From an uncultured Chloroflexia bacterium (GTDB taxonomy: Bacteria > Chloroflexota > Limnocylindria > Limnocylindrales > CSP1-4): a DNA stretch of 64,000 bases. The DNA is taken from assembly GCA_963712745.1 (NCBI GenBank), contig CAVQJC010000011.1, positions 337,241-401,240 of the forward strand, given 5' to 3'. Shown here one piece after another: positions 1-64,000 of this stretch. Made by a program: the position numbers and the translations under genes. Position 1 is the first letter of the stretch. Every line of letters begins with the position of its first letter. Under the pieces are notes generated by a model, which saw only the letters and a program-made list of their open reading frames with translations, searched no databases and was not told where the DNA came from.

Positions 1-2217
1 GGCGAGTCGCATCCACTGGCCCGGCTGCAGGCCGACGTCGAGCGCGACTTCACCGTCGACCGAGTCACCCTCACCGGCCTTGCCGACGCCGACGTCGCGA
101 GCATGCTCGACGAGATGTTCGGTTGGTCGCCGCCGGTCACGGTCGCCCACGGCCTGCGCGAGGAGACCGAGGGCAACCCGTTCTTCCTGCAGGAGGTCAT
201 CCATCAGCTCCACGAGACCGGCATCGCGGACGACCGCGAACGCCTGCTGCGGGGGCACCTCGTCTCGGATGGGATGGGGGTTCCCGAGCGGGTCCGGGAC
301 TTCGTGGCCAGGCGCATGCAGCGGCTTTCGACAGGCGCGCTCGAGATCCTCGCGGTCGCGGCCGTGGTGGGCACGGAGTTCGGCCTCGACATCCTCGCTA
401 GCGTCCTCTCGGCAGACCCCGACCGACTCGTCGACGATCTCGAGGAGGCCGTCGAGGCGCGGCTCGTGGTAGAGGTTCCCGGTCGGCTCGGCACGTACTC
501 CTTCGCCCATGCATTCTTCCAGGGCGCTCTCCATGAACGTCAGGGCGCCAATCGGCGTGCGCTGCTCCACGCGCGTGTGGCTGAGGCCATCGAGGATCTG
601 CAGCCCGATGACCCCACGACGCTCTCAGAACTCGCGCGCCACTACGCGTTGACCGCCGGTCGCTACGCGCAGAAGGTCGTCCACTACGGCGCGGCTGCCG
701 GCGATCGTGCGTTCGCGCAGCTAGCCTTCGAGGACGCCATCGCGGAGTACACCCGTGCGCTCGACGCACTCCCGCTGGTGGCTACTGCCCCCGAGTCGAC
801 CCAGGCCAACCTGCTCGTGCGCTTGGGTGAAGCCCAGACGCGTGTCGGTGACGCCGCGGCGGCCAAGGGATACTTCCTCGCGGCGGCCGATCTCTGCGTC
901 AGGGAGAACTCGTTCGAACCCCTCGCGCGCGCCGCACTGGGCTACGGGGGGACCGGCAAGTTCGGAGCGATCTTCGACCCATTCGGAGTCGTCAACGAGA
1001 CGCTGGTCGATCTGCTCGAGCACGCCATCGCGGCTTGCCCGAGTGGCCAGGAACACGACCGCGTCCGACTGCTGGGCTGGCTGGCCCAGGCGCTCTACTG
1101 GTCGGACCAGGACGAGCGCCGGCATGTGCTGAGCCAGGAGGCGCTCGACACCGCACGCCGGATCGGCGAGCCCGCGGTCATCGCCCACGCCCTCCACAGC
1201 CGGCATGTCGCGCTGTGGGGGCCCGGCCACCTGCCTGAGCTTCGGGCGGCCGCCGAGGAGATGCTCGCGCTAGGCCGGTCCCTGGGCGATCGCGACATCC
1301 AGCTGAAGGCCTACACCTGGCTCATCACCGACGCCCTGCAGACAGATCCCATCGAGGTCGTGGACGGGTACATCGCGGACTATGCGGGCCTCGCAGAGGA
1401 GTTGCATCGACCGTACTTGCTGGGGTACGCCGAATCGATGCGCGCGGCGCGAGCGCACCTGGAAGGGCGATTCGACGACATGATGCGGTCGATGTCTGCG
1501 CAACTCGCGCACTCCGAGGGTGCCGATGCTGATCGCGCGCAGGAGGCCCATCGCTGGCAGATGGGACTGTTCATGCTGGACCTCGATCGTGTCGACGACG
1601 CCTTGATAGGCACCCTCGCGGAACAGAGTGCACGCTATCCGGGACTGACCTTCGACGTGATGCTGGCGCTGGCCTACGCCATCGTCGACCTCCGCGAGGA
1701 AGCCTGGGTGAAGCTGGCCCGGCTGGCGCCCGAGGATCTGGCCTCGATCCCCAGGGACTGCATGTGGGCCGGCACGATGGCCATGCTCTCGAGGGTCGTC
1801 TACAAGCTTGGGGCGGTCGAGTACGCGCGACCCCTCTACGACCTCTTGGCCCCCTACGCTGAGCGCAACAGCATCTGGGGTTCAGGATTCATCGTCTTTG
1901 GCCCCACCAGTCGGTTCCTGGGCCTGCTCGCGACCACCTTCGGCGAACCGGACCTGGCCATCCCTCGCCTCGAACACGCGATCCAGCGCTGCCAGGACCT
2001 CCACTCGCCCCCACTGGCGGCACGAGTGAGGACCGACATGGCGAGAGCGTTCCTGGCACGTGGCGCCGACGGCGACGTGGAGCGGGCCCGTCGGTCGCTC
2101 GAGGACGCCCGGCTCACCGCTGCGGAGCTTGGCTTGTCCGGCCTGGGACAGGAGGTAGTCGACCTCCTGTCGACTGCCACGCTGCCGGGCGCGCGCACGG
2201 CCTCGGATGCCACTTGA
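1..2217 (+). CDS. STAND/AAA ATPase-TPR regulator, 5'-truncated by the window edge; paralog of the next gene
   Basis: Frame 1 is open from base 1 (GESHPLARLQADVERD...) and aligns throughout with the C-terminal ~740 aa of 2280-5705 (TEGNPFF, YSFAHA, helical repeats). Confidence 0.85.
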   Translation, partial: GESHPLARLQADVERDFTVDRVTLTGLADADVASMLDEMFGWSPPVTVAHGLREETEGNPFFLQEVIHQLHETGIADDRERLLRGHLVSDGMGVPERVRDFVARRMQRLSTGALEILAVAAVVGTEFGLDILASVLSADPDRLVDDLEEAVEARLVVEVPGRLGTYSFAHAFFQGALHERQGANRRALLHARVAEAIEDLQPDDPTTLSELARHYALTAGRYAQKVVHYGAAAGDRAFAQLAFEDAIAEYTRALDALPLVATAPESTQANLLVRLGEAQTRVGDAAAAKGYFLAAADLCVRENSFEPLARAALGYGGTGKFGAIFDPFGVVNETLVDLLEHAIAACPSGQEHDRVRLLGWLAQALYWSDQDERRHVLSQEALDTARRIGEPAVIAHALHSRHVALWGPGHLPELRAAAEEMLALGRSLGDRDIQLKAYTWLITDALQTDPIEVVDGYIADYAGLAEELHRPYLLGYAESMRAARAHLEGRFDDMMRSMSAQLAHSEGADADRAQEAHRWQMGLFMLDLDRVDDALIGTLAEQSARYPGLTFDVMLALAYAIVDLREEAWVKLARLAPEDLASIPRDCMWAGTMAMLSRVVYKLGAVEYARPLYDLLAPYAERNSIWGSGFIVFGPTSRFLGLLATTFGEPDLAIPRLEHAIQRCQDLHSPPLAARVRTDMARAFLARGADGDVERARRSLEDARLTAAELGLSGLGQEVVDLLSTATLPGARTASDAT

Positions 2218-2279
2218 GCGGCGACGAGGAGCGGGCTAGGCTGGCACTCACGCGGGACGCTACGTGCGAGGGAGGGCGG

Positions 2280-5200
2280 ATGACGCCGAGGCAGCCCCGG
2301 TTCGATGTCGATGAGGCCGATCTACCGTCGGCTGAACCTGCATCCCTGGGCGACGGTCACGGGCCATCCCAGCTGGTCACCTGCCTGGTCATCGACCTCG
2401 CCGAGTCGAACGCGGTCCTTGAGCGGCTCGGCGAGGGGCGTGGGGATGCCTCGCGTAGCGCATACCCGACGCTTCTGCGCAACGCTCTTGTCGCTCAGCA
2501 TGGCCGGGAGCTTTCACGCCGCGACGATCGCGTGCTGGCTGCGTTCGACGTGCCTACGGAGGCCGTGGCCTGTGCCGTGGCCGTGGTGCGCTCAGCCGAG
2601 CGGCACAACCGGCGGCAGGCTGGCAGGCTCGACGTCCGCGTCGGGATCCAGATCGGCGAAGCTGACGAAGCGGCGTTGACCTCCGAGCGCGGCGACCTCA
2701 TCGCTCGTCCCGCGATACAAGCAGCGCAATTGTGCGCTGCAGCCGCCGACGGCCAGATCCTGGTCTCCGATCTGGTGGCGGTCCTGACCCGCGCCGACTT
2801 GTCCATCCGCTTCGAGCGCGCCGGCCTCCTCGACATCGCCGAGGCGACCGATCCGTTGCCCACCTTCGAGGTGGTCCACCGCGAGCTTCCCAGCGACCGC
2901 CCGCCGTTGCCGCCGGGGCTGGCTGCGCGGCCCTCCGGCCGCTGTTCGTTCGTGGGCCGCGGAGCGGAGCGCGAACACCTGTTGAGGCTGTGGGCCGCGG
3001 CCGCCGACGGCGAGCGCCGCCTGGTCTTCGCGCTGGGCGAGCCCGGCATCGGCAAGAGCCGTCTGGCGGCCGAGTTCGCGGCCGAAGCGCACGCCGACGG
3101 GGCCGTCGTACTCTCCGGCCGCTCGTTCGAGGAGTCGATCGTCCCCTACCAGCCATTCGTCGAGGCCCTGCGTCAGTACGTCGCCGACTGCGATCCTGCC
3201 GGGCTCGAGGCACAGCTGAGCCCCGACCCGACCGCGCTCCTGACGCTCGTGCCGGAGCTCGCGGCTCGCATCCCGTCGCCCGCGACCCGCGAAACGAACG
3301 AGGGCGATCGCTACCGGCTATTCGATGCGGTCGCCGCCTTGCTCTCGACCATCTCCGTCAGTTCGCCGGTGCTGCTCGTGCTCGACGACCTGCAGTGGGC
3401 CGATCCGGCCACACTGCTCCTGCTCAAGCACATCGCGCTCGATCCACGCCCCGCCTCGATGCTCATCCTTGGGCTCTACCGCGACACCGAGGTCGGGATG
3501 TCGCACCCGCTGACCCAGCTGCAGGCCGACGTCGAGCGGGATCTCGCCATCGACCGCGTCTCGCTGGCCGGCCTTGCCGACGCCGACGTCGCCAGCATGC
3601 TCGACGAGATGATCGGCTGGTCACCACCATCAGCCGTGGCCCGTGGGCTACGCGAAGAGACCGAGGGCAATCCGTTCTTCCTGCAGGAGGTCATCCACCA
3701 GCTCGACGAGTCGGGTATCACGACCGACCGCGAACGCCTGCTTCGCGGGCACCTCGTCTCGGGGGGGCTCGAGGTACCCGATCGCGTCCGGGACTTCGTC
3801 GCCCGGCGCCTGCAGCGTCTTGCGCCCGCTGCGCTCGAGATCCTCGGCGCGGCCGCGATTGTGGGCACGGAGTTCAGCCTCGACGTCCTTGCACGGGTGC
3901 TGGTGGCCGATCCGAGCCGACTCGTCGACGACCTCGAGGAGGCCGTGGAGGCACGCCTGGTCATCGAGATCCCCGGTCGCGCCGGCACGTACGCCTTCAC
4001 GCATGCGCTCTTCCAGCAGACGCTCCACGACCGGCACGGCAGCAACCGACGGGCCTCGCTCCATGCGCGCGTGGCCGATGCCATCGAGACGCTGCACCCG
4101 GACGATCCATCGGCGCTGTCGGACCTGGCCCGGCACTACGCACTGACCGCCGGACGCTACGCGGAGAAGGTCGTCCTCTACGGTGCAGCGGCTGGTGACC
4201 GCGCCTTCGCGCAGCTGGCGTACGAAGATGCGCTACAGGAGTACGGCCGGGCGCTCGACGCGCTTCCGCTGGTGGCTTCGGCCGACGAGCTGACAAAGGC
4301 TGACCTGCTGGTGCGTCTGGGTGAGGCCCAGACGCGTGTCGGCGACGCGGCAGCTGCCAAGCGGTCCTTCCTCGCGGCCGCCGAACACTGCGTCGACGAG
4401 GGCTCGTCCAGCATCCTCGCTCGGGCTGCACTGGGCTACGGGGGCACCGGCAAGTTCGGCGGCATCTTCGATTCCTTCCAGGTGGTCAACGAGACCCTGG
4501 TGGGTCTGCTCGAGCGTGCCATCGAGGCCTGTCCGCACGACGAGCAAGCCACACGCGTCCGACTGCTGGGACGCCTGGCACAGGCGCTGTACTGGTCGGA
4601 CGACCGGGAGCGCATGCTCACGCTGAGCCAGGAGGCACTCGACTCCGCTCGCTGCATCGGCGACCCTACGGTCATCGCTCATGCCCTCCACAGCCGCCAT
4701 GTCGCGCTGTGGCATCCCGACCACCTCCCGCAGATCCGCGCGGCTGCCGAGGAGATGCTCGCGCTGGGCGAGTCGGAGGGCGACCGGGACATCCAGCTGA
4801 AGGCCTACACCTGGCTCATCACCGACGCCTTGGAGACCGATCCATTCGAGGTCGTGGACCAGTACGTCGCGGGCTATGTCGGGCTTGCCGAGGAGCTCCA
4901 CCGGCCCTACCTGCTTGGATACGCGGACGCCATCCGCGCAGCACGCGCACATCTCGAGGGTCGTTTCGACGAGATGGCCCGGCTGATGGGCGCCCAGCTC
5001 GCCCATACCGATGGGGCCTACGCGCGCCGCGCGAAGGAGGCGCACCGCTGGCAGCTGGGGTTGCTCCTGCTGGACATCGGTCGTGTCGACGATGCCCTGA
5101 TCGTCGAGCTCTCCGAGCGTGCGGCCCGTCACCCGGGGCCCACGTTCAGGGCGATGCTGGCGTTGGCCTACGCTACAGTGGACCGCCGGGACGAAGCCGC

Positions 5201-5705
5201 CGCGGAGCTGGCCGGGTTGGCCAACGGAGACCTTGGCTCGATCGCGAGGGATTGCATGTGGGCAGCCACGCTGGCCATGCTTGCGCGGGTCGTCTCTAGG
5301 CTCGAGGCGGTCGAGCACGCCCGTTCCCTGTACGACCTGCTTGCGCCCTATGCCGACCGCAACTGCCTGTGGGGCTCCGGGTTCATGATCCTGGGACCCA
5401 TCAGCCGCTATCTGGGCAGGCTGGCCACGACATTCGGCGAGCCCGACCAGGCTCTGGCGCACCTCGAGCATGCACTTGGACGCTGCCACGAACTGGGCTC
5501 GCCTCCGCTGATCGCGAGGACGAAGGTCTCGATGGCGCGGGCGCTGTCACGACGCGGCCTCGAAGGCGATGAGGCGCGCGCGCGCATCCTGCTCGCGGAA
5601 GCGAGCCGTAGTGCTTCCGAGATGGGGATGCCCGGGCTGGCCGATAGTTGCAGGCAAGTGTTCGCGGAGATCGGACCCCGCGTGAGCGAGGCCCCAGCCC
5701 GATGA
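2280..5705 (+). CDS. Class III cyclase-like domain + AAA_16 (STAND) ATPase + TPR-like repeats
   Basis: Cyclase-like segments (CLVIDL, VRVGIQIGE, GQILVS), Walker A GEPGIGKS, Walker B LLVLDDLQWAD and GNPFF. ATG 2280 follows GGGAGG; the ORF is open from TTG 2214. Confidence 0.85.
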   Translation: MTPRQPRFDVDEADLPSAEPASLGDGHGPSQLVTCLVIDLAESNAVLERLGEGRGDASRSAYPTLLRNALVAQHGRELSRRDDRVLAAFDVPTEAVACAVAVVRSAERHNRRQAGRLDVRVGIQIGEADEAALTSERGDLIARPAIQAAQLCAAAADGQILVSDLVAVLTRADLSIRFERAGLLDIAEATDPLPTFEVVHRELPSDRPPLPPGLAARPSGRCSFVGRGAEREHLLRLWAAAADGERRLVFALGEPGIGKSRLAAEFAAEAHADGAVVLSGRSFEESIVPYQPFVEALRQYVADCDPAGLEAQLSPDPTALLTLVPELAARIPSPATRETNEGDRYRLFDAVAALLSTISVSSPVLLVLDDLQWADPATLLLLKHIALDPRPASMLILGLYRDTEVGMSHPLTQLQADVERDLAIDRVSLAGLADADVASMLDEMIGWSPPSAVARGLREETEGNPFFLQEVIHQLDESGITTDRERLLRGHLVSGGLEVPDRVRDFVARRLQRLAPAALEILGAAAIVGTEFSLDVLARVLVADPSRLVDDLEEAVEARLVIEIPGRAGTYAFTHALFQQTLHDRHGSNRRASLHARVADAIETLHPDDPSALSDLARHYALTAGRYAEKVVLYGAAAGDRAFAQLAYEDALQEYGRALDALPLVASADELTKADLLVRLGEAQTRVGDAAAAKRSFLAAAEHCVDEGSSSILARAALGYGGTGKFGGIFDSFQVVNETLVGLLERAIEACPHDEQATRVRLLGRLAQALYWSDDRERMLTLSQEALDSARCIGDPTVIAHALHSRHVALWHPDHLPQIRAAAEEMLALGESEGDRDIQLKAYTWLITDALETDPFEVVDQYVAGYVGLAEELHRPYLLGYADAIRAARAHLEGRFDEMARLMGAQLAHTDGAYARRAKEAHRWQLGLLLLDIGRVDDALIVELSERAARHPGPTFRAMLALAYATVDRRDEAAAELAGLANGDLGSIARDCMWAATLAMLARVVSRLEAVEHARSLYDLLAPYADRNCLWGSGFMILGPISRYLGRLATTFGEPDQALAHLEHALGRCHELGSPPLIARTKVSMARALSRRGLEGDEARARILLAEASRSASEMGMPGLADSCRQVFAEIGPRVSEAPAR

Positions 5706-7312
5706 GCGAGTCTGGAGCGGCGGGCGCCGCACTCACCATCGCGGACGAGGTGGAGCGCATCGCACCAGGCGCGACCTGGCGGGAGCTGTGCCGATGGCCG
5801 CCCGACGTCTTCGCAGCCACCGGTTCGATCCTGGCGGACTCGGGCGCCTACCGCAGCGTTGTCTGCCCACCGGAGGGGAGGTCTTGGCCGCCGCCGATCG
5901 ATGGCGATGGCGAGACGGAGTGGGAGCGGGCGATCCCGCGCGCGGGTGGCGAGTGGGCCGAGTGGTCCTCGGCGTCGGAGCTCATCGGCGATCCGCCGGC
6001 GCCTGTGGACCGGTTCGTCACTGCCCTTGACGCGGCCGGCGACACGCCCATCACTGAGCTCGACGAGCCGCCCAGCTGGGAGACGGTGACGGCGCTGTTC
6101 GGTCTCCATGCCATGGCCGACGAGGCCAGTGCCGGGGCTGGTCTCGACTCGGCCACGAAGTTCCAAAGAGTGGCCCTCGAGACGCTCGAGGCGACCGGCT
6201 CGCTCTCGCGCCTGCCCACCGATCGCGTGCGCGTGCTGCCCAAGCTCAGGCCCCCCGAATCCGGGATCACGCTGCGCTCGATCTCTCACAACCTTGCGCT
6301 CGATCGTTCGGAGGTGCGCACTACCTGGCTGCGGGCACCGGCACCACGGTCCAACGCTCCGGCCTCACAACGTGGTCGTCTGACGCTCCTGCTCGTGCCT
6401 TTCCCGTCCAACGTGCATGCCAATGACTTCCGTCCCGTCCGCGGTCCGCTGCTGAACATGGACAGCAGCCGCTACGGCTTCTTCGAGTACGCTCCCACCG
6501 AGCCGCTCGACCTCGAACGCATCATCGCTCTGGTGAGGTCCGCGCAGCTGCGTGTCGGTGCCATCGACGCGGTCGTGCTGCCGGAGGCCGCCCTCGACGA
6601 ATCGGTCGTGGCGGATCTCCAGGAGCTCGTGTGCGGGGTCGGAGTCCCATATCTCATCGCCGGCGTCCGCCGGGCGGCGACCGAGGACGAGCCGTTCGCC
6701 ACGAACTACGCCTACTTTGGTGGCGCCGGCTGGCACGCGGCCCAGCACAAGCACCACCGCTGGTGCCTGGACCCGACCCAGGTGCACCAGTACCACCTTG
6801 GCGCGGCGCTCGAGCCGAACCACCGCTGGTGGGAGGCCATCCGCATCCAGCGGCGGAGTCTCAACTTCATCACCACCGCCGAGCCTGAGGGCCTGACCAT
6901 CTGCCCGCTCGTGTGCGAGGACCTCGCGCGGCCGGACCCGGTAACCGACGTCATCCGGGCAGTGGCGCCGACGCTGGTGGTCGGGCTCCTGCTCGATGGG
7001 CCGCAGCTGGTGGCTCGCTGGCCGGCACGCTACGCCAGCGTGCTCGCGGACGACCCGGGCAGCTCAGTGCTGACGCTGACCGCGCTGGGCATGGCCTGGC
7101 GCAGCCAGCCGTCGGGCTTCGACGCATCCCGCGTCATCGCCCTGTGGAAGGACCCGCACCGCGGCCTCCAGCAGATCGCCCTCGCTCGGGATGCGCGAGC
7201 GGTAGCGTTGACCGCGCACCGCCGTGAGGTGGAGGTGGTCTCGGCCGACGGACGTACGAGCTCGCATCCGGTCTCCGAGCTGGTCCTGTCGGGGCTGGAG
7301 CAGATCGATTGA
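5702..7312 (+). CDS. Nitrilase/carbon-nitrogen hydrolase-fold protein with an uncharacterised N-terminal domain
   Basis: Putative Glu-Lys-Cys triad in VVLPEAA, QHKHHRW and PLVCEDLAR. ATGA overlap with the upstream stop. Confidence 0.65.
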   Translation: MSESGAAGAALTIADEVERIAPGATWRELCRWPPDVFAATGSILADSGAYRSVVCPPEGRSWPPPIDGDGETEWERAIPRAGGEWAEWSSASELIGDPPAPVDRFVTALDAAGDTPITELDEPPSWETVTALFGLHAMADEASAGAGLDSATKFQRVALETLEATGSLSRLPTDRVRVLPKLRPPESGITLRSISHNLALDRSEVRTTWLRAPAPRSNAPASQRGRLTLLLVPFPSNVHANDFRPVRGPLLNMDSSRYGFFEYAPTEPLDLERIIALVRSAQLRVGAIDAVVLPEAALDESVVADLQELVCGVGVPYLIAGVRRAATEDEPFATNYAYFGGAGWHAAQHKHHRWCLDPTQVHQYHLGAALEPNHRWWEAIRIQRRSLNFITTAEPEGLTICPLVCEDLARPDPVTDVIRAVAPTLVVGLLLDGPQLVARWPARYASVLADDPGSSVLTLTALGMAWRSQPSGFDASRVIALWKDPHRGLQQIALARDARAVALTAHRREVEVVSADGRTSSHPVSELVLSGLEQID

Positions 7313-7478
7313 CTGCCCGCAGGCCAGTCGAGTTCGGACACCCGGTGACCGGCTGGTCGGGCGACCGGCCACGTGCCCTGAGAAGACTCCCCGCGTCCGA
7401 GACAGGGAGGGGCGGCGCCCGTGGGTCCGGGAGCCGCCTGGAGGAGGTCGCATAGGGGCGTTGGCGCCCCGGCATGCC

Positions 7479-8791
7479 CTACGCCAGCAGCTCTTGGGCC
7501 ACGGTAGCGGCCGTGGCGGCGTCCTTGGCGAAGCCGTCGGCCCTGATCTCGGCCGCGAACTCGTCGGTCACCGGGACGCCACCGACCATGACCTTGGCCG
7601 CGGGCGCCGCCGCGCGCATGGCGCTGACCGCGTCCTTCATGCCCATCATCGTGGTGGTCAGGAGGGCGCTGATGCCGACGATGTCGGCGCCGTGCTCCAC
7701 CGCGCTGTCGGCGAAGGCCGCGGGCCAGCCGTTGGTGACGAGATCGACGATCTCGTGCACGGTTTCATACAACTCGATGGTGTTCTCGATGGGCGTTTCG
7801 GGCAGAACGTAGTCGTGGCTGGGGGAGGCGACATAGCCGCCACCGGGCATCATGACCTCCAGGACCTCGCGAGTCCTGCTCCTCACGAGGTCGGGAGTGC
7901 CCTCGAGGACGAACTTGGTATCGATGCAGCCGTTCATCAGGATCCGGTCGCCGAACGCCGCCTTCAGTTCAGACGGCTCCATGCCCCCGGCGGATGGCTG
8001 CAGTGCCTGCAAGCCATCCAGGCCGATCTCGATCATCGTGGGGATGAGGGGCGCAAAGCCGCCGTAGCAATGCATCATCACCTTCAGGCCGTAGTCATGA
8101 CCGAGCTCCACCAGGCGCTTCAGGTGCGGGGCGAAGAAGCGACGGAAGGTGGCTTCGCTCATCAGCGGCCCGTTCATGCCGCCGAAATCGTTGCCGATGA
8201 AGAAGATGTCGATGAGATCGGCCGCCGCGTCGAAGATGCGCTCGCTGACCCCGAAGTAGTAGTCCACGATGTCCTCGTGGAGGGCTTCCACCAGCTCGGG
8301 TTCCTCGTACATCTTGACGAGGAGGTTCTCCATGTCGAGCAGGTCGATGGCGTCGCGCCAGAAGGGGGACCAGTCCCCCCAGGATCGCGTACTCCCCCTG
8401 CCAGTCTCCGATCTCCGCCCGGATGCCAGCGGCACTCATCCAGGCCGGATCGGGCCAGGGATAGTCGTGCACCTCTCGTAGCGTGGCGCCGGCTAGCGGG
8501 TGACTCCGGGGCATGCCACAGCCGTAACCGTGCCGCTCCACGCCGAAGGGCAAGCGCTACGTGAAGCCCGGGGCCAGGTTCGCATCGGGGCCGGATCCGA
8601 TAGGCCCCGCGTAGGTCGCGTGCACGCGCCTGAAGTCATCTCCCAGGAAGACCGACAGGGCTTCGTCATCCGGCAACCCCAGGTGGTCGAACATCGCCTG
8701 CCTGGTCTCAGGGGCAGCGCCGAACCATGCTGGCACCGCGGTCCGGTTCCTCGAAGGCGAAGGCTGCCAACACGCGGTCCCTGGATGTCAT
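7479..8791 (-). pseudogene. UroD/MtaA-family methyltransferase pseudogene fused to the C-terminal half of a B12-binding domain
   Basis: Starts MTSRDRVLAAFAFEEPDR (ATG 8791). Frameshifts at ~8737 and ~8376 and an in-frame TAG at 8557-8559. UroD motifs (GNDFG, GGGYVASPSH), then GADIVGISALLTTT..KVMVGG without the DxHxxG motif. Confidence 0.8.
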
Positions 8792-8838
8792 GGTGCCCCA
8801 TCAGCCACGTCAGTCCCCCTCGCTGCGCCCCGTATCCA

Positions 8839-10552
8839 CGCTAGAACAGGCCGACCGGGCGTCCCTGCTCGTCGATGTCGACGTTCTCACCGGCAGGACG
8901 GCTGGGCAGGCCCGGCATCGTGCGCATGTCGCCCGCGAGCGGGTAGATGAAGCCCGCGCCCGCGGCCAGCTTGACCTCGCGGATGGGCACCCGGAAGCCG
9001 GACGGCCGGCCCAGCAGCGCCGGATCGTGCGACATCGAGAGGTGGGTCTTGGCCATGCACACCGGCAGGTGGCTGTAGCCCAGCCGGTCGTACTCGGCCA
9101 GGGCCTTGGCCGCGGCCGGCGCGAGGTCGATGCCGTCGGCCCCATAGACCTTCGTGGCGATGGTCTCGATCTTCTCGAGCAGCGGCATCGCGTCGGGGTA
9201 GAGCAGCCTGAACTCGGACGGCTCGGACGCCGCCTCCCACACCGCCGCGGCCAGCGCTTCTGACCCGGCCCCGCCGTCGGCCCAGTGGGTGGTCACGACC
9301 GCATCGCGGGCGCCGGCTGCCAGCGCCACCTCGCGGATGACCTCGAACTCCGAGGCGGCGTCACCCGGGAAGGCGTTGATGGCCACCACCACCGGCACGC
9401 CGTACTGGCGCACCAGCTCGATCTGGGCGGCGAGGTTCTGGCCACCCGCGCGCACCGCCTCGGGGTCCTCCGCCAGCAGCGCCGGGTCGAGCGGCTTGCC
9501 GGCCACGATGCGACCCACGCCACCGTGCATCTTCAGGGCCCGCACCGTGGCCACCACCACCGCGGCATCGGGCGCCATGCCCGAGGCGCGGCACTTGATG
9601 TCGAAGAACTTCTCTGCCCCCATGTCCGCGCCGAAGCCGGCCTCGGTGACGACGATGTCGCTGGTCGCCAGGGCGACCCGGTCGGCGAGGATGGAGCTGT
9701 TGCCATGGGCGATGTTGGCGAAGGGCCCGGCATGGACGAAGGCCGGCCCGCCCTCGAGGGTCTGCAGCAGGTTGGGCTTGATGGCATCGAGCAGGAGCAC
9801 GGTCATGGCCCCGGCCACGCCCAGGTCCTCGGTCGTGACCGCTTTCCCCGACCGGTCGGTGGCGAGCACGATGCGACCCAGCCGCGCGCGCAGGTCGAAG
9901 ACGTCGGTGGCGAGGGCCAGGATGGCCATGACCTCGCTGGCCACGGTGATGACGAACTCGCTCTCGCGCGGCACCCCGTTGACCTTGCCGCCGAGGCCGA
10001 TGTTGACCTTGCGCAGGGCGCGGTCGCTGATGTCGACCACCCGCGGCCAGGTGATCGAATAGGGGTCGATGTCGAGCGGATCGCCATGGTGGAGGCTGTT
10101 GTCGAGGAAGGCGCTCGCGAGGTTGTGCGCGGCGCCGATGGCGTGCACGTCACCGGTGAGGTGGAGGTTGAAGTCCTCCATGGGGATGATCTGCGAATAG
10201 CCGCCGCCGGCGGCCCCGCCCTTGATGCCGAAGACCGGGCCCAGCGAGGGCTGGCGGATGGCGACCGCGGCCGTGTGGCCGATGCGGTTGAGACCCTGCA
10301 CCACACCGACGGTGGTGGTGGTCTTGCCCTCGCCCAGCGGGGTCGGCGTGATGGCGGTCATGACCACGTACCGGCCGCGCGGGTTCTCGCGCTCGACACG
10401 TCTGAGCCCCTCGAGCGTGACCTTGGCCTTGGTCGCGCCGTAGGGTTCGATCTCATCGGGCCGCAGCCCGAGCTCGGCAGCGATGTCGGTGATGGGCCGG
10501 GGGGTGACCGAGCGGGCGATGTCGAGGTCGGTCAGGGCGGTCATGGATGGTC
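8839..10552. repeat. 1714-bp direct repeat, copy 1 (partner 38698-40411)
   Basis: Identical proteins and identical alternative-frame ORFs in the track. No mismatch found by eye, and the flanks diverge at 8838/38697 and 10553/40412. Confidence 0.92.
8841..10544 (-). CDS. fhs: Formate-tetrahydrofolate ligase (copy 1)
   Basis: TPTPLGEGKTT, GIKGGAAGGGYSQ, HAGPFANIAHG, TEAGFGADMGAEKF and MRTMPGL motifs. Confidence 0.97.
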   Translation of the reverse strand: MTALTDLDIARSVTPRPITDIAAELGLRPDEIEPYGATKAKVTLEGLRRVERENPRGRYVVMTAITPTPLGEGKTTTTVGVVQGLNRIGHTAAVAIRQPSLGPVFGIKGGAAGGGYSQIIPMEDFNLHLTGDVHAIGAAHNLASAFLDNSLHHGDPLDIDPYSITWPRVVDISDRALRKVNIGLGGKVNGVPRESEFVITVASEVMAILALATDVFDLRARLGRIVLATDRSGKAVTTEDLGVAGAMTVLLLDAIKPNLLQTLEGGPAFVHAGPFANIAHGNSSILADRVALATSDIVVTEAGFGADMGAEKFFDIKCRASGMAPDAAVVVATVRALKMHGGVGRIVAGKPLDPALLAEDPEAVRAGGQNLAAQIELVRQYGVPVVVAINAFPGDAASEFEVIREVALAAGARDAVVTTHWADGGAGSEALAAAVWEAASEPSEFRLLYPDAMPLLEKIETIATKVYGADGIDLAPAAAKALAEYDRLGYSHLPVCMAKTHLSMSHDPALLGRPSGFRVPIREVKLAAGAGFIYPLAGDMRTMPGLPSRPAGENVDIDEQGRPVGLF

Positions 10553-10581
10553 GTCCTCCTCGTCGTGTGATGGCGCCGGGC

Positions 10582-13374
10582 CTATGGGCCCGTCACCTTC
10601 GTGCTCACCGGCTTGTCATCACCATCGAGCTCGGCGGTGACGGACTCTGGCGGAGCAGCCGCCTTGGTGACCCGGGCAGCACACACCTTGTACTCCGCGG
10701 TCCGGGTGACGTCGTCGAAGACGTCGTTCGTGATGCGGTTCGTGGGCTGGTCGACGAAGTGGAATGGCATCCACAGCGCTCCGGGTCGGGTGCGTCGACC
10801 GACCTTGGCCCGCACTGTCACCTCCCCGCGGCGGGTCGCCACGGTGACGGCGTCAGCATCGGCCACGCCCAGCTCGGCGGCGTCATGCTCGTGCATCTCG
10901 ACGAAGTTGCGACGCTGCTTCTGGCGGATCGCTCCTACCTTCTGAGTCATGTTCCCGATGTTGTAGTTGTAGAGCGTCCGCCCGGTGGAGAGGATGTATG
11001 GGTACTCGTCGTCAGGCAGCTCCGCCGCGGGCCGGAAGCCGATCTCGTGGAATGCTCCGAGGCCCCGGGTGAAGGTGCCTTCATGGAGGAACGGTGTCCC
11101 GGCATGGTCGGCGGTCGGGCAGGGCCACTGCAGGCCGACCTCGTCGATGCGCTCGTAGCTCATGCCGGCGTAGCTCGGGGTCAAGCTCGCCATCTCATCG
11201 AAGATCTCGCCGGCGTGCCCGTATGACATGGGGTAGCCCATCGCCGTCGACATGAGGCAGAGGATCTCCCAGTCCGGCTTCGCCTGGCCCGGCGGGTCGA
11301 CGGCCTTGCGTACCCGCTGCACCCGCCGCTCGGTGTTGGTGAACGTCCCGTCCTTCTCGGCGAAGCTGGTCGCCGGGAAGACCACATCAGCCAACTTCGC
11401 GGTCTCGGTCATGAAGATCTCCTGGCACACCAGGAAGTCCAGTCTCTCGAGGTCGGCGATGACCTTCGCCTGATTGGGCTCCGACAGCACGGGATCCTCG
11501 CCGAACACGTAGAAGCCTCGCAGCACACCGTCGCCTGCGGCCTCGATGAAGTCAGGGATGCGGCCGCCTCTGTTGGTGGGAATCTCCACGCCCCACGCCT
11601 CTGCGAACTTGAGCCGCGCCACCTCGTCGGTGACCTTCTGGTAGCCGGGGAAGTCGCCGTGCATGGCGCCCATGTCACAGCCGCCCTGCACGTTGTTCTG
11701 CCCTCGCAGCGGGTTCACGCCGCTGGAAGGCTTGCCGATCTGGCCACACAGCATCGCTAGGTTCGCCAGGTTCTGCACGTTCTCGGTGCCGCAGGTGTGC
11801 TCGGTGATGCCGAGCGTGTAGAAGATGGCCGAGGGCTGTCCTTGTGCGTACGTCTCGGCGGCCCGCCTGATCAGATCGGCATCGACGTCGCACACCCTGG
11901 CCGCCTGCTCGACGCTATAGCCGTCGAGGTTGCCGCGGAAGGCGTCGAAGCCCTCGCAGCGGGACGCGATGAACTCGACGTCGTGCAGGCCCCGGTCGAG
12001 GATGTGGCGCATCATCGCGTTGACCAGCATGTTGTCGGTGCCGGGCTTGTGCTGGATGTGGATGGCGGCGTGCTCGGCCACCCAGGTGCGGCGCGGGTCA
12101 CACACGATCATCTTCGCCCCGCGCTTGAGTGCCTTCTTCATCTCGAGACCGATGATGGGATGCGCCTCGGTCGGATTCGACCCGATGATGAGCATCGTGT
12201 CGACATCCTTGATCTCGCCGATGGGATTGGTCATCGCCCCCGACCCGAACGAGCTGGCCAGCCCGGCCACGGACGGGGCGTGGCAGGTGGTGGCGCATTG
12301 GTCGACGTTGTTGGTAGCGCCGGCGGATCGGGCCATCTTCTGCAGGAGGTAGTTCTCCTCGTTGGTGCAGCGGCACGAGCTGAGGAAGGCCACGGCGTCC
12401 GGGCCATGTTCCCGGCGGATCTCCCGCAGCCGCCGGCCCGCCAGCTTCAGTGCCTCATCCCAGCTCGCTTCACGGAACTCACCGTTCTCCTTGATGAGCG
12501 GCGTCGTCAGCCGCTCGGGTGAGTGGATGTATTCGAACCCGAACTTGCCCTTGACGCATAGGTTGCCGTCGTTGGGCACACAGCCGACCGGGGAGGTCAC
12601 CCGCACGACACGGTTGGCCGACCTGTCGACATTCAGGTCCAGGACGCAGCCGACGCCACAGTACGGGCAGACCGTGCGAACCGACTCGAGGTCCTTGCAC
12701 TGACCCTTGCCCAGCGCTGCCCGCTCGTACATGGCCCCGGTCGGGCAGGTCGAGATGCACATGCCGCAGAGCACGCACGAGGTGTCATTCAAGGCCATGT
12801 CGAACGGCGTAGTCACCGCCGCCTGCGCGGCTCTCTGCGTGAACGTCAGCGCGCTGGCCATCACCACCTCGTCACAGATGCGCACGCAGCGGCCGCAAGT
12901 GATGCACAGCTGAGGGTCGAAGGCGATGGCTTCGTTGCCGGTGGTGAAGTTCGGGACGGCCGGATCTGGCTGGTACGATCCGAATGCGAACTGGTCGACC
13001 CCGTAGCGGTACGCGTAGTCCATCAGGGCGCACTCGCCGTTCTTGTCACACGTGGGGCAGCTGACCCGGTGGTCGCCGAGTATCAGCTCCAGCACCGACT
13101 CGCGCATCGACGCCAGTTCGTCGCTCTCGGTGCGAATGACCATGCCCTCCTCGATCTGGGTGGTACATGCCGTCGGCAGGCCGGGGTGACCATCGACCTC
13201 CACGATGCACAGCCGGCACGCCCCCACCGGCTTCAGTCGGGGATCGAAGCACAGGCGGGGTACGTCGATGCCGGCCGCAAGGGCGGCTTCCAGCACCGTC
13301 TCGCCTTCGGCGGCAGAGACCGGCTGGCCGTCGATGGTGAGGGTCACCGTACCCGGCGCTGTCGCTACGGCCAT
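10582..13374 (-). CDS. fdhA: Formate dehydrogenase alpha subunit (Mo/W-bisPGD, Cys form, N-terminal Fe-S domains)
   Basis: 2Fe-2S (GACRLC), HxxxCxxC, two 4Fe-4S motifs, CPYCGVGC, active-site CATTCHAPS, PLRGQNNVQG and FTNTERR. Confidence 0.93.
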   Translation of the reverse strand: MAVATAPGTVTLTIDGQPVSAAEGETVLEAALAAGIDVPRLCFDPRLKPVGACRLCIVEVDGHPGLPTACTTQIEEGMVIRTESDELASMRESVLELILGDHRVSCPTCDKNGECALMDYAYRYGVDQFAFGSYQPDPAVPNFTTGNEAIAFDPQLCITCGRCVRICDEVVMASALTFTQRAAQAAVTTPFDMALNDTSCVLCGMCISTCPTGAMYERAALGKGQCKDLESVRTVCPYCGVGCVLDLNVDRSANRVVRVTSPVGCVPNDGNLCVKGKFGFEYIHSPERLTTPLIKENGEFREASWDEALKLAGRRLREIRREHGPDAVAFLSSCRCTNEENYLLQKMARSAGATNNVDQCATTCHAPSVAGLASSFGSGAMTNPIGEIKDVDTMLIIGSNPTEAHPIIGLEMKKALKRGAKMIVCDPRRTWVAEHAAIHIQHKPGTDNMLVNAMMRHILDRGLHDVEFIASRCEGFDAFRGNLDGYSVEQAARVCDVDADLIRRAAETYAQGQPSAIFYTLGITEHTCGTENVQNLANLAMLCGQIGKPSSGVNPLRGQNNVQGGCDMGAMHGDFPGYQKVTDEVARLKFAEAWGVEIPTNRGGRIPDFIEAAGDGVLRGFYVFGEDPVLSEPNQAKVIADLERLDFLVCQEIFMTETAKLADVVFPATSFAEKDGTFTNTERRVQRVRKAVDPPGQAKPDWEILCLMSTAMGYPMSYGHAGEIFDEMASLTPSYAGMSYERIDEVGLQWPCPTADHAGTPFLHEGTFTRGLGAFHEIGFRPAAELPDDEYPYILSTGRTLYNYNIGNMTQKVGAIRQKQRRNFVEMHEHDAAELGVADADAVTVATRRGEVTVRAKVGRRTRPGALWMPFHFVDQPTNRITNDVFDDVTRTAEYKVCAARVTKAAAPPESVTAELDGDDKPVSTKVTGP

Positions 13375-15075
13375 CTATGCCTGACCTCCCGCCAGCGCAG
13401 GCTCGCGCGGACCCAGCGCCTTGCAGACCCCAGCCGGACAGGTCCCCTCGACCACGTGCGCCAGGTATTCGTCGCGGAAGTGGCGCAGCGTAGAGAGCAC
13501 CGGGTTGGGCGCGGTCTGCCCCAGGCCGCACAGTGACGTGCGGCGTACCACGTCGCTGAGCTGTTCCAGCCTGTCCAGGTCGGCGGCCGTGCCCTCGCCA
13601 CCGCAGATGCGGTCGAGGATCTCCTGCAGTCGCACCGTACCCAATCGACACGGCGCGCAAAGCCCACAGCTCTCGGCAGCGCAGAAGCTGATGAAGTAGC
13701 GGGCGATGTCCACGATGCAGGTCGTGTCGTCCATCACGATCATGCCGCCGGATCCCATGATCGCCCCGACCTCGCGCAGCGAGTCGTAGTCGATGGGCAG
13801 GTCGAGATGGGCTGCCGGCACGCAGCCGCCTGAGGGCCCGCCCATCTGCACCGCCTTGAACTCCCGGTCGCGGGGCAGGCCGCCACCGACCCCGAACACG
13901 ATGTCGCGGATCGTCGCCCCCATCGGCACCTCCACCAGGCCGGTGTTCTTCACCTGGCCCGCGAGGGCGAAGATCTTGGTGCCCTTCGACCCTTGCGTCC
14001 CGCGCTCGGCGAAGGCGGCGCCGCCTTCGGCCACGATCAGCGGGATGTTCGCGAACGTCTCGACGTTGTTGATGATCGTCGGCTGGCCCAGGTAGCCCCT
14101 CGCTGCGGGGTACGGCGGCTTGGGTCGGGCGATGCCTCGATGTCCCTCCAGCGAGGCGATCATGGCAGTCTCCTCACCGCACACGAACGCCCCGGCGCCC
14201 TCACGCACCTCGATGTCCAGCGAGAACCCACTGCCCAGGATGTCGTCGCCCAGCAGACCCCATTCTCTCGCCTGGTCGATGGCCAGCCGCACGTGATGCA
14301 CGGCGATGGGATACTCGGCCCGGACGTAGATGAAGCCCCTGGTGGCCCCGACTGCGAAGGCGGCGATGATCATGCCCTCGATGACGCTGTGCGGGTCGCC
14401 CTCCAGCAGGGCCCGATCCATGAAGGCGCCCGGGTCACCCTCGTCGGCGTTGCAGATGAGGTACCGATCCCCGGCGAAGAAGCGCTTGCAGATCTCCCAC
14501 TTGAGCCCGGTCGGGAAGCCACCACCACCGCGGCCGCGGATGGCGCTCGCCTTCACCTCCTCGACGACCTCATCGGGCTGCATATCGAGGAAGGCCTTGG
14601 CGGCTGCCTGGTAGACGTCGCGCCCGATGGCGTCTTCGATGCGCTGCGGATCGACCCGGCCGACGTTGCGCAGCACCCGCTTGGTCTGGTGCTGGTAGAA
14701 GGGGATGTCATGCATGTGCGCCATGGTCTCGTCGCGCTCGTAGCACAAGCGGGCGACGACCTCGCCTTTCTGCACGGTCTGGGAGATGACGTCGGGCACG
14801 AACTTCACCCGGTTGCGGCCGTAGAGGACATCGCCGGGTTCGATGACGGCTACTGGGGCCATGGCGCACAGGCCGTGGCAGCCAGTGGCGACGATGTCGA
14901 CCTCCTCTTCAAGGCCGGCGAGAGCGACCTCCTCTCGGAACGCCGCCTCGATCTCCCGGGCTCCGATGGCGAGGCATCCGGTGGAGCACACCAGCACCCG
15001 CTTCCTTCCCTCCGCGGCAGCGACCAGCCTGTCGCGGAGCGCGGTCAGCTCGTCCGAAGACCCGATCCTGGTCAT
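13375..15075 (-). CDS. NuoF/HydB-like FMN/NADH-binding subunit of the FDH complex
   Basis: RGRGGGGFPTG, NADEGDPGAFMDR, GAGAFVCGEETA, GGPSGG and ESCGLCAPCR. ATG 15075 overlaps the upstream stop (ATGA). Confidence 0.92.
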   Translation of the reverse strand: MTRIGSSDELTALRDRLVAAAEGRKRVLVCSTGCLAIGAREIEAAFREEVALAGLEEEVDIVATGCHGLCAMAPVAVIEPGDVLYGRNRVKFVPDVISQTVQKGEVVARLCYERDETMAHMHDIPFYQHQTKRVLRNVGRVDPQRIEDAIGRDVYQAAAKAFLDMQPDEVVEEVKASAIRGRGGGGFPTGLKWEICKRFFAGDRYLICNADEGDPGAFMDRALLEGDPHSVIEGMIIAAFAVGATRGFIYVRAEYPIAVHHVRLAIDQAREWGLLGDDILGSGFSLDIEVREGAGAFVCGEETAMIASLEGHRGIARPKPPYPAARGYLGQPTIINNVETFANIPLIVAEGGAAFAERGTQGSKGTKIFALAGQVKNTGLVEVPMGATIRDIVFGVGGGLPRDREFKAVQMGGPSGGCVPAAHLDLPIDYDSLREVGAIMGSGGMIVMDDTTCIVDIARYFISFCAAESCGLCAPCRLGTVRLQEILDRICGGEGTAADLDRLEQLSDVVRRTSLCGLGQTAPNPVLSTLRHFRDEYLAHVVEGTCPAGVCKALGPREPALAGGQA

Positions 15076-15554
15076 CGGTACCGCTCCAGGATCCCCGTGA
15101 CCTTGTCCGCGGTCACGCTGCCGAAGTAGTCGTGGCCGATCATCACTACCGGCGCCAGGAAGCATGTGCCCAGGCAGGCCACGGTCTCGATGCCGTAGCG
15201 GCCATCTTCGGTGATCTCCCCTTCGTGGATGCCAAGGCGAGACTCCACGGCATCCTGGATCGCTTGGCGGCCCCGCACGTGGCAAGCCGTACCACGGCAC
15301 ACCCGGACGGTATTGCGGGCGTGTGGCTCGAGATAGAACTGCGCGTAGAAGGTCGCGACCCCGTACAGATGGCTGAGTGGGACACCCGCAACGGCGCTCG
15401 CCTCGAGCAGCACCTCTTCCGGCAAATAGCCGTAGGTGCCCTGGATCGCCTGGAGCAGCGGTACGACGTGCCCATGACCGATGGGCGCCATCTCATCGAG
15501 GACGCGCCGTGCCGGAGCCAGGTCTACCGTGTCGGCGACCGAAGATCCGACCAT
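15072..15554 (-). CDS. NuoE/HydC-like [2Fe-2S] subunit
   Basis: GVATFYAQF, CRGTACHVRG and ACLGTC. Start uncertain. Confidence 0.9.
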   Translation of the reverse strand: MVGSSVADTVDLAPARRVLDEMAPIGHGHVVPLLQAIQGTYGYLPEEVLLEASAVAGVPLSHLYGVATFYAQFYLEPHARNTVRVCRGTACHVRGRQAIQDAVESRLGIHEGEITEDGRYGIETVACLGTCFLAPVVMIGHDYFGSVTADKVTGILERYR

Positions 15555-15869
15555 CGAGGGGCAGCGTATCTCGAGGCTCTGACCTCGGGGCGTGGCAAAG
15601 GTCCCGAGTCCTCGGGATATGAGGCACCATTCCGCTCGTAGCGTCTGGGAACCAGGGCTGGATGGGACGCTCCGGTCGACCATCGCGTGGACCCGTCGGA
15701 GGTCGACGCCCGCTGCCCGTCGCCACACGAGGGGCAGGTTCGACCGTCGCGCGAGGTGGGCCGAACGGCCCTGCGATTCGGGCCCGCGCAGCCTAGCCAG
15801 CCTAACCGTTTGCCTGACACTCTGGGTCGACAAGCCTTCTGATCAGCGCTCTGCACGAGGTAGGCTCGG

Positions 15870-16235
15870 ATGGGGTCGTCGACTGAGGCGTCGATGCTCG
15901 CTGCGCTCGAGCAGGCCGAGATGGCCGCTCGCGAGCGCCGGCTTGCCGCGTCCAGTGAGGCGGAGGCGGTCCTGTCCGCAGCGCAGGCGCGTGCGTCTGA
16001 GATCGGCGCGAGCGCGGGTCGACGTGTGGACGATGCCCTGGCCGACTTACGCCACTCGGCGGAAGCTGCGGCTGACGCGGCGATCGTGGATCTCGAACGG
16101 GTCGCGGCCAAGCGTGCAGGTGCGAGCACGAGCCGCGCACGGGACGATCGGGTCGTCGGGAGCGCTGTGGCCATGGTCGTCGCCCGCGTCCTTGGCGAAT
16201 TGTCCTCCGACCCCGACGACGGGGATCGAGCCTGA
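15870..16235 (+). CDS. A/V-type ATP synthase peripheral stalk subunit H/G-like
   Basis: Ala/Glu/Arg-rich helical ORF at the head of the ATPase operon; its stop overlaps the subunit I start. Confidence 0.6.
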   Translation: MGSSTEASMLAALEQAEMAARERRLAASSEAEAVLSAAQARASEIGASAGRRVDDALADLRHSAEAAADAAIVDLERVAAKRAGASTSRARDDRVVGSAVAMVVARVLGELSSDPDDGDRA

Positions 16236-18185
16236 TGCTCGTCCCCATGCGCCGCGTCGAGATCGTCGTCCCGCGCTCGACCGCGAGCGCCGCGCTGAAG
16301 CTGATACACCGCGCGGGCGCTGTGCACCTCGAGACCTTCGACCAGCTGGACGGGGCGCACCCAGGTATGTTCGTCATCCCGCACCTCGAAGACGGCAGCG
16401 AGGCATCCATCGAAGGCGACGGTCGCTTCAAGGAGCCGCTCGAGGAGGTCGCCAGACTGGGTGCGCTCATCGGCACCGTACCGGTGGGCCGTGATCGACT
16501 CGAGGTGGCGTGGGCGCTCGATGACGAGGCCCTGATCGCGGCCGCCGACCGATTGCGGCCCGTCCAGTCAGCGGCGGACAGGCTTACCGGCGAGCGAGTC
16601 CGTGCCGTCGCCGACCTCGAACGGATCGATTCCTACCGCCATATCATCGATGGCCTCTCGGGTGCCGTGGGCCACCTGCCGAGGCTCCGCGGCTACGCCG
16701 CGACCGGAATCATCGTGAGCACGCGACACCGCGCGCTCGTGGGGCTCATCAGCGAGGAGCTCGAAGCCATCACCGACGGTCGCTGCGAGGTCGATCTCGG
16801 CCGACCTCCTGGACCAGCGCACCGCCGCCGTCCTGCTCTATCCGGCTGCCAGGGCCGGTGAGGTCTCCGATGTCCTGGGCGGGCGGGAACTCGAGGAGGT
16901 CAGCCTGCCGGCCGATCTCCAGGGTGTGCCCTTCGACGAGCTAGGGCCCCGGATGGCGGTCGAGGTCGAGCGGCTCCGGGCGCTCATCGCCAAGCTCGAG
17001 GACCAGTTCGAGCATCTCGCGATCGAGCACCGGACCAACGTGTCGGCGCTGCGACTCGTCCTCAGTGACCGTGTGGCCGAGCACCACGAGCTGCACCGTG
17101 CCACGCACTCGGACCATCTCACCGTGTTCACCGGCTGGGTACCGGCCGCCGAGCTCGACGACCTCAGGAGGGAGCTGGCCGACGGCCTCGGGGAGCGCAT
17201 CCTCGTCATCGACCACGGGAAGGCGTCGGCGCCCGGGCAGGAACCGCCGGTGGCCGTCACCAACGGACCCATCTCACGAGCGTTCGAGCCGCTCTCGCGT
17301 TTCGCGGCCGTGCCGCGCTACGGGACCATCGACCCGACGCCGCTGCTGGCGCTGACCTTCCCGGCCTTCGTGGGCCTGATGATCGGCGACGCCGGCTACG
17401 GCCTGGTCATGCTGGCGCTCCTCGTCATCTTCCGGAGGCGCATGATGCGCTCACCACTGCTGCGCAAGGTCTGGCCCATCGGCCTCACGATGGCCCTCTC
17501 GACGATCTTCTTCGGTGTGCTCTTCGCAGAGGCCTTCGGCGAGACCGCCCGTCACGTCCTGCACGTCGAGCCCATCCTCTTCGACCGCGCCGAGCCCGAG
17601 TCGGCGATCATCATCATGCTCGTGATCGCCATCACCATCGGATTCGTCCAGGTCGGGCTGGGATTGGCGCTGGGCGTATGGAACGCCGCCCAGGTGGATC
17701 ACCGGCGTGAGGCTGTCGGGCGCGCGTCGCTCCTGCTCGGGCTCGTGACGGTCGTCATCATGATCGCCGCGACCGCCGGGCTCCTGCCGGGCGAGGTGAT
17801 CTTGATCGCCGTCGCAGCGCTCGTCGCCGCGGTCGTGATCGCGGGGCTGTCGATGGGTATCGCCGGGCCCGTCGAGATGCTGGGCGTCATGGGCAACGTG
17901 CTCTCGTACGCGCGGTTGATGGCCGTCGCCTTCGCGGGGGTCATGCTCGCGCTCGTTGCCGACGAGCTGGGTAGCCTCATGCCCAGCCTCATCTTCGGGA
18001 TCCTCGTGGCCATCGTGCTGCACTCGCTCAACCTGGCTCTGGGCGTCTTCGACGCCTCCGTCCAGGGGCTGCGACTGCACCTCGTCGAGTTCTTCACCAA
18101 GTTCGTCGAGCCGGGGGGTACGCCGTACGCGCCCTTCACCTCGGCGCTCGGAGTGAGCCATAGCGCTCAGGTAGATGGGAGGTAG
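16235..18185 (+). CDS. ntpI: A/V-type ATP synthase subunit I (a), with a +1 frameshift at ~16793
   Basis: MLVPMRRVEI N-terminus, GWVP, PRYGTIDPT, GLMIGDAGYG, NVLSYARLMA and LRLHLVEFFTKF. Removing G16793 joins the two ORFs. Confidence 0.88.
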
Positions 18186-18197
18186 CCAGAATGCTGG

Positions 18198-18410
18198 ATG
18201 AAGGAGCTGCACGAATCGATCGGCGCGGCACTCGCGATCGGGCTGAGCGCGCTGGGAACAGCCTGGGCTCAGGCCCGCATCGGCGCGGCCGGAGCCGGGG
18301 TATTGGCCGAGAAGCCGGAGATGCTCAATAGCATCTTCCTGATCCTGGTGTTGCCGGAGACGATCGTCATCCTCGGCTTCGTCGTGGCCGCCATGATCCT
18401 GCTCCTGTGA
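18198..18410 (+). CDS. ntpK: A/V-type ATP synthase proteolipid subunit K (c), single hairpin
   Basis: 70 aa with two hydrophobic helices, AQARIG and PETIV. Confidence 0.92.
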   Translation: MKELHESIGAALAIGLSALGTAWAQARIGAAGAGVLAEKPEMLNSIFLILVLPETIVILGFVVAAMILLL

Positions 18411-18413
18411 CAG

Positions 18414-19049
18414 GTGGTCGAGGACATCCTGATGGGGGTCGAAGGGATCATCGCGATCATCGAGCGTGAGGCAGACCAGGAAGCGAAACGGATCGTCGCG
18501 GACGCTGAGCGTCAGGCAGGCGAGATGATCGCCGGCGCTGAAGCCGAGGTGCAGGCCCAGGTCGAGGCGGCCATCGAGCGTCTTGGACCAGAGATCCGCG
18601 CCGCGTCCCAGCGCCGCATCAACGCCGTGCGCCTGCGCATCCTGGAGGATCGCGCGCGCGGCGACGCGGCCCGATTGACCGCGGTTTTCGACGCCGCGGA
18701 GGAGCAGGTCACGGCGATCGCGGGTGGGGCCGAACCAGCGCGCTGGTCATCCGCGCTGTCAGCGCTGTGCGTCGAATCGCTGCGCTCGATCGGCGAAGGT
18801 GCCTCGGTGAAGGTGCGCGCCCGAGACATCGATGTGGTCTCGAGCGTAGCCGCTACCTGGCACGCCGACGTCATGGCTCTCCCTGATGGCGACGAGCCGG
18901 GTCTCGTGGTCAGCTCGAGCGACGGTCGTATCGAGGTGGACGCGCGCCTGTCGGTCCGGCTGGGTCGGGCGCGGTCGCTGCTGGCCGAAGCGGTCGCGCA
19001 GCTGCTGCGCCTCGAGGTGGCGGACCAGGAGCAGGCATCGGCGGGGTAG
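18414..19049 (+). CDS. ntpE: A/V-type ATP synthase subunit E
   Basis: N-terminal coiled coil, GLVVSSSDGRIEVD and operon position. Start may be ATG 18432. Confidence 0.8.
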   Translation: MVEDILMGVEGIIAIIEREADQEAKRIVADAERQAGEMIAGAEAEVQAQVEAAIERLGPEIRAASQRRINAVRLRILEDRARGDAARLTAVFDAAEEQVTAIAGGAEPARWSSALSALCVESLRSIGEGASVKVRARDIDVVSSVAATWHADVMALPDGDEPGLVVSSSDGRIEVDARLSVRLGRARSLLAEAVAQLLRLEVADQEQASAG

Positions 19050-19052
19050 ACG

Positions 19053-19961
19053 ATGGGCTACGACTACGGCAACGCCCGGATCGCGGCCAGGCGGGGCCAG
19101 CTGCTCGATCGGGCTGCCATCTCACGCCTCGGCGACTCCGCGACGGCCTCGGCGATGGTGGCGCAGCTGGAGCGTTCGGCGGACTGGGCGCCGATCCTGC
19201 GGCGGGTGGCGCCGCTCGGGACCGACGCCACCGCGGCCTTGGAGACCGCCATCGAGTTCCATCGCTCAGCCCGCCTCGGAGCGCTGCCACCGTTCTACGA
19301 CGGCCAGGACCGCCGCTTCGTCGAGACGCTCGTGCTGCCCCTGGACGCTGAGCGGGCGGTGGCCGTGCTGCGACGCCGACGTGCGGGAGAACCAGCCGAG
19401 GCGATCGCGACCAGCTCCGTGCCAGGCGCCCTGCTCGACGCATCCGCGCTCGCCGCGATGGCTCGCGCACCCGGCCCGGCAGCGGCCCTTCGCCCGCTCG
19501 TGGACCGGGGAGTCATCGCGCGTGCCGACGCGCTGCCGATCATCGCGGCCGAGGCTCGCGGGGCCCGCAGCGCCGAGGTGGAGTCGCTGTTGCTGGCGGC
19601 CATCGATCGCGCGCGCTGGGAACGAGTCAGCGTCGGCGGCGGCGAGGCCGCGGCGCTGCGTCGGCTGCTCGAGCACGAACAGGAAGCCCGGGAGGCGACC
19701 GTCGTCGAGCTCGGGAAGGCCGGTCCGACGCTGGCCACGATGCTGGACCGCACGACCCGCCTGGCCCGACTGGACACGCTTGGCGCGCTCGGTCGGCGCG
19801 ACCTCCTGGGCATCGGGGCCGTGGCGGGGTACGTGGCTGCGGTCGAGGCCCAGGCGATCCGCCTGCGCGCCATGGTCGCCAAGGTCCGGGCGCGCTGGAC
19901 GGCCGAGGACGCCACACCGTACCTGGCCCGGAACGAGAGGTCGACATGGCTCGTGTGGTGA
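19053..19961 (+). CDS. ntpC: A/V-type ATP synthase subunit C (d)
   Basis: YDYGNARIAARRGQLL N-terminal signature, C-terminal GYVAAVEAQAIRLR and operon position. Confidence 0.8.
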   Translation: MGYDYGNARIAARRGQLLDRAAISRLGDSATASAMVAQLERSADWAPILRRVAPLGTDATAALETAIEFHRSARLGALPPFYDGQDRRFVETLVLPLDAERAVAVLRRRRAGEPAEAIATSSVPGALLDASALAAMARAPGPAAALRPLVDRGVIARADALPIIAAEARGARSAEVESLLLAAIDRARWERVSVGGGEAAALRRLLEHEQEAREATVVELGKAGPTLATMLDRTTRLARLDTLGALGRRDLLGIGAVAGYVAAVEAQAIRLRAMVAKVRARWTAEDATPYLARNERSTWLVW

Positions 19962-20278
19962 TCCTCAGCGCCCCGGGTCAAGCCGACGGCTATCGCCTCG
20001 CCGGTTGCTCCACCGTCGTCGCGTCGCCCGGAGCTCAAGCTGCCGCGTCCCTGCGCCACCTTGCCGCAACCTCTGACATCGGCGTGCTGCTCGTCAGCGC
20101 CGACCTCTGGGCGAGCCTCGACGACCGCCTGCGAGGTGACGTCGAGCAGCTGGCCCGACCGGTGGTCATGCCCATCCCGGAGGGCGAACGCACGCCCGGG
20201 GCGGCTCGAGTGCAGCTGCTCGGCGAGATGTTCCAGCGGGCGATCGGCTTTCGCATCCAGATCAGCGGCGGAGAATGA
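19946..20278 (+). CDS. ntpF: A/V-type ATP synthase subunit F
   Basis: ADGYRLAG, PVVMPIP and RAIGF motifs. Confidence 0.85.
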   Translation: MARVVILSAPGQADGYRLAGCSTVVASPGAQAAASLRHLAATSDIGVLLVSADLWASLDDRLRGDVEQLARPVVMPIPEGERTPGAARVQLLGEMFQRAIGFRIQISGGE

Positions 20279-23200
20279 TGAGCGACGAGCGTGCTCGCGG
20301 GACGGACGGAGCGGCGATCGTCGCCGCCAGCGGCCCGGTAGTGCGCGCGCGCATCCCGGCCTCGGCGGTCATCGGCGAGGTCGCGCGCGTGGGTCCGCAG
20401 CGACTGCTTGCCGAGGTCATCCATGTCGACGGCGAGGTCGGCACGCTCCAGGTCTACGAGGAGACCCAGGGGTTGCGCATCGGGGATCCGGTGTACCTGA
20501 GCGGCGCGCCCCTCGTCGCGTGGCTGGGTCCCGGCATGCTGGGACGGGTCTACGACGGGCTGCAGCGACCTCTCGATGCCTTCGCCGCGGCGGGCATCTG
20601 GCTGCTCCTGCCGGGAGCCACCGCGGATCCCGCGCGTGACGGCGCGTCGGGCAGGGACGCCACGCCCGCCGCGGTCGCTCTCGGCGACGCTCGCTGGGAC
20701 TTCCGTCCGACCGCGCAGCCGGGCCAGACCGTCGGTCCCGGCGACATCATCGGCGAGGTGACCGAGGGCGGCCTGCGTCACGCGGTGACCGTGCCGCCGG
20801 GGGTCGGCCCCGGCCGCTTGAGCGCGCTCGATGCGGGCGCCTACACCGTGCACGATGAGATCGGCAGCCTCGATGGGTCCTCGGGTCCGGTCGCGCTTCG
20901 GCTGGCCCATCCGTGGCCGCTCCGGTCGGCCCGCCCGGTAGCACGACACCTGCCCCTGGACCGTCCGCTGGTGACCGGCCAGCGCGTGATCGACATGCTG
21001 TATCCGGTCGCGCGCGGCGGCACGGCCGTCATCCCGGGCGGGTTCGGCACCGGCAAGACCGTCGTGGAACAGCAGCTCGCCCGCTGGTCCGACGCCGACG
21101 TCGTCGTGTATGTCGGCTGCGGAGAGCGTGGCAACGAGATGGCCGAGCTCCTCACGACGTTCCCAGAGCTCCAGGATCCACGCTCGGGCGTGCCCCTGCT
21201 CGAGCGAACTGTCCTGATCGCCAACACCTCGAACATGCCTGTGGCCGCACGCGAGGCCTCGGTCCAGCTGGGCATGACGATCGCTGAGTACTTCCGTGAC
21301 CAGGGACTGCACGTCGCGTTGCTCACCGACTCCACCTCGCGCTGGGCTGAGGCGCTGCGAGAGATCAGCGGACGGCTCGAGGAGCTGCCGGGAGAGGAGG
21401 GCTTCCCGGCCTACCTGGGCAGCCGGCTGGCGAGATTCTACGAGCGCACCGGTCAGGTCGAAACGCTCGGCGAGCCTGCACGCACGGGTTCGGTGACACT
21501 CGTCGCCGCGGTCTCGCCACCGGGCGGCGACTTCTCCGAGCCTGTGACCCAGGCGAGCCTGCGCCTGGCGGGCACGTTCTGGGCGCTAGACCCGGAGCTG
21601 GCACACGCACGTCACTTCCCTGCCATCGGCTGGGACCGGTCCTACTCGCTGTACGTCGATGCACTCGCGGCCTGGTATGCCGATACGCTGGACCTCGGTT
21701 GGTGGGAACTCCGCTCGACCGCGGTGGAGCTGCTGGCGCGTGAGAAGGGGCTGCTCGATATCGTTGCGCTCGTCGGCGCCGACGCCTTGCCCGACCATGA
21801 TCGTGCGCTGTTGGAGGTTGCGCGCCTGCTGCGTGAGTCGTTCCTCCAGCAGGGCGCATTCGATCCGGTCGATTCGGCCCGCCCGCTCGACGAGCAGGTG
21901 CTTCTGCTGGACGCGGTGCTCGCGGCTCAGGGGTACCTGGATCGTGCCCTCGACGCCGGCGAGACCCTCGAAGCTGCCCTCTCGTCCAAGGCCATCGCCG
22001 ATCTGCGGCGCGCCAAGGAGCTCAGTGGCCTTGACGTCGCGGGGCGACTCGCCGCCCTCGCCGCCCGCCTGCGCGAAGACGGGAACGCGGCGACCCAAGA
22101 CCTCGCCAGTGACGGAGGGGAGGGTGGCGCTGCGGCTGGCGAGGATGCCGATGTCACGACGCAGCCCGAGCCCCCGGCTCCGGCCGACGGCGCCGCTCCG
22201 GGCACCGAGCACCCAGCGGATGTACCGGAGCCAGAGCCTACGCATCGGGGTGAAGCGCGTGCCGACGCGATGCCTCGGCAGCTGTCAGCCCGAAGTGGTC
22301 CCGCGTCCGCCGTCAGGTCACTCTCGGAGCACCGCCTGACCGGGGCTGATCGTCTCGTAGGCCCACTGCTCGTGCTGCGCCGGTCGCCACGCATGGCACT
22401 CGGCGAGGACGTCACCGTGCGCGCCGGTGACGGCACGCTTCGGCATGGGCAGATCGCCGAGCTCGACGAGGACGTCGCCGTCATCCAGGTCTACGAGGGT
22501 ACCGCTGGGCTGGACCTCGAGTCTGCCCAGGTGCAGCTCTCCGGCGACACGTTCCGGCTGGGCGTCTCGGGCGCCATGCTCGGCCGGGTGCTCGACGGGC
22601 GTGGCCGCCCCATCGACGACGGCCCGTCGATCGTGCCGCTGCGGCTCGCGGACGTGAACGGCGGCGCCATCAACCCGGCGTCGCGCGATCACCCGGAGGA
22701 CTTCATCGAAACCGGCATCAGCACGATCGACCTGATGGCCTCGCTCGTGTGCGGTCAGAAGCTGCCGATCTTCACCGGCTCCGGCTTGCCGGCCAACGAG
22801 CTGGCCGCCCGCATCGCGACCGGTGCGCGCATGCTGGGCGAAGAGCGCTTCGTGACGGTCTTCGCGGCCATGGGCATCACGCGCCGTGAAGCGGACGGGT
22901 TCCGTGACGCCTTCGCCAGCTCCGGCGTGCTCGACCGCATCGCGGTGTTCCTCAATCTCGCTGACGACCCGGCCATCGAGCGACTCCTGACACCCCGCTG
23001 TGCCCTGACGCTTGCCGAGCATCTCGCCTTCGAGCTCGGGCTCAATGTCCTCGTCGTGATGACCGATGTGCTCGCCTACGGCGAGGCGCTGCGCGAACTG
23101 TCGACCGCGCGCGAGGAGATCCCCGGTCGCCGAGGCTACCCGGGCTACCTGTATACCGATCTCGCGACGTTGTTCGAGCGTGCCGGCCGCGTCCGTGGCC

Positions 23201-23745
23201 TGCCGGGCTCGGTCACAGTGCTACCGATCGTGACGCTCCCCGACGATGACATCACCCACCCCATCCCCGACCTCACCGGGTACATCACCGAGGGCCAGAT
23301 CGTGCTCTCACGTGAGCTGTGGGGCCGATCGATCGCACCGCCTGTCGACGTCCTGCCCTGCCTCTCGCGCGTCATGAACGCGGGCATCGGCGAAGGCCAG
23401 ACGCGTCCGGAGCATCGGATCGTAGCGGATCAGCTCTACGCTGCCTATGCGCACGGCCGCTCGCTGCGGCAGCTCGTGACGGTCATCGGAGAGGCTGCGC
23501 TGAGCGACAGCGAGCGCGGCGTTCTGGCGTTCGCAGATGCCTTCGAGCATCGACTCGTCAGCCAGGGACGTGAGCGACGAACCCTCGACGAGTCATTCGA
23601 CGCCGCCTGGGCCATCCTGCTTGAGTTGCCCGACGAGCAGCTCACCCGCATCCCGGCCAACGTCCTTGCCCGCCGCCGGGCCAGCCGAGCACGCAGCGCT
23701 GCGAGCGAGGACCATACCGATCCGCCAGCGAGTCCGGCGCCGTGA
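20275..23745 (+). CDS. ntpAB: A/V-type ATP synthase subunits A and B in one ORF
   Basis: A part: GGFGTGKT, GCGERGNEM, NTSNMPVAAREAS, EEGFPAYL. Then an ~85-aa Pro/acidic linker. B part: GQKLPIF, PGRRGYPGY, DDITHPIPDLTGYITEGQ. Confidence 0.88.
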   Translation: MMSDERARGTDGAAIVAASGPVVRARIPASAVIGEVARVGPQRLLAEVIHVDGEVGTLQVYEETQGLRIGDPVYLSGAPLVAWLGPGMLGRVYDGLQRPLDAFAAAGIWLLLPGATADPARDGASGRDATPAAVALGDARWDFRPTAQPGQTVGPGDIIGEVTEGGLRHAVTVPPGVGPGRLSALDAGAYTVHDEIGSLDGSSGPVALRLAHPWPLRSARPVARHLPLDRPLVTGQRVIDMLYPVARGGTAVIPGGFGTGKTVVEQQLARWSDADVVVYVGCGERGNEMAELLTTFPELQDPRSGVPLLERTVLIANTSNMPVAAREASVQLGMTIAEYFRDQGLHVALLTDSTSRWAEALREISGRLEELPGEEGFPAYLGSRLARFYERTGQVETLGEPARTGSVTLVAAVSPPGGDFSEPVTQASLRLAGTFWALDPELAHARHFPAIGWDRSYSLYVDALAAWYADTLDLGWWELRSTAVELLAREKGLLDIVALVGADALPDHDRALLEVARLLRESFLQQGAFDPVDSARPLDEQVLLLDAVLAAQGYLDRALDAGETLEAALSSKAIADLRRAKELSGLDVAGRLAALAARLREDGNAATQDLASDGGEGGAAAGEDADVTTQPEPPAPADGAAPGTEHPADVPEPEPTHRGEARADAMPRQLSARSGPASAVRSLSEHRLTGADRLVGPLLVLRRSPRMALGEDVTVRAGDGTLRHGQIAELDEDVAVIQVYEGTAGLDLESAQVQLSGDTFRLGVSGAMLGRVLDGRGRPIDDGPSIVPLRLADVNGGAINPASRDHPEDFIETGISTIDLMASLVCGQKLPIFTGSGLPANELAARIATGARMLGEERFVTVFAAMGITRREADGFRDAFASSGVLDRIAVFLNLADDPAIERLLTPRCALTLAEHLAFELGLNVLVVMTDVLAYGEALRELSTAREEIPGRRGYPGYLYTDLATLFERAGRVRGLPGSVTVLPIVTLPDDDITHPIPDLTGYITEGQIVLSRELWGRSIAPPVDVLPCLSRVMNAGIGEGQTRPEHRIVADQLYAAYAHGRSLRQLVTVIGEAALSDSERGVLAFADAFEHRLVSQGRERRTLDESFDAAWAILLELPDEQLTRIPANVLARRRASRARSAASEDHTDPPASPAP

Positions 23746-24380
23746 CACGCCCGCGGACGCGGATGGAGTTGCTCGCGGTGCGATCACGCCTCGACCTGGC
23801 GAGGCAGGGCCGGGATCTCCTGGAGCAGAAGCGAGACGCGCTCATGCACGAGTTCTATCGTGAGGTGCGGACCGTCTACGCAGCCCACGAGGAGCTCGAG
23901 GTGGCCGCTGGCGCAGCCCGGCACGCGCTCGAAGAGGCGCGCGTGCTCCTGGGCACGGACACCATCTCTGCGGCCGCGACCGAGGCAGTCGGCGAGATCA
24001 ACGTGGATGTACAGCTGGTGACGGTGATGGGCGTGCATGTCCCGGCCGTCAGTTCGCGCGACCTGGTGCGCACCCCGGCCGATCGCGGCCGTGCGCCGGC
24101 GGTGTCCGGCCCGGCGCTCGAGATGGCGGCGGAGGCGCACGAGCACGAGATCACCGTCGCGATCAAGGTGGCCTCGCTGGAGGCGCGCGCGCGTCGGCTG
24201 GCTCGCGAGATCCGGCGCACTTCCAGCCGTGTCAATGCCCTCCGAACGAGGGTCATCCCACACCTCGAGGCGGAGATGAGGGCGATCTCGCTGGCACTCG
24301 AGCAACACGAGCGTGACGACCGCTTCCGGCTGAAGCGGGTGAAGTCGCGGCGCGATCCGACCAAGGCCAAGATCCGGTAG
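23742..24380 (+). CDS. ntpD: A/V-type ATP synthase subunit D
   Basis: TRMELL, GRDLLEQKRDAL, RRTSSRVNAL and RFRLKRVK. Confidence 0.92.
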   Translation: MTRPRTRMELLAVRSRLDLARQGRDLLEQKRDALMHEFYREVRTVYAAHEELEVAAGAARHALEEARVLLGTDTISAAATEAVGEINVDVQLVTVMGVHVPAVSSRDLVRTPADRGRAPAVSGPALEMAAEAHEHEITVAIKVASLEARARRLAREIRRTSSRVNALRTRVIPHLEAEMRAISLALEQHERDDRFRLKRVKSRRDPTKAKIR

Positions 24381-24700
24381 CCGGAGTGGGTCATGGCCGC
24401 CGTGCCGATGGCGTAGAGCGCCGCGACGACCGGCTCCGGTCCGGATCGGGAATCGCCGGGCGATATCTCGGCTCTACGTGGCCGACGCCGCCAAGGACCG
24501 GTCGCGACAGCGGCCGGTCACCGCCCACCCACGGATGTGCGCGGGCGGCCGGGGACGGGCACCGTGACGGCGGTCTTTCCTACCACGGCCCGACATATGG
24601 GAGGGCTCGAAGCGCGTGCGCACACCGCTGTCGCCGTCTTTCGATCTCGTATCGCTGCCCTGTCCCTGACTTCGGCACAGCCCCTACCGTCAGGGCGCGG

Positions 24701-24928
24701 CTATGACGGCCAGTTGTGCCTGTTCGCTGTCAGGAACGATCGCACCGATTGCCTCGCCGAGCCGGCCAGCTCGTCCGCCGAGTCCAATTCCTCCCAGATC
24801 GGGTCGTCGAGTGCGGGTGGCCCCTCGAGCTTCCTGAGCCGATCAACGAGGCGCTGGCGCACAGCCTCTGCCTCAGTCCACTCCTCGATGAGTTCCGTGT
24901 ACTCCTCCTCGAGACGCTTCTCAGTCAA
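24701..24928 (-). CDS. Small helical hypothetical protein
   Basis: Strong SD (AGGAGGTGA) just before the TTG start; charged amphipathic sequence. Confidence 0.5.
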   Translation of the reverse strand: MTEKRLEEEYTELIEEWTEAEAVRQRLVDRLRKLEGPPALDDPIWEELDSADELAGSARQSVRSFLTANRHNWPS

Positions 24929-25275
24929 ACCTCACCTCCTAGGCGGTCTCTCTCGGTAGGGCAAGAGTCATCGTCGCGACAGCCACGAATGTGGCCCGTC
25001 ATCATCGGACCTGACGCGAGGGTACCCAGCGACGGGTGGGCCGACCTCACGCCGCGACGCGCCAGCCCTCCGTCAAGTCCGGCGACCCGCGGATGGCCCG
25101 TCCCCATGAGCAAGAACGCTGCAAGCGCACCACGACCATCCGTGCTGCAGTAGACGCTCTTGGTCGGCGCGAGGCCGATCTCGAGGCTATCGGGCAGTCG
25201 ACGAGCGCAAGCTGGGTCCGTGACGAGTTCCGAGGCCAGGACCAGCCAGGGAGCCGTCGTCTCTGTGTCCGTCAT
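24925..25275 (-). pseudogene. Probable degenerate rhodanese-domain remnant
   Basis: SVYCSTDGRGALAAFLL..G...VAGLDGGL resembles the rhodanese active-site loop and C-terminal LxGG signature. The N-terminal part is unrecognisable. Confidence 0.45.
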
Positions 25276-25541
25276 CGGCTGCGTGCCTCCTGCTCCCACA
25301 TGCCTCGACGCCTACATCAACATCCACCCGATGTCACTCCGCTCTTCCCGATGGGTCAAGTGCCGGAAGTCATCGCGAGCCCACACCATTGAGTATCGGC
25401 CGGGGGCGATCGGTTTCGAACTCTGGGTCCTTTGGGCTGTCCACGCAGGGTCATAGGGTCCTTGTTCTTCTCGCCAGTCGTGTTTACGTAAGCCTTGGGT
25501 CACTGGCGGCTCGGTTCGCTGGCCCGATATCGGAGGCGAAG

Positions 25542-26327
25542 ATGAAGATCGCCGTCTCCGGCAAAGGTGGTGCCGGAAAGACCACTCTCGCGGCGCTCGC
25601 TGTCGCCGAGTTGCTACGGCGCGGTGTCAGCGTGACCGCGATCGACGCGGATCCGAACCCGTCCCTGGCGCCCTGCCTCGGCATCTCGGCAACGCCCACC
25701 CCGCTGCTGGAGATGTCCGACGAGATCGAGGCACGGGTCGGCAGCGGCGTGATCCGCCTCAACCCCCGTGTCGACGACCTCGTGGAGCGCCTCGCGGTCA
25801 CCCAGGATGGCCTGCAGCTCATGGTGGCCGGCGGCCCCGTCCGTGGTGGCGCGGGCTGCGCCTGTCCGCAGAGCGTGCTGCTGCGCCAGCTGCTGGAGCA
25901 CGTCGTGGTGGGCCTGGAAGAGGCGGTCGTCATCGACCTCGAAGCCGGCCTCGAGCATCTGGGACGACGAACCGCGCACGCAGCGGACGCGCTTCTCGTC
26001 GTCGTCGACCCAACCAACTCCAGCGTCGAGACCGCGCAGCGCATCGCGCGGCTTGCCGCTGATATCGATCTCCGTCGCGTGGCCCTGGTCGCCAACCGCA
26101 TCGTCGATCCCAGCGACCTCGCATTCATCAAGGAACGGCTGCCCGGGCTCGAGCTGGTCGGGGAGATCCCCTTCAGTCAAGAGATCCTGGTGGCCGAGCG
26201 AGATCGACGGCCACTCCTCGACCTCGGCGGACCCGCCGCTGCGGCGGTAGCCCAGATGCTTGATGCCCTGGCTGCCGACGTGCCCATACCAGCTGCAACC
26301 GAATCCCCCGAAGAGGTGACATCGTGA
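25542..26327 (+). CDS. cooC: CO dehydrogenase nickel-insertion ATPase
   Basis: MKIAVSGKGGAGKTT, DADP, GCACP and DLEAGLEHLGR. Confidence 0.92.
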   Translation: MKIAVSGKGGAGKTTLAALAVAELLRRGVSVTAIDADPNPSLAPCLGISATPTPLLEMSDEIEARVGSGVIRLNPRVDDLVERLAVTQDGLQLMVAGGPVRGGAGCACPQSVLLRQLLEHVVVGLEEAVVIDLEAGLEHLGRRTAHAADALLVVVDPTNSSVETAQRIARLAADIDLRRVALVANRIVDPSDLAFIKERLPGLELVGEIPFSQEILVAERDRRPLLDLGGPAAAAVAQMLDALAADVPIPAATESPEEVTS

Positions 26328-28288
26328 ACGAGCCGCAAGCCCCCATTCCGCGCACCGACCCCGCCAGCGTGGAGATGCGAGAGCGCGCCAAGGCAGAGGG
26401 CGTGGAGACGATCTGGGATCGCTACGCCGCCCTCGGCACGCAGTGCAAGGTCGGCGAGCTGGGTATCTGCTGCACGGTCTGCCACCTGGGGCCCTGCAAC
26501 CTGGGTCTCCCGGGGAGCAGGCGGCCACAGGTCGGAGTCTGCGGAGCGACGATCCACACCGTTGCCTCCCGTCGCCTCGCCCGCGACATGGCTGCTGGTT
26601 CCGCGGCCCACTCCGATCACGGTCGCTCCGTCGCCTCGCTACTGCTGCAGGCCGCACGTGGAGAGGCACCGGGCTACGAGATCAAGGATGAGGCCAAGCT
26701 GGATTCCCTGGCCGACGAGCTGGGCATCGAGCGCGAGGGCAAGTCGGTCGAGCAGGTCGCCGAAGCGGTGGCACTGGGTTGCCTCGCCCAGTTCGGGGCG
26801 CAGGAGGATGGCGTTACCTTCATCCGACGCGCCCCGCAGAAGCAGCAGGAGGACTGGAAGAAGCTGGACATCACGCCCCGGGGCATCGACCGTGAGATCG
26901 TCGACGTCATGCATCGCACCAACATGGGAGTCGACGCCGACTACAAGTCCATGATCCTCGGCGGCATGCGCAGTACGCTGGCGGACGGCTGGGGCGGTTC
27001 GATGATCGCGACCGACCTTCAGGACGTCCTCTTCGGCACGCCCAAGCCAGTCCGGGCCGATGTCAACCTCGGTGTCCTCAGCGAGGACGAGGTCAACATC
27101 CTCCTGCACGGGCATGAGCCGGCGCTGGCCGAGGCCATCGTCGACGTGGCCAACGACCCGGCCATGCAGGAGAAGGCCACGGAAGTGGGCGCCAGCGGCA
27201 TCAACATCGCAGGCATCTGCTGCACCGCCAACGAGGTCCTGATGCGGCGGGGCCTGCCCATCGCCGGCAACTTCCTGCAGCAGGAGCTGGCCATCACCAC
27301 CGGGGCCGTGGAGTCGATCCTCATCGACGTCCAGTGCATCATGCCCGGGGTAACGCAGGCTGCCGGCTGCTTCCACACCGACGTCATCGCCACCTCCGAA
27401 CAGGCCTTCTACCCGGGCACGATCCACATCGGCTTCGAGGCCGAGAGCGCCTACGAGGACGCCCGCAAGATCGTAGGTCGAGCCGTCGACAACTTCGTCA
27501 ACCGCGACAAGAGCCGCGTCAGCATCCCCCATCACACCATGGACGTGGTGGCCGGCTTCACGACCGAGTCGATCAACCGGGAGCTGGGCGGTAGGTACCG
27601 GGGTGGCTACCGCCCCCTCAACGACGGCATCATGGCCGGGCGCATCCGGGGCGTGGCCGCGGTGGTCGGGTGCGATTCGCCCAAGATCACCCAGGATCAG
27701 GGTCACCTCGACCTCGTCCTCGAGCTCATCCGGCGTGACATCCTGGTGGCCCAGACGGGCTGCTCGGCCATCGTGTGCGGCAAGGCCGGCCTCCTCCGGC
27801 CCGAGGCCGCCATGGAATACGCCGGCCGCGGCCTCCAGGAGATCTGCGAGGCCGTGGGCATCCCGCCTGTGCTCCACGTCGGCTCCTGCGTCGACAACAG
27901 CCGTCTCCTGACGGTCTGCACGCAGATGGTCAATGAGGGCGGCGTGGGCAAGGACTTCACCGAGCTGCCGGTCGCCGCCGCCGCCCCCGGCTGGTGGTCG
28001 GAGAAGGCCATCGCCATCGGCTTCTACGCCGTGGCCTCCGGCCTCCTGACCGTGCTGGGGTCTCCGCTCAACATCCTCGGCAGCGACGCTGTGACGCAGT
28101 TCGTGACCAAGGACCTCGAGGATCTTACCGGCGGTCGCTTCGCCTTCGAGCCCGATGCCGCTGCGGCGGCCGAGCTCATGGCCGCCCACATCGATCGCAA
28201 GCGGGAGGCACTCAAGCTGCGTCCCATGATGTACGAGCCCGTGCCGGTCGCCCCCGCTCCAGTCCAAGCACCCGTCGCAGCCGCCTGA
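26324..28288 (+). CDS. cooS: Anaerobic Ni,Fe CO dehydrogenase catalytic subunit
   Basis: D/B cluster Cys (QCKVGELGICCTVCHLGPC, VCGA). C-cluster ligands HGHEP, CCTANE, DVQC, VGC, TGCS and GSCVDN, plus SEKA. Confidence 0.96.
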   Translation: MNEPQAPIPRTDPASVEMRERAKAEGVETIWDRYAALGTQCKVGELGICCTVCHLGPCNLGLPGSRRPQVGVCGATIHTVASRRLARDMAAGSAAHSDHGRSVASLLLQAARGEAPGYEIKDEAKLDSLADELGIEREGKSVEQVAEAVALGCLAQFGAQEDGVTFIRRAPQKQQEDWKKLDITPRGIDREIVDVMHRTNMGVDADYKSMILGGMRSTLADGWGGSMIATDLQDVLFGTPKPVRADVNLGVLSEDEVNILLHGHEPALAEAIVDVANDPAMQEKATEVGASGINIAGICCTANEVLMRRGLPIAGNFLQQELAITTGAVESILIDVQCIMPGVTQAAGCFHTDVIATSEQAFYPGTIHIGFEAESAYEDARKIVGRAVDNFVNRDKSRVSIPHHTMDVVAGFTTESINRELGGRYRGGYRPLNDGIMAGRIRGVAAVVGCDSPKITQDQGHLDLVLELIRRDILVAQTGCSAIVCGKAGLLRPEAAMEYAGRGLQEICEAVGIPPVLHVGSCVDNSRLLTVCTQMVNEGGVGKDFTELPVAAAAPGWWSEKAIAIGFYAVASGLLTVLGSPLNILGSDAVTQFVTKDLEDLTGGRFAFEPDAAAAAELMAAHIDRKREALKLRPMMYEPVPVAPAPVQAPVAAA

Positions 28289-28320
28289 GCAGAGGTAGCG
28301 CCTGAGGAGAGGCAGGAGAG

Positions 28321-30505
28321 ATGTCTAGGATCATCGCCAGCGCCGCCATCCGCGGGGCGCATGAGTACGTCCAGGAGGCTGAAGACAGCCTTAACGCCAC
28401 CCTCGAATCGAGCGGCGGAGCGACGAAGCTGGAGTTCCCCAACACCGCCTTCTACCTGCCGCTGACCTATGCCCTGACCGGGCTGGACGTCAAGACCGTC
28501 GAGGAGGCCCGGGTTCCCCTGGGGATCGCCAGGGACCTGCTGGCGCCGGTCCCCAGCGATGAGACGTGGTTGCCCTATCTGGGTGACACCCTCGACTCAG
28601 GGATCGCGGCTCTCATCGCCGAAGAGATCATCGAGGCGCTGCGCTATGCCAACGGCTCGCCACCCAACGGCATCTACCTGGGCTTCACGGACGACTCCAT
28701 CCTGCGCACCCAGGGCATCAAGCTCGTTGATGGTCGGATGCCCGGGTTCGCGGCCTGTGTGGGCGCGATGCCCACCAATGAGGCGGCCGTGAAGCTGGCT
28801 CGCGAGCTGCAGGAGCGCAACATCCTGGCCTTCATCTCGAGCAGCAGCGATGGTCGCAGCATGGCCGAGCAGCTCGACGAGGAAGGCGTCGAGATGAGCT
28901 GGGACACCTACCTGGTGCCCTACGGCAAGGAGACCAGCACCACGGTCCACGCGCTCAACTTCGCGGCCCGCGCGGCCATGACGTTCGGCGGGCTGGCTCC
29001 GGGCGATCTGGCCAAGGCCCGCCGCATCCTGCTCTACAACAAGGAACGCGTCTTCGCCTTCGTGCTTGCGCTGGGCGAGGTCGACGACCGCAAGTACGCG
29101 ACTGCCGCGGGAGCCATCAACTTCGGGTTCCCGGTCATCGCGGACACGGACATCCCGGAGATCCTGCCCAGCGGCATCTGCACCTATGAGCACGTCGTCA
29201 GCAACGTCCCCGACGACCGGCTCGTCAACAAGGCCATCGAGGTCCGTGGCCTCAAGCTCAAGATCACCAAGATCCCCATCCCGGTCTCCTATAGCGCCGC
29301 CTTCGAGGGCGAGCGCGTCCGCAAGGAACAACTGCAGGTCGAGTTCGGCCGTGGCACACAGGCCTTCGAGTACCTGCGCGCTCGCGAGCTCGATGAGATC
29401 GAGGACGGGCATGTCGAGCTCATCGGACCCGACCTCGACACCGCGGAGCCGGGTGGAGCGATGCCGCTGGGCATCCTCATCGAGGTCGCCGGGCGCAAGC
29501 TGCAGAAGGACTTCGAGCCCATCCTCGAGCGCAACGTCCACCGTTTCATCAACGGCGCCATGGGCGTGATGCACATCGGCCAGCGCGACCAGCCCTGGAT
29601 CCGCATGTCGGACGAAGCCTTCAAGGCCGGCCTCCGGCTCCGCGACTTCGGGACCATCCTCCATGCCAAGTATCTCGAGGAGTTCCCGGCCATCGTCGAC
29701 AAGGTCTCGGTCACGCTCATCACGGAGCCCAGCCGCATCGATGAGGTTCTCGAGGGCGCGCGGGTGGTCTGGAACGAGCGCGATGCCCGTGTCGCCGGCA
29801 TGACCGACGAGACCATCGACATCTTCTACTCCTGCACGCTGTGCCAGTCATATGCACCCAACCACGTCTGCATCATCTCGCCCGAGCGCCTCGGACTGTG
29901 CGGCGCCTACAACTGGCTCGACGGCAAGGTCAGCCACGAGATCAACCCCAGCGGCCCCAACCAGCCGATCGAGAAGGGCGCCGTCCTCGACGAATCGCTG
30001 GGCATCTTCAAGAACATCAACGACTTCGTCTACGCCACCTCCAACAAGACGGTCGAGCAGGTCAGCCTCTACTCGATGATGACCGCGCCGATGACCTCAT
30101 GCGGCTGCTTCGAGTGCATCATGGGTGTCGCTCCCGAGGCCAATGGCGTGGTCGTGGTCAATCGCGAGTATCCCGACATCACGCCCCTGGGCATGTCGCT
30201 TCAGCACCCTGGCCGGGCTGGTCGGCGGTGGCATCCAGACCCCGGGCTTCCTGGGTGTCGGGCGGCTCTACCTGGCGAGTCACAAGTTCATTCCCGCCGA
30301 CGGCGGGCTGGAACGCCTCGTCTGGATGCCCAAGGAGCTCAAGGACGACCTGCGCGACAAGCTCGAGGAGCGCGCGGTCGAGATCGGCGACGAGGCCTTC
30401 GTCGACAAGATCGGCGATGAGACCGTCGCTACCACGGCCGAGGAGCTGGTGGCGTTCCTCGAGAAGGTCGGACATCCGGCCCTCAAGATGCCATCGATCC
30501 TCTGA
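28321..30505 (+). CDS. acsB: Acetyl-CoA synthase (bacterial type), with a +1 frameshift at ~30199
   Basis: FPNTAFYLP, CTLCQSYAPNHVC, LCGA and PMTSCGCFEC. The C-terminus (FSTLAG..GGGIQTPGF..WMPKELK) continues in another frame to 30505. Confidence 0.93.
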
Positions 30506-30522
30506 GCAAGGAGAGCCACACC

Positions 30523-31881
30523 ATGCCCATGACGGCCCTCGATATCTACAAGGTCCTTCCGCAGACCAACTGCGGCGATTGCGGTGTGCCGACCTGCCTT
30601 GCCTTCGCCATGCAGCTGGCCACGAAGAAGGCAGGTATCGATGACTGCCCCCATGCGACCGACGAGGCCAAGGCAGCACTGGCCGGTGCCGAGGCCCCGC
30701 CCATCCGCTTGGTCAGCGTGGGTCCTGAAGCGCAGTGCATCGTCATGGGCAAGGAGACGGTGTTCTTCCGCCACGAGGAGACCTTCTACCACCCCACGGC
30801 GCTGGCCGTCCGCGTCCGCTCCGACAAGCCCGAGGATGAGCTGCGAACCGCCCTCGAGCGGGTCAAGGCCCTGGTCTTCGACCGCGTCGGCCAGTACGTC
30901 CGCGTGGAACTGGTGGCCATCGAAGACGCCGACGGCAACGCCGACCGCTTCGCCGCCGCCGCGGCCATGGCCAGCGAGATGGAGCTGGGCCTGGTGCTCG
31001 TCAGCCCCTCGCCGGCCGTCATCGAGGCGGCCCTCCCCGGGCTCGCCGGACAGCGGCCCTTGCTGGACGCGGCCACGACCGAGTCCTGGGAGGCCATGAC
31101 GGCGCTGGCCAAGGCCCACGGCTGCCCCTTGGTCGTCCGTGGACAGGACATGGACGATCTGGCCGAGTTGACCGCGAAGGTCGCCGGCCTGGGCGTGACC
31201 GACCTGGTCATCGACAGCGGCGCCCGTGGCCTGGCGCCCACCCTGCGCGATCTCACCCAGATCCGGCGCCTGGCCCTTCGTCGCCGGTTCAAGCCGATGG
31301 GCTATCCGGCTCTGGCGGTCGTGACCGCCGAGGATGCCATCGACCAGGTCACCCAGGCAGCCGCCTACATCAGCAAGTACGCGGCGCTGGTCTACGTCGA
31401 TGAGCTGGAGCCGTGGCAGGCGCTGGCCATGGTCACGGTCCGCCAGAACATCTACACCGATCCGCAGAAGCCCATCCAGGTCGAGCCTGGTCTGACCACC
31501 ATCGGCACGCCCGACGCGTCGTCACCCGTGCTGGTCACCACCAACTTCTCGCTCACCTACTTCACCGTCGAGGCCGATGTCGAGAGCAGTCACGTCCCCG
31601 CCTGGGTCGTGGTCGTCGACACCGAGGGCCAATCGGTGATGACGGCCTGGGCAGCCGACAGGTTCAGTGCTGAGACCATCGCCAAGGCCCTGGAAACCTC
31701 GGCCGTGGCCGAGAAGGTCGACCACAAGCGCTGCATCATTCCCGGCGGCGTGGCCGCGATCAGCGGCAAGCTCGAGGAAGCCAGCGGCTGGGAGGTCACG
31801 GTCGGACCGCGCGAATCGGCTGGTATCCCGGCGTTCATGCGCACGAAGTGGCGCCAGCCGGAGCCGGTCGTCAGCAGCTGA
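30523..31881 (+). CDS. acsC: Corrinoid Fe-S protein large subunit
   Basis: LPQTNCGDCGVPTCLAFA, FRHEETF, RQNIYTDPQKP, TTNFSLTYF and GPRES. Confidence 0.95.
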   Translation: MPMTALDIYKVLPQTNCGDCGVPTCLAFAMQLATKKAGIDDCPHATDEAKAALAGAEAPPIRLVSVGPEAQCIVMGKETVFFRHEETFYHPTALAVRVRSDKPEDELRTALERVKALVFDRVGQYVRVELVAIEDADGNADRFAAAAAMASEMELGLVLVSPSPAVIEAALPGLAGQRPLLDAATTESWEAMTALAKAHGCPLVVRGQDMDDLAELTAKVAGLGVTDLVIDSGARGLAPTLRDLTQIRRLALRRRFKPMGYPALAVVTAEDAIDQVTQAAAYISKYAALVYVDELEPWQALAMVTVRQNIYTDPQKPIQVEPGLTTIGTPDASSPVLVTTNFSLTYFTVEADVESSHVPAWVVVVDTEGQSVMTAWAADRFSAETIAKALETSAVAEKVDHKRCIIPGGVAAISGKLEEASGWEVTVGPRESAGIPAFMRTKWRQPEPVVSS

Positions 31882-33812
31882 GCGACCAGCTGTGGCCACG
31901 CGCGCATGTCACCTTCCTGCCCGATGCGGAGACAGCGGATGTAGAGCCAGGCACGACGCTCTTGGATGCGGCCGTCGCCTCCGGCCTGCCCCTGGACGGG
32001 GAATGCGGCGGACAGGGCATCTGTCACCGCTGCGCGGTGACCGTGTTGGGTGGCCATGTCGAGGCCTTGGAGGGCGGTCCCCCGAGCATCGTCAACGACC
32101 GTGTCCTGGCGTGCCGCACGGTCGTCCGTGGGGACGTCACAGTGGACGTGCCGCCGACCTCGCGCATCGAAGGACTGGAGATCCTCACTGGTGCCGATCG
32201 AGCCGCCGGGATCCTGGCTGCGTCCGGCGAACTGCCCGAAGTCCCCGCACTCGACTTCGAGGACTACCCGCTCGACCCGCTCGCGGTGGCCCTGCCGATG
32301 ACCCTGCCGCGACCGACCATCGACGATGCGTCGAGTGACCTGGGGCTGCTCCGCCGCGAGCTGCGCCGCGATCACGGCATCGGCGAGCTGGCCGTCCCGC
32401 TGTCGGTGCTGCGCAGGCTGCCACATCGGATCCGGGCCTCGGGCCGGCTGGTCACGGCGGTCCTGGCGCGTTGCGACGGGAACCACGAGCTCTTGGACCT
32501 GATGGTCGGGCGCGAGGGCCATCCCATCTTCGGCCTGGCCGTGGATATCGGCACGACCACGGTCGTGGTCCACCTCGTCGATCTGGCCTCGGGCAAGAGC
32601 GTCGGTGTCGCCGCGGCCCTCAACAGCCAGGTGGCCCACGGCGAGGACGTCATCACGCGCATCATCCACGCTGGCGAGCCCGGAGGCCTTGACCAGCTCC
32701 GCTCCGGCATCGTCGACGAGATCAACGTGCTCGTGGGCAGCCTGGCCCTGGCGCACCACGTGAACCGCCACGAGATCGTCGCTGCGGTCGTGGCTGGAAA
32801 CACCACGATGATCCACCTCTTCCTGGGCCTGCCGCCGGCCGAGATCCGACGTGAGCCCTACGTCCCGGTGGCCACGGCGCCGCTCATCTACCACGCCGGC
32901 GACATCGGCCTGCGCATCCATGCTCGCGCCGTGGTCGCCTGCATGCCCGGCAGCGGCAGCTACGTGGGCGGCGACATCAGCGCGGACGTGCTCGCCTCCG
33001 GCATGGACCGGCGGCCGGAGCTGGCCATGCTCATCGACGCGGGCACCAACGGCGAGACGGTCATCGGAAACCGCGACTTCCTCGTCTGTTGTGCCTGTTC
33101 GGCCGGACCTGCCTTCGAGGGTGGCGGGACGTCATGCGGCATGCGCGCGGCACAGGGTGCCATCTCCCACTTCGAGCTGGCCCCCGGCGGGAGCCTCGCC
33201 TACCAGACCATCGGCGGGGTGCCGCCGCGCGGCATCTGCGGCTCGGGCCTCGTCGAGCTGCTGGCCGAGCTGCTCCGCGCTGGTGTGCTCGATCGCTCGG
33301 GTCGTCTGCGAGCCGGTGCTCACGCCGTCCGCGACGGCGAGGCCGGGTTGGAGGCGCTCGTGGCCCCGGGGCCCGACACGGCGACAGGAGAGGACATCGT
33401 CCTGTCCGAGACCGACCTCGAGACTCTCCTGCGCTCCAAGGCGGCGGTATACGCGGGAGCCTCGGTCCTGGTCCGCCGGCTGGGTATCGATATGGCTGAG
33501 ATCGAGCGCATCTACGTGGCCGGTGGTTTCGGCACCTCGCTCGACGTCGAGAAGGCCATGCTCATCGGACTGCTACCCGACGTGCCTGTCGAGCGCGTGA
33601 CCTTCATCGGCAACGGATCGGTGACCGGGGCGCGCATGGCACTCCTCTCCCGCGAGGCCTGGCGGCGGGCGGCCGACGTGGCCGAGATGATGACGTATCG
33701 CGATCTCTCCGCCGACGGCTCCTTCATGGACGAGTACGTGGGGGCGCTGTTCCTGCCACACACCGACAGCGACCGGTTCCCGCGAGCGCACGCCGCGCTC
33801 GGGATCGGATGA
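31848..33812 (+). CDS. acsV: ASKHA-type reductive activator of corrinoid proteins (RACo/AcsV)
   Basis: N-terminal 2Fe-2S CGGQGICHRC, DIGTTT, YVGGDI, DAGTNGE, AGPAFEG and GICGSG. Start uncertain (31848-31878). Confidence 0.9.
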   Translation: MAPAGAGRQQLSDQLWPRAHVTFLPDAETADVEPGTTLLDAAVASGLPLDGECGGQGICHRCAVTVLGGHVEALEGGPPSIVNDRVLACRTVVRGDVTVDVPPTSRIEGLEILTGADRAAGILAASGELPEVPALDFEDYPLDPLAVALPMTLPRPTIDDASSDLGLLRRELRRDHGIGELAVPLSVLRRLPHRIRASGRLVTAVLARCDGNHELLDLMVGREGHPIFGLAVDIGTTTVVVHLVDLASGKSVGVAAALNSQVAHGEDVITRIIHAGEPGGLDQLRSGIVDEINVLVGSLALAHHVNRHEIVAAVVAGNTTMIHLFLGLPPAEIRREPYVPVATAPLIYHAGDIGLRIHARAVVACMPGSGSYVGGDISADVLASGMDRRPELAMLIDAGTNGETVIGNRDFLVCCACSAGPAFEGGGTSCGMRAAQGAISHFELAPGGSLAYQTIGGVPPRGICGSGLVELLAELLRAGVLDRSGRLRAGAHAVRDGEAGLEALVAPGPDTATGEDIVLSETDLETLLRSKAAVYAGASVLVRRLGIDMAEIERIYVAGGFGTSLDVEKAMLIGLLPDVPVERVTFIGNGSVTGARMALLSREAWRRAADVAEMMTYRDLSADGSFMDEYVGALFLPHTDSDRFPRAHAALGIG

Positions 33813-33822
33813 GGAGGATGGG

Positions 33823-34584
33823 ATGGCCCGAGTGATCGCACTGGCAGGCAAGGGAGGCACCGGCAAGACGACCATCGCCGGGCTCATCGTGCGGGCACTG
33901 CGCCGGAACGGTCACGGTCCGGTCCTGGCTGTCGACGCCGATCCCAACAGCTGCCTCGACGTGGCCATCGGCCTCACCGCGGACAAGACCGTGTCGGACG
34001 TGCTCGACCAGACGCGCGGCTTGCGGGACGTGCCCGGGAACATGCCCAAGCCGACGTACGTCGAGTACCAGCTCGAGCACTGCCTGGCGGAGGGTCGTGG
34101 CGTGGACCTCATCGTCATGGGCCGCCCCGAGGGAGCCGAGTGCTACTGCTCGGCCAACCAGATGCTGCGCACGTTCCTGGACCGCATGATCGACAGCTAC
34201 CCCACCGTGGTCGTGGACAACGAGGCAGGCATGGAGCACCTCAGCCGGCGGACGACCCGGGACGTCGACCTGCTGTTGGTCGTCAGTGACGCCACGCTGG
34301 CCGGTGCCCGGGCCTCGCGTCGCATCGCCGATCTGGTGGGCGAGCTCGAGCTGCCCGTCAAACGCATCGCCGTCGTCGTCGACGGAGCTGAGGAGCTGGC
34401 CGATCCCGTGGCCGAGATCCTGACCGACGACGGCCTGCGACTGGCCGGCTTCGTGCCCCACGACCCGCTCATCGTCGAGAGGGAGCTGGCCGCCGCGTCG
34501 CTTCTCGAGCTACCTGATGACGCGCCGGCGGTCCAGGCCGTCGAGGAGATGCTGGTCCGAGAGCTGACAGACGAGCCGTCATGA
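33823..34584 (+). CDS. acsF: CooC-like nickel-insertion ATPase for ACS (AcsF/CooC2)
   Basis: GKGGTGKTT, DADPN, MGRPEGAECYC and DNEAGMEHLSRR. Confidence 0.9.
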   Translation: MARVIALAGKGGTGKTTIAGLIVRALRRNGHGPVLAVDADPNSCLDVAIGLTADKTVSDVLDQTRGLRDVPGNMPKPTYVEYQLEHCLAEGRGVDLIVMGRPEGAECYCSANQMLRTFLDRMIDSYPTVVVDNEAGMEHLSRRTTRDVDLLLVVSDATLAGARASRRIADLVGELELPVKRIAVVVDGAEELADPVAEILTDDGLRLAGFVPHDPLIVERELAAASLLELPDDAPAVQAVEEMLVRELTDEPS

Positions 34585-35192
34585 CGACCTACGGCCCCGC
34601 GATCGAGCGGCTCGTCGATGAGCTGGGCCGGCACGACCACGACGAGCTGGTGGAGCGGAGCGGTGCCGGTTCGCCGGCTCCGGATCGCATCGCCGTTCGC
34701 TGCCTGGGCCAGGACTACCTGATCACCTACCCCGAGGGTGAGGTATCGACCGCCTCCGGTGAGCCGGTAGACGAGCATCTTGCCATCCTCCTCCTGCTCT
34801 ATCTCACCGAGGCCGGCGGCCGTCTGCTTGAGGGTCGCTGGATCGCTTTCGAGCAGATATCGGGAGGTGCCGGCTACGTCGGCTCGTTCCGTGGTCGCGT
34901 CATGGGTCCGCTCCTGCGTACCTTCGGCCAGCGGCCCGAGGCGCTCCGGCAGGCCGCGGCAGGGCTGGACGGCTCGTCACTGGACATGGGTGACGCCGCC
35001 GTGGCCCTCGCGGCGCTCCCCCGGGTGCCCATCGCCTTCGTCCTCTGGCGCGGCGACGACGAATTCGCACCGAGCGCATCGGTGGTCTTTGACGCCTCGG
35101 TGGAAGGCTACCTCGATGCCGAGGCCGTGACCGTCCTCGCCGAGCTGGCTACCCGTCGCATGATCGAGGCCGCAGGGAGCGGCACCAGTTAG
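34581..35192 (+). CDS. DUF3786-family protein
   Basis: LLLYL..A, WIAF, LPRVP..FVLWRGDDEF..SASVVFD pattern. Confidence 0.75.
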   Translation: MTTYGPAIERLVDELGRHDHDELVERSGAGSPAPDRIAVRCLGQDYLITYPEGEVSTASGEPVDEHLAILLLLYLTEAGGRLLEGRWIAFEQISGGAGYVGSFRGRVMGPLLRTFGQRPEALRQAAAGLDGSSLDMGDAAVALAALPRVPIAFVLWRGDDEFAPSASVVFDASVEGYLDAEAVTVLAELATRRMIEAAGSGTS

Positions 35193-35203
35193 GGAGGACT
35201 CGC

Positions 35204-36175
35204 ATGACCGTCGAGCTGATGCACGAGACCTGGCCAGGTGTGATCGGCACCGTCACCATCGGCGCCACGCCCGACGATGGCGGTACCCGCGGATCCACCG
35301 TCACGGTGGGCGGGCATGCCGCGCTGCCCTTCCGAGACGAGGATGCCCCCAGTCTCCATCCACCCGTGGTCGCACTCCAGGTCTTCGATAGAGAACCGGA
35401 CTGGCCGGATCATCTGAAGGGACCACTGGCCGACGTGCTCGGCTCGCCGGCCGATTGGGCGCGTATGGGCGTGGAGACGCTGGGCGTCGACCTTGTCTTC
35501 CTGCGGCTCATGTCGGTCCATCCCGAATGGGGCGCCGGGTCCGTCGACGACGCGGTCAGCACGGTGCGCTCGGTGCTGGAAGCCGTCGACGTACCCCTCA
35601 TCATCGCGGGCTGTGGCGACGCCGATGCGGACAACGACCTCTGGCCGCGTGTCACCGAGGCGACCCGGGGCGAGAACTGCCTGGTGGGTGTGGGAGATCC
35701 CGACAACTACAAGACGCTGGTGGTCGCCTGCATGGCCGACGGGCACAGCGTCCTCGCCTACGCGCCGATCGACGTCAACATCCAGAAGCAACTGACGATC
35801 TTGATGACCGAGATGGGACTGCCAGCGGAGCGCATCGTCATGTTTCCCGGCGACGCCTCGCTCGGCTACGGCATCGAGTACGAGTACTCGATCATGGAGC
35901 GTATCCGCCTCGCTGCGCTGCAGGGCGACGCGATGCTGTCACGGCCGGTCATCGCCGTGGTCGGTGAACAGGCCTGGAAGGCCAAGGAGGCTCGCCTCGC
36001 CGAGGACGAAATGCCCGAGTGGGGCGACGCTTCGAAGCGCGGCCCTGCGTGGGAGGCGGCCACGGCCGCCCTGTACCTGCAGTCGGGGGCGGACATCGTG
36101 GCCCTGCTCCACCCGGACGCGGTCAGGAGCACCCAGCGAACCATCGCCGAGCTGGTCGGGACACCGGCCGAATAG
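35204..36175 (+). CDS. acsD: Corrinoid Fe-S protein small subunit
   Basis: VTVGG...LPF, PIDVNIQKQL, LGYGIEY and MERIRLAALQGD. Confidence 0.93.
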   Translation: MTVELMHETWPGVIGTVTIGATPDDGGTRGSTVTVGGHAALPFRDEDAPSLHPPVVALQVFDREPDWPDHLKGPLADVLGSPADWARMGVETLGVDLVFLRLMSVHPEWGAGSVDDAVSTVRSVLEAVDVPLIIAGCGDADADNDLWPRVTEATRGENCLVGVGDPDNYKTLVVACMADGHSVLAYAPIDVNIQKQLTILMTEMGLPAERIVMFPGDASLGYGIEYEYSIMERIRLAALQGDAMLSRPVIAVVGEQAWKAKEARLAEDEMPEWGDASKRGPAWEAATAALYLQSGADIVALLHPDAVRSTQRTIAELVGTPAE

Positions 36176-36186
36176 GGGGGAATGCC

Positions 36187-36999
36187 ATGTTCATCATCGG
36201 AGAACGCATCAACGGCATGTTCAAGGTGGTGGCCAAGGCCATCGCCGAGCATGACGCCGAGACGATCGCGGACCTGGCCCGGCGACAGGTGGCGGCCGGC
36301 GCGCGGGCGCTTGACATCAACACCGGCCCCACCGAGGGCGATCCGGTCGAGGTCATGCGCTGGCTGGTCGAGACCGTCGAGGACGCCGTGGAGGTTCCCG
36401 TGGCCATCGACACGCCCAAGCAGGCCGTGCTGGAGTCGGGCCTGAAGGCCGCCCGCCGGCCGCCCATCATCAACTCCACGACCGGGGCCAAGGAGCGGCT
36501 CGACGCCCAGTTGCCCCTGGCCGTGGAGTACAACGCCGGCCTCATCGGCTTGAGCATCGACGAGCGGGGTATCCCGCGCAACGCGGAGGCACGGGCGGAG
36601 ATCGCCCTGACCATCGTCGCTCGCGCTATGGAGGCCGGCCTGCCGACCGACCGGCTCTACCTCGATCCCATCGTGCTGCCCGTCAGCGCAGCACAGGATC
36701 AGTGCGCTGCCGCGCTCACGGCCATCGGGACCTTCCGCCAGCTGAGCGATCCGCCCCCCAACATCGTCATCGGCCTGAGCAACGTCTCGCAGGGAGCGGT
36801 GGACCGCAGCCTGGTCAACCGCACCTACCTGGTGATGGCCATGGCCATGGGCGTCAACGCGGCCATCCTCGACCCCTTCGATCGTGAGCTCATGGCTGCC
36901 CAGCGGACAGCCGGCCTCCTGCTCAATCAGGAGATCTACGCGGAGAACTACCTCGAGACGACGAGCCCCGCGCTCGCCACCGCCAGCCGTGCTGGCTGA
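36187..36999 (+). CDS. acsE: Methyl-THF:corrinoid Fe-S protein methyltransferase
   Basis: MFIIGERINGMF, LDINTGP, IINSTT, GLSNVSQ and NRTYLVM. Confidence 0.94.
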   Translation: MFIIGERINGMFKVVAKAIAEHDAETIADLARRQVAAGARALDINTGPTEGDPVEVMRWLVETVEDAVEVPVAIDTPKQAVLESGLKAARRPPIINSTTGAKERLDAQLPLAVEYNAGLIGLSIDERGIPRNAEARAEIALTIVARAMEAGLPTDRLYLDPIVLPVSAAQDQCAAALTAIGTFRQLSDPPPNIVIGLSNVSQGAVDRSLVNRTYLVMAMAMGVNAAILDPFDRELMAAQRTAGLLLNQEIYAENYLETTSPALATASRAG

Positions 37000-37074
37000 G
37001 CGCGTACGTGCTGGAAGCCGTGCCCGGGTGGGGCAGTGCCGGCGACCTTCGCCGCAGGCGTGTGAGGTGAGGAG

Positions 37075-38703
37075 ATGACGATGGCTACGATCACTGCCCG
37101 ACCGTCACTGCGGGAACGGATGGCGGACCCCGATACCTTCCTGACCATCGTCGAGCTGGTGCCCTGGCGAGGCGTGCTCGACGACGACCTTGGCCGTCGT
37201 GCGCGCACTGCAGCCGAGTCGCTGGCCGGTGACCCCGCCATCGACGCCATCAGCGTCACCGACAACGCCGGTGGCCATGCCATGGCCAGCCCGGACGTGC
37301 TCGGTCACGAGATCGCGGCACGCGGCAGTGAGGCCATCGTGCATGTCGCCTGCCGCGACCGCAACCGCAACGAGCTTCTGAGCATCGGCTGGCGGTTGGC
37401 TTCCGAGGGTCTGAACAACCTGCTCGTGCTCTCGGGCGACTACCCCACCGAGGGCTACCACGGCCTGGCTCAGCCGGTCTTCGACATCGACTCGGTGGTG
37501 CTCCTGCAGATGTACTCCGAGGTGGCGCGGGGTCAGTCTCCCATCGAAGACGTCCGCGGCCAGGGCGGAGGCGCGAGCGATATCGGGTGCCGCCCATTGC
37601 CGCTCTTCCTGGGCGCCGTCGTCAGCCCCTTCAAGCGCTTCGAACGAGAACTGGTTCCGCAGTATCAGAAACTCGAGCTGAAGATCCGTTCGGGCGCGGA
37701 GTTCATCATCGGCCAGGTCGGCTACGACGCGCGGCGGCAGGCCGAGCTGCTTCAGTGGATGACACTGCGCGGCTTGGAACGGCCGGTCCTGTCCAACATC
37801 TACCTGCTCACTCGGACGGTGGCGCGTATCTTCCACGCCGGCAAGGTCCCCGGCGTGTCACTGACCGATGAGCTCCTCGAGCTCTGTGAGAAGCAGGGCA
37901 GCAGCCCGGACAAGGGCAAGTCCTTCTTCCGGGAGTTCGCGGCCAAGCAGGTGGCGATCGCACGTGGGCTGGGGTGTGCGGGCGCCTACCTGGGCGGCAT
38001 CACCCGAGCCGAGGACGTGGGTGCCATCCGTGAGCTTGCTGATAGCTTCGGGCCCGAAGACTGGCACGCCTTCGCCCGTGAGATCCAGTTCTCGCCAGCC
38101 GACCAGTTCGAGCTCCTGGAGACCGATCCCCGGACCGGCTTGCCAACGGACAGGCTGGACCCGGCATACGCCCGATCACTCGAGCTGACGGCGCGTCGAG
38201 CCGCACGGCGCCACGTGCCCTGGACGTACAAGGTCAACCGCCTCGCTCACGACGCGGTCTTCGATCCCGAGGCCGTGCTATACCCTGCGGCCGGTCGCTT
38301 CTATTCGGCCGCCGAGCGCTGGCGCCTGGGCTGGCCGCTCCACGTCTTCGAGCAGGCCGTGAAGATCCCGCTGTACGACTGTCGCGACTGCGGCGACTGC
38401 TCGTTGCCGGACGTGGCGTATCTCTGCCCCGAGTCGCACTGCTCCAAGAACCAGCGCAACGGGCCCTGTGGCGGCTCGCATGATGGCGAATGCGAGGTCG
38501 CCGGGAAGTCATGCGTGTGGGCGCAAGCCTACGATCGTCTCAAGCCATACGGAGAGGAGGACGCCATCCTCCACCGTCCGATCGTCGTGGCCGACAACGC
38601 GCTGCGCCGGACGAGCGCGTGGGCCAATACATTCCTCGGCCGTGACCATGCGGCCGAGGACGGCGTTGCGGCGTCCCAGCCAATGCGGGCAGCTGCTCGC
38701 TAG
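37075..38703 (+). CDS. metF: Methylene-THF reductase MetF with fused C-terminal MetV-like Cys-rich domain (paralog 1)
   Basis: VTDN, HVACRDRN, LSGDYP and KIRSGAEFIIGQ. C-terminal CRDCGDC..CPESHCSKNQRNGPCGG..CEV..CVW. Confidence 0.88.
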   Translation: MTMATITARPSLRERMADPDTFLTIVELVPWRGVLDDDLGRRARTAAESLAGDPAIDAISVTDNAGGHAMASPDVLGHEIAARGSEAIVHVACRDRNRNELLSIGWRLASEGLNNLLVLSGDYPTEGYHGLAQPVFDIDSVVLLQMYSEVARGQSPIEDVRGQGGGASDIGCRPLPLFLGAVVSPFKRFERELVPQYQKLELKIRSGAEFIIGQVGYDARRQAELLQWMTLRGLERPVLSNIYLLTRTVARIFHAGKVPGVSLTDELLELCEKQGSSPDKGKSFFREFAAKQVAIARGLGCAGAYLGGITRAEDVGAIRELADSFGPEDWHAFAREIQFSPADQFELLETDPRTGLPTDRLDPAYARSLELTARRAARRHVPWTYKVNRLAHDAVFDPEAVLYPAAGRFYSAAERWRLGWPLHVFEQAVKIPLYDCRDCGDCSLPDVAYLCPESHCSKNQRNGPCGGSHDGECEVAGKSCVWAQAYDRLKPYGEEDAILHRPIVVADNALRRTSAWANTFLGRDHAAEDGVAASQPMRAAAR

Positions 38704-40411
38704 AACAGGCCGACCGGGCGTCCCTGCTCGTCGATGTCGACGTTCTCACCGGCAGGACGGCTGGGCAGGCCCGGCATCGTGCGCATGTCGCCCGCGAGCG
38801 GGTAGATGAAGCCCGCGCCCGCGGCCAGCTTGACCTCGCGGATGGGCACCCGGAAGCCGGACGGCCGGCCCAGCAGCGCCGGATCGTGCGACATCGAGAG
38901 GTGGGTCTTGGCCATGCACACCGGCAGGTGGCTGTAGCCCAGCCGGTCGTACTCGGCCAGGGCCTTGGCCGCGGCCGGCGCGAGGTCGATGCCGTCGGCC
39001 CCATAGACCTTCGTGGCGATGGTCTCGATCTTCTCGAGCAGCGGCATCGCGTCGGGGTAGAGCAGCCTGAACTCGGACGGCTCGGACGCCGCCTCCCACA
39101 CCGCCGCGGCCAGCGCTTCTGACCCGGCCCCGCCGTCGGCCCAGTGGGTGGTCACGACCGCATCGCGGGCGCCGGCTGCCAGCGCCACCTCGCGGATGAC
39201 CTCGAACTCCGAGGCGGCGTCACCCGGGAAGGCGTTGATGGCCACCACCACCGGCACGCCGTACTGGCGCACCAGCTCGATCTGGGCGGCGAGGTTCTGG
39301 CCACCCGCGCGCACCGCCTCGGGGTCCTCCGCCAGCAGCGCCGGGTCGAGCGGCTTGCCGGCCACGATGCGACCCACGCCACCGTGCATCTTCAGGGCCC
39401 GCACCGTGGCCACCACCACCGCGGCATCGGGCGCCATGCCCGAGGCGCGGCACTTGATGTCGAAGAACTTCTCTGCCCCCATGTCCGCGCCGAAGCCGGC
39501 CTCGGTGACGACGATGTCGCTGGTCGCCAGGGCGACCCGGTCGGCGAGGATGGAGCTGTTGCCATGGGCGATGTTGGCGAAGGGCCCGGCATGGACGAAG
39601 GCCGGCCCGCCCTCGAGGGTCTGCAGCAGGTTGGGCTTGATGGCATCGAGCAGGAGCACGGTCATGGCCCCGGCCACGCCCAGGTCCTCGGTCGTGACCG
39701 CTTTCCCCGACCGGTCGGTGGCGAGCACGATGCGACCCAGCCGCGCGCGCAGGTCGAAGACGTCGGTGGCGAGGGCCAGGATGGCCATGACCTCGCTGGC
39801 CACGGTGATGACGAACTCGCTCTCGCGCGGCACCCCGTTGACCTTGCCGCCGAGGCCGATGTTGACCTTGCGCAGGGCGCGGTCGCTGATGTCGACCACC
39901 CGCGGCCAGGTGATCGAATAGGGGTCGATGTCGAGCGGATCGCCATGGTGGAGGCTGTTGTCGAGGAAGGCGCTCGCGAGGTTGTGCGCGGCGCCGATGG
40001 CGTGCACGTCACCGGTGAGGTGGAGGTTGAAGTCCTCCATGGGGATGATCTGCGAATAGCCGCCGCCGGCGGCCCCGCCCTTGATGCCGAAGACCGGGCC
40101 CAGCGAGGGCTGGCGGATGGCGACCGCGGCCGTGTGGCCGATGCGGTTGAGACCCTGCACCACACCGACGGTGGTGGTGGTCTTGCCCTCGCCCAGCGGG
40201 GTCGGCGTGATGGCGGTCATGACCACGTACCGGCCGCGCGGGTTCTCGCGCTCGACACGTCTGAGCCCCTCGAGCGTGACCTTGGCCTTGGTCGCGCCGT
40301 AGGGTTCGATCTCATCGGGCCGCAGCCCGAGCTCGGCAGCGATGTCGGTGATGGGCCGGGGGGTGACCGAGCGGGCGATGTCGAGGTCGGTCAGGGCGGT
40401 CATGGATGGTC
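38698..40411. repeat. 1714-bp direct repeat, copy 2 (partner 8839-10552)
   Basis: Matches copy 1 at an offset of 29,859 bp in the same orientation. Confidence 0.92.
38700..40403 (-). CDS. fhs: Formate-tetrahydrofolate ligase (copy 2)
   Basis: Protein identical to 8841-10544. Its stop overlaps the convergent metF stop (CTAG 38700-38703). Confidence 0.97.
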   Translation of the reverse strand: MTALTDLDIARSVTPRPITDIAAELGLRPDEIEPYGATKAKVTLEGLRRVERENPRGRYVVMTAITPTPLGEGKTTTTVGVVQGLNRIGHTAAVAIRQPSLGPVFGIKGGAAGGGYSQIIPMEDFNLHLTGDVHAIGAAHNLASAFLDNSLHHGDPLDIDPYSITWPRVVDISDRALRKVNIGLGGKVNGVPRESEFVITVASEVMAILALATDVFDLRARLGRIVLATDRSGKAVTTEDLGVAGAMTVLLLDAIKPNLLQTLEGGPAFVHAGPFANIAHGNSSILADRVALATSDIVVTEAGFGADMGAEKFFDIKCRASGMAPDAAVVVATVRALKMHGGVGRIVAGKPLDPALLAEDPEAVRAGGQNLAAQIELVRQYGVPVVVAINAFPGDAASEFEVIREVALAAGARDAVVTTHWADGGAGSEALAAAVWEAASEPSEFRLLYPDAMPLLEKIETIATKVYGADGIDLAPAAAKALAEYDRLGYSHLPVCMAKTHLSMSHDPALLGRPSGFRVPIREVKLAAGAGFIYPLAGDMRTMPGLPSRPAGENVDIDEQGRPVGLF

Positions 40412-40427
40412 TCCCGGGTCGGTGTGG

Positions 40428-41321
40428 CTAGCTGGTACGAACGGACGGTGCGCCGACGGCGATGTGGTGGGTGGCCTGGTCTCGCGCTGCGCGCATGAGG
40501 TGGGTCAGGAGGATGGCGCTGGTGAGCGGGCCCACGCCGCCGGGCACGGGCGTGATGGCGGAAGCGACCTGCGAGACCGACTCGAAGTCGACGTCGCCGA
40601 CGAGCCCATCGTCGGTCACGTTGATGCCGACGTCGATGACGACCGCGCCTTCCTTCAGCATCTCGCCGGTGACGAGTCCGGCCCGGCCTGCGGCCACGAC
40701 CACCACGTCCGCCTCTCGCAGGACGGCTCCGAGATCGGGCGTGCGCGAGTGACACATCGTGACCGTGGCGTGCTCACGCAGCAGTAGGAGCGATGCCGGC
40801 TTGCCGATGACGTTTGAGCGGCCGACCACAGCGGCACGCGACCCTGCCAGCTCGATGCCCGAGTGCTTGAGCAGCTCGACCGAGGCGTGTGCGGTGGCCG
40901 GCAGGTAGCCCTCGTAGCCGAGCGCGAGCAGCCCGGCGTTGAGGGGGTGGATGCCGTCGATGTCCTTGCGCGGGTCGAGCGTGTCGAGTACGACGCGTAG
41001 CGGGATGCAATCGGGCAGCGGCTGCTGGACGATGATGCCGGCCACCTCGCGCTCCTGGCCGAGCGCGCCGATGGCGCGAGCCAGCTCCGTCTCGGAGCAG
41101 TCACCTTCGAGCTCCACGAGGCGGCCGGCCAGCCCGACGCGCTCGCAGCCATCGAGGATCTTGCGCAAGTAGACCAGCGACGGGGCATCGGCGCCTGCGA
41201 CGACGATGGCGAGCTCCGGCGCGTAGCCGAACTCCGCCTTGAACGCGACCACGTCAGCGGCCACGGTCTCGCGGATCTCAGCCGCGATGGGACCTCCCTT
41301 GAGCAGCTCGGCGGCCATCAA
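40428..41321 (-). CDS. folD: Methylene-THF dehydrogenase/cyclohydrolase
   Basis: GIIVQQPLP, KDIDG, GRSNVIGKP, IDVGIN and TPVPGGVGP. Confidence 0.95.
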   Translation of the reverse strand: MMAAELLKGGPIAAEIRETVAADVVAFKAEFGYAPELAIVVAGADAPSLVYLRKILDGCERVGLAGRLVELEGDCSETELARAIGALGQEREVAGIIVQQPLPDCIPLRVVLDTLDPRKDIDGIHPLNAGLLALGYEGYLPATAHASVELLKHSGIELAGSRAAVVGRSNVIGKPASLLLLREHATVTMCHSRTPDLGAVLREADVVVVAAGRAGLVTGEMLKEGAVVIDVGINVTDDGLVGDVDFESVSQVASAITPVPGGVGPLTSAILLTHLMRAARDQATHHIAVGAPSVRTS

Positions 41322-41345
41322 CGCTCCTCCCTGTGGACCTTCAGG

Positions 41346-42383
41346 CTACGCGAATCTGCCCGCGCGGAAGGCCTCGATGAACTGCATACCGAAGGCGTCC
41401 TCGCCAGTGAGCATGGCCTTGGCCAGCGTATAGGCCTCCGAATCGCGATCGGGGTCCAGGGCCGCCTGCACGTCGGCGACCGGGTCGATGATGCCGCTGT
41501 CCTGGCCGGCCTGGACGCAGAGGTCGAGGAAGACGTCGCTGATGATGCGGCGGGCCGGCAGGCCGAAGCTGATGTTGCTGACGCCGCCGGTGATGTGGAT
41601 CTCTTCGCCGAAGCGCTCGCGGATGGTGCTCACCGCGTCCAGGTAGGCCTGCCCGGCCAGGGGGTCCACGCCGATGGGGATGACCAGCGGGTCGACGTAG
41701 AGGGAGTCGGCCGGCAGCCCCATCTCGTAGGCCAGGCCGATGATCTCCTCGGCCCGTTCGATGCGGTCCTGGGTCCCTGACGGCATCGATCGGCCGGTGC
41801 ACGAGAGCACGACCGGCGTGCCCCGTTCCTTGACCAGGTCCAGCACCTCCGGGCGCTCGACATTGGCGGAGTTGACCATGGGCGTGGCGCCGCCGGCCCA
41901 GGCCGGGTCGATGGCCTCGAGGCCCGCCTTGAGCACCGCGGCGTCGGACGAGTCGATGGAGAGTGGGACCGACGAAGCCGGTCCTACGGCTGCCACGAGC
42001 CACTTCATGGCGTCGAGCCGGCCGACGACCTCCGGGCTGATCTCGTCCACGTTGAGGTCCAGATAGTGGGCTCCGCCGGCGATCTGCCGCTCCGCCATCC
42101 AGGCCACGTAGCGCGCGGCCACGTCGGCGTCCGGGCCACCGGCCAGGCCATCGCGGACCGCGGCCATCACATGCTTGATGCGGTCGCTGGTGGTGAACTC
42201 CTTGGACTCGAGGATCGACTCCGGCAGCGGCACCCAGGACTCGCCGTCACCGTCGGGGAAGCGCACGCCGGGGCGGCCGTCGGGCGCCACGCCGCCGCGG
42301 ATGCCTTCGCGCTTGACGACTCGGCTGCAGTGGATGTTCTCGCCGATGATGATGAAGTCCTGGGCGCCCACGGCGTCGGTCAC
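41346..42383 (-). CDS. Pterin-binding methylcorrinoid:THF methyltransferase (AcsE/MT2-like)
   Basis: IIGENIH, YLDLNVD, LSIDSS, VNS, YVDP and GGVSNISFGLP. Confidence 0.85.
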   Translation of the reverse strand: MTDAVGAQDFIIIGENIHCSRVVKREGIRGGVAPDGRPGVRFPDGDGESWVPLPESILESKEFTTSDRIKHVMAAVRDGLAGGPDADVAARYVAWMAERQIAGGAHYLDLNVDEISPEVVGRLDAMKWLVAAVGPASSVPLSIDSSDAAVLKAGLEAIDPAWAGGATPMVNSANVERPEVLDLVKERGTPVVLSCTGRSMPSGTQDRIERAEEIIGLAYEMGLPADSLYVDPLVIPIGVDPLAGQAYLDAVSTIRERFGEEIHITGGVSNISFGLPARRIISDVFLDLCVQAGQDSGIIDPVADVQAALDPDRDSEAYTLAKAMLTGEDAFGMQFIEAFRAGRFA

Positions 42384-43876
42384 GAGTCGTCTCCTTCGGT
42401 GCTGGCGGTGGAACGGCCGTAGTGGTCGCGGCCGAGGAACGTGTTGGCCCAGGCGCTTGTGCCGCGAAGGGCGTTGTCCTGGAGTACGGGCTCGCGTTCC
42501 AGCATGGTCTCAGCCTCGCCGTAGGGGCGGAGGCGATCGTAGGCGACGGCCCAGACACAGGGTTTGCCGGGCACCTCGCACTCTCCCTCGAGCGACCCGC
42601 CACAGGGGCCGTTGCGCTGGTTCTTGGCACAGGCGCCTTCGGGACACTGGTAGGCGATGTCCGGGAGCGAGCAGTCGCCGCAGTCCTGGCAGTCGAACAT
42701 GGGGATCTTGACGGCCTGCTCGAAGACGTGAGCCGGCCACATCAGGTGGGCTGACTCGAGGCGTTCGTAGGCACCACGGGCCACGGAGAACCCACGCGAT
42801 CCGGGGTCGAAGGCGAGGTCGTGGACGAGCCGGTTGAAGCGGTACTTGAGCGGTACCCGCTTGGTCCTGGTCGGCTTGGTGGGCTGACCCGAGGCCAGCT
42901 GCGGAACGTCGCCCTGCTCGTAGAGCCGATACGGTGCCGGCTCGGGGAAGTGGATGTCCGGGAGCAGGGCCTGCCACTCGGACCGGTAGTCGTTAGCCAT
43001 GCTCAGGACCTTGTCGATCTCGGCCACGTTGCGCTGGCCGGCGATGTAGGCACCGGCGAAGCCCAGGCCACGCACGACCGCGACCTGCTTAGCCGCGAAT
43101 TCGAGGAATGCGGCACGGCCCTTGTCGTCCGCGGCCGCCCGCTCATCGGCCCAGGCCTTGAGTTCGTCACTAAGGCGGATGCCGGGCACGCCGTTGGTGT
43201 TGAAGACCCGCGCCACGCCCTTGCTCAGGATGTAGACCGAGGCCATCAGCGGGACCGGCCTCGGCTGGCTCGTGTTCCAATGCAACAGCTCCGACCAGCT
43301 GCGCGTGTCGTAGCCGACTTGCGCGATGGCCAGGTCCGCCCCGGAGCGGACCTTGAGCGCCAGCTTGAGGTACTGCGGCACGAGGTCCGCTTCGACGGCC
43401 TTGAAGGGATTGACCGCGCAGCCGACGGTGAAGCGAGGCCCGGACTTAGAGGCCTCGCGCATCATCGAGATGAGCCCCACCGAGTCGATATCGAAGACCG
43501 CGCGCGAGCGCCCCTTGAAGCCCTCCCTGGGGTAGTCGCCGCTGAGCGCCAGGGCGTTGGTCAGGCCCGAGCTGGCCAGTCCGTAGACGGTCGACTGCAG
43601 GGCAGCCCGGCTGCGGTCGCGACAGGCCAGGTGGACGACGCACTCGCCACCCATCTGCTGGATGGCCTGGCCCAGGGTGAGTGGGCCCAGGCGCACGAAG
43701 CCGCCGGCATTGTCGGTCACGGTCAGGGCCGTGATGCGGGGATCGGCGGACAGCTCGCGGGCGGTCTCGCGGTGGCGCTCACCGGCCTCGTCCTGGAGCG
43801 GGCCGGCCCAGGGCACCAGCTCCACGAGCGTGGTGCTGCCATCGTTGCGCGCGAGGGAGTCTGCGAAGGCGGTCAT
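42380..43876 (-). CDS. metF: Methylene-THF reductase MetF with fused MetV-like domain (paralog 2)
   Basis: Same architecture as 37075-38703 (TDNAGG, HLACRDR, SGDYP, CQDCGDC..KNQRNGPCGG). Probable start ATG 43876. Confidence 0.88.
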   Translation of the reverse strand: MTAFADSLARNDGSTTLVELVPWAGPLQDEAGERHRETARELSADPRITALTVTDNAGGFVRLGPLTLGQAIQQMGGECVVHLACRDRSRAALQSTVYGLASSGLTNALALSGDYPREGFKGRSRAVFDIDSVGLISMMREASKSGPRFTVGCAVNPFKAVEADLVPQYLKLALKVRSGADLAIAQVGYDTRSWSELLHWNTSQPRPVPLMASVYILSKGVARVFNTNGVPGIRLSDELKAWADERAAADDKGRAAFLEFAAKQVAVVRGLGFAGAYIAGQRNVAEIDKVLSMANDYRSEWQALLPDIHFPEPAPYRLYEQGDVPQLASGQPTKPTRTKRVPLKYRFNRLVHDLAFDPGSRGFSVARGAYERLESAHLMWPAHVFEQAVKIPMFDCQDCGDCSLPDIAYQCPEGACAKNQRNGPCGGSLEGECEVPGKPCVWAVAYDRLRPYGEAETMLEREPVLQDNALRGTSAWANTFLGRDHYGRSTASTEGDDS

Positions 43877-43915
43877 CGGTCCTGCGTCCTGTGGGAGCTG
43901 CACGGCTCGGGGCTG

Positions 43916-43952
43916 ACGGTACACCCTGAGGCTCCCACGTCAACCGGTTGAC
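43916..43952 (-). promoter_or_regulatory. LacI-type operator GTCAACCGGTTGAC (43939-43952) over a sigma70-like promoter for metF-MT-folD-fhs
   Basis: Perfect 14-bp palindrome; the minus strand reads TTGACG-16 nt-TACCGT. Confidence 0.8.
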
Positions 43953-44039
43953 CAACAGGTCCGAAAGGCCCGCTCCATGCCCCCGAACGGACAGGTGCGG
44001 CCCTGCAGACCGCCTTCACGACCTCACGAGAAAGCGCAC

Positions 44040-45297
44040 CTAGCGATACTCGTCGACGGCCTCGAACATGGCCTCGATGTTCTCCGGCGGGATGTCCGGC
44101 AGCATGTTGTGGGCGGTGGCGAAGACGAAGCCGCCGCCTGGCGCGAAGGTCTCGATGTTGCGCCGGACGTGCTCGCGGACCTCCTCTGGTGTGCCCTTGG
44201 GCAGGACCCTGCGGGTGTCCGCGCCGCCGCCCCAGAAGGTGATCTCCGCGCCGAACTCCGCCTTGAGCCGCTCCGGCTCCATGTTCGCTGCCGAGATCTG
44301 GACCGGGTTGAGGATGTCGACGCCCGTCTCGATGATGTCCGGCAGCAGGTCATACAGCGAGCCGCACGAATGCAGGAACGTCTTCATCGAGCTGCGCTCG
44401 TGGACATAGGCGTTGAGCGCTGCGTGCCGCGGCTTGAAGATGGTCCGGTAGGTGTCGGGCGACATCAGCGGGCCGTTGTCCATGCCCAGGTCGTCGCCGA
44501 AGCGGACGATGTCGACGATGTCGCCGACCGACTCGATGACGTGGTCGAGCGTGGCGAAGTGGAGCTCCAGCAGCGCGTCGAGCAGGCGCTCGACGTTGGC
44601 CTGGTCGACGACGAGGTCCATGAGGAAGTTGTCGATGCGCCGCAGGAAGGTGCCCCACTCGAAGAGGTTGCAGCCGACCACCACCATGAGCGCGCGATCG
44701 GTCGACGCTCGCAGCGCCAGCGTCTGCCTGCGCAGTGTCCCCCAGAAGCCGTCGTCGCCGGCGTGGTCCCAGGGGCTGTGCACGAGGCCTGACCAGAGCA
44801 CCAGCGGCATGACCTCAGCAAGGCTGGAGAGGTCGTCCGGGTAGCCGTCCACATAGGGGAAGTAGGTCTGATCGAAGAAGGCCGCACCACGTGGCATCGA
44901 CGCGATGCGCAGGCCGTCAGCGGTGAAGGCGTCGAGGGCGCCGTTCTCCTGTCGGACCGGGTCGAACCAGGCCGGGTATCTCGGTCTCGATACCGCTGGG
45001 CAGCGTCAGCGGCTTCCAGTCGGCGTCGCTGGTGTCGAAGGTCCGTCCGATGTCCATCACGTCGATGCGCAGCCGGTCGAGCAGTTCGTCAGACGGCTGA
45101 GCCAGCTGCTGGACCACGTCGTACACCCGTGTGTGCTGGTCGGCCAGGCCCAGGTGCCGCACGAAGTTGGCGTGAGCGACCGCGGAGATGCCCGAGCTCG
45201 GAGTCGAACCCAGGTCCACCGGCAATCGGTCTGGCTCCCGGTGTTCGATACTCGCGAGGACTCGCTGGCGCGGTGTCATCGGATCGATGGTTGACAC
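44040..45297 (-). CDS. UroD/MtaA-family methyltransferase, with a +1 frameshift at ~44979
   Basis: MTPRQRVLASIEHREPDRLPVD, GDDLG, FLHSCG, LNPVQ and GGGFVFATAHN. SD GGGAGG precedes GTG 45297. Confidence 0.85.
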
Positions 45298-45544
45298 GGA
45301 CGACCTCCCTGCTCGATATGGCTGCCAGTATCGTTCGTATCCCGTTCGAGGACAGTGCGGAGGGCCACGGAGGGCGAGCTCATGACCACCGCCGTCACTC
45401 GCCCGGCCGCACGCGACCCTCGCTTCGGACTGGTCGAGCCTGCCGAGGTGGACGGGGGCCGCCAGCGCGTGCCACAGCGGCCGCGCCATCTCCGATCTGC
45501 GATGAGCGTCGATCTCTTCGAGCGTGTCCGCCTGGGGCGGGCCC

Positions 45545-45853
45545 CGCGGCGAACCCGACCCCGGACGCGAGGTTCCCCTATGCCCCCGCACCGCCGGCCC
45601 TGCTGGAGCGGGCGCTCGCCATCAAGGCCATCCGTGTTCGCCACGGCGTGCCCCTTCGTGCGGCGGCGCTCCGGTTCGTTCTAGGCCACCCGCTGGTGGT
45701 CTCGGTGACAGCCGGCGTGCGCTCCATCGCGCACCTCGACGATGCCTTGGCCAACCTGCGCCACCCCATCCGGCCACGCTCTGGGACGAGTTGCGTGATG
45801 AGGGTCCGCTGCCGGACGGCGTGCCGACCCCGGGGAGCCGGCCACAGCCCTGA
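45545..45853 (+). pseudogene. Aldo/keto reductase C-terminal remnant
   Basis: YAPAPPALLERA..HGVPLRAAALRF..HP.VVSV..GVRS, then LWDELR..G.LP in another frame. No recognisable catalytic N-terminal part. Confidence 0.6.
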
Positions 45854-45878
45854 CCGACCCCAGCCCTGGAGGGCGTGG

Positions 45879-47068
45879 CTACGCCTCCGGCAGGTCCAGC
45901 GGGTACTGTCCGAACTCGCGCACGAGCTTGACGATGAGGTCGTAGGTCTGGCCCGAGACGTCGCTCGAGACCGAGTGGTCCGACATGAAGACGTAGCCGC
46001 CGCCGTAGGCGGCGCGGAGCCGGTGCAGCACCTCGCGACGGATCTCGTCAGCGTCGCCGCGTTCCCACACGCGCATGTCGCTGTTGCCGCAGAACGTGAG
46101 CCGGTGGCCCAGGCGTTCCCGCAGCTCGACCACGTCCAGGTCGGCCTTGGCCTCGAGCGGGTTGTAGCCGTCGAGCCCGATCTCGATCATGTCCTCGAGG
46201 TAGCTGTTGGCGTTGCCGCAGCCGTGGAAGATGACCGGCAGGCCGTGCGAGTGGGACAGCTCGATAATGCGTGCGATGGTGGGCTTGTAGTACTTGCGCC
46301 AGTAGGTCGGGCCCATGAACAGGCCCTTCTTGTAGGCCGCATCGCCCCAGATGACCATGCCGTCAAGGAGTCCTCCGGCGGCCTCGATCTGGGCCTTGGC
46401 CACCTCGTAGCTGAACTCGCCGATGCGCAGCAGCTGCTCCCCGAAGCGTTCGGGATACTCGCCGATCCAGGTCAGCGTGTTGAGCTGGCCGAGCAGGCGG
46501 GTAGTGATCTCAGAGGCCTCGGTGATGCTGCCGTAGACGGGGAAGTCGGCATGCAGCGAGCGGACCGTCTCTACCCACGGCGGGCTGTTGCGCTCGAAGC
46601 CGTCACCCACGCCAGCGATCTGGTTGTCGCCGGCCTCGAAGTAGCGCCGGCGATCCGCACGGGTCGTCGAACTCGAACGCCTCCATCTTCTCGATGGTCT
46701 CGGTGTCCCAGCTGATCTGCTCCGGCATGGGCAGGTCGAATCGCTTGCGGATGGTCGTCTCGAAGCCGGTTCGGACCACGACCTCCTCGTCGTCCTCCTT
46801 GACCGTCTCGAAGGCTCGGATGTGAGGGTCCATGTTGGGGACGGTGACGATGAAGTCGAGGTCGTAGTGGCGATGCGGGTCCGCGTCCTCGGGCAGGCCC
46901 AACTCCTGACGCCAGCGCCTGACGAAGCGAGCCCCAGAAGAAGTCGCTGATAGGGACCCGGTCGGCCTCCTCGTGGGCGAAGGTCTTGCGCATCCGCTCC
47001 AGCTTGGCCAGGGCGCCAGGTGTGCGCTCGATGCTGCCGGACGAGCCGACGGTGCCGAAGAAGCTCAT
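45879..47068 (-). CDS. UroD/MtaA-family methyltransferase, with +1 frameshifts at ~46927 and ~46659
   Basis: Three consecutive ORF fragments: HEEADRVPISDFFWG, WGD, IFHGCG, YNPLE and GGGYVFMSDHS. Confidence 0.82.
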
Positions 47069-47086
47069 CGTTTCATCTCCCTGCGG

Positions 47087-47719
47087 CTAGGCCGCGCCGA
47101 TCAGTGAACGCGCGACGTCGACGGCCGCGCCCGCGTCCTCGGCGAAACCGTCGGCTCCTACTTCATCCGCGAACTCGGCGCTCACCGGAGCGCCGCCCAC
47201 GAGCACCTTCGTGTTGACGCCCGTGGCCTTCACCGCGGCCACGGCCTTCCTCATGTGCGGGACCGTGGTGGTCAACAGGGCGGACATGCCCACGATGTCC
47301 GGCTGATGCACCTTCGCGGCCTCCGCGAACGCGGCCGGGGAGACGTTGACGCCGAGGTCGATGACCTCGAAGTTCGCACCGCGCCACATCATGCCCACCA
47401 GGTTCTTGCCGATGTCGTGGAGATCACCCTCCACGGTGCCGATGACCGCGCTGTGCGGCGCCTTGACACCGCTTTCGGCGATGAGGGGCTCGAGGATGGC
47501 CAGGGAGGCCTTCATGGCGTTGGCCGCGATGAGCATCTCTGGCACGAAGATCTCGTCTCGCTGGAACCGCTCGCCGATGACAGCCATGCCCGGCACCAAA
47601 CGCCCCTCGACGATCGAGCTGGCATCCTCGCCGTCGTCGAGGCACTGCCGCGTCAGCTCGGTCGCTGCCGCCTTGTCACCATCGATGATGGCTTGGGTCA
47701 ATGGGTGCATCTCAGCCAA
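47087..47719 (-). CDS. Corrinoid (B12-binding) protein of a methyltransferase system
   Basis: Cap domain FVPEML, GDLHDIGKNLV, SALLTTT and VLVGGAP. TTG 47719 follows GGAGG. Confidence 0.93.
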   Translation of the reverse strand: MAEMHPLTQAIIDGDKAAATELTRQCLDDGEDASSIVEGRLVPGMAVIGERFQRDEIFVPEMLIAANAMKASLAILEPLIAESGVKAPHSAVIGTVEGDLHDIGKNLVGMMWRGANFEVIDLGVNVSPAAFAEAAKVHQPDIVGMSALLTTTVPHMRKAVAAVKATGVNTKVLVGGAPVSAEFADEVGADGFAEDAGAAVDVARSLIGAA

Positions 47720-47736
47720 GTCCGGACCTCCTCCCG

Positions 47737-48873
47737 TCACGCGTGGTCGCGTGCATGCTCCTCTGACTGTGGATGGTGTGGCTCCCGTTCGTCATGGTCG
47801 ATGTGGACCACCTGCCCGGTCTCTCCGGACCGGTACAGGGCTTCGACGAGGCGCAACGTGCGCAGATTGTCGCGAGCCCCGGCCTCGGGCTCGCCGCCAT
47901 CCTCGATCGCTCGCAGCAGCGAGCCCACCGGACCCAGGAATGCGTCGGGGATCCAGCGGCGCGTGACCGGGTACGGCAGCCAGCCGTCGGTCGGCAGCAC
48001 CCCGCTCCACAGCTCAAGCCGATCAGGCCGGCCGTGCGGATAGTCCGCGAGCAGGCCCAGGTCGCCCCTGATCGAGCCCTCTGAGCCGTCGATGCGGAAA
48101 CGTGCCTCGTTGTCTCCGGCGGGGTTCTCGTGGTTGGAATGGACGACCGCGCGAAGGTCGCCCGGGTACATCAAGATGCTGACCGACCTGGTCTCGCCCA
48201 CCGGCTTCTGGCCGGGCAGCCGCCACTGCGTACCAAACACGGCACTGGGCTCGCCGAGGAAGGCCCGGATGGTGTCGATGTAGTGGATCGAATGGAAGTA
48301 GATCTCCAGCTGAGGCTGCTCGCCCAGCCACCCCCAGCTGCCGAAGTCCGTATCGATGTTGACCTCGAAGGTGATGGTGGTGACCTCGCCGATCCAGCCT
48401 CGCTCGATCATGGCGCGCGCGGCCAGCATGCCTTCCTCGTAGCGCATCTGCTGCTGCACGGCGACCTTGCGACCGAGCCGGTCGGCTCGCTCGACGATTC
48501 GCTCCGCGTCGTCCACATCCAGCGCCAGCGGCTTCTGGCAGATCACGTCCTTGCCGGCCTCGAGCGCCGCCAATGCCACGCCCACCTGAGCTTCGGGCAC
48601 GACGGCGATGTCGACGACCGCGACCTCGGGGTCAGCCAGCAGTTGTTCCAGCGACTCGTGGACACGCGGGATGCCGTGGGCATTGGCGAGTCGTTCGGCG
48701 TGCCCTCGTGTGCGACCCCAGACAGCCGGGACCGGGATGCCGGCCGCCTTGTACGCCGGCAGGTGCCCGACATCGAGGATGGCGCCTGTGCCGACGATCC
48801 CGATTGGGCGCCGGTAACGCTCTGGCAGGGTCAGGTCACAGGCCGCAGCGATCTGCGCCAGCTGGCCGATCAC
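47737..48873 (-). CDS. Gfo/Idh/MocA-family oxidoreductase
   Basis: GIVGTGAI, CQKPLA and HSIHYID. Paralog of 57243-58330. Start uncertain. Confidence 0.88.
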   Translation of the reverse strand: MIGQLAQIAAACDLTLPERYRRPIGIVGTGAILDVGHLPAYKAAGIPVPAVWGRTRGHAERLANAHGIPRVHESLEQLLADPEVAVVDIAVVPEAQVGVALAALEAGKDVICQKPLALDVDDAERIVERADRLGRKVAVQQQMRYEEGMLAARAMIERGWIGEVTTITFEVNIDTDFGSWGWLGEQPQLEIYFHSIHYIDTIRAFLGEPSAVFGTQWRLPGQKPVGETRSVSILMYPGDLRAVVHSNHENPAGDNEARFRIDGSEGSIRGDLGLLADYPHGRPDRLELWSGVLPTDGWLPYPVTRRWIPDAFLGPVGSLLRAIEDGGEPEAGARDNLRTLRLVEALYRSGETGQVVHIDHDEREPHHPQSEEHARDHA

Positions 48874-48986
48874 GTCGCCGTACCTCGCGTGGGCATCTGC
48901 ACCTCCTGGCGTCGGACTCCGAGCGTCATCTCGATCGCCCGGGCGCTCCCGCGGTCGGGAGCGTTGGCCACTCGCCGATGCGGGCA

Positions 48987-49024
48987 TGTATAGCAACCGG
49001 GAGGCGGCAAGTCAACCGGTTGAC
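48987..49024 (-). promoter_or_regulatory. Operator GTCAACCGGTTGAC (49011-49024) over the promoter for oxidoreductase-corrinoid-UroD
   Basis: Perfect palindrome; the minus strand reads TTGACT-17 nt-TATACA. Confidence 0.8.
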
Positions 49025-49043
49025 CTGTCCCGTCGGTCGCATC

Positions 49044-50108
49044 TCAGCGCTGCCCCGGCTGGGTCTTGATGTAGGCGGTCTGCTGGGTCGACTCCGAGCC
49101 CGGAGGGGGCACGCCGACGGTAGCGCCGGGCGAGATTCGGATGTCGTCTTGCAGCGTCTCGTGGATGGGGACGTCCCACGGATTGTCAAGGACCAGCTCC
49201 ACTGCCCGCCGGCCGAGCTCGCGCAGCGGCATCTCCACGCAGGTCATGGCCGGCAGGCGGTACTCCTCCGCCGGCAGCTTGTGGATGGCCACCAACGAGA
49301 CGTCGGCGGGCACCGAGAGACCATGCTGATGCAGCTCGTGCCAGACCCCCAGGCCCTCGTTGGCATCGGCGGCGACGATGGCGGTCGGAGGGAAGGGGGT
49401 CTCCAGCAGATGCCGCACGGCGATCGCGCCACCCTCGGGTGTGTAGTCGGTGCTCACCACCCAGCTCGGATCGAGCCAGAGGTCGGCGGCGGCCATGGCA
49501 TCGCGGAAGCCCTCCTGGCGGCGCTCGGCGGTGTCGACGCCCGCCGGCCCACCGGCCCAGCCGATGCGCGTGTGGCCATGGCTGATGAGGTGCTCGGTCG
49601 CGAGTCGCGCAGCGCGCTCGTCGTCGAGGATGATCCAGCGTTCAGCGCCGCCAGAGCGGCGGTTGACGAGCAGGGTCGGTACGCGCGGATCCTGGAAGAG
49701 TTCCTCCGCGTCGTAGCCGGCCCGCAGCCCCGCCACCAGCGCGCCGTCCACGGCGCCACTACGCAGCATCCGCAGGTAGCGCTCGCTGAGCTCACCCTCG
49801 TGCGACGCCGTCCACAGCAGCAGATTGCGTTCCCCGGCGATCTCCTCGGCGCCTGCGATGATGGGCACGATGAGCGGGTTGCCCGACGGCACGAGCAGAC
49901 CGATTGCACCGGCCCGGGCGCGGGCCAGGCCGCGGGCGTAGAAGTTGGGCCGGTAGTGGAGGCGGGCGGCTGCGTCCTTGACGCGCTGCCTCGTCTCGTC
50001 GCGGACTCGCAGCGACGGATCGCCGCTAAGCACCTTGGAGACCACGGCGCGGTCGACGCCGGCCTCGCGGGCCACGTCCGCGATGGTGGTCCGACCCTGT
50101 TCATTCAC
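49044..50108 (-). CDS. LacI-family transcriptional regulator
   Basis: TTIADVAREAGVDRAVVSKVL HTH, YRPNFYARGL hinge and a periplasmic-binding-type C-terminal domain. Confidence 0.95.
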   Translation of the reverse strand: MNEQGRTTIADVAREAGVDRAVVSKVLSGDPSLRVRDETRQRVKDAAARLHYRPNFYARGLARARAGAIGLLVPSGNPLIVPIIAGAEEIAGERNLLLWTASHEGELSERYLRMLRSGAVDGALVAGLRAGYDAEELFQDPRVPTLLVNRRSGGAERWIILDDERAARLATEHLISHGHTRIGWAGGPAGVDTAERRQEGFRDAMAAADLWLDPSWVVSTDYTPEGGAIAVRHLLETPFPPTAIVAADANEGLGVWHELHQHGLSVPADVSLVAIHKLPAEEYRLPAMTCVEMPLRELGRRAVELVLDNPWDVPIHETLQDDIRISPGATVGVPPPGSESTQQTAYIKTQPGQR

Positions 50109-50188
50109 CGATGCATCCCGCCTTTCATCTGCCGGGGCGTACGGGATGGCTCGCAGCCGGACACAGCATGCGCCGGTGGCTTCTTCTG

Positions 50189-50227
50189 GTCAACCGGTTG
50201 ACGTTGGCGTCCGCGGCGGGCTACCGT
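50189..50227 (+). promoter_or_regulatory. Operator GTCAACCGGTTGAC (50189-50202) over the promoter in the lacI/isomerase divergent region
   Basis: Perfect palindrome followed by TTGACG-18 nt-TACCGT. Confidence 0.82.
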
Positions 50228-50286
50228 CTGTGGCCAGCGACGGTCACCGGCACCAGACGGCCTGGCACTGCGAGGAGGAGCGTGAC

Positions 50287-51144
50287 ATGCGTTTCGGGGT
50301 ACTCGGCGTCATCTGGAGCGACTGGACCGACGTCACCTACGAGACGGCGGCGTTCGCGCGTGAGCTCGGCTTCAGCGGCATCGGTGCGCACCTGACCGTG
50401 CCTGCCTCGACCATCAGCGACGAGCTCGCGGAGAGGGTCCGCTCGTCGGTCGAGGGCAACGGTCTCGACTTCATCCAGGTCTGGGGACCGTACCCGACGA
50501 TCATCAGTGACGACGAGGATGTTCGACGCGCCGGTGTGGCGGGAGCACAGGATGTCGCACGCCTGGCCGCCCGACTGGGTGTACCCGCGTCGGGTGTCCG
50601 GCCGACGAGCCACAACCCTCGTGGCGACTGGTGGCCGCATCCGGAGAACCACACCGGGGCCAGCGAGGACCGGCTCGTGAGCAGCATCTCGGAGATACTT
50701 GACGTCGCCGTGCCGGCCGGGGTCAGGCTCGTGCTCGAGGCCCATGCGACCTCGACGCTCGATTCAGCCGAGCGCGTGCGGCGGGTCATCGAACGTACCG
50801 ATCCTGCCCACGTCACCGTCAACATCGATCCGGTCAACTTCGTGCGCGACCTGCCGACCGCCTACGACTCGACGACCATGGTCAACGAGTACTTCGACAT
50901 CTGCGGCGAGTTCTGCGGAACCGTCCAGGTCAAGGACTACTACCTGGAGGATCGTTTCGTCGTTCACATCGCAGAGACCATCCCCGGCACCGGCATGCTC
51001 GACATCGACACCGTCCTGCGTCGCACCGAGGCCTTGAGTCCCGACATGTACGCGGTCATCGAGCACCTTCCGGTCAACCAGATCGGACTGGCCAAGAAGC
51101 ACCTCACCGCGCGCGCCGCGGCACTCGGACTCGAGGTGCACTAA
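50287..51144 (+). CDS. Sugar phosphate isomerase/epimerase (xylose isomerase-like TIM barrel)
   Basis: LVLEAH, NIDPVN, QVKD, PGTG and IEH metal-site pattern. SD GAGGAG. Confidence 0.85.
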   Translation: MRFGVLGVIWSDWTDVTYETAAFARELGFSGIGAHLTVPASTISDELAERVRSSVEGNGLDFIQVWGPYPTIISDDEDVRRAGVAGAQDVARLAARLGVPASGVRPTSHNPRGDWWPHPENHTGASEDRLVSSISEILDVAVPAGVRLVLEAHATSTLDSAERVRRVIERTDPAHVTVNIDPVNFVRDLPTAYDSTTMVNEYFDICGEFCGTVQVKDYYLEDRFVVHIAETIPGTGMLDIDTVLRRTEALSPDMYAVIEHLPVNQIGLAKKHLTARAAALGLEVH

Positions 51145-51147
51145 GTC

Positions 51148-52521
51148 ATGACCGATCTATCCCACACCGACTCCATCCGCTTGCGGGTGCTGGCCGAGCA
51201 GTACCTGTGGATGCCCTACTCGCCGCCCGGCGCCCAGGGGTCTGTCCGTGACGAGATCCGCGTCATGACCCACGGTCGCGGAGTGCTCACCTGGGACGCC
51301 GAGGGCAGGGAGTACCTCGACGGCACGTCTGCGCTGGAGGCCCTGATCCTGGGGCACGCCGACGAGGAGATCGTGAAGGCCATCGCGCAGCAGGCGCGCA
51401 CGATGTCCTTCGTCGACGTCTTCCGCTTCGTGACTCCGCCACAGGTAGAGCTGGCCGCGGAGCTGGTGGCCGCTTCGCCGGGCATGGCTATGGCGCACTT
51501 CACACCGGGCGGGGCGGAGGCAGATGAAGTCGCCATCAAGATGGCTCGCCAGTACCATGCGCTCCGGGGCGAGCCGTACCGCATGAAGGTCATAACCCGC
51601 CAAGGCGCGTTCCACGGCGTGACCGCCGGGGCCATGGCTCTCGACGGGCAGTACTTCGCCTCGCGCAACGTCGTCTACGACGGCGGCCTCAGCTGGGGTC
51701 GGACGGTGCCGGCTGGTGCCTGCCCCCGCTGCGACTTCGGCAAGGCCAGCCGGCACCTGGCCTGCGTGCACTCCATCGAGGCCACCATCCGCGCGGAGGG
51801 ACCAGAGACCGTGGCCGCGGTGGTGGTCGATCCGTGCGCCACCGCCATCGCGGTGTCGGTGCCGCCGGTGGGCTACCTGCGCGACCTGCGCAAGGTCTGC
51901 GACCGCTACGGCGCACTGCTGGTGGTCGACGAGGTCATCACCGGCATGGGCCGCACGGGCAAGCTGTTCGCGACCGAATGGGATGGCATCGTGCCCGACT
52001 TCATCACCCTCTCCAAGGCCCTCAGCTCCGGCTACGTGCCCATCGGTGCGGCGCTCGTCTCACCGAGGGTGCGCGATGCCTTCATCGAGCACGATGGCGT
52101 CTTCCTGCACGGCCATACGTACGCCGGCCACCCGATCGCCGCCGCAGCCGCCCTGGCCGTCCTGCGCCGGGTGATCCGCGACGACCTCGTCGAGCGTTCG
52201 GCTCGGCTCGGTGCACGACTGCTCGATGGCGTCCGCTCGCTCAGTCACCATCGCTTCTACTGGGACGCTCGCGGAAAGGGCTTGCTGGTGGGACTGGAGA
52301 TCGTCCGCGACAACGGTGCTGGCGAAGACTTCCTCGACCCGCTCGCGGCCGGCAACGCCCTGCGCATCGCGGCCCGTGAGCGTGGCTTGACCACGCTCCT
52401 GCTGCATCCAGGAAACGTGCTCTTCGTGGCGCCCGCGGTCGTGGCCAGCGTGGACCAGATCGATCGTATGGTGGCCATCCTGGACGACGCGCTGGCAGAC
52501 GTGGAGGCACAGCTTGCCTGA
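51148..52521 (+). CDS. Class III PLP-dependent aminotransferase
   Basis: GREYLDG, AFHG, DEVITGMGRTG, SKAL and HGHTYAGHP. Confidence 0.92.
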   Translation: MTDLSHTDSIRLRVLAEQYLWMPYSPPGAQGSVRDEIRVMTHGRGVLTWDAEGREYLDGTSALEALILGHADEEIVKAIAQQARTMSFVDVFRFVTPPQVELAAELVAASPGMAMAHFTPGGAEADEVAIKMARQYHALRGEPYRMKVITRQGAFHGVTAGAMALDGQYFASRNVVYDGGLSWGRTVPAGACPRCDFGKASRHLACVHSIEATIRAEGPETVAAVVVDPCATAIAVSVPPVGYLRDLRKVCDRYGALLVVDEVITGMGRTGKLFATEWDGIVPDFITLSKALSSGYVPIGAALVSPRVRDAFIEHDGVFLHGHTYAGHPIAAAAALAVLRRVIRDDLVERSARLGARLLDGVRSLSHHRFYWDARGKGLLVGLEIVRDNGAGEDFLDPLAAGNALRIAARERGLTTLLLHPGNVLFVAPAVVASVDQIDRMVAILDDALADVEAQLA

Positions 52522-52558
52522 GCCACGGACGAGGCCTGCCGGCCCGGGGCGTAGGATG

Positions 52559-52597
52559 GTCAACCGCTTGACTCGACGGCTGCGGAGCGACTACCGT
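52559..52597 (+). promoter_or_regulatory. Operator GTCAACCGCTTGAC (52559-52572, one mismatch) over the promoter of the lactonase-mutarotase-ABC operon
   Basis: Near-palindrome followed by TTGACT-18 nt-TACCGT. Confidence 0.78.
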
Positions 52598-52648
52598 GGC
52601 GGGACGCTGCATGGGAGCGTGTCATGAAGGGCTCGAAAGGGGTCTCAC

Positions 52649-53500
52649 GTGATCGTTGACAGCCACCAGCACTTGTGGGATCTCGGTGAGGTCGAGTACC
52701 CCTGGTTGGTGCCCGAATACGGGCCGATCTATCGCTCCTTCACGCCCGACGAGCTTGAGCCGCAGCTTGCCGCTGCCGGCATCGATCGCACCGTGCTGGT
52801 GCAAGCGGCCAACTCCTATGCCGACACGGACTCCATGTTGCGCCACGCAGAGGCATACGAGTGGATCGGTGCGGTCGTGGGTTGGGTCCCGCTCGAGGAT
52901 GCGCACGAAGCGGCGCGCGTCCTCGATGAACGTTACCTGCGGAGCCCGTGGTTCAAGGGCGTGCGCCACCTCAACCACGAAGAGGCTGACCCTGACTGGC
53001 TTGTGCGCCCGGCCGTCATCGACGGGCTCAAGGTGCTGCAGGAGCGCGGCGTGCCGTATGACGTCGTCGCGGTCTTCCCGCTGCATCTGGGGCATGTGCC
53101 GGCACTGGCCCAGGCCTGCCCGAAGCTGCCCATGGTCATCGACCATCTGGCCAAGCCGCCCATCGCTAGTGGTGACTACGACGCCTGGAAAGCGGACCTG
53201 CGCGCGGCCGCGGAGTATCCCAACGTCCACGCCAAGCTCTCGGGCCTCAACACGGCCGCCGATTGGGAGACCTGGACCGGGGCCGACCTGGTGGAGTCGA
53301 TCGGCTACGCGCTCGAGGTCTTCGGCGCCGAGCGCCTGATGTTCGGCAGCGACTGGCCAGTGGCCGTCCTCGCCGGCGACTACGCCGAGGTCTGGGCCGA
53401 GACCAACCGCGCGCTCGACGAGCTGGGCGTGCAGGCGAGCGACCGCGCTGCCATCCTCGGTGGGACGGCGGCCGGGTTCTACTCGGTGGAGGCGGCGTGA
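52649..53500 (+). CDS. Amidohydrolase-2 family sugar lactonase (L-fuconolactonase-like)
   Basis: DSHQHLW, VLVQA, GVRH, IDHLAKP, KLSG and MFGSDWPV. Confidence 0.88.
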   Translation: MIVDSHQHLWDLGEVEYPWLVPEYGPIYRSFTPDELEPQLAAAGIDRTVLVQAANSYADTDSMLRHAEAYEWIGAVVGWVPLEDAHEAARVLDERYLRSPWFKGVRHLNHEEADPDWLVRPAVIDGLKVLQERGVPYDVVAVFPLHLGHVPALAQACPKLPMVIDHLAKPPIASGDYDAWKADLRAAAEYPNVHAKLSGLNTAADWETWTGADLVESIGYALEVFGAERLMFGSDWPVAVLAGDYAEVWAETNRALDELGVQASDRAAILGGTAAGFYSVEAA

Positions 53501-53823
53501 TGAAGCGGTACGGACAGCTGATCGGGCTGAAGCCCGAGCACTACGACGAGTACGTCAAGGCCCATGCGGACGTCTGGCCAGGAGTGCTGGCCAAGATCTC
53601 CGAGTGCAACATCCGCAACTATTCGATCTTCCACCGCATGGGCCAGCTCTTCGCCTACTTCGAGTATGTCGGTGACGACTTCGACGCCGACATGCAGCGG
53701 ATGGCCGATGACCCCGAGACCCAGCGCTGGTGGGACTGGATGATGCCCATGCAGGAACCCCTCGCCGATCGTGACGAAGGGGAGTGGTGGAGTGACATGG
53801 AGGAGGTATTCCATACGGATTGA
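53500..53823 (+). CDS. L-rhamnose mutarotase-family protein
   Basis: YVKAHADVWP, NYSIF, LFAYFEY, WW and EEVFH. Confidence 0.9.
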   Translation: MKRYGQLIGLKPEHYDEYVKAHADVWPGVLAKISECNIRNYSIFHRMGQLFAYFEYVGDDFDADMQRMADDPETQRWWDWMMPMQEPLADRDEGEWWSDMEEVFHTD

Positions 53824-53911
53824 GGCATAGCCAACAGCACCTCGGCTGACGACCACAGGCCCGGCCGAAAGGGACGGCCAGGGCCCCCGGATCCTGTTAG
53901 GAGGAGGACAC

Positions 53912-55285
53912 GTGCGCGACACCATGACCATCAAGGGCGGGCGCCTGGCGATCCCGCTGGCGGCAGCTCTTGCCGCGACCGCGCTGGGCGCGGGCACCGC
54001 GCTGGCCCAGGACGAGCCGGCCTTCGCCGGGCTGGACAAGGACCTGACCGGCGTCAATCTCAAGATGGCGGCCATCGGCGGCATCCAGTACGACGGGATG
54101 TACGCCTGGATCGACAAGTTCGAGGAGGAGACCGGCGCGACCGTCGACATCGTTTTCAAGGGCGACGGCTTCGAGATCGACCAGTATCAGAAGCTCAACT
54201 TCGGCGGCGGCACGGTGGACTTCGACGTCGCCTGGAACCACACCAGCTTCATGTCGCAGTACACGAACTTCATGGAGCCACTCAACGACTACTTCACCGA
54301 GGAGGAGCTCGCGGCCTTCTCGCCGAGCATCGTCGAGGCGGCTACCATCGATGGTGACCTGCAGCTGATCCCGCGCCACGCCGACATCAGCTCGCTCTGG
54401 TATCGCAAGGATCTCTTCGAGGACCCGGACCTGCAAGCCAAGTTCGAGGAGGCCTACGGCTATCCGCTGGCGCCACCCGAGACGCTGGACCAGATGTACG
54501 ACATGTCCCAGTTCCTCGTGGGCGAGGGCGTCGTCTCGTTCGGGACCCAGTTCGCGGGCGAAGAGGAAGCTCTGGCGGGCCGCTTCTACGAACTCCTCTT
54601 CGCCAACGGCGGTGACTACTTCGACGCCGACCTTAACCCCACCTTCGACTCGGAAGCCGGCGTCCTGTCGGCCCAGTGGATGCGGGACCTCTACGCCAAT
54701 GGCCTGATCCCGTCGGATACGACGACACTGCGTTGGGACGGCGTCTTCCAGAACTTCTGCAACGGTGACGTGGCCTTCTACCTCGAGTGGTATGGCTTCT
54801 ACGGCACCGCGCAGGACCCGGAGACCTGCCCCGAGGTAGCCGGCAACTTCGGCATGGCCCGTGGTCCGGAGGGAGCCGGTGGCGTTCACACCGGTTGGGC
54901 CGGCGCCCACGCCTTCTCGGTCACGAAGGCCTCAGAGAACAAGGAAGCCGCTGTGCAGCTCATCAAGTTCCTGACGTCGGAGGCGGTCGAGCTCGACGAG
55001 ACGATGAAGCAGGGCGTCCTGCCGGTTCGCGCCGATGTGTCAGAGCGCGTGATCGCGGCGAACTCCGACACCGGCGTGCCACTTGACGCCGAGCGCTGGG
55101 AACTCGCCAACGTCCAGATCAGCGAGGACTTCCGAACCCCGCCGCTCTTCGCCGACTGGATCAGCTTCACCGACGAGTGGTATCCCACGCTCCAAGGCAT
55201 CATCCTCGGCGACGCGAGCGTCGAGGACGGCCTGGCCAAGGGTGTGGCTGACACGGTCGAGCTACTGGATAGTCTCGGCTACTAG
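53912..55285 (+). CDS. Sugar ABC transporter substrate-binding protein (CUT1)
   Basis: Signal peptide ending ALA-Q, LWYRKDLF and KEAAVQLIKFLTS. Precedes two permeases. Confidence 0.9.
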   Translation: MRDTMTIKGGRLAIPLAAALAATALGAGTALAQDEPAFAGLDKDLTGVNLKMAAIGGIQYDGMYAWIDKFEEETGATVDIVFKGDGFEIDQYQKLNFGGGTVDFDVAWNHTSFMSQYTNFMEPLNDYFTEEELAAFSPSIVEAATIDGDLQLIPRHADISSLWYRKDLFEDPDLQAKFEEAYGYPLAPPETLDQMYDMSQFLVGEGVVSFGTQFAGEEEALAGRFYELLFANGGDYFDADLNPTFDSEAGVLSAQWMRDLYANGLIPSDTTTLRWDGVFQNFCNGDVAFYLEWYGFYGTAQDPETCPEVAGNFGMARGPEGAGGVHTGWAGAHAFSVTKASENKEAAVQLIKFLTSEAVELDETMKQGVLPVRADVSERVIAANSDTGVPLDAERWELANVQISEDFRTPPLFADWISFTDEWYPTLQGIILGDASVEDGLAKGVADTVELLDSLGY

Positions 55286-55296
55286 TCAGCCGAGGG

Positions 55297-55332
55297 CGAA
55301 AGGGGCTGCGCCGCAGGGTGCGGCCCCTTTCG
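55297..55332 (+). terminator. GC-rich stem-loop after the SBP gene (terminator or mRNA-stabilising hairpin)
   Basis: CGAAAGGGGCTGCGCC-GCAG-GGTGCGGCCCCTTTCG, a 16-bp stem with G-U pairs. Confidence 0.7.
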
Positions 55333-55373
55333 GTGCATCAGACCTGCAGAGCGACGCTCGGAGTATCGACAGG

Positions 55374-56336
55374 ATGACGACGGACGCGGCGCGCCTCGCG
55401 AGCCCACCTCAGGGCCCGCCAGGCGACTCGGCCTTGCAGCGACTCAGGAGGCGGAACTGGTTTCCCTACCTGATGGTGCTGCCGGCGCTTCTCATCGTGC
55501 TTGCCGTCGTCGTCTACCCGATGGCCTACTCGCTATACGTGTCCTTCACCCCGTTCCACCTGCTGCGGCCTGACACGACCTCCCAGTTCGTGGCCGAGAA
55601 CATGTTCGACAACTACGCGCGCCTGGCGCGGGACGACGTCTTCTGGCGATCGGTCTGGAACACCGTCCTGTTCATGGTCGTGACCGTGAACGCGTCCATC
55701 GTCATCGGCTTCGGGATGGCCATGATGCTGGCTCGCATGACGTTCGCCCTGGGTCCCGCACGCGTCCTACTCATGATCCCGATGATGTTCGCGCCGGTCC
55801 TCATCGGCTTCCAGTTCTCGTGGTTCTTCAACGCCACGGTCGGCCTGGTCAACAACGCTCTGGGCACCCTCGGGCTCATCACCGAGCCGATCGCCTGGCT
55901 CGTGGAAGAGCCGAACGGGATGTTCTCCATCATGGTGGCGACCATCTGGATGACTGTGCCGGTCGTGACCATCGTGCTGCTGGCTGGACGCCTCTCCCTG
56001 TCTGAGGAGCTCTACGACGCCGCGTCCGTCGACGGGGCTTCGGTCTATCAGCGGATGCGACACATCACCATCCCGCAGATGCGGCCGTTCTTCGTCATCG
56101 TCATGGTGCTTCTGTCCCTGGACATCGCCAGGGCATACGACATCGTCCGCCTGATGACCGACGGCGGACCGGCGCATCGCACCGAGCTCATCTGGACATA
56201 CGTGGGCCAGCTGGCGATTCGGAACTCTCAATTCGGTATGGCGTCGGCGATGTCGATGGCCGGTGTCGTATTGGGCGTTGCCTTCACGTTCATCCTCTTC
56301 CGGCAGATGATGCAGCTACGCAAGGACTTGGGATGA
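55374..56336 (+). CDS. Sugar ABC transporter permease
   Basis: Multiple TM helices; EAA-like ELYDAASVDGAS and MTDGGP. Confidence 0.92.
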   Translation: MTTDAARLASPPQGPPGDSALQRLRRRNWFPYLMVLPALLIVLAVVVYPMAYSLYVSFTPFHLLRPDTTSQFVAENMFDNYARLARDDVFWRSVWNTVLFMVVTVNASIVIGFGMAMMLARMTFALGPARVLLMIPMMFAPVLIGFQFSWFFNATVGLVNNALGTLGLITEPIAWLVEEPNGMFSIMVATIWMTVPVVTIVLLAGRLSLSEELYDAASVDGASVYQRMRHITIPQMRPFFVIVMVLLSLDIARAYDIVRLMTDGGPAHRTELIWTYVGQLAIRNSQFGMASAMSMAGVVLGVAFTFILFRQMMQLRKDLG

Positions 56337-57241
56337 CAACTTCCGCACCGGGGCGCCGTGCGGCCCGCCCCGCCCCGCGCGCGACGGCACGGCGTCGCAT
56401 CCACTGGCGTGACGTCGGGGCGAACTGGCTGGCCCTGACGGTCTTGTTCGTGGCTGCGCTGCCGGCGATCTGGATCATTGTGACGGCCTTCCGACCGAAC
56501 CTCGAGGTGAATGCCTCTCCGCCAATCTGGATCCCGAGGGAGCTCACGCTTGAGGCCTTCGAGTCGCTCTTCGGACTGAACCCGGAGACCATGTCGGGCG
56601 TGCCAGTGATGAGCTATCTCACGAACTCGGTATCGGTGGCGTTCCTCGCGATGGCGCTCTCTGTGCCCATCGGCACGGCTGCGGGCTACGCCTTCTCGCG
56701 CTTCGACTTCGTCGGCAGTCGCATCCTTCTGCTCGTCCTGCTCCTGACCCGCGCGGTTCCCGGCGTCGCCTTGAGCCTGCCGCTCTTCCTGCTCATGCGG
56801 AACCTTGGCCTCGTCAACACCGTCCACGGTCTGGCGTTCGTGTACATGGCCCTGAACATCCCCTTCACGGCCTGGCTCATGGACGGCTTCTTCCGACGCA
56901 TCCCGCGCGAGCTCGATGACGCGGCCTACGTCGACGGCGCCAGCCACTGGCAGACGTTCTGGAAGATCGACCTGCCGCTGGCCTTGCCGGGCCTCGGCGC
57001 CGCCGCGGTCTTCGCGTTCCTGGCCGCCTGGAACGAGTACCAGATTGCCTCCATCCTGACGAAGACCCCTGCATCCAAGACGTTTCCCGTGGGCCTGTCC
57101 GACTTCACCGGCCAATTCTTGGTCGACTGGCGCGGCATGGCGGCGATGTCCGTGCTGATGATGATCCCGGCCATCTTCTTCGTGCTGGCCATGCAGCGGA
57201 GCCTGACCAAGGGCCTGACGTTCGGAGCAGTGAAGGGCTGA
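56333..57241 (+). CDS. Sugar ABC transporter permease
   Basis: IPRELDDAAYVDGAS, AWNEY and GLTFGAVKG. Confidence 0.92.
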   Translation: MTTSAPGRRAARPAPRATARRRIHWRDVGANWLALTVLFVAALPAIWIIVTAFRPNLEVNASPPIWIPRELTLEAFESLFGLNPETMSGVPVMSYLTNSVSVAFLAMALSVPIGTAAGYAFSRFDFVGSRILLLVLLLTRAVPGVALSLPLFLLMRNLGLVNTVHGLAFVYMALNIPFTAWLMDGFFRRIPRELDDAAYVDGASHWQTFWKIDLPLALPGLGAAAVFAFLAAWNEYQIASILTKTPASKTFPVGLSDFTGQFLVDWRGMAAMSVLMMIPAIFFVLAMQRSLTKGLTFGAVKG

Positions 57242-57242
57242 G

Positions 57243-58330
57243 ATGAGCAACTGCCTACTCCCCTAAGTGGCGCATCGAGGCCGGCGCTGGCCGAGACCTG
57301 CGCATCGGCCTCATCGGCTGTGGTGGCATCGTCTCCGGCGCCCACCTGCCGGCGTACCAGGCGGCCGGCCTGCAGGTGACGGCCGTCTTCGACGTCGACC
57401 ATGAGAAGGCTCGCCAAGGTCGCCGCTGACTTCGACATCCCGGCGATCGCGTCCTCGGCCGAGGAGCTCGCGCATCGCGCGGATGTGGACATCGTGGACG
57501 TGGCCGTGCTGCCCTGGGTCCAGCCCCAGATCGCGGGCATCGTGGCGGAGGCGGGCAAGCACATGCTCTGCCAGAAACCACTGGCCATGGACTATCCCAC
57601 CGGCGTAGCCATCGTCGAGACGGCTGAGCGCGCGGGGGTGCAGCTGGCGGTGAACCACCAGATGCGTTGGGACGCCGGCATCGCTGCCTCGCGCGATCTC
57701 GTCGCGCAAGGCGCCCTGGGCCGGATCACCGAGGCCCAGATCCAGGTCTCGGTCTCCACGCCCCTGCACATGTGGGCCTGGATCGCCGAGATGCCGCATC
57801 TCGATATCAAGGTCCATAGCACCCACTACCTCGATGCCTTGCGCTCGATCCTGGGTGACCCGGTGTGGGTCACGAGCATCCACGGCCGCTATCCGGAGCA
57901 GGCGCCGGTGGTCGGTGAGACCGTGACCAAGACCGTGCTCGAGTACGCTGACGGCGTCCAGGCGCTGGTGGCCACCAACCACTACAACGAGCACGGCACG
58001 CCCTACGCCGAGTTCCGCATCCTTGGCACCGAGGGCACGTTGCAGGGCACCATCGGCCTGATGTACGACTATCCGAACGGACGGCCGGACACGCTCTCGC
58101 TCTACCGCGAAGGAGCGGAGGTGCAGGCCTTCGAGTTCGACACGATGTGGCTGCCTGATGCCTTCCTCGGCCCGATGAGCGACCTCATGGATGCGATCGC
58201 CAGCGGGCGTGAGCCCACGACAGACGGGCGCAAGATGCTGGCCACGCTGGCCATCGGCGAAGCGGCCTACCGTTCCGCGGAGGAGCGACGCAGCGTTCGC
58301 TTGACCGAGATCACCGGCCTCGTCCCATGA
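57243..58330 (+). CDS. Gfo/Idh/MocA-family oxidoreductase, with frameshifts at ~57249 and ~57412
   Basis: The Rossmann motif RIGLIGCGGI..AHLPAY lies in another frame upstream of the 57401 ORF (CQKPLA, HSTHYLD). Confidence 0.82.
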
Positions 58331-59682
58331 GCGACGGGGTCAGACCGCCCGGCGCCATCTTCTCGATGCTGCACCGGGCCTTCGGTGATACCGAGATGGA
58401 GGCCATCTTCTCGGAGACCGTGACCGTGGAGTCGTGGCTGCAGACAGAGGCGGCGTTGGTCCGCGCCCAGGCTGCGGTGGGCGACATCGACCCGGAGCGG
58501 GCGGAGGCGATCGCCAACGCCTGTCGCCTCGAGAACATCGACCTGCCGGCGCTGTGGGCCGAGATGGCCAACGTGGGCTATCCCATCCTGCCCCTGGTCC
58601 GCCAGCTGACCGACCGCCTCCCCGAATCGGTGCGTGGCTCGCTCCACTACGGCGCCACCACCCAGGACATCATGGATACCGGTCTGAGCATCCAGCTGGC
58701 GCGGGCCATCGCGCGGCTCCTGTCGCTCACGGGCGAGCTCGGCGATGCCCTCGCCCGGCAGGTCGAGGTCCACGCCGACACGGTCATGGCCGGCCGCACG
58801 CACGGGCAGCAAGCCGTGCCCACGACCTTCGGGGCCAAGCTGGCCACGTACCTGCGCCAGTGCACCCGCTTGCGTGCCGATCTGGCCGCCCTTCCGGCGA
58901 GCTGTTGCCTGGTGAGCCTGCATGGGGCCGCGGGCACATCGGCCGGCCTGGGTCCCAAGGCCCACCAGATCAGGGCTGAGGTAGCGCGCCAGCTGGACTT
59001 GCGCACGTCTCCGGGCCCCTGGCACGTCACTCGTGACCCCCTGGCCGCCTTCGCGGCCACCTGTGCCAGGGCCGCGGCCATCTGTGCCCGCCTGGGGCGT
59101 GAGGTCATCGATCTCTCGCGTACCGAGATCGGCGAGGTCAGCGAGACGGCTGGACACCACCGCGGCGCCTCCTCGACGATGCCGCAGAAGGCCAACCCCA
59201 TCGATTCGGAGGCCATCGTGGGCCTCGCCGCGAACGCCGAGGCTGCGGTCGGCAGCATGTACCGCGCCATGGAGGCAGGCCACGAGCGCTCGGCGGGGGA
59301 GTGGCAGATCGAATGGCACGGCCTGCCCCAGGTGGCGGTGCTGTCCGCGGGCTGCCTGGCCATCGCGGTCCGGGTCGTGGCTGGGCTCACCGTCGACCCC
59401 GAGCGCATGGCTGCCAACCTCGACCTGGAGCAGGGCCGCACGCTTGCCGAGGCCTACATGTTCCAGCTGGCGCCCGAGCTCGGCCGCGAGCAGGCCCACG
59501 ACCTCGTCTACCAGGCTGCGCTCGCCTCCAAGGCCGGTCGGGTCGAGCTTCGCGAGGCCCTCGTCCAGATCTCGGCCGATGCGGACAGGATGGCCGAGAT
59601 CAGCCCTGCCGACTACACCGGCGGGGCACGCGATGAGGCCATCAGCGCCGTCGCGGAGTGGGTCGCCGGATCAGGGGCCTGA
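58327..59682 (+). CDS. Fumarase/aspartase-superfamily lyase (adenylosuccinate lyase/PcaB-like)
   Basis: HYGATTQD, GRTHGQQAVP, SSTMPQKANP and HERS. Confidence 0.88.
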   Translation: MSDGVRPPGAIFSMLHRAFGDTEMEAIFSETVTVESWLQTEAALVRAQAAVGDIDPERAEAIANACRLENIDLPALWAEMANVGYPILPLVRQLTDRLPESVRGSLHYGATTQDIMDTGLSIQLARAIARLLSLTGELGDALARQVEVHADTVMAGRTHGQQAVPTTFGAKLATYLRQCTRLRADLAALPASCCLVSLHGAAGTSAGLGPKAHQIRAEVARQLDLRTSPGPWHVTRDPLAAFAATCARAAAICARLGREVIDLSRTEIGEVSETAGHHRGASSTMPQKANPIDSEAIVGLAANAEAAVGSMYRAMEAGHERSAGEWQIEWHGLPQVAVLSAGCLAIAVRVVAGLTVDPERMAANLDLEQGRTLAEAYMFQLAPELGREQAHDLVYQAALASKAGRVELREALVQISADADRMAEISPADYTGGARDEAISAVAEWVAGSGA

Positions 59683-59690
59683 TGCCCAGC

Positions 59691-60455
59691 TCAGCCCATC
59701 CAGCCGCCGCCGCTCACGTTCATGATGGCGCCGGTCACGAAGCTGGCGTGACCCGAGGCCAGGAAGACCGCCGTGGAGGCGACCTCGGAGGGATCGGCCT
59801 GGCGCGCCAGCGGCGTGCTCTCGATATAGGCCTGGGCTGCCGGCGAGAACCCGGCTCGCTGCATCGGCGTGTCGATGAAGCCGGGCGCGATGCTGTTGAC
59901 GCGGATGCCCGACGGGCCGTAGTGGCGGGCCATGGCGTAGGTCAGCGCGATGATGCCACCCTTGGAAGCGCCGTAGGCCGGCGCCGAGCTGACCCCGCCC
60001 ATCGTGGCCGAGATCGAGGTGAAGGTGCAGATGCTGCCCTTGGTCCCGGCCGCCTGCATGTGGTCACCGGCCGCGCGGGCGAGGAAGAAGCTGGCCTTGA
60101 GGTTGGTGTCGAGCTGCCAGTCCCAGTGCTCTTCGGACACCTCGCCGAAGGGTTCCCGCTTGAGCACCCCGGCCGCCAGCACCAGCGCGTGCACGTTGCC
60201 CAGGGCCTCCGCGGCCCCGCTCACGAGACCATCGTGAGCGGGCAGGTCGTTGAGGTCCATGGCCACCGCCTGGTGCGGCCCGCCGGGCAGCGACGCCACC
60301 ACCACATCGACCGTGTTCTGTTTCAGGTCGACGGCACAGACATGGGCGCCGACGTCGGCGAACGCGCGCGCGGTGGCCTCACCGATGCCCTGGGCGGCGC
60401 CCGTCACGATGACGCCTCGTCCCTCCAGCCCCCACCCGGCGCGACTACCGTCCAT
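59691..60455 (-). CDS. Short-chain dehydrogenase/reductase
   Basis: TGAAQGIG, YGASK and RVNSIAPG. Confidence 0.92.
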   Translation of the reverse strand: MDGSRAGWGLEGRGVIVTGAAQGIGEATARAFADVGAHVCAVDLKQNTVDVVVASLPGGPHQAVAMDLNDLPAHDGLVSGAAEALGNVHALVLAAGVLKREPFGEVSEEHWDWQLDTNLKASFFLARAAGDHMQAAGTKGSICTFTSISATMGGVSSAPAYGASKGGIIALTYAMARHYGPSGIRVNSIAPGFIDTPMQRAGFSPAAQAYIESTPLARQADPSEVASTAVFLASGHASFVTGAIMNVSGGGWMG

Positions 60456-60529
60456 GCCTTGTCTCCCATCACGCGCGTGAGCCCCAGCGGCTCGCTCGCG
60501 GCAAGCCTACCCGCCCCGAGGAGAGCCCG

Positions 60530-61525
60530 ATGACCGCACCCAGCATCCGCCCTCACGGCTGGCCGGCCAGCCCCATCGCCTACAACGAGGTCCTCGGCCG
60601 GTCGCTCCGCCAGGACGGCCTCGAGACCCTCGGGGTGAGCACCCAAACCTGGGCGGAGGTCGCGATCGAGGAAGGTCGCTGGGAGCTGGCCCTGGAGCTG
60701 GCCGAGTACTTCGCCCACGAGATCTCGATCATGAACCAGGTCCTCTTCACCTGGTTGACCGACATCCTCGACTACCGCCTGGGCAGGGCCGGGGCGACCG
60801 AGGCGGAGATGGGCGACAAGTTGTTGCGCGGCTACCGCCGGTTCGAGCCCGGCGCGGGGGACCTCGCGAGTGCCCGCGCCGGGCTCGAGTCCCACGATGC
60901 CGAAGCCGCGCTCGTCGCCATCGAGCTCATGCGCGTGCGCTGGGCTGCCCAGCACGATGGGCTGGTGGTGTGGATCCAGGAGGTCCAGGCCGAGATCGCC
61001 GAGCGGTTCGGGGAAGATGCCATCCGTGAGTCCGTGACGCTGGCTTACGAGCACATCTGGAAGCCGCGCTACGCCCTGTGGGGCGCGATGAGCCCGGAGC
61101 TGCGGCTGCAGCTGAGCGTGGAGGGCATGCGCGGCGGCCATCTCTCCGGACCGCGCCACCGCGGCGACGTGGGCGTGAGCGACGAAGGCGACCGCTACGT
61201 CATGTCGCTCGATCCCTGCGGCAGCTGCGGCGTACTGCGCCGCGGCGACCCTGACAGCGGCCGTCCACCTCACCCGTCAGCCACCAACGGGGAGTCGCAT
61301 CCGTGGACCCAGATGCGCACCGGCATGAGCTGGTACAGCATCCACTCGATGATCGCGCTCGAGTACATCCAGATGTCGGAGGGCGGGCCACCGCTGCGTC
61401 CGGTCGAGGACTGCGACCTGCCCGACCGACCCTGCCGCTGGTTCATCTACAAGGACACCAGCAAGCCACGCCGCATCCACTACGAGCGCCAGGGCTTCCC
61501 GCCGCCGGTCGACGCCCCCGCCTGA
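60530..61525 (+). CDS. Conserved-looking hypothetical protein with DPCGSCG motif
   Basis: GC3-biased 331-aa ORF with SD GAGGAG; Cys/His cluster DPCGSCG, IHS and PCRW. Confidence 0.7.
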   Translation: MTAPSIRPHGWPASPIAYNEVLGRSLRQDGLETLGVSTQTWAEVAIEEGRWELALELAEYFAHEISIMNQVLFTWLTDILDYRLGRAGATEAEMGDKLLRGYRRFEPGAGDLASARAGLESHDAEAALVAIELMRVRWAAQHDGLVVWIQEVQAEIAERFGEDAIRESVTLAYEHIWKPRYALWGAMSPELRLQLSVEGMRGGHLSGPRHRGDVGVSDEGDRYVMSLDPCGSCGVLRRGDPDSGRPPHPSATNGESHPWTQMRTGMSWYSIHSMIALEYIQMSEGGPPLRPVEDCDLPDRPCRWFIYKDTSKPRRIHYERQGFPPPVDAPA

Positions 61526-61564
61526 GCGATCTACCCACCTCTCCCGACGATCACGGAGGTCATC

Positions 61565-62599
61565 ATGTCTCGTCTCCAGAATCTGCCCGTCCTGCCTATC
61601 CAGGCGCTCGGCAGCGCCGCCGCACCGCCATGGGTCTGGCTCATCCGTGACGCGGTCGCGGAGGACAAGCTGGGCCCATCGGACATCGAGGAGTCGGTGC
61701 GCGACGCCGCTCGCGTCGCTCTTCTCGACCAGCTTGAGGCGGGCTACGACGTCGTCTCCGACGGGGAGATGCTGCGCGCCGACTTCACGCGCAACTTCCA
61801 CGGCCACATCGTGGGCCTGGAGCCGGTCGAGTTCGAGCGTCGGCTGGGTTACCCGGGGCCTGACCAGCTGGACGCCTTCCGCGCGGTCTCGTCAGTCTCG
61901 GCCCCCGAGGGCTACGGGCTGGTCGAGGAGACGCGTCAGATGCTGGCGCTGACCGAGCGGCCGTTCGTGACGCCGCTGCAGGGTCCGGTCACGCAGGCCT
62001 TCCGTATCGACCCGGGCGATGCCTACGAGCACAAGGGCGAGATCGCCTGGGCCCTGGTGCCGGACATCAATCGCGAGCTCAAGGCCGCCGTGGCCGCGGG
62101 TGCTCACCTCATCCAGGTCGACGAGCCGGCCTTCTGGATCATGCCCGGCGGTTTGGCGGAGATGGTGGAGATCGCCAACGCCTGCATCGAGGGCGTGGAG
62201 GCCATGACGTCGCTGCACCTCTGCTTCGGGAACTTCCGCGGCCGCCCGGCCACCGCCTATCGCTCATACGCGGCCTTCGCGCCGCACTTCCGCGAGCTCG
62301 CCTATGACGCGCTCAGCCTGGAGTTCGCCAATCGCTCCATGTGGCAGACCGAGCTGTGGGCCGAGCACGGTGGCGACAAGACGCTGGTGGCAGGCGTTAT
62401 CGACGTCAAGGGCCGCGATGCGGAGACCCCGGAGATCGTCCTCGAGCGCATCCGGACCCTGCTCCACTCGGTCGCGCCCGAGAACCTTTGGCTCTCCGCG
62501 GACTGCGGCTACAGCCAGACGGCCCGGCCGCTGGCGGTGGAGAAGATGCGCGTCCTCGTAGCCGGCGTCGAGAACCTACGCGCCGAGTTCGACGGCTAG
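61565..62599 (+). CDS. Core (single-barrel) cobalamin-independent methionine synthase-like Zn enzyme
   Basis: SDGE, IQVDEP, HLCFGN, LEFA, GVIDVK and ADCG. No N-terminal folate-binding barrel. Confidence 0.85.
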   Translation: MSRLQNLPVLPIQALGSAAAPPWVWLIRDAVAEDKLGPSDIEESVRDAARVALLDQLEAGYDVVSDGEMLRADFTRNFHGHIVGLEPVEFERRLGYPGPDQLDAFRAVSSVSAPEGYGLVEETRQMLALTERPFVTPLQGPVTQAFRIDPGDAYEHKGEIAWALVPDINRELKAAVAAGAHLIQVDEPAFWIMPGGLAEMVEIANACIEGVEAMTSLHLCFGNFRGRPATAYRSYAAFAPHFRELAYDALSLEFANRSMWQTELWAEHGGDKTLVAGVIDVKGRDAETPEIVLERIRTLLHSVAPENLWLSADCGYSQTARPLAVEKMRVLVAGVENLRAEFDG

Positions 62600-63897
62600 G
62601 TGGCGTGATCCAGCGCCACCTCCATGGCGATCTCCGACCACTCCCAGAGTCGCTGAGGCTGGTACCGGACCGTGGAGATGTCCTTCATGATGAGCTCTCG
62701 GTGACAGCCCTCCGAGGCATCGAGGAACTCGACGAGCTGTGCTCGGGCCGACTCCGGGTTCCAGCTGTCGCGAGCGAAGACGTTGGGGTTGGGCTTGCGT
62801 GAGAGGACATAGTCGGAGCCGACCTGCTCGACCATGTGATCGGTATCGGCCCAGGGGGTCGTGGAAATCTTGCGAAGGTTGGGGATGCGCTTGATGACGT
62901 CGATCGACTGGTCCAGTGGCTCGCAGCATCCGTAGTAGGTCAGGCCGTAGCGGGTGAGCCACTTCAGGTCGTGCTCGACCGCGAAATCCCAGCGCATCTG
63001 CGGCGAGACCTCGCTGAAGATCTGGGCGTTGGAGCAGCCCCACATATTCCTGGGCCGGACCCAATCGGGGTCGTAGTCGTCACCCGGGAGGGCTTCGGTG
63101 TAGCCGTAGCCACCCGAGCCGATGCGGGTGTTGTTGTTGTCTAGCGCGAGCAGGTTCATCTCCTCGAACTGATCCAGCTCGACCATCCAGGCATCGACCA
63201 TGCGCTCCACGCCGGCATGGACGAGGTCGGGGCGCTGGACCAGGTCCATCATCGCTTCCTGCACGCCCCACCAGCGGATGAGGTAGTCCCAGGGCGTGAA
63301 CCAGATGTGCGTCTGGCCCTGCTTCTCCACGGGCAGGATGCCGTCGTAGACCTCGCACATGGCCTGGTAGCGGAACTCGGTCGCGGCCTCGTTGTGCGTG
63401 ACCTTGGGCATCTTGATCTTCTCGAGATCGTCGAAGTCGCGGATCTGGATGTGAAACTCGCGCGAGACGATGTCGTTGGCATCGTCGGTCTTGGCCACCT
63501 CGACATCCTCGATGATGCCGAAGTCCGTGCTGTGGATGGCCAGCGGGCAGGCCAGGAAGTCGTTCAGGATCATGTCGGCGGGCAGGTGTCGCCACTGATA
63601 GAGCGTGCGTCGAAGGTCCCGCTCCTGGTCTTGGGCCCACGGGTCCGTGGTCCGCAGCGTCAGCTCATCGTCGACGTTCATCTCATGCCAGGGGATCTCG
63701 TTGATCCACACCATCGGCCGCACCGAGTCGAGGTCGTTGAGACGCTGCCACAGTCGCGCCTTCTCCGCATGGACCGGCAGAGACGTGTACTCAACCAGCT
63801 CCGAGGCCAGTCCTCGCAGGATCTCGGTGTCAGACGCGCTCAACTCGATCTCGTGCGCGATCGGCGGCGGCTCGTAGTGGCTGGGATCGTGAAGCAT
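62596..63897 (-). CDS. Divergent UroD/MetE-superfamily TIM-barrel protein
   Basis: AMMDLVQRPDLVH, FSEVSP, YYGCCEPL, PNLRKIS and SRKPNP. Confidence 0.65.
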   Translation of the reverse strand: MLHDPSHYEPPPIAHEIELSASDTEILRGLASELVEYTSLPVHAEKARLWQRLNDLDSVRPMVWINEIPWHEMNVDDELTLRTTDPWAQDQERDLRRTLYQWRHLPADMILNDFLACPLAIHSTDFGIIEDVEVAKTDDANDIVSREFHIQIRDFDDLEKIKMPKVTHNEAATEFRYQAMCEVYDGILPVEKQGQTHIWFTPWDYLIRWWGVQEAMMDLVQRPDLVHAGVERMVDAWMVELDQFEEMNLLALDNNNTRIGSGGYGYTEALPGDDYDPDWVRPRNMWGCSNAQIFSEVSPQMRWDFAVEHDLKWLTRYGLTYYGCCEPLDQSIDVIKRIPNLRKISTTPWADTDHMVEQVGSDYVLSRKPNPNVFARDSWNPESARAQLVEFLDASEGCHRELIMKDISTVRYQPQRLWEWSEIAMEVALDHAT

Positions 63898-64000
63898 GAG
63901 CTACCTCGGCTGCGTTGCCCCGGCCGACCTGCAAGAAGGGCGCTGCGAGCCGGCACCTGTGACCGATATGCACGCTAGGTATACTCTGTCGGCGGCTCGC

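Follow-up and report, generated by a model that had tools for sequence, protein, structure and literature searches.

The catalytic A and non-catalytic B subunits of a V/A-type ATPase are joined in a single gene in an uncultured Chloroflexia bacterium. The gene lies in the 64,000-nucleotide stretch of DNA analysed here (GCA_963712745.1, CAVQJC010000011.1:337241-401240), which we call the window, and the A-B fusion is confirmed as genuine and inherited at the DNA level. Judged from sequence, the likely explanation is that the A and B genes merged, probably within a Chloroflexota lineage, to encode a chain of ~1150 aa that would form an (AB)3 head with a tether on its outside. We know of no precedent for this arrangement in the described rotary ATPases (F, V, A and their relatives), all of which build the head from alternating catalytic and non-catalytic subunits that are chains of their own.

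Results

One reading frame holds complete A and B subunits

The fused gene (20275..23745, + strand) is one open reading frame (ORF) with an ATG start and no internal stop. It encodes 1156 aa in the order subunit A, a tether rich in Pro, Ala, Gly and acidic residues and predicted to be disordered, and subunit B (Table 1). The initial annotation had described a stop-free frame of this length with both subunits complete, and profile searches bear this out, each subunit being matched over its full length and above cut-off. The NCBIfam profile for subunit A (NF003220) covers residues 13-599 on model positions 5-576 of 588 (808.6 bits, cut-off 470), and that for subunit B (NF003235) covers residues 688-1135 on positions 6-455 of 462 (767.8 bits, cut-off 349). 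Pfam finds two ATP-synt_ab domain sets. Taking PF02874, PF16886, PF00006 and PF22919 together as the set that defines subunit A, the A-specific bulge is present as PF16886 (Xtn) at residues 138-217 (E 8.7e-15) and PF00006 lies at 235-458; the B part carries PF02874 at 695-748 and PF22919 at 1037-1131.

The GxxxxGKT P-loop and the GERGNE catalytic loop are functional motifs of subunit A. The A part contains GGFGTGKT at 255-262 and GCGERGNEM at 281-289, and G255, G258, G260, K261, T262 and G283-E288 are invariant in alignments of 21 and of 17 fused-length proteins. At the P-loop position of the B part the sequence reads FTGSGLPAN (PIFTGSGLPANELA), with neither the Lys nor a GK[ST] motif; subunit B typically has a degenerate P-loop without the Walker-A lysine.

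In an AlphaFold2 model of the fused protein both halves are folded (pTM 0.77). The A part shares its fold and domain order with the Thermus thermophilus V/A-ATPase (6QUM, 7VAI, 3GQB) and the E. hirae V1 enzyme (3VR2-3VR6), and Foldseek ranks 3vr4_A from E. hirae and 7vai_A from T. thermophilus highest, with a TM on target of 0.84-0.87 (0.84-0.88, E about 1e-55 and 43-46% identity across the Thermus/Enterococcus structures). The likeness extends to the accessory set I, c/K, E, C, F and D and to the A-specific bulge. Whereas separate A and B chains form A3B3 in those enzymes, here there is one chain with a disordered tether of ~82 residues, and none of the 50 Foldseek matches listed is a solved structure spanning both halves (TM on query 0.44-0.46). 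Inteins of the VMA type usually account for 'A' proteins of ~1000-1130 aa, and such intein-bearing A subunits, similar in length to the fused protein, dominate the long matches in both of our searches. They differ in carrying PF14890 and PF14528 within one A subunit. Long matches such as P0155 and P0164 have these domains, whereas neither is matched in the window protein (P0001) at E up to 0.01, where a whole B subunit takes the place of the intein domains.

Table 1. The fused gene and its neighbours in the V/A-type ATPase operon of the window.
Feature	Coordinates	Strand	Evidence and remarks
Candidate peripheral-stalk subunit G, 121 aa, Ala/Glu-rich	15870..16235	+	Weak V-ATPase_G_2 match
Subunit I (stator a-type)	16235..18185	+	Two frames, 16235-16861 and 16926-18185; PF01496 on the 419-aa C-part
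c/K proteolipid, 70 aa, one hairpin	18198..18410	+	PF00137, E 6.6e-17
Subunit E (peripheral stalk)	18414..19049	+	PF01991, E 1e-10
Subunit C/d (AC39 family)	19053..19961	+	PF01992, E 1.3e-10
Subunit F	19946..20278	+	PF01990, E 3e-9; stop overlaps AB start by 4 nt
A (catalytic) part	20275..22080	+	Residues 1-602; NF003220, PF16886, PF00006
Tether	22081..22326	+	Residues 603-684; Pro/Ala/Gly/acidic, predicted disordered
B (non-catalytic) part	22327..23745	+	Residues 685-1143, then a 13-aa low-complexity tail and stop
Subunit D (central rotor shaft)	23742..24380	+	PF01813, E 2e-43; GTG start overlaps AB stop by 4 nt

The junction is intact in independent copies

The initial annotation had cautioned that the window contains indel errors and that one of them could fake the fusion, pointing to an out-of-frame TGA at 22110 and an in-frame ATG at 22270. 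Both codons are present, the ATG 24 codons ahead of the conserved B start. By such an account, one indel in the window's MAG would have erased the stop of A and brought B into frame. Frame-breaking differences do exist in this assembly, a 1-nt insertion breaking subunit I in the same operon. Moreover, at L110, a split locus of the same family and the only split junction read at base level, the TGA of A overlaps the ATG of B (ATGA), and a change of 1-2 nt there would suffice to fuse the genes.

Independent copies tell against this account. A stop after A was sought in Logan contigs from four studies (runs X1-X4), which tile 21984-22610 with 0 gaps, 0-2 mismatches and no inserted or deleted letters, so that none is restored; the contigs measure just 151-218 nt at a low depth of 2-4.4, and the window's own source sample may be among the four runs. 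The sequencing runs listed as carrying the sequence include no RNA run. G006, a genome of another species of the same genus, matches residues 250-1156 without a stop and is thus fused. Also fused are eight full-length clusters at 90% identity (P0003-P0008, P0011 and P0012; 1133-1190 aa, 67-82% identical), whose sources are assemblies of ENA, JGI and Logan. A further four clusters, all partial (P0009, P0010, P0013 and P0016), look like members of the same clade; coverage of the junction was seen among them for P0013 only, which spans residues 424-1151. Two metagenome contigs, L136 and L141, carry single ORFs of 1154 and 1141 aa that overlap F and D by 4 nt. They are the two real hits among 15 stretches found in a metagenome scan with the degenerate, clade-specific pattern GA(D/E)RLVGPLL, the other 13 being chance matches; a scan with the junction peptide gave 596 pattern matches, with no relative among them.

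The close homologues examined (G006, the eight full-length clusters, L136 and L141) are therefore fused, not split. Other assemblies supply ten more fused copies or clusters with tethers of differing length, the ancestral start Met of B is gone, and the tether measures 59-82 aa against an A tail of 9-52 aa in the seven closest split relatives. An indel artefact is already contradicted by these observations, and we assign it next to no probability.

The tether is free to change in sequence but keeps the frame

A linker at ~22075-22325 had been proposed from the sequence, and the structural model places it almost identically: residues 603-684 have pLDDT below 50, with means of 22-27 for 10-residue blocks over 611-680 and no secondary structure. 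Measured by sequence anchors the tether is 81 aa long and consists of 48% P/A/G, 20% D/E and 6% K/R. Its length in the nine full-length fused proteins is 81, 69, 63, 78, 71, 62, 59, 67 and 81 aa; that of G006 is ~1 residue longer than the window's, which gives a range across the clade of 59-82 aa. The tether sequences are unalignable across the clade, yet A and B are always in the same frame. Compared with G006, the tether is 23% identical in amino acids and 49% in nucleotides, and dN/dS is 0.16 for A, 0.08 for B and 0.59 for the tether. The A and B domains are thus under strong purifying selection and the tether is nearly free. These ratios, together with the invariant nucleotide-binding and catalytic-loop motifs, indicate that A and B are both functional. 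Codon usage lends no support to translation of the tether, since GC3 is lower there (0.69) than in the domains (0.85).

The fused ORF could be real and still yield an ordinary A3B3 head, if B were started separately from a codon within the tether or if the chain were cleaved there. The ATG at 22270 is such a codon in the window, and among the last 60 tether codons of G006, L136 and L141 there are ATG, GTG or TTG codons, two of the TTG (in L136 and L141) standing behind purine-rich runs resembling GGGAGA or GGGGA. Disordered linkers are typical protease targets, and an exposed tether of 80 residues would be open to cutting. Against separate chains, no start-like codon keeps its position across the four copies for which DNA was compared, and the tether has no Met in 7 of the 9 full-length fused proteins. 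As had been noted, the window's ATG also lacks a clear Shine-Dalgarno sequence, no Shine-Dalgarno-like run being found within 10 nt of it. Nor would there be any reason for a frame to be shared through about nine tether lengths. The composition of the tether, finally, may be likened to that of Pro/Ala-rich inter-domain linkers which stay uncut in other enzymes, the E2 chains of 2-oxoacid dehydrogenases for example. A separately initiated B is possible in single members of the clade; as a description of the clade, we regard separate chains as unlikely and favour a single polypeptide.

The trees indicate one origin of the fusion, from a two-gene ancestor

In other species, A and B are split at all 74 of the 74 classifiable loci. 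With close homologues fused and more distant relatives split, the fusion is a derived, clade-specific trait. A tree of A with 105 rows unites the nine fused rows in a single clade with an SH-aLRT of 97, which lies within a larger clade (100) that also takes in seven split sequences from the same family. In a tree of B (91 rows), 9 of the 10 fused rows fall in one clade (100), and P0012 sits beside it, its placement not settled. The trees thus indicate a single origin of the fused forms.

At each of the nine split loci of the family a TGA terminates A, and B is read in a different frame. Seven of the nine are of a type 59-64% identical to the fused form, in which A has a low-complexity C-terminal tail of 9-52 aa. 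The nearest relatives are the split loci L108-L114, from other genera of the same family (A 59-64% and B 64-73% identical), which both trees place in one clade with the fused forms. At the N-terminus of their B stands M(T/R)LS..R...GPL, homologous to ..SLS.HRL.GADRLVGPLL of the fused proteins. These loci differ in that A stops at TGA and B has another frame and its own start Met, and they represent the ancestral two-gene state. The N-terminal M(T/R)LS..R of the split B is seen in L110, L111 and L114, and neither the nine full-length fused proteins nor G006 have Met at the corresponding position, where R, A, T, G or D stands instead.

Long overlaps between the A and B matches in relatives of the family were considered as overlapping genes or a frameshift site and rejected, the reading frames having ordinary TGA stops; the apparent overlaps are due to low-complexity matches in open GC-rich frames. 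A 1434-aa open frame in G101 (L115, L132) was likewise rejected as a fused copy: its frame changes at least four times, and A is separated from B by a stop, with no long tether.

Other long proteins are doubtful as A-B fusions

In a library of representatives at 50% identity the whole fused clade is collapsed into one partial representative (P0013, 720 aa), so that this library is of little use as a census of fusions. The seven other long matches scanned in it are three intein-bearing B subunits, one E-B fusion (P0181), one chimera of a tubulin-cofactor domain with B, and two B subunits with N-terminal extensions. Several distant proteins of fused length (P0014, P0017, P0018/P0021, P0020, P0025/P0026 and P0030) have linkers of 10-21 aa and might suggest that A-B fusion is widespread; they are rejected as firm evidence of it, each standing singly among split relatives in the A tree. 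Linkers this short could, by geometry, hardly span the head. As a guess, the Trp at the junction of P0025 and P0026 could stem from a TGA codon translated as Trp. Obvious out-of-frame stretches occur in a further four long proteins (P0028, P0037, P0050 and P0067).

A full-text literature search found no description of a natural A-B fusion. Duplications of the c subunit are a known natural fusion in rotary ATPases. For F-type enzymes, natural b-delta and delta-alpha fusions are described in a preprint whose passages on fusion or a single polypeptide do not mention an A-B or alpha-beta fusion (10.64898/2026.10.01.756066). Like the present case, b-delta, delta-alpha, the c duplications and the E-B fusion P0181 are mergers of neighbouring operon genes in a rotary ATPase; they differ in joining stalk or ring subunits, never a catalytic to a non-catalytic head subunit.

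The operon is closely packed and accessory

The genes around the fusion make up a complete operon in the order G-I-c-E-C-F-[AB]-D, and G-I-c/K-E-C-F-A-B-D is the V/A-ATPase operon order, as in Thermus. The tight coupling described initially is evident on both sides of the fused gene, which overlaps F and D by 4 nt each. The first gene is a putative G, so assigned mainly from its position ahead of subunit I, its Pfam match to V-ATPase_G_2 being sub-threshold (E 0.055, 14.5 bits, cut-off 28). The operon adjoins genes for CO-dehydrogenase/acetyl-CoA-synthase, and the carrier bacteria come from estuary and sediment metagenomes; the family of the fused lineage is uncultured and probably belongs to the Chloroflexota.

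The warning of indel errors has some basis in subunit I. A DNA alignment shows one extra base near 16792 in the window relative to G049, whose protein is 87% identical, and this base is either an assembly error or a real mutation. The subunit I of relatives is one open frame of 635-783 aa (649 aa in L141), and it is intact in G006, G049 and L141, all relatives of the fused clade. If the extra base is real, this frameshift means that the window's copy of the machine may be dead. The operon in the window's genome might then be a pseudogene operon and the fused gene a functionless relic there, the more so as only 3 of the genus's 49 genomes were found to have the operon and the same genome encodes an F-type ATPase elsewhere. 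The V/A operon is an accessory second ATPase beside the F-type enzyme. Decay is nevertheless a very unlikely explanation: the remaining genes are intact and closely packed, A and B are under strong purifying selection relative to G006, the extra base may be an assembly error, and operons remain intact in the fused clade at large, as in L141.

Discussion

A functional single-chain head is the preferred explanation. It is built on the fusion as seen at the DNA level, its conservation, the selection on both domains and the retention of frame, and from these we infer a single polypeptide in the cell, its assembly into (AB)3, and the path and purpose of the tether. In the ancestor the stop of A would have lain directly before the start of B, as in split relatives, and these adjacent genes of a V/A-type operon would have merged in one lineage. 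The tether probably grew from the low-complexity C-terminal tail of A that is present in split relatives. Most likely, translation of the merged gene yields a single polypeptide of ~1150 aa, and three such AB chains would form an (AB)3 ring around the D/F shaft, equivalent to the A3B3 head. The tether would pass along the outer surface of the head and connect the C-terminus of A, near the membrane, with the N-terminal barrel of a neighbouring B, far from it. A head so tethered from its C-terminal to its N-terminal face would fit both the length and the predicted disorder of the tether. The tether would be likely to hold A and B to a 1:1 stoichiometry and to let them pair co-translationally.

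We lean, if only slightly, towards a stronger proposal: that this is a motor head of three single-chain AB protomers, the first natural covalent link between catalytic and non-catalytic subunits, in which a minimum length of the tether is selected. If true, the tether would be no passive leftover, and that selection would follow from its need to wrap around the head externally between the C-terminal end of A and the N-terminal crown of B. No tether in the clade is shorter than 59 residues as measured by anchors, against the 9-52 residues of the A tails in the seven closest split relatives. On the same proviso, the tether would fix A-B pairing and permit co-translational assembly, and the three acidic tethers might be docking or regulatory elements next to the peripheral stalks.

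The ecological side of the fusion is modest. If the AB protomer is natural and selected, the head tolerates a covalent link from the bottom of one subunit to the top of its neighbour. The protein would then be a natural test of the order of A-B pairing and of ring assembly, and would offer a scaffold for defined asymmetric heads, for example with 1, 2 or 3 mutated sites introduced through concatenated genes. The family also illustrates a route by which operon neighbours become one gene: it begins from an abutting or overlapping stop and start and a pre-existing disordered tail, both the stop and the start Met are then lost, and it ends with a tether that is kept long.

A single ORF encodes complete A and B subunits

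ORF listing and translation gave one ORF of 1156 codons, starting with ATG and without an internal stop. NCBIfam models identify in its product a complete V-type subunit A at residues 13–599 (model positions 5–576 of 588; 808.6 bits, cut-off 470) and a complete subunit B at residues 688–1135 (6–455 of 462; 767.8 bits, cut-off 349). Pfam concurs on both subunits, places the A-specific 'bulge' domain at residues 138–217 and detects no intein domain in the fused protein, whose length is thus not explained by an intein. By our anchors the two halves are joined by a low-complexity tether of 81 residues, which is 48% Pro/Ala/Gly, 20% Asp/Glu, 6% Lys/Arg and 7% bulky hydrophobics. GC at codon position 3 is 0.69 in the tether (22081–22326) and the C-terminal tail of B (23704–23742) versus 0.85 in the folded domains, while GC at position 1 rises to 0.81–0.86 in these two segments; a shift in composition of this kind may be characteristic of disordered, fast-evolving sequence in this GC-rich genome.

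The operon is densely packed, in the order probable G, I, c, E, C/d, F, fused AB and D, with 4-nt overlaps at both the F/AB and AB/D boundaries. Its c subunit has Gln in helix 1 and Pro-Glu-Thr in helix 2, a pattern that we take to resemble the Na+-binding signature of some rotary ATPases.

Genes of the V/A-ATPase operon in the window
Feature	Coordinates	Strand	Remarks
Probable subunit G			121 aa, Ala/Glu-rich; first ORF of operon; weak match only
Subunit I	16235–18185	+	Spread over two frames
c subunit	18198–18410	+	70 aa, single hairpin
Subunits E, C/d, F			Between c subunit and fused AB gene
Fused AB	20275–23745	+	Single ORF
Subunit D			Directly after fused AB gene

Independent contigs cross the junction without gaps

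The initial annotation had cautioned that the window contains indel errors, one of which could have produced the fusion. The caution about indels was justified. Subunit I of the same operon, a single open frame of 635–783 aa in relatives, is frame-broken in the window, and DNA alignment with the 87%-identical gene of the congeneric genome G049 reveals one additional base near 16792. If not an error of assembly, this base would mean that the pump as a whole has recently been knocked out in the window's genome. The frameshift is also what would favour decay of the operon in this genome alone, which we consider improbable and which would be compatible with a genuine fusion in the clade.

A 1-nt break in the same operon likewise lends some weight to the fused ORF being an assembly artefact. 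Against this stand Logan contigs from four public runs of four studies (estuary, sediment and marine sediment metagenomes), which we aligned to 21500–22900. Pieces covering 21984–22192, 22025–22175, 22105–22261, 22131–22281, 22252–22402, 22368–22560 and 22393–22610 each have 0 gaps and 0–2 letter differences, and none has an inserted or deleted letter over the A–B junction. The pieces are short (151–218 nt) and of low depth (2–4.4), and one run is possibly the window's source sample; jointly they span 21984–22610, so that no indel could have gone unnoticed anywhere from the end of A to the start of B. Since no stop after A is regained in the contigs of the four runs, the fusion is real rather than indel-made, and the chance of an artefact is negligible.

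The fusion is shared and its tether diverges in frame

A protein search (word index; length 635–2023 aa) returned eight full-length clusters (90% identity) containing both halves, from ENA, JGI and Logan assemblies (P0003–P0008, P0011 and P0012; 1133–1190 aa, 67–82% identical). There are also four partial clusters, P0009, P0010, P0013 and P0016, of which P0013 is known to cross the junction (residues 424–1151). V/A-ATPases occur in 3 of 49 species genomes of the window's genus. The copy in congeneric genome G006 matches residues 250–1156 free of stops, at the end of its contig; the G049 copy, at a contig edge, comprises the first 194 residues only. Close homologues, G006 and the eight full-length clusters alike, thus carry the fusion that had been proposed from the window. 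In two JGI metagenome contigs found by a clade-specific pattern search, L136 and L141, the DNA shows AB as one uninterrupted ORF (1154 and 1141 aa) that overlaps F and D by 4 nt, as in the window; subunit I is unbroken in L141 (649 aa). Because their tether sequences are P0006/P0007 DNA or near-copies, these contigs are not counted as further members.

The tethers of the nine full-length proteins measure 81, 69, 63, 78, 71, 62, 59, 67 and 81 residues. The window and G006 share 88% identity in the A part and 92% in the B part; their tethers, the G006 one being longer by about one residue (total length difference 3 nt), are effectively unalignable, at 23% protein and 49% DNA identity. Nei–Gojobori estimates of dN/dS from this pair are 0.16 (A), 0.08 (B) and 0.59 (tether), the last figure being saturated and rough. 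Judged from these comparisons of sequence, both halves are under strong purifying selection and the tether sequence is nearly free. What persists through many length changes is the tether's presence, its composition, its range of lengths and its reading frame. Retention of the frame through this turnover fits obligate joint translation of the halves and is unexpected if B is made alone.

The start of B has also been lost. In the closest split relatives (L110, L111 and L114) B begins M(T/R)LS..R...GPL, whereas the homologous segment in the fused proteins is ..(S/A)LS.HRL.GADRLVGPLL, with R, A, T, G or D at the former Met position, and seven of the nine tethers lack any Met. Separate A and B products could still arise by internal initiation or cleavage, and the final 60 codons of the tether do include ATG, GTG or TTG in the four copies read as DNA. 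The positions of these codons, however, differ among copies, and the sole one in the window's tether, ATG 22270, lacks any Shine-Dalgarno-like run within 10 nt; the initial annotation had likewise noted no clear one. Together with the common A–B frame kept through many tether lengths, this makes separate products unlikely.

A predicted single-chain AB protomer

In an AlphaFold2 model built from a 17-sequence alignment (mean pLDDT 72.6, pTM 0.77) the A and B halves are both folded. Residues 603–684 have pLDDT <50 and no secondary structure, with block means of 22–27 over 611–680. Foldseek matches the A half to the A subunits of E. hirae and T. thermophilus (E ~1e-55; TM on target 0.84–0.88). 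In known rotary ATPase structures A ends, at its C terminus, on the membrane-near side of the head, and the N-terminal barrel of B is on the far side, an estimated 80–100 Å away. A Pro-rich chain of 59–82 residues has a contour of ~220–310 Å and so can reach across, whereas a linker of 10–21 residues hardly could. The likeliest reading is a single-chain AB protomer, three copies of which would form an (AB)3 head around D/F, the tether of each passing outside the ring. Such a chain would fix the stoichiometry of A and B at 1:1, and the two would pair during or straight after translation.

A probable origin from split genes

The ATPase was found in 11 of 401 sampled genomes of the class, all from the window's family (10/137 with the window's genome left out; 0/263 in four other families); these counts are lower bounds, since a stricter first look was applied. 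In all nine of the ten family relatives analysed in detail, A stops at a TGA after 569–633 residues and B lies in a different frame. Seven of the nine (L108–L114) are of a 59–64%-identical type. Their A genes end in low-complexity Pro/Ala/Gly/acidic tails extending 9–52 aa past the last conserved helix, possibly the raw material of the tether, and in L110 the TGA of A overlaps the ATG of B (ATGA). The other two of the nine, L116 and L117 from other genera of the family (genomes G204 and G415), represent, with P0030, a second, deeply diverged V/A-ATPase type that is ~44–47% identical to the window protein.

The tenth relative, G101 (95% complete, two contigs), was rejected as a fused copy: it has a stop between A and B, no long tether and at least four frame changes, located within 3.1 kb at ~7760–10910 of L132 (G101:C1:1566000-1580000). 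Either the operon has decayed here or the long-read assembly is rich in errors. Among 80 other-species loci of the genome collection, 74 are split, five are cut by contig ends (L026, L056, L062, L064 and L102), one is unclassifiable (L043) and none is fused.

In a maximum likelihood tree of A parts (105 rows; LG+G4, quick search) the nine fused rows are monophyletic (SH-aLRT 97) and nested within a clade (100) that also contains the seven closest split family sequences; the sister (99) of this larger clade is a Gemmatimonadota group. Of the 10 fused rows in the B tree (91 rows), nine, among them G006, make up a single clade (100). The tenth, P0012, branches from an unresolved fork beside it, with which a single origin is still compatible. 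The simplest history suggested by these data would begin with an A subunit bearing a disordered tail and abutting or overlapping B. A change of 1–2 nt would then remove the stop and merge the frames, the start Met of B would be lost, and the tether would stay or become long.

Other proteins of fused A–B length (P0014, P0017, P0018, P0020, P0021, P0025, P0026 and P0030; 1044–1064 aa) have linkers of 10–21 aa. Each stands alone in the A tree, surrounded by split relatives (Planctomycetota, Clostridia and Gemmatimonadota). For this reason, and because such linkers hardly cover the head distance, we do not trust them as fusions; independent fusion, a sequencing error or read-through of a stop codon could each account for them. 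In P0181 (710 aa, representative library) peripheral-stalk subunit E (PF01991, residues 18–213) is joined to a complete subunit B, a head–stalk fusion.

A new form of an accessory ATPase

The nearest split homologues are labelled by source as Chloroflexota, Candidatus Limnocylindrales or 'Chloroflexi bacterium'. The window's genome, a MAG (84.6% complete, 5.0% contamination), also encodes an F-type ATPase, with alpha and beta on contig C6 (L001 and L002). Given its presence in only 3/49 genus and 10/137 sampled family genomes, the V/A operon looks like an accessory second ATPase, and is possibly mobile. About 1 kb downstream of it (25389–30420) are encoded a CooC-like P-loop NTPase, a Prismane/CO-dehydrogenase-family protein and an acetyl-CoA synthase beta-type protein. 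The accessory ATPase may be part of an anaerobic CO/acetyl-CoA module.

Full-text literature searches found no natural or engineered A–B or alpha–beta fusion, although supplements may hold such cases. The fusions reported in the available part of a 2026 preprint on rotary ATPase evolution are b–delta and delta–alpha only (10.64898/2026.10.01.756066), the word 'fused' does not occur in the available part of a 2023 preprint on ATP synthase evolution, and the 'ATP synthase' passage of an article about archaeal fusion proteins treats other complexes. We therefore take the fused AB protein to be a new form of a known machine, of interest for rotary-motor research and for how operon genes fuse.

Follow-up and report, generated by a model that had tools for sequence, protein, structure and literature searches.

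The three- and four-component aryl O-demethylases include MtvABC of Moorella thermoacetica, the Odm and Vdm systems of Acetobacterium dehalogenans and MtoABCD of Methermicoccus and Archaeoglobus, as described in PMC13222342. The same source describes CdmB, the MTI of the A. dehalogenans chloromethane dehalogenase CdmBCA, as a UroD-superfamily protein of about 430 residues (PMC13222342). MtaA-like and corrinoid proteins are also encoded together in the type 1 mlp clusters, which are widespread in bacterial non-methanogens (PMC10418091). The demethylases that act on 6-O-methyl-D-galactose in marine Bacteroidota are cytochrome P450s (PMC6292453).

The sequence studied is a 64,000-nt window of an uncultured Chloroflexia bacterium (CAVQJC010000011.1:337241-401240). 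Genes were called from Pfam profile matches and the family names were checked against the curated NCBIfam cut-offs. The locus may constitute one regulon under LacI control, serving to take up a methylated aldose, possibly a 6-deoxyhexose of the rhamnose/fucose type, and to O-demethylate it in a corrinoid-dependent, O2-independent way; we assign this putative reading a probability of about 0.55. No report of such a corrinoid-dependent methyl-sugar demethylase system was found in the literature searches made.

Table 1. Features of the locus, with positions counted from the first nucleotide of the window.
Feature	Position	Strand	Basis or remark
RACo-type reductive activator, within CODH/ACS cluster	31674..33812	+	PF14574, PF17651, PF17650
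Fhs copy 2, formate-tetrahydrofolate ligase; last gene of C1 sub-operon	38700..40403	-	PF01268, 829.7 bits
FolD, methylene-THF dehydrogenase/cyclohydrolase	40428..41321	-	PF02882 + PF00763
Pterin-binding methyltransferase, candidate MT2 (methyl-corrinoid:THF)	41346..42383	-	PF00809, 75 bits
Fused MetF-MetV, copy 2; MetV-like part C-terminal	42380..43924	-	PF02219 + PF12225
Operator O1, GTCAACCGGTTGAC, upstream of MetFV2	43939..43952	.	exact match
UroD2, UroD-superfamily methyltransferase, candidate MT1	44040..45279	-	PF01208
Aldo/keto-reductase remnant in 597-nt insert	45495..45770	+	PF00248, 22.8 bits, sub-threshold
UroD1, UroD-superfamily methyltransferase, candidate MT1	45879..47068	-	PF01208 on C-terminal piece
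Corrinoid protein, cap + Rossmann B12-binding domains	47087..47740	-	PF02607 + PF02310
Gfo/Idh/MocA oxidoreductase 1 (Gfo1); heads CoP-UroD unit	47737..48996	-	PF01408 + PF22725
Operator O2, between lacI stop and Gfo1 start	49011..49024	.	exact match
LacI-family regulator	49044..50108	-	PF00356, PF13377, PF00532
Operator O3, divergent lacI/TIM intergenic region	50189..50202	.	exact match
AP_endonuc_2 / xylose-isomerase-like TIM barrel	50287..51144	+	PF01261; RBS + ATG read
Class-III (omega-type) aminotransferase	51148..52521	+	PF00202, 283 bits
Operator O4, GTCAACCGCTTGAC, upstream of lactonase-mutarotase-ABC unit	52559..52572	.	one mismatch
Amidohydro_2 protein, L-fuconolactonase-like	52649..53500	+	PF04909
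rhaM-family protein, L-rhamnose mutarotase-like	about 53506..53823	+	PF05336, 114.6 bits
CUT1 binding protein	53912..55285	+	PF01547, PF13416
CUT1 permeases, two	55383..56336 and 56333..57241	+	PF00528
Gfo/Idh/MocA oxidoreductase 2 (Gfo2)	57256..58330	+	PF01408 + PF02894
Lyase_1 protein, PcaB/adenylosuccinate-lyase-like (fumarase-type)	58327..59682	+	PF00206
SDR oxidoreductase	59691..60455	-	PF13561
433-aa protein, no family	62596..63897	-	recurs near UroD2 elsewhere

Every gene named in an earlier sequence-only reading was recovered in the window by Pfam (Table 1), and the RACo-type activator that it had placed nearby is indeed present, inside the CODH/ACS cluster. Beyond that list, the locus encodes the class-III aminotransferase, the Lyase_1 protein and an SDR, whose gene is syntenic with the cluster in the related genomes G001 and G010. 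Fhs copy 2 is 99.94% identical at the DNA level to copy 1 (8841-10592), and the second MetF-MetV shares 48% identity with the first (37075-38703). The pterin-binding methyltransferase scores 172.6 bits with PRK07535, below the cut-off of 259 bits, and is 29% identical to the AcsE of the same window. The corrinoid protein carries the DxHxxG motif as GDLHDIGKN, and its start overlaps the Gfo1 stop or lies at most 26 nt from it. RACo is present in two copies in the genome, the second lying some 18 kb ahead of the window at C11:319147, and neither stands behind the operator described below.

Among the sugar genes, the best NCBIfam match of the Amidohydro_2 protein is L-fucono-1,5-lactonase (NF052480, 198.2 bits against a cut-off of 400). 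The rhaM-family protein matches PF05336 and reaches 53.9 bits with TIGR02625 (YiiL), below the 99.6-bit cut-off, and is thus a family member, not an equivalog. The nearest solved relatives of the CUT1 binding protein bind maltose, trehalose or sulfoquinovosyl-glycerol; Pfam detected no ABC ATPase gene in the CUT1 locus. The nearest solved relatives of the aminotransferase are amine and omega transaminases, and a sequence search of solved structures returned no relative of the xylose-isomerase-like TIM-barrel protein. The Lyase_1 protein scores 347 bits with NF006554 (cut-off 595), and neither Gfo protein reaches a curated NCBIfam cut-off.

The sugar and the methyl/C1 genes share a predicted operator, the 14-nt palindrome GTCAACCGGTTGAC, exact at O1, O2 and O3 and with one mismatch at O4. 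The four sites are all intergenic and each precedes one sub-operon: O1 the MetFV-pterinMT-FolD-Fhs unit, O2 the Gfo1-CoP-UroD unit, O3 the lacI/TIM-aminotransferase unit and O4 the lactonase-mutarotase-ABC unit. At up to three mismatches the operator has 8 matches against 2.78 expected, a number reached by none of 100 shuffles, and at up to one mismatch the 4.2-Mb genome contains only seven sites, four of which are in this locus. Sites in equivalent positions are found in G001, G005, G010 and loci L017-L023: O1 keeps its position in G005 and G010, O2 and O3 are conserved in G001 and G005, and equivalents of O4 with one mismatch occupy the same position in G001, L018 and L022. In G001, the genes from the SDR through the TIM barrel are syntenic and are followed divergently by LacI-Gfo1-CoP-UroD1-UroD2-FolD-Fhs, the pterin-binding methyltransferase being absent from the cluster. 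Because the operator is shared and synteny is kept in relatives, the grouping is more than chance, and the sequence pattern suggests one regulon of sugar and methyl/C1 genes.

UroD1 and UroD2 form separate clades and are, as modelled, MtaA-like TIM barrels. The AF2 model of UroD2 (pLDDT 95.2) is closest to MtaA (4ay7/4ay8, E 3e-13), with true UroDs as the next-best structural matches. A His-x-Cys motif is invariant in both families and aligns with LHICGN of MtaA. The position of the PGCGI cysteine of MtaA, which we take to be its third zinc ligand, is occupied in UroD2 by the invariant His396 and in UroD1, via the A1-A2 alignment, by His364; UroD1 has a further, 90%-conserved cysteine, Cys326. 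Both proteins exceed MtaA in length by 50-80 residues and carry a beta-rich insertion that follows the first strands.

Neither protein reaches a curated NCBIfam methyltransferase family. UroD2 scores 57.7 bits with TIGR01463 (cut-off 235) and 48.3 bits with NF040654 (cut-off 400), and UroD1 scores 33.3 and 36.8 bits, respectively; both proteins fall short of these curated cut-offs for the soluble MtaA/MtbA/MtsA CoM methyltransferases. Their Pfam matches, at 76-82 bits, are confined to profile positions 129-346 in UroD1 and 160-346 in UroD2. Neither gives the full-length HemE family match seen in the two true HemE copies of the same genome (C6 and C17; 197-220 bits over positions 4-345). The only hit of the UroD2 profile near characterised MTI enzymes is a weak match to CdmB (9rui, E 3.9e-4). 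The 433-aa protein is possibly a very divergent, unconfirmed UroD-like protein: its full-length orthologues in L064, L083, L084 and L090 are 61-70% identical and ESM Atlas relates it to clusters named 'putative URO-D' (score 0.99). Its hhalign comparison with alignment A1 gives a probability of 1.4%.

The survey of neighbourhood conservation proposed with the sequence-only reading was run, and it showed synteny in relatives and sugar-gene neighbours that recur across phyla. Orthologues of UroD2 with 57-66% identity occur in Chloroflexota, Verrucomicrobiota, Planctomycetes, Spirochaetes, Clostridia and other phyla. Among 80 loci with UroD2 orthologues from many phyla, a rhaM-family gene is found in 42 and UroD1 in 29. 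Of the CUT1 system, the binding protein is encoded in 28 loci and the permeases in 16; parts of CUT2 sugar ABC transporters turn up in 19-26 loci, and 11 have an MR_MLE dehydratase. A corrinoid protein is the immediate neighbour in 24, and 56 have none in the locus DNA examined. Further neighbours, by Pfam, are GH29 fucosidases, a GH95-like domain, GH127, RhaA, FGGY, DHDPS, BMC shell proteins and LacI/AraC regulators.

RACo accompanies UroD2 in all 20 UroD2-bearing genomes tested, among them all 15 of one set, against one of 14 control genomes, and stand-alone corrinoid proteins of about 220 residues were present in 5/5 UroD2-bearing genomes tested. Of 121 Verrucomicrobiota, 39 have RACo and six have UroD2, all six within the 39; related genomes are not independent, so these counts overstate the support. 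Together, the operator, the cross-phylum neighbours of UroD and the co-occurrence of RACo favour the functional link between sugar and methyl/C1 genes that had been proposed earlier.

We infer each catalytic step, the nature of the substrate and the parts that the TIM-barrel protein, aminotransferase and lyase would play. The methylated sugar would be imported by the CUT1 ABC system and its anomers equilibrated by the rhaM-family protein. UroD1 and/or UroD2 would then act as MT1, with a Lewis-acid metal at the His-x-Cys...His site to polarise the ether oxygen, in the way that zinc acts on methanol in MtaB, and would pass the methyl group to the Co(I) of the corrinoid protein. From there, the pterin-binding methyltransferase (MT2) would carry it to tetrahydrofolate, and the RACo-type activator would re-reduce Co(II). 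The co-regulated enzymes MetFV, FolD and Fhs could oxidise methyl-THF to formate, with ATP gain; alternatively, the adjacent CODH/ACS could use it for condensation to acetyl-CoA. The demethylated sugar may be oxidised by a Gfo/Idh/MocA dehydrogenase and then opened by the lactonase-like amidohydrolase. Of the substrate classes considered in the sequence-only reading, the aldose is retained, since the mutarotase and the lactonase-like enzyme point to it rather than to a cyclitol or inosamine. Two points count against methyl-sugar demethylation: cleavage of an alkyl methyl ether that is not activated demands harder chemistry than that of an aryl methyl ether, and the Gfo, Amidohydro_2 and Lyase_1 families are known also from aromatic ring-cleavage pathways.

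Compared with intact orthologues of the same genus, the locus contains four apparent 1-nt frameshifts. DNA alignment to G001 locates single-base insertions in UroD1 at 46921 and 46659, and the three-frame reading and the tblastn matches follow this gene through three frames. UroD2 has one inserted base, at 44977, relative to the intact orthologues of 415-425 residues in G001, G004, G005 and G010. Gfo2 changes frame near 57414-57419, with its N-terminal GxGxxG part in the other frame. In addition, a 597-nt insert (45283-45879) separates UroD1 from UroD2, and its aldo/keto-reductase remnant is 64% identical to residues 269-362 of the G010 enzyme. The module could be a decaying relic in this genome, with UroD1, UroD2 and Gfo2 as true pseudogenes and the reductase fragment as the mark of a rearrangement: four breaks fall within about 21 kb, the two UroD genes accounting for three, and the insert is confirmed by identical contigs. 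We regard such decay as unlikely, though it is the strongest of the alternatives. The extra base at 44977 is absent from a 218-nt contig of run X1 that is otherwise identical and, because this independent contig contradicts one break, the frameshifts are probably assembly errors, 44977 being the only one of the four so contradicted. The same assembly also has many fragmented genes in C1, and sister long-read MAGs are broken elsewhere (in G005, Fhs is broken into five pieces, and split UroD2 genes are seen in G006, G009, G013 and G021); in the present locus no other gene, and none of the operators, is damaged.

A further, rather improbable alternative is that the UroD, corrinoid and pterin-binding proteins form an ordinary aryl methyl-ether O-demethylase whose natural substrates are phenolic glycosides with methoxy groups (rhamnosides, for example), the glycone going to the sugar genes and the aromatic methoxy group to the UroD proteins. 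The aromatic connections of the Gfo, Amidohydro_2 and Lyase_1 families would fit, as would the 22 UroD matches in the genome, a number typical of methoxydotrophs. All the characterised MTI relatives that the CdmB paper names (MtvB, OdmB, VdmB and MtoB) have methoxylated aromatics or haloalkanes as substrates (PMC13222342). Against this stand the failure of both UroD proteins to reach a curated methyltransferase family and the weakness of the CdmB match. The transporters are of the CUT1/CUT2 sugar types and the regulators of the LacI/AraC types; the neighbours include fucosidases and rhamnose/fucose catabolic genes, with no glycosidase-plus-aromatic pathway among those of the UroD2 loci.

It is less probable again that UroD2, and perhaps UroD1, is of the MT2 type, transferring methyl from a methyl-corrinoid to a common acceptor (THF or a thiol) or performing both half-reactions, as MtsA does, with a non-sugar compound as the true donor. 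MtaA, itself an MT2 enzyme, is the best structural and sequence match, and His-x-Cys is its zinc motif. An MttB-family gene adjoins UroD2 in L082, together with a corrinoid protein, and in L066, an arrangement that would also fit an MT2 role, and the very high identity across phyla would be in keeping with an enzyme whose acceptor is universal. However, UroD2 and the corrinoid protein are the sole methyltransferase parts among sugar ABC, MR_MLE and SDR genes in at least nine loci (L024-L026, L029, L031, L032, L037, L038 and L047), the regulon already includes a pterin-binding MT2, and the rhaM-family gene is a frequent neighbour of UroD2. The extra length over MtaA and the beta-rich insertion are as in the MTI CdmB (PMC13222342).

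That the UroD-like proteins work in sugar catabolism independently of corrinoids, perhaps as decarboxylases like true UroD, and lie near a corrinoid protein in this genus only secondarily, would suit the 56 loci that have none and the structural rank of true UroDs, but is very improbable given the constant company of RACo and stand-alone corrinoid proteins in the genomes tested, the 24 loci with an adjacent corrinoid protein and the invariant MtaA-type His-x-Cys.

On the methyl-sugar reading, UroD1/UroD2, the rhaM-family partner and the corrinoid protein would represent a so far unrecognised, many-phyla family of cobalamin-dependent carbohydrate methyl-ether demethylases, a putative assignment with about even odds. 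If so, anaerobic and microaerobic glycan degraders would use O-methylated sugars from plant, algal and bacterial polysaccharides without oxygenases and would feed the methyl groups into folate C1 metabolism. The LacI operator of this Limnocylindria-like lineage would tie the module to a dedicated branch of methyl-THF oxidation or the Wood-Ljungdahl pathway, and the O2-free stripping of methyl groups from sugars may be widespread among glycan-degrading bacteria.

Like the aryl O-demethylases, the locus has a UroD-superfamily MTI, a DxHxxG corrinoid protein, a pterin-binding MTII and a RACo-type activator, all four having been found here, and the methyl group is proposed to pass through folate to the Wood-Ljungdahl pathway (PMC13222342). 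Unlike them, it encodes UroD proteins that form clades of their own outside the curated families, these are set among genes for taking up and breaking down sugars, behind a predicted LacI operator, and not in aromatic metabolism, and a sugar alkoxide would leave instead of a phenolate. CdmBCA also combines a TIM-barrel MTI extended after the first strands with a corrinoid protein and an MTII, but CdmB has no metal and a hydrophobic haloalkane channel (PMC13222342), whereas UroD1 and UroD2 keep the invariant His-x-Cys...His. MtaA offers the nearest solved fold and an aligned His-x-Cys, but it is an MT2 acting on a thiol, and CoM metabolism, to which the methanol:CoM methyltransferase MtaA/MtaB/MtaC belongs, is not expected in this genome. 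MtaB, of a different fold, carries out zinc-assisted methyl transfer to Co(I) from an unactivated aliphatic C-O bond.

The type 1 mlp clusters likewise pair UroD-superfamily and corrinoid proteins with an unassigned substrate, but the role proposed for them is in methyl-sulfur or methyl-selenide metabolism, and the text of the paper mentions neither rhamnose, sugar, mutarotase nor carbohydrate (PMC10418091). The P450 demethylases serve the same physiological purpose, the removal of a methyl ether that blocks sugar catabolism (PMC6292453), but are O2-dependent monooxygenases of unrelated fold and cofactor that release formaldehyde. The non-phosphorylative oxidation of L-fucose and L-rhamnose, which runs through a mutarotase, a 1-dehydrogenase, an Amidohydro_2 lactonase and an MR_MLE dehydratase, differs in that no score here reaches its curated cut-off, a dehydratase is absent from the window and the dehydrogenase is of the Gfo/Idh/MocA type, not an SDR; in common with it, the locus unites a rhaM-family protein, a fuconolactonase-like Amidohydro_2 protein and a dehydrogenase in one unit, to which the loci of relatives add MR_MLE, SDR and DHDPS.

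The source MAG (G000) comprises 4.2 Mb in 20 contigs, with 84.6% completeness, 5% contamination and ~69% G+C, and the window corresponds to positions 337241-401240 of its contig C11. All the genes named in the sequence-only reading are recovered with Pfam and NCBIfam and every one of them is real, although a class-III aminotransferase and a Lyase_1 protein had been overlooked. The features are collected in the table.

Genes, operator sites and frame breaks of the locus and its surroundings (positions in the window)
Feature	Position (nt)	Strand	Annotation
LacI, Gfo/Idh/MocA-1 (Gfo1), corrinoid protein (CoP; DxHxxG), UroD1, UroD2		-	Pfam/NCBIfam
Fused MetF-MetV, pterin-binding methyltransferase, FolD, Fhs		-	Pfam/NCBIfam
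Xylose-isomerase-like TIM barrel, class-III aminotransferase, fuconolactonase-like Amidohydro_2, rhaM-family mutarotase-like protein (divergent)		+	Pfam/NCBIfam
CUT1 binding protein (SBP), two permeases (no ATPase), Gfo/Idh/MocA-2 (Gfo2), Lyase_1 (divergent)		+	Pfam/NCBIfam
FDH, second Fhs, V-type ATPase	upstream of CODH/ACS cluster		Pfam
Full CODH/ACS cluster (CooC, AcsC/D, RACo, AcsE, first MetFV)	~25.4-38.7 kb, directly upstream of locus		Pfam
318-aa ORF	7479-8435	-	
Two Fhs copies	8841-10592; 38700-40403		
V-type ATPase ORF	20140-23745	+	
Operator sites O1-O4	43939; 49011; 50189; 52559		
UroD2	44040-45279	-	
UroD2 frame break (single-base insertion)	44977		
UroD1	45879-47068	-	
UroD1 frame breaks (single-base insertions)	46921; 46659		
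Gfo2 frame break (frame change)	near 57414-57419		
331-aa protein	60530-61525	+	
344-aa Meth_synt_2 protein	61565-62599	+	
433-aa protein	62596-63897		

A sequence search places the TIM-barrel protein with no relative among solved structures, and the SBP and the aminotransferase match just generic sugar-binding proteins and omega-transaminases, respectively. Rfam at gathering thresholds gives 0 matches in the window, and hence no cobalamin riboswitch. The scans of the window for promoters (0 promoter-like sites) and terminators (at shuffle level) are uninformative for this organism.

Several neighbouring genes are unusual in their own right. The two Fhs copies, on the same strand and 30 kb apart, share 99.94% identity across 1718 nt with a single indel; recent gene duplication, gene conversion or an artefact of assembly might each account for this. 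In the 318-aa ORF, which adjoins the first Fhs copy and a formate dehydrogenase, the C-terminal half of a UroD domain is linked to a partial B12-binding domain, so that a CmuA-like fusion or one more frame-broken gene is possible. The A-like and B-like parts of the V-type ATPase share one 1201-codon ORF with no stop between them, for which either fusion or loss of a stop codon could be responsible. The 331-aa protein belongs to no Pfam or NCBIfam family; it keeps synteny with the SDR in the related genomes G001 and G010 and adjoins E1 in G010. The short Meth_synt_2 protein resembles 'core' MetE, and the 3' end of its gene overlaps by 4 nt, convergently, that of the 433-aa protein, which has no family. 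The latter is UroD-like according to the ESM Atlas, but reaches only 1.4-1.5% hhalign probability against the UroD2 alignment, and nothing relevant appears in a profile search of solved structures; as a UroD-like protein it is only a lead.

The sugar and methyl genes share an operator. A perfect 14-nt palindrome, GTCAACCGGTTGAC, is placed in the lacI/TIM intergenic region, with further exact copies in the lacI-Gfo1 and UroD2-MetFV2 gaps and a one-mismatch copy in the gap that separates the aminotransferase from the lactonase-like gene. When up to three mismatches are allowed, 8 matches are observed against 2.78 expected, a number reached by 0 of 100 shuffles. Genome-wide there are only seven sites with at most one mismatch, four of them in this locus; the others stand ahead of a LacI paralogue accompanied by an aldo/keto reductase, of an aminotransferase/SDR/lactonase-type cluster on contig C1 and of the E1 genes of contig C14. 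The operator is kept at equivalent positions in G001, G005, G010 and other relatives. At the sequence level this directly supports a predicted single regulon of the sugar and the methyl/C1 genes and, as far as sequence can answer, it agrees with the co-induction expected by the sequence-only reading.

This LacI paralogue, which shares the operator and stands beside the aldo/keto reductase, lies in C1:441001-458000. Many genes around it are fragmented (aminotransferase, SDR, PTE, permease, amidohydrolase, hydantoinase A/B), which hints at poor consensus quality, and the stretch is possibly a paralogous regulon member. At the contig end C14:70045-72140, the E1-alpha/E1-beta genes of a 2-oxoacid (acetoin-type) dehydrogenase follow the operator at a distance of ~100 nt, with a DUF1638 gene nearby. 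E1/E2 genes also flank UroD1 in locus L033 and the gene cluster in G010.

The cluster is modular within the genus. G001 keeps the whole arrangement minus MetFV2 and the pterin methyltransferase; in G010 the TIM-aminotransferase-lyase-SDR genes stand beside an AKR, an MR_MLE dehydratase and a CUT2 ABC system, and UroD1 and UroD2 are apart. Beyond the genus, UroD2 orthologues (57-66% identity) occur in 80 loci, assigned by record title to Anaerolineae, Caldilineaceae, Acidobacteriota, Verrucomicrobiota, Kiritimatiellae, Victivallales, Planctomycetes, Spirochaetes, Clostridia, Bacteroidales, Calditrichota, Omnitrophota, Sumerlaeota and a Thermoplasmata archaeon. Near UroD2 are a rhaM-family gene (42/80), a UroD1 orthologue (29/80), a CUT1 binding protein (28/80), CUT2 ABC parts (19-26/80), a corrinoid protein (24/80), CUT1 permeases (16/80) and an MR_MLE dehydratase (11/80), all of them lower bounds because many loci are short. 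The survey of neighbourhoods, which had been proposed as a check, yields synteny within the genus and recurrent sugar-gene partners beyond it.

Pfam annotation of 22 UroD2 loci reveals recurring RhaM-UroD1-UroD2 triads and UroD2-CoP pairs behind sugar ABC, MR_MLE and SDR genes. GH29 fucosidases, a GH95-like domain, GH127, RhaA, FGGY, DHDPS and BMC genes recur as well, together with LacI or AraC regulators, and some loci contain creatininase-family, Gfo, TIM and E1/E2 genes. Two loci of a more distant Chloroflexota lineage (L048, L052) repeat the order Lyase_1-Amidohydro_2-Gfo-SDR-TIM-LacI-UroD2-RhaM-UroD1-SBP-permeases. Beside these sugar partners, an aryl O-demethylase acting on methoxylated phenolic glycosides remains the rival reading of the substrate. 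A second rival concerns the step that is catalyzed: UroD2 adjoins MttB in L082 and L066, a placement in favour of a role as the corrinoid:THF methyltransferase (MT2) instead of the substrate:corrinoid methyltransferase (MT1).

Sugar-type loci from Anaerolineae and Spirochaetes (L033, L041, L043, L054, L069) hold up to five UroD paralogues. Among these are two short, conserved clades (346-390 aa) of possible MT2 enzymes, one of which has an orthologue at C1:141819 of the source MAG. In L033, L052 and L054 a creatininase-family gene is placed between UroD1 and UroD2 or SBP.

A UroD function independent of corrinoid also remains as a rival, and genome content bears on it. Where no corrinoid protein is found near UroD2, stand-alone versions of ~220 aa are present in 5/5 UroD2 genomes tested. 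The corrinoid activator RACo occurs in 15/15 UroD2-bearing genomes examined versus 1/14 control genomes. Among 121 evenly drawn Verrucomicrobiota, six genomes carry UroD2 (E 1e-120 or better) and 39 carry RACo, and all six are among the 39. When the centre genome, selected for its UroD2, is set aside, 5/5 UroD2 genomes are among the 38/120 with RACo (hypergeometric p ~0.003, which overstates the support because related genomes are not independent). The presence of RACo-type activators in 39 of the 121 genomes suggests that corrinoid methyltransferase systems are much more frequent in Verrucomicrobiota than their textbook physiology would imply.

The UroD1, UroD2 and Gfo2 genes of the window are interrupted by four frame breaks in all, as located by alignment to intact same-genus orthologues. 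The idea that frameshifts are confined to the UroD genes was dropped, since Gfo2 is broken as well. A 597-nt insert between UroD1 and UroD2 carries an aldo/keto reductase remnant and is borne out by identical contigs of public runs. Among the contigs of such runs aligned to the stretch, one of 218 nt lacks the base at 44977 and is otherwise identical; position 46921 is uncovered, 46656-46660 are covered just by ~90% identical relatives, and the aligned stretch excludes Gfo2. Real pseudogenisation or decay in this strain remains the rival here. Nevertheless, the frameshifts are probably consensus errors, because many genes of contig C1 are fragmented and the sister MAGs have gene breaks at other positions.

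The reading of the locus as a corrinoid-dependent methyl-sugar demethylation pathway is supported by independent genomic evidence, its biochemistry being still a prediction. A methylated aldose would be imported and its anomers equilibrated. UroD1 and/or UroD2 would demethylate it onto Co(I)-CoP, and the pterin methyltransferase would form methyl-THF, to be oxidised to formate by MetFV, FolD and Fhs with ATP gain or, alternatively, used by the adjoining AcsE/CFeSP/ACS. Oxidation of the freed sugar would fall to a Gfo-type dehydrogenase, and opening of the lactone to the Amidohydro_2 enzyme. As a speculation, Gfo1, which heads the CoP-UroD unit, might oxidise the carbon beside the methoxy group, making an enolate leaving group.

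From the proposed range of aldoses and cyclitols, the neighbourhoods argue for an aldose as the candidate substrate, ranked first because the mutarotase-family gene is the commonest partner. The cyclitol option, based on a creatininase-family copy in L052 with a sub-threshold match to IolN (3-dehydro-scyllo-inosose hydrolase), is ranked lower. Fucose and rhamnose neighbours point to 6-deoxyhexoses; 4-O-methyl-glucuronate, methyl-galactose and methyl-xylose stay among the candidates, and L061, for example, contains a UxaC gene.

Glycans of plants, algae and microbes often contain O-methylated sugars, among them 2-O-methyl-fucose and -xylose, 3-O-methyl-rhamnose, 4-O-methyl-glucuronate and 6-O-methyl-galactose, and the methylation blocks the usual catabolism of sugars. 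To our knowledge, the known demethylases of O-methyl sugars are all oxygenases. In the open-access full texts searched, a methyl-sugar demethylase that depends on a corrinoid is not described, and no paper joins 'rhamnose mutarotase' with 'uroporphyrinogen decarboxylase'. For 6-O-methyl-galactose, PMC6292453 describes a P450 route. The preprint PMC10418091 proposes methyl-sulfur or methyl-selenide roles for mlp clusters and never mentions sugars. In a floodplain MAG study (PMC11264602), Limnocylindria carry corrinoid methyltransferase genes for methylated amines, and methoxy-type systems are annotated in no MAG.

If true, the pathway would add a new substrate class, aliphatic instead of aryl ethers, to the B12-dependent methyltransferases and a new methyl source to supply acetogenesis, the formation of methanethiol or cross-feeding to methanogens. 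It would also account for thousands of genes whose present label is 'uroporphyrinogen decarboxylase', and it bears on the fate of O-methyl sugars in anoxic sediments, soils and guts. Public names of the family are only this one or 'hypothetical', and 6082/8000 protein clusters scored reach E 1e-30 or better. The family is present in the cultured isolate Sporanaerobium hydrogeniformans, and the idea is therefore directly testable.

The UroD1 (24 sequences) and UroD2 (61 sequences) alignments are homologous (hhalign probability 99.3%), and a quick tree resolves the two proteins as distinct clades with good support, next to further UroD paralogues. Neither reaches the curated family cut-offs of NCBIfam. 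A complex prediction for the pair scores 0.00 and gives no verdict either way. The invariant residues are H309-x-C311, H396, C209, E213 and D268/D269 in UroD2, and H281-x-C283 and D363-H364 in UroD1, where C326 is kept in at least 90% of sequences. The His-x-Cys aligns with the LHICGN of MtaA, and the position of the MtaA PGCGI cysteine, the third zinc ligand of that enzyme, is occupied by His396 in UroD2 and, through the alignment of both families, His364 in UroD1. Confident AlphaFold models (pLDDT 95.2 and 87.5) predict a TIM barrel with a beta-rich insertion following the first strands. In Foldseek the best match is MtaA (E 3e-13), followed by true UroDs and MetE. The UroD2 profile weakly matches the chloromethane MTI CdmB (E 3.9e-4), a UroD-superfamily protein grouped with MtvB, OdmB, VdmB and MtoB in PMC13222342. 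The same paper describes extensions following the first strands of CdmB, and the extra element at this place in the UroD models resembles them.

Follow-up and report, generated by a model that had tools for sequence, protein, structure and literature searches.

A conserved palindrome predicted to place sugar and one-carbon genes under a LacI-family repressor in an uncultured Chloroflexota bacterium

The URO-D family includes the MT1 enzymes of bacterial O-demethylases, and the non-phosphorylative pathway for L-rhamnose and L-fucose comprises a mutarotase, a 1-dehydrogenase, a cog3618 lactonase, a dehydratase and an aldolase. The regulon of Escherichia coli PurR includes glyA and gcv. PMC4052901 describes PurR as a regulator of purine and pyrimidine synthesis, and gives LacI-family operators as even palindromes with a central CG and 7-bp half-sites that lie ~30-140 bp from the start codon and overlap the promoter, with autoregulation; as a family prior, the effector is a sugar in 103 of the 107 LacI groups to which one is assigned. 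Other sources describe a corrinoid system, Mto of Methermicoccus (PMC8630106), and a cytochrome P450 of marine porphyran degraders that demethylates 6-O-methyl-D-galactose (PMC6292453, PMC9400963). In a literature search we found no LacI regulon described as containing corrinoid methyltransferases and folate C1 enzymes.

We analysed a 64-kb stretch of DNA (64,000 nucleotides, hereafter the window) from an uncultured Chloroflexota bacterium, for which a first-pass annotation had proposed that four copies of a 14-bp operator join sugar genes and C1 genes. A motif scan re-found all four, as three exact copies of GTCAACCGGTTGAC and one copy of GTCAACCGCTTGAC, a one-mismatch variant. These are the only matches in the window with up to two mismatches, and none precedes the fdh, V-ATPase or acs operons, as had been noted. 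Shuffled windows contain 0.24 matches on average and four were reached in 0 of 100 shuffles; chance is therefore excluded. The palindrome is even, with a central CG and 7 bp per half-site (GTCAACC). The predicted operators, none assigned to a strand, are:

43939..43952: O1, exact palindrome, overlapping the predicted -35 of the minus-strand metFV promoter
49011..49024: O2, exact palindrome, between the lacI stop and the gfo1 promoter
50189..50202: O3, exact palindrome, common to the divergent lacI and tim promoters and kept in orthologs
52559..52572: O4, one-mismatch variant, ahead of the amidohydrolase operon

All four are intergenic, as claimed, once the true start codons are applied (metFV ATG 43876, gfo1 GTG 48873 and lacI GTG 50108; on the plus strand, tim ATG 50287 and amidohydrolase GTG 52649), and they lie ~70-145 nt from those codons. 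O2 and O3 bracket a regulator gene:

49044..50108, minus strand: lacI, LacI-family regulator of 354 aa, with Pfam PF00356 and Peripla_BP domains

In alignment, this protein has the recognition helix DRAVVSK and the hinge Leu. The helix is identical in 11/11 aligned clade members and occurs in only 2 of the genome's 13 LacI-type HTH domains, both of this clade. The form of the palindrome, its distances from start codons and the predicted autoregulation fit the description of the LacI family.

The motif is not scattered through the genome. All seven sites with up to one mismatch are promoter-proximal, and three sit on contigs other than that of the window: an exact site on contig C14, 16 nt short of that contig's end, which probably adjoins the end of the window, and two at a decayed paralogous LacI locus on contig C1. 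Thirteen of the 15 two-mismatch matches in the genome fall within ORFs, and the remaining two are part of an unrelated 19-nt repeat. Among 24 congeners searched for the LacI protein, all 12 that encode it carry 1-7 sites and 11 of the 12 that lack it have none; the twelfth has one site, the same as its reversed-pattern control.

The annotation had further read TTGAC in each operator as a -35 box, with TACCGT 16-18 nt downstream at three of them, and these spacings recur at the metFV, tim and amidohydrolase promoters. By this geometry the right half-site TTGAC would act as the -35 of five predicted promoters:

43916..43921, minus strand: -10-like TACCGT of the metFV promoter, 16 nt after TTGACG
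48987..48992, minus strand: -10-like TATACA of the gfo1 promoter, preceded by TGc (extended -10), 17 nt after TTGACT
50165..50170, minus strand: weak -10-like CATGCT of the lacI promoter, 17 nt after TTGACC
50222..50227, plus strand: -10-like TACCGT of the tim promoter, 18 nt after TTGACG
52592..52597, plus strand: -10-like TACCGT of the amidohydrolase promoter, 18 nt after TTGACT

A strict scan for E. coli-type promoters misses all of the operator promoters, because TACCGT matches TATAAT at only 3/6 positions. Judged by tRNA genes, TAnnnT is the organism's own type of -10: it ends 4-16 nt before 19/47 of these genes, compared with 1.3% of random windows, TACC[AG]T precedes 4/47, compared with 0.09%, and the hexamer most enriched there is TACCAT. 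Orthologs retain TACCGT or TACGGT at the metFV promoter with a variable spacer, ttgcTATACA at the gfo1 promoter (5/5 aligned), gcgCATGCTg at the lacI promoter (4/6 aligned) and gcTACCGTctgt at the tim promoter (4/6 aligned loci, with TACGGT in the other two).

Two of the operons that follow the predicted operators encode methyl-transfer and folate C1 functions:

38700..43876, minus strand: operon metFV-MT2-folD-fhs copy 2 (Pfam; NCBIfam at family level only)
42380-43876, minus strand: metFV, a MetF/MetV fusion (start from ortholog alignment)
41346-42383, minus strand: MT2, pterin-binding methyl-THF:corrinoid methyltransferase (Pfam)
40428-41321, minus strand: folD (Pfam PF02882)
38700-40403, minus strand: fhs copy 2 (Pfam)
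44040..48873, minus strand: operon gfo1-corrinoid protein-URO-D b-URO-D a (Pfam, ORF frames)
47737-48873, minus strand: gfo1, Gfo/Idh/MocA oxidoreductase (Pfam)
47087-47740, minus strand: B12-binding corrinoid protein (Pfam)
45879-47068, minus strand: URO-D-like methyltransferase b, two frameshifts (Pfam, ORF frames)
44040-45279, minus strand: URO-D-like methyltransferase a, one frameshift (Pfam, ORF frames)

Since both URO-D genes are frameshifted in the assembly, the methyl-transfer module may be dead in this genome. One of the frameshifts is contradicted by independent contigs, which lack one base at its position (46656/46657), and both genes are intact in the relative G001 (395 and 412 aa). 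The corrinoid protein scores 189 bits against MtgC, for which the NCBIfam equivalog cut-off is 370. URO-D b carries an H-x-C ... C pattern that resembles the zinc site of methylcobamide:thiol methyltransferases, and methyl flow could therefore run either way. Activators of the RACo type are encoded elsewhere in the genome. The folD of this locus is the sole PF02882 match detected in the genome, which fits poorly with a substrate-specific repressor unless repression is incomplete or transcription can also start at internal promoters.

The remaining operons would serve a sugar-like substrate, and conserved neighbours follow them:

50287..52521, plus strand: operon of tim and an aminotransferase (Pfam)
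50287-51144, plus strand: tim, xylose-isomerase-like TIM barrel (Pfam)
51148-52521, plus strand: class III aminotransferase (Pfam; PDB sequence matches are omega-transaminases)
52649..59682, plus strand: transporter operon, amidohydrolase to Lyase_1 (Pfam, NCBIfam)
52649-53500, plus strand: cog3618-type Amidohydro_2, lactonase-like, nearest L-fucono-1,5-lactonase (198 bits, cut-off 400)
ORF 53263-53823, plus strand: contains the domain of a RhaM-like, mutarotase-like gene (Pfam)
53912-55285, plus strand: SBP_bac_1 binding protein, nearest to maltose, trehalose and sulfoquinovosyl-glycerol binders
ORFs 55083-56336 and 56333-57241, plus strand: two permeases (Pfam)
57401-58330, plus strand: gfo2 (Pfam)
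58327-59682, plus strand: Lyase_1 (Pfam)
59691..63897: conserved neighbours lacking their own site in the window (Pfam, NCBIfam, synteny in relatives)
59691-60455, minus strand: SDR with a weak L-rhamnose 1-dehydrogenase match
60530-61525: x331, protein of unassigned family (synteny in relatives)
61565-62599: core-MetE-like gene, a conserved neighbour
62596-63897, minus strand: x433, divergent URO-D-like, whose promoter runs off the contig end

Pfam agrees with the gene names of the first-pass annotation, both for the metFV-MT-folD-fhs and oxidoreductase-corrinoid-uroD operons and for the lacI/isomerase-aminotransferase and lactonase-mutarotase-ABC genes (LacI, TIM barrel, Amidohydro_2, RhaM, SBP_bac_1). 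Neither PDB nor NCBIfam gave a match for the tim protein, and every NCBIfam match in the transporter operon falls under its equivalog cut-off.

At orthologous promoters the operator is invariant while spacers drift and -10 boxes are kept. O2 is present in 12/12 loci showing the lacI-gfo1 region, the O4 substitution is identical in 12/12 loci showing that intergenic region, and the corrinoid protein and two URO-D methyltransferases share an operator-bearing operon of their own in 12/12 loci. The site before metFV recurs in G005, G013, G021, G055 and L037; in G021, a single shared site separates lacI from a divergent metFV-MT2-folD-fhs operon. Of the 12 informative loci, metFV lies under the operator in nine (six with its own site, three behind another operator-bearing promoter), and it was not found in the fetched DNA of the other three. 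Retention of the operator at metFV through four gene orders supports the earlier claim that the LacI regulon would include the folate C1 genes. In G053, one operator lies between x433 and a divergent E1alpha gene, an arrangement in agreement with the exact site near the C14 end. Orthologs of URO-D b also share operons with sugar genes in the genomes of three further Chloroflexota, which belong to two other families and another genus: with gfo1, RhaM, SDR and a corrinoid protein (L054), with RhaM, three more URO-D genes, an SBP_bac_1 transporter and a corrinoid protein (L055), and with RhaM and a PfkB sugar kinase (L056). On these gene neighborhoods, the link between sugar and methyl genes is independent of this LacI.

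Each test made at the level of sequence agrees with the interpretation in the first-pass annotation. It is very probable that the adjacent LacI-family repressor uses the palindrome as its operator and through it controls a local regulon. As a whole, the best explanation is likely to be that this repressor governs a catabolic super-locus for a methyl-bearing carbohydrate, although we give about an even chance to catabolism of such a compound as the regulon's role, the most economical reading of the genes. What the sequence shows is the sites, how they are conserved and occur together with the LacI, the promoter geometry and the gene families; built on these, the model would work as follows. A LacI dimer would bind each site with its hinge helices over the central CG, and would exclude RNA polymerase because the TTGAC half-site is the predicted -35, 16-18 nt before TAnnnT; since both strands read TTGAC, one palindrome could serve two divergent promoters. 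An effector, probably a carbohydrate or a derivative, would release the repressor. The regulon would be a single super-locus, whose five sites comprise the four of the window and that at the C14 end, and it would have three modules. The first would import and oxidize a sugar-like compound (ABC transporter, RhaM-like mutarotase, lactonase-like amidohydrolase, two Gfo/Idh/MocA dehydrogenases, TIM barrel, transaminase and lyase), the second would be a corrinoid methyltransferase system (two URO-D-type methyltransferases, corrinoid protein and pterin-binding methyltransferase), and the third would oxidize methyl-tetrahydrofolate (MetFV, FolD and Fhs). Candidate substrates are an O-methylated sugar, deoxysugar or cyclitol, or a glycoside with a methoxy group, whose methyl group would pass to cobalt, then to tetrahydrofolate, and on to formate or the neighboring acetyl-CoA synthase. 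If this is true, this uncultured bacterium would feed on a methylated sugar.

The same regulator and operator could instead serve an ordinary sugar, with the C1 genes running reductively, the Wood-Ljungdahl methyl branch acting as an electron sink for sugar oxidation, and the corrinoid protein and URO-D genes being passengers or serving other methyl transfer. The metFV operon is convergent with the acs operon, the carbonyl branch is complete in the window, a reductive pathway would also need the sole folD, and LacI effectors are mostly plain carbohydrates. We nevertheless consider this unlikely: the corrinoid protein and both URO-D genes keep an operator-bearing operon in all 12 loci, the URO-D family occurs in distant Chloroflexota alongside RhaM and genes for sugar transport or a sugar kinase, with no match to metFV, folD, fhs or the pterin methyltransferase in the 9.7-20 kb around those three loci, and the acs operon is already supplied with its own MetFV and AcsE.

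Other proposals concern the palindrome itself. The LacI paralog on C1 shares the recognition helix and has an exact site to itself, followed after 17 nt by TACCGT, so the acting protein is not assignable site by site; even so, it is quite improbable that this paralog, or a regulator of another family, is the true binder, given that most relatives carry the full set of sites with a single LacI of this clade, that the locus has no other conserved regulator gene, and that across the genus the motif occurs together with this LacI. Hardly credible, in our view, is a duplicated promoter cassette that has spread locally, with a strong -35 and a symmetric upstream half but no repressor. The right half-site does make a good -35 and three promoters have TACCGT in common, but the left half-site would have no role in one-way promoters, yet is invariant where the spacer drifts; the motif is missing from LacI-less congeners as described above; and TTGACN is no general -35 in this organism, occurring 16-18 nt from TAnnnT before 0/47 tRNA genes.

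Compared with the LacI/GalR repressors (E. coli LacI, GalR and RbsR, and the regulons in PMC4052901), the regulator favored here shares the HTH_LacI domain, a periplasmic-binding-protein-like sensor, the hinge Leu, an even palindromic operator with a central CG, promoter overlap and predicted autoregulation; it differs in its recognition helix and half-site, and its last 24 residues, read by eye, have no C-terminal tetramerization heptads. PurR is likewise a LacI-family protein controlling non-sugar metabolism that touches folate-dependent steps, but it regulates biosynthesis globally and takes a purine as co-repressor, whereas the predicted regulon is local (the locus and its paralog) and looks catabolic. 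With the non-phosphorylative L-rhamnose/L-fucose pathway, the locus shares the RhaM family, Amidohydro_2, an SDR and an ABC importer, although all its matches are under equivalog cut-offs, no dehydratase or aldolase is recognized by annotation, and TIM barrel, transaminase, lyase and E1 alpha/beta genes are extra.

The three-component corrinoid systems of anaerobes (O-demethylases for vanillate, veratrol and guaiacol in acetogens and Desulfitobacterium, Mto of Methermicoccus, and MtgABC for glycine betaine) resemble this locus in combining a substrate methyltransferase with a corrinoid protein and a pterin-binding methyltransferase, and in the MetF, FolD and Fhs steps that come next. The system described here differs in that its genes match no family at an equivalog cut-off and are syntenic, and predicted to be co-regulated, with sugar genes under a LacI. 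In the P450 porphyran route, a sugar methyl ether is likewise removed before catabolism by a demethylase encoded among sugar genes; that route needs O2 and yields formaldehyde, whereas the one proposed here would be anoxic and cobalt-mediated, with the methyl group conserved on tetrahydrofolate.

The 14-bp palindrome GTCAACCGGTTGAC is present in three exact copies in the window, at 43939 (upstream of metFV, which encodes a MetF/MetV fusion), 49011 (upstream of the Gfo/Idh/MocA oxidoreductase gene gfo1) and 50189 (between lacI and tim, a xylose isomerase-like TIM barrel gene). A one-mismatch variant, GTCAACCGCTTGAC, lies at 52559 upstream of an amidohydrolase gene. A pattern search of the window that tolerates two mismatches returns these four sites and no others, as compared to a mean of 0.24 matches in dinucleotide-preserving shuffles, none of which (0 of 100) reaches four. 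The four operators reported in the first-pass annotation are therefore real features of this DNA, and all of them prove to be non-coding, as had been claimed, once gene starts are set by ortholog alignment. It is likewise correct that the formate dehydrogenase, V-type ATPase and acetyl-CoA synthase (acs) operons, located in the first 38 kb, are preceded by no such site. Separately, a single 1156-aa ORF at 20275-23745 contains two ATP-synt_ab and two V/A-type C-terminal domains, so that subunits A and B of the V-type ATPase share one reading frame; the two genes may be fused, or a stop codon may have been lost.

Scattering of the motif across the genome would have undermined a regulon. The 4.2-Mb assembly from which the window derives (20 contigs, 84.6% complete) carries only five exact and two one-mismatch sites. 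Beyond the window, contig C1 has an exact site 55 nt upstream of the gene for a LacI paralog, where TACCGT follows TTGACC at 17 nt, and a one-mismatch site 7.5 kb from it precedes a tim paralog, with TACGGT at 18 nt. The remaining exact site, on contig C14, is 16 nt from the contig end and precedes the E1 alpha/beta genes of a thiamine-dependent dehydrogenase. When two mismatches are permitted, 15 additional matches appear, 13 of which fall within ORFs while the other two belong to an unrelated 19-nt repeat. We rejected these last two (C1:128093 and C1:195926) as regulon members because they share this repeat and have no -10 element at the right distance. The repeat itself, GCCAATCGGTTGACAGCCG, exists as two copies 68 kb apart in non-coding DNA (loci L048 and L049), and an origin as a tRNA fragment was dismissed since ARAGORN predicts no tRNA at either copy.

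The names first given to the genes around these operators agree with their Pfam matches. On the minus strand are metFV, MT2, folD and fhs, then gfo1, a corrinoid protein gene and two URO-D family genes, which make up the gfo1 operon; these are followed by lacI and, on the plus strand, by tim, an aminotransferase, Amidohydro_2, RhaM, SBP_bac_1, two permeases, a second oxidoreductase (gfo2) and Lyase_1. Two of the proteins central to methyl transfer are as follows:

41346-42383, minus strand, pterin-binding methyltransferase MT2 (PF00809; NF005719 at 173 bits versus a cut-off of 259)
47087-47740, minus strand, corrinoid protein (PF02310 and PF02607)

The lacI product is readily assigned to its family (PF00356 at 47 bits versus a cut-off of 27, with PF13377 and PF00532 also matched), and its gene is bracketed by two of the sites. 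Its recognition helix, DRAVVSK, is identical in all 11 aligned clade members, and within its own genome is found in only two of 13 LacI-type helix-turn-helix domains, those of the window LacI and the contig C1 paralog. In members of this family, a leucine of the hinge helix inserts at the central base step of the operator. This leucine is present in 11 of 11 aligned proteins, and the hinge sequence PNF(Y/H)ARGLA in nine, the exceptions being the contig C1 paralog (PNYHAQRLA) and the G018/G017 protein (ARSLA). The operator is an even 14-bp palindrome in which each half-site has seven bases and the central positions, 7 and 8, are CG, and the only conserved base seen beyond this core is a G at position -1. 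In excerpts of a survey of 1303 LacI-family regulators, the family form is described as palindromic, of even length and centred on CG, with motifs that span 16-22 nt (PMC4052901). In every sequence-level respect, the present pair is like other LacI-family regulators and their operators, and so it is probably an ordinary member of the family by mechanism, but with a new specificity.

The position of the operators relative to promoters was also of interest, since TTGAC within each was originally proposed to double as a -35 box. In the direction of the gene, the right half-site and the base after it read TTGACN. TACCGT was said to lie 16-18 nt downstream at three promoters, and we find it after gaps of 16 nt (metFV), 18 nt (tim) and 18 nt (amidohydrolase). 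The gfo1 promoter instead has TGcTATACA 17 nt past TTGACN, and the lacI promoter has CATGCT at 17 nt. A strict scan for E. coli-type sigma-70 promoters (at least four of six matches per hexamer) calls none between 43700 and 52800, because TACCGT agrees with TATAAT at only three of six positions. The organism's own -10 elements appear to be of the TAnnnT type, to which TACCGT belongs. In the regions that precede its 47 tRNA genes, TACCAT shows the strongest enrichment of any hexamer (7 of 47, approximately 44-fold). Ending 4-16 nt before the gene, TAnnnT is present in 19 of 47 regions versus 1.3% of random windows, TGnTAnnnT in 12 of 47 versus 0.04%, and TACC[AG]T in 4 of 47 versus 0.09%. As a result, the -10 assignment is well grounded. 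The -35 role of TTGAC is favored by the 16-18 nt spacing and by the fact that three of the five promoters have no TG extension, although TTGACN occurs 16-18 nt ahead of a -10 element in none of the 47 tRNA upstream regions. We therefore retain the promoter reading, founded on the organism's own type of -10 box, with TTGAC as a putative -35 element.

If the LacI protein and the palindrome form a regulatory pair, then they should be gained and lost together. Of 24 congeners searched, 12 encode a LacI ortholog (59-85% identity), and every one of these carries one to seven sites with no more than one mismatch. By comparison, 11 of the 12 congeners that lack the protein have no site, and the other has a single match, which equals the number in its reversed-pattern control. 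The more distant orthologs (59-63% identity) are accompanied by slightly shifted operators, GTCAATCGGTTGAC and GACAACCGGTTGAC, beside their own genes. Furthermore, we compared loci from nine congeners (as much as 19 kb to either side of lacI), seven from a collection scan and two from single contigs. Alignment of orthologous loci, suggested at the outset as a form of footprinting, reveals that the 14 core bases are invariant and the -10 boxes conserved while the spacers vary. The site between lacI and gfo1 is present in all 12 loci that show the region, and that between the aminotransferase and amidohydrolase genes is likewise present in 12 of 12, with an identical asymmetric substitution every time. 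This constancy suggests that the variant is a tuned, weaker operator for the transporter operon. The coding regions are not uniformly conserved: the tim proteins of G005, G009, G013, G001 and G055 are only 49-59% identical, compared to 88-91% for the adjacent aminotransferases, which points to either fast evolution or gene replacement.

The central proposal was that a sugar-type LacI controls genes for folate-dependent one-carbon metabolism, and this linkage is upheld by the relatives despite rearrangement. Immediately upstream of metFV there is a separate site in the window and in G005, G013, G021, G055 and L037, six loci in all. Within this group, G021 has lacI divergent from metFV-MT2-folD-fhs, with a single operator common to both. 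In G009, the four folate genes abut the second URO-D gene without a gap, and so their transcription would start at the gfo1 site. Another operator precedes E1 alpha/beta and then metFV in G001 and G053, where folD-fhs follows the URO-D genes; the pterin methyltransferase gene comes after metFV in G001, and the DNA fetched for G053 stops at metFV. Three loci (L043, L046 and L047) have no metFV within the fetched DNA. Thus the predicted membership of these genes in the regulon is kept through four arrangements and in nine of 12 informative loci.

This membership has a peculiar consequence for folD (40428-41321), which is the single PF02882 match in the 4.2-Mb assembly. Each of 12 congeners with a FolD protein 82-88% identical also has only one match, and the five whose gene was mapped (G001, G009, G021, G053 and G055) have it within the LacI locus. 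A repressor that silences the only folD gene would be physiologically odd, unless repression is leaky or a second promoter exists. The acs operon contains a second MetFV along with AcsE. The two copies of fhs, one beside formate dehydrogenase (8841-10544) and the other at the end of the metFV operon (38700-40403), are 99.94% identical over 1718 nt. The gene may have been duplicated recently or homogenised by gene conversion, or the identity may be an artefact of assembly.

A corrinoid protein, a pterin methyltransferase and URO-D proteins are the usual parts of anaerobic methyl transfer systems that load tetrahydrofolate. MetFV, FolD and Fhs would then oxidise the methyl group, if we have the direction of flow right. 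For the ATP-dependent reductive activator that such a system would need, the genome offers two candidate genes of the RACo type. The first belongs to the acs operon and the second is approximately 18 kb before the window, and neither is behind an operator. No regulon protein receives an equivalog-level name from NCBIfam, and because every match is under its cut-off, none appears to be a known enzyme. Other genes of this kind reside outside the gfo1 operon. A 318-aa ORF (7479-8435), adjoining the first fhs copy, comprises the C-terminal half of a URO-D domain and a partial B12-binding domain, and an 81%-identical URO-D paralog lies on contig C1 beside a paralog of x433, a divergent URO-D-like gene. 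On contig C14 (locus L006, 10677-12147), genes for a second corrinoid protein and then a DUF1638 protein are convergent with the operator-bearing E1 alpha/beta genes.

The two URO-D-like methyltransferase genes of the operon are interrupted in this assembly, with one frameshift in URO-D a (44040-45279) near 44975 and two in URO-D b (45879-47068). Decay in this strain is one explanation, but we lean toward assembly error because both genes are intact in G001 and split matches are scattered through all the assemblies compared. A search of public sequencing runs for 43800-52700 listed no RNA run, and the DNA runs listed had small shares of its sequence words, 0.40 at most. Contigs from two other public runs, which cover the operator and URO-D stretch in pieces and were used solely for this position, have one base fewer at 46656/46657, the exact place of one frameshift. 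The gap between the two genes holds approximately 570 nt more DNA than in relatives, and the contigs of the other runs skip 769 or 366 nt within 44040-47068.

The remaining operons look like systems for carbohydrate uptake and oxidation. Among solved structures, the binding protein is closest to those for maltose, trehalose and sulfoquinovosyl-glycerol; gfo1 matches many Gfo/Idh/MocA enzymes, including DgpA and 1,5-anhydrofructose reductase; the transaminase matches generic omega-transaminases; the lyase matches carboxymuconate cycloisomerase-like proteins; and the TIM barrel matches none. These similarities give no specific clue to the substrate. The amidohydrolase is closest to L-fucono-1,5-lactonase (198 bits versus an NCBIfam cut-off of 400), and a RhaM mutarotase-family protein is present, as are Gfo/Idh/MocA and SDR dehydrogenases that can be placed at the family level only. 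A non-phosphorylative 6-deoxyhexose pathway runs through a mutarotase, a 1-dehydrogenase, a lactonase, a dehydratase and either an aldolase or a dehydrogenase-hydrolase. Here no dehydratase or aldolase was recognised, and so this pathway is incomplete by annotation. Relatives also carry a second ABC transporter, of the monosaccharide type, and an aldehyde dehydrogenase. The 331-aa protein x331 (60530-61525) has no Pfam or NCBIfam match and is always syntenic with the SDR gene and a core-MetE-like gene; the clusters closest to it in the ESM Atlas are families without a name, drawn from Chloroflexota and Actinomycetota.

Two sets of observations bear on the extent of the regulon. The nearest ESM Atlas clusters to x433 are named URO-D domain proteins (score 0.99), and in G053 this gene and E1 alpha diverge from one operator. 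In the genome under study, x433 faces the end of the window's contig, which coincides with the end of the window, and the contig C14 site is at the end of that contig. The two ends have no sequence overlap, but the G053 synteny leads us to infer that they abut, and when placed end to end they position a TAnnnC box 18 nt after TTGACT, ahead of x433. We think, then, that the regulon is a single locus of approximately 37 kb with five operators. The contig C1 locus (approximately 434700-452660; fetched as L005, 437000-456999) mirrors the sugar genes at 57-89% identity, with SDR, lyase, gfo2, RhaM, amidohydrolase, aminotransferase, TIM barrel and LacI genes and pieces of the transporter. Its LacI is intact and 65% identical to the window LacI. 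The aminotransferase, amidohydrolase, gfo2, lyase, SDR, x331 and MetE-like genes are recovered by tblastn in two to four pieces, and thus seven of the nine other matched genes are split; LacI and the RhaM-like protein align in one piece. GC3 is lower, and the two operator sites are retained. This locus must be a duplicate in decay or else DNA that was poorly assembled.

Evidence on the substrate comes from outside the genus, where orthologs of URO-D b were found in three of 400 sampled Chloroflexota genomes, each in a sugar context:

L055 (contig C83 of G066; another family, 56% GC), all on one strand, three URO-D genes, RhaM, the URO-D b ortholog, a creatininase-family gene, SBP_bac_1, two permeases and a corrinoid protein
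L056 (contig C47 of G125), RhaM, the URO-D b ortholog and a PfkB sugar kinase
L054 (contig C12 of G363; another genus), gfo1, RhaM, SDR, a corrinoid protein and the URO-D b ortholog

L055 thus has four URO-D paralogs in series. A RhaM-family gene is beside URO-D b in all three loci. Therefore, sugar transport or phosphorylation goes together with the methyltransferase and the RhaM-like protein independently of this LacI, and this association in turn points to a methylated carbohydrate as the candidate substrate.

Taken together, these findings confirm the original observation and support its interpretation as a regulon, insofar as comparative sequence analysis can do so. We tentatively propose, as a possibility that we rate slightly below even, that Limnocylindria-type Chloroflexota carry out a LacI-controlled, anoxic, cobalamin-dependent removal of sugar methyl ethers. 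Candidate substrates would be O-methyl inositols or, from the walls of plants, mosses and algae, O-methyl forms of rhamnose, fucose, galactose or glucuronate. Together with a RhaM-like partner, a URO-D-type methyltransferase would pass the methyl group to the corrinoid protein, then to tetrahydrofolate and into the Wood-Ljungdahl pathway. By sensing the methyl sugar, LacI would jointly induce transport, demethylation, methyl oxidation (through the only FolD) and catabolism of the backbone. If this is true, methyl sugars feed anaerobic one-carbon metabolism in an abundant uncultured lineage of soils and sediments, and corrinoid-dependent demethylation gains a new substrate class. The wiring of the regulon makes this candidate pathway directly testable, since one repressor, a 14-bp operator, a binding protein and two methyltransferases can be screened against methyl sugars without cultivation.

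Our literature search found no report in which a LacI-family regulator controls corrinoid methyltransferases or the folate methyl branch, none that connects methylated sugars or pinitol to methyl transfer by corrinoids, and none that links rhamnose mutarotase or RhaM-like proteins with corrinoid proteins. Corrinoid methyltransferase genes are noted in Limnocylindria genomes in portions of PMC11264602. Type 1 mlp clusters were considered as a parallel and set aside because they concern methyl-sulfur or methyl-selenide metabolism, according to sections of PMC10418091. The published work that we found describes a single way to demethylate carbohydrates, the O2-dependent P450 route, as outlined in extracts of PMC6292453 and PMC9400963. 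A LacI protein acting at a palindrome over the -35 box is textbook regulation, and what appears to be new is the coupling of sugar catabolism with corrinoid and folate one-carbon metabolism, which, if the proposal is correct, would be the carbohydrate counterpart to growth on methoxylated aromatics.
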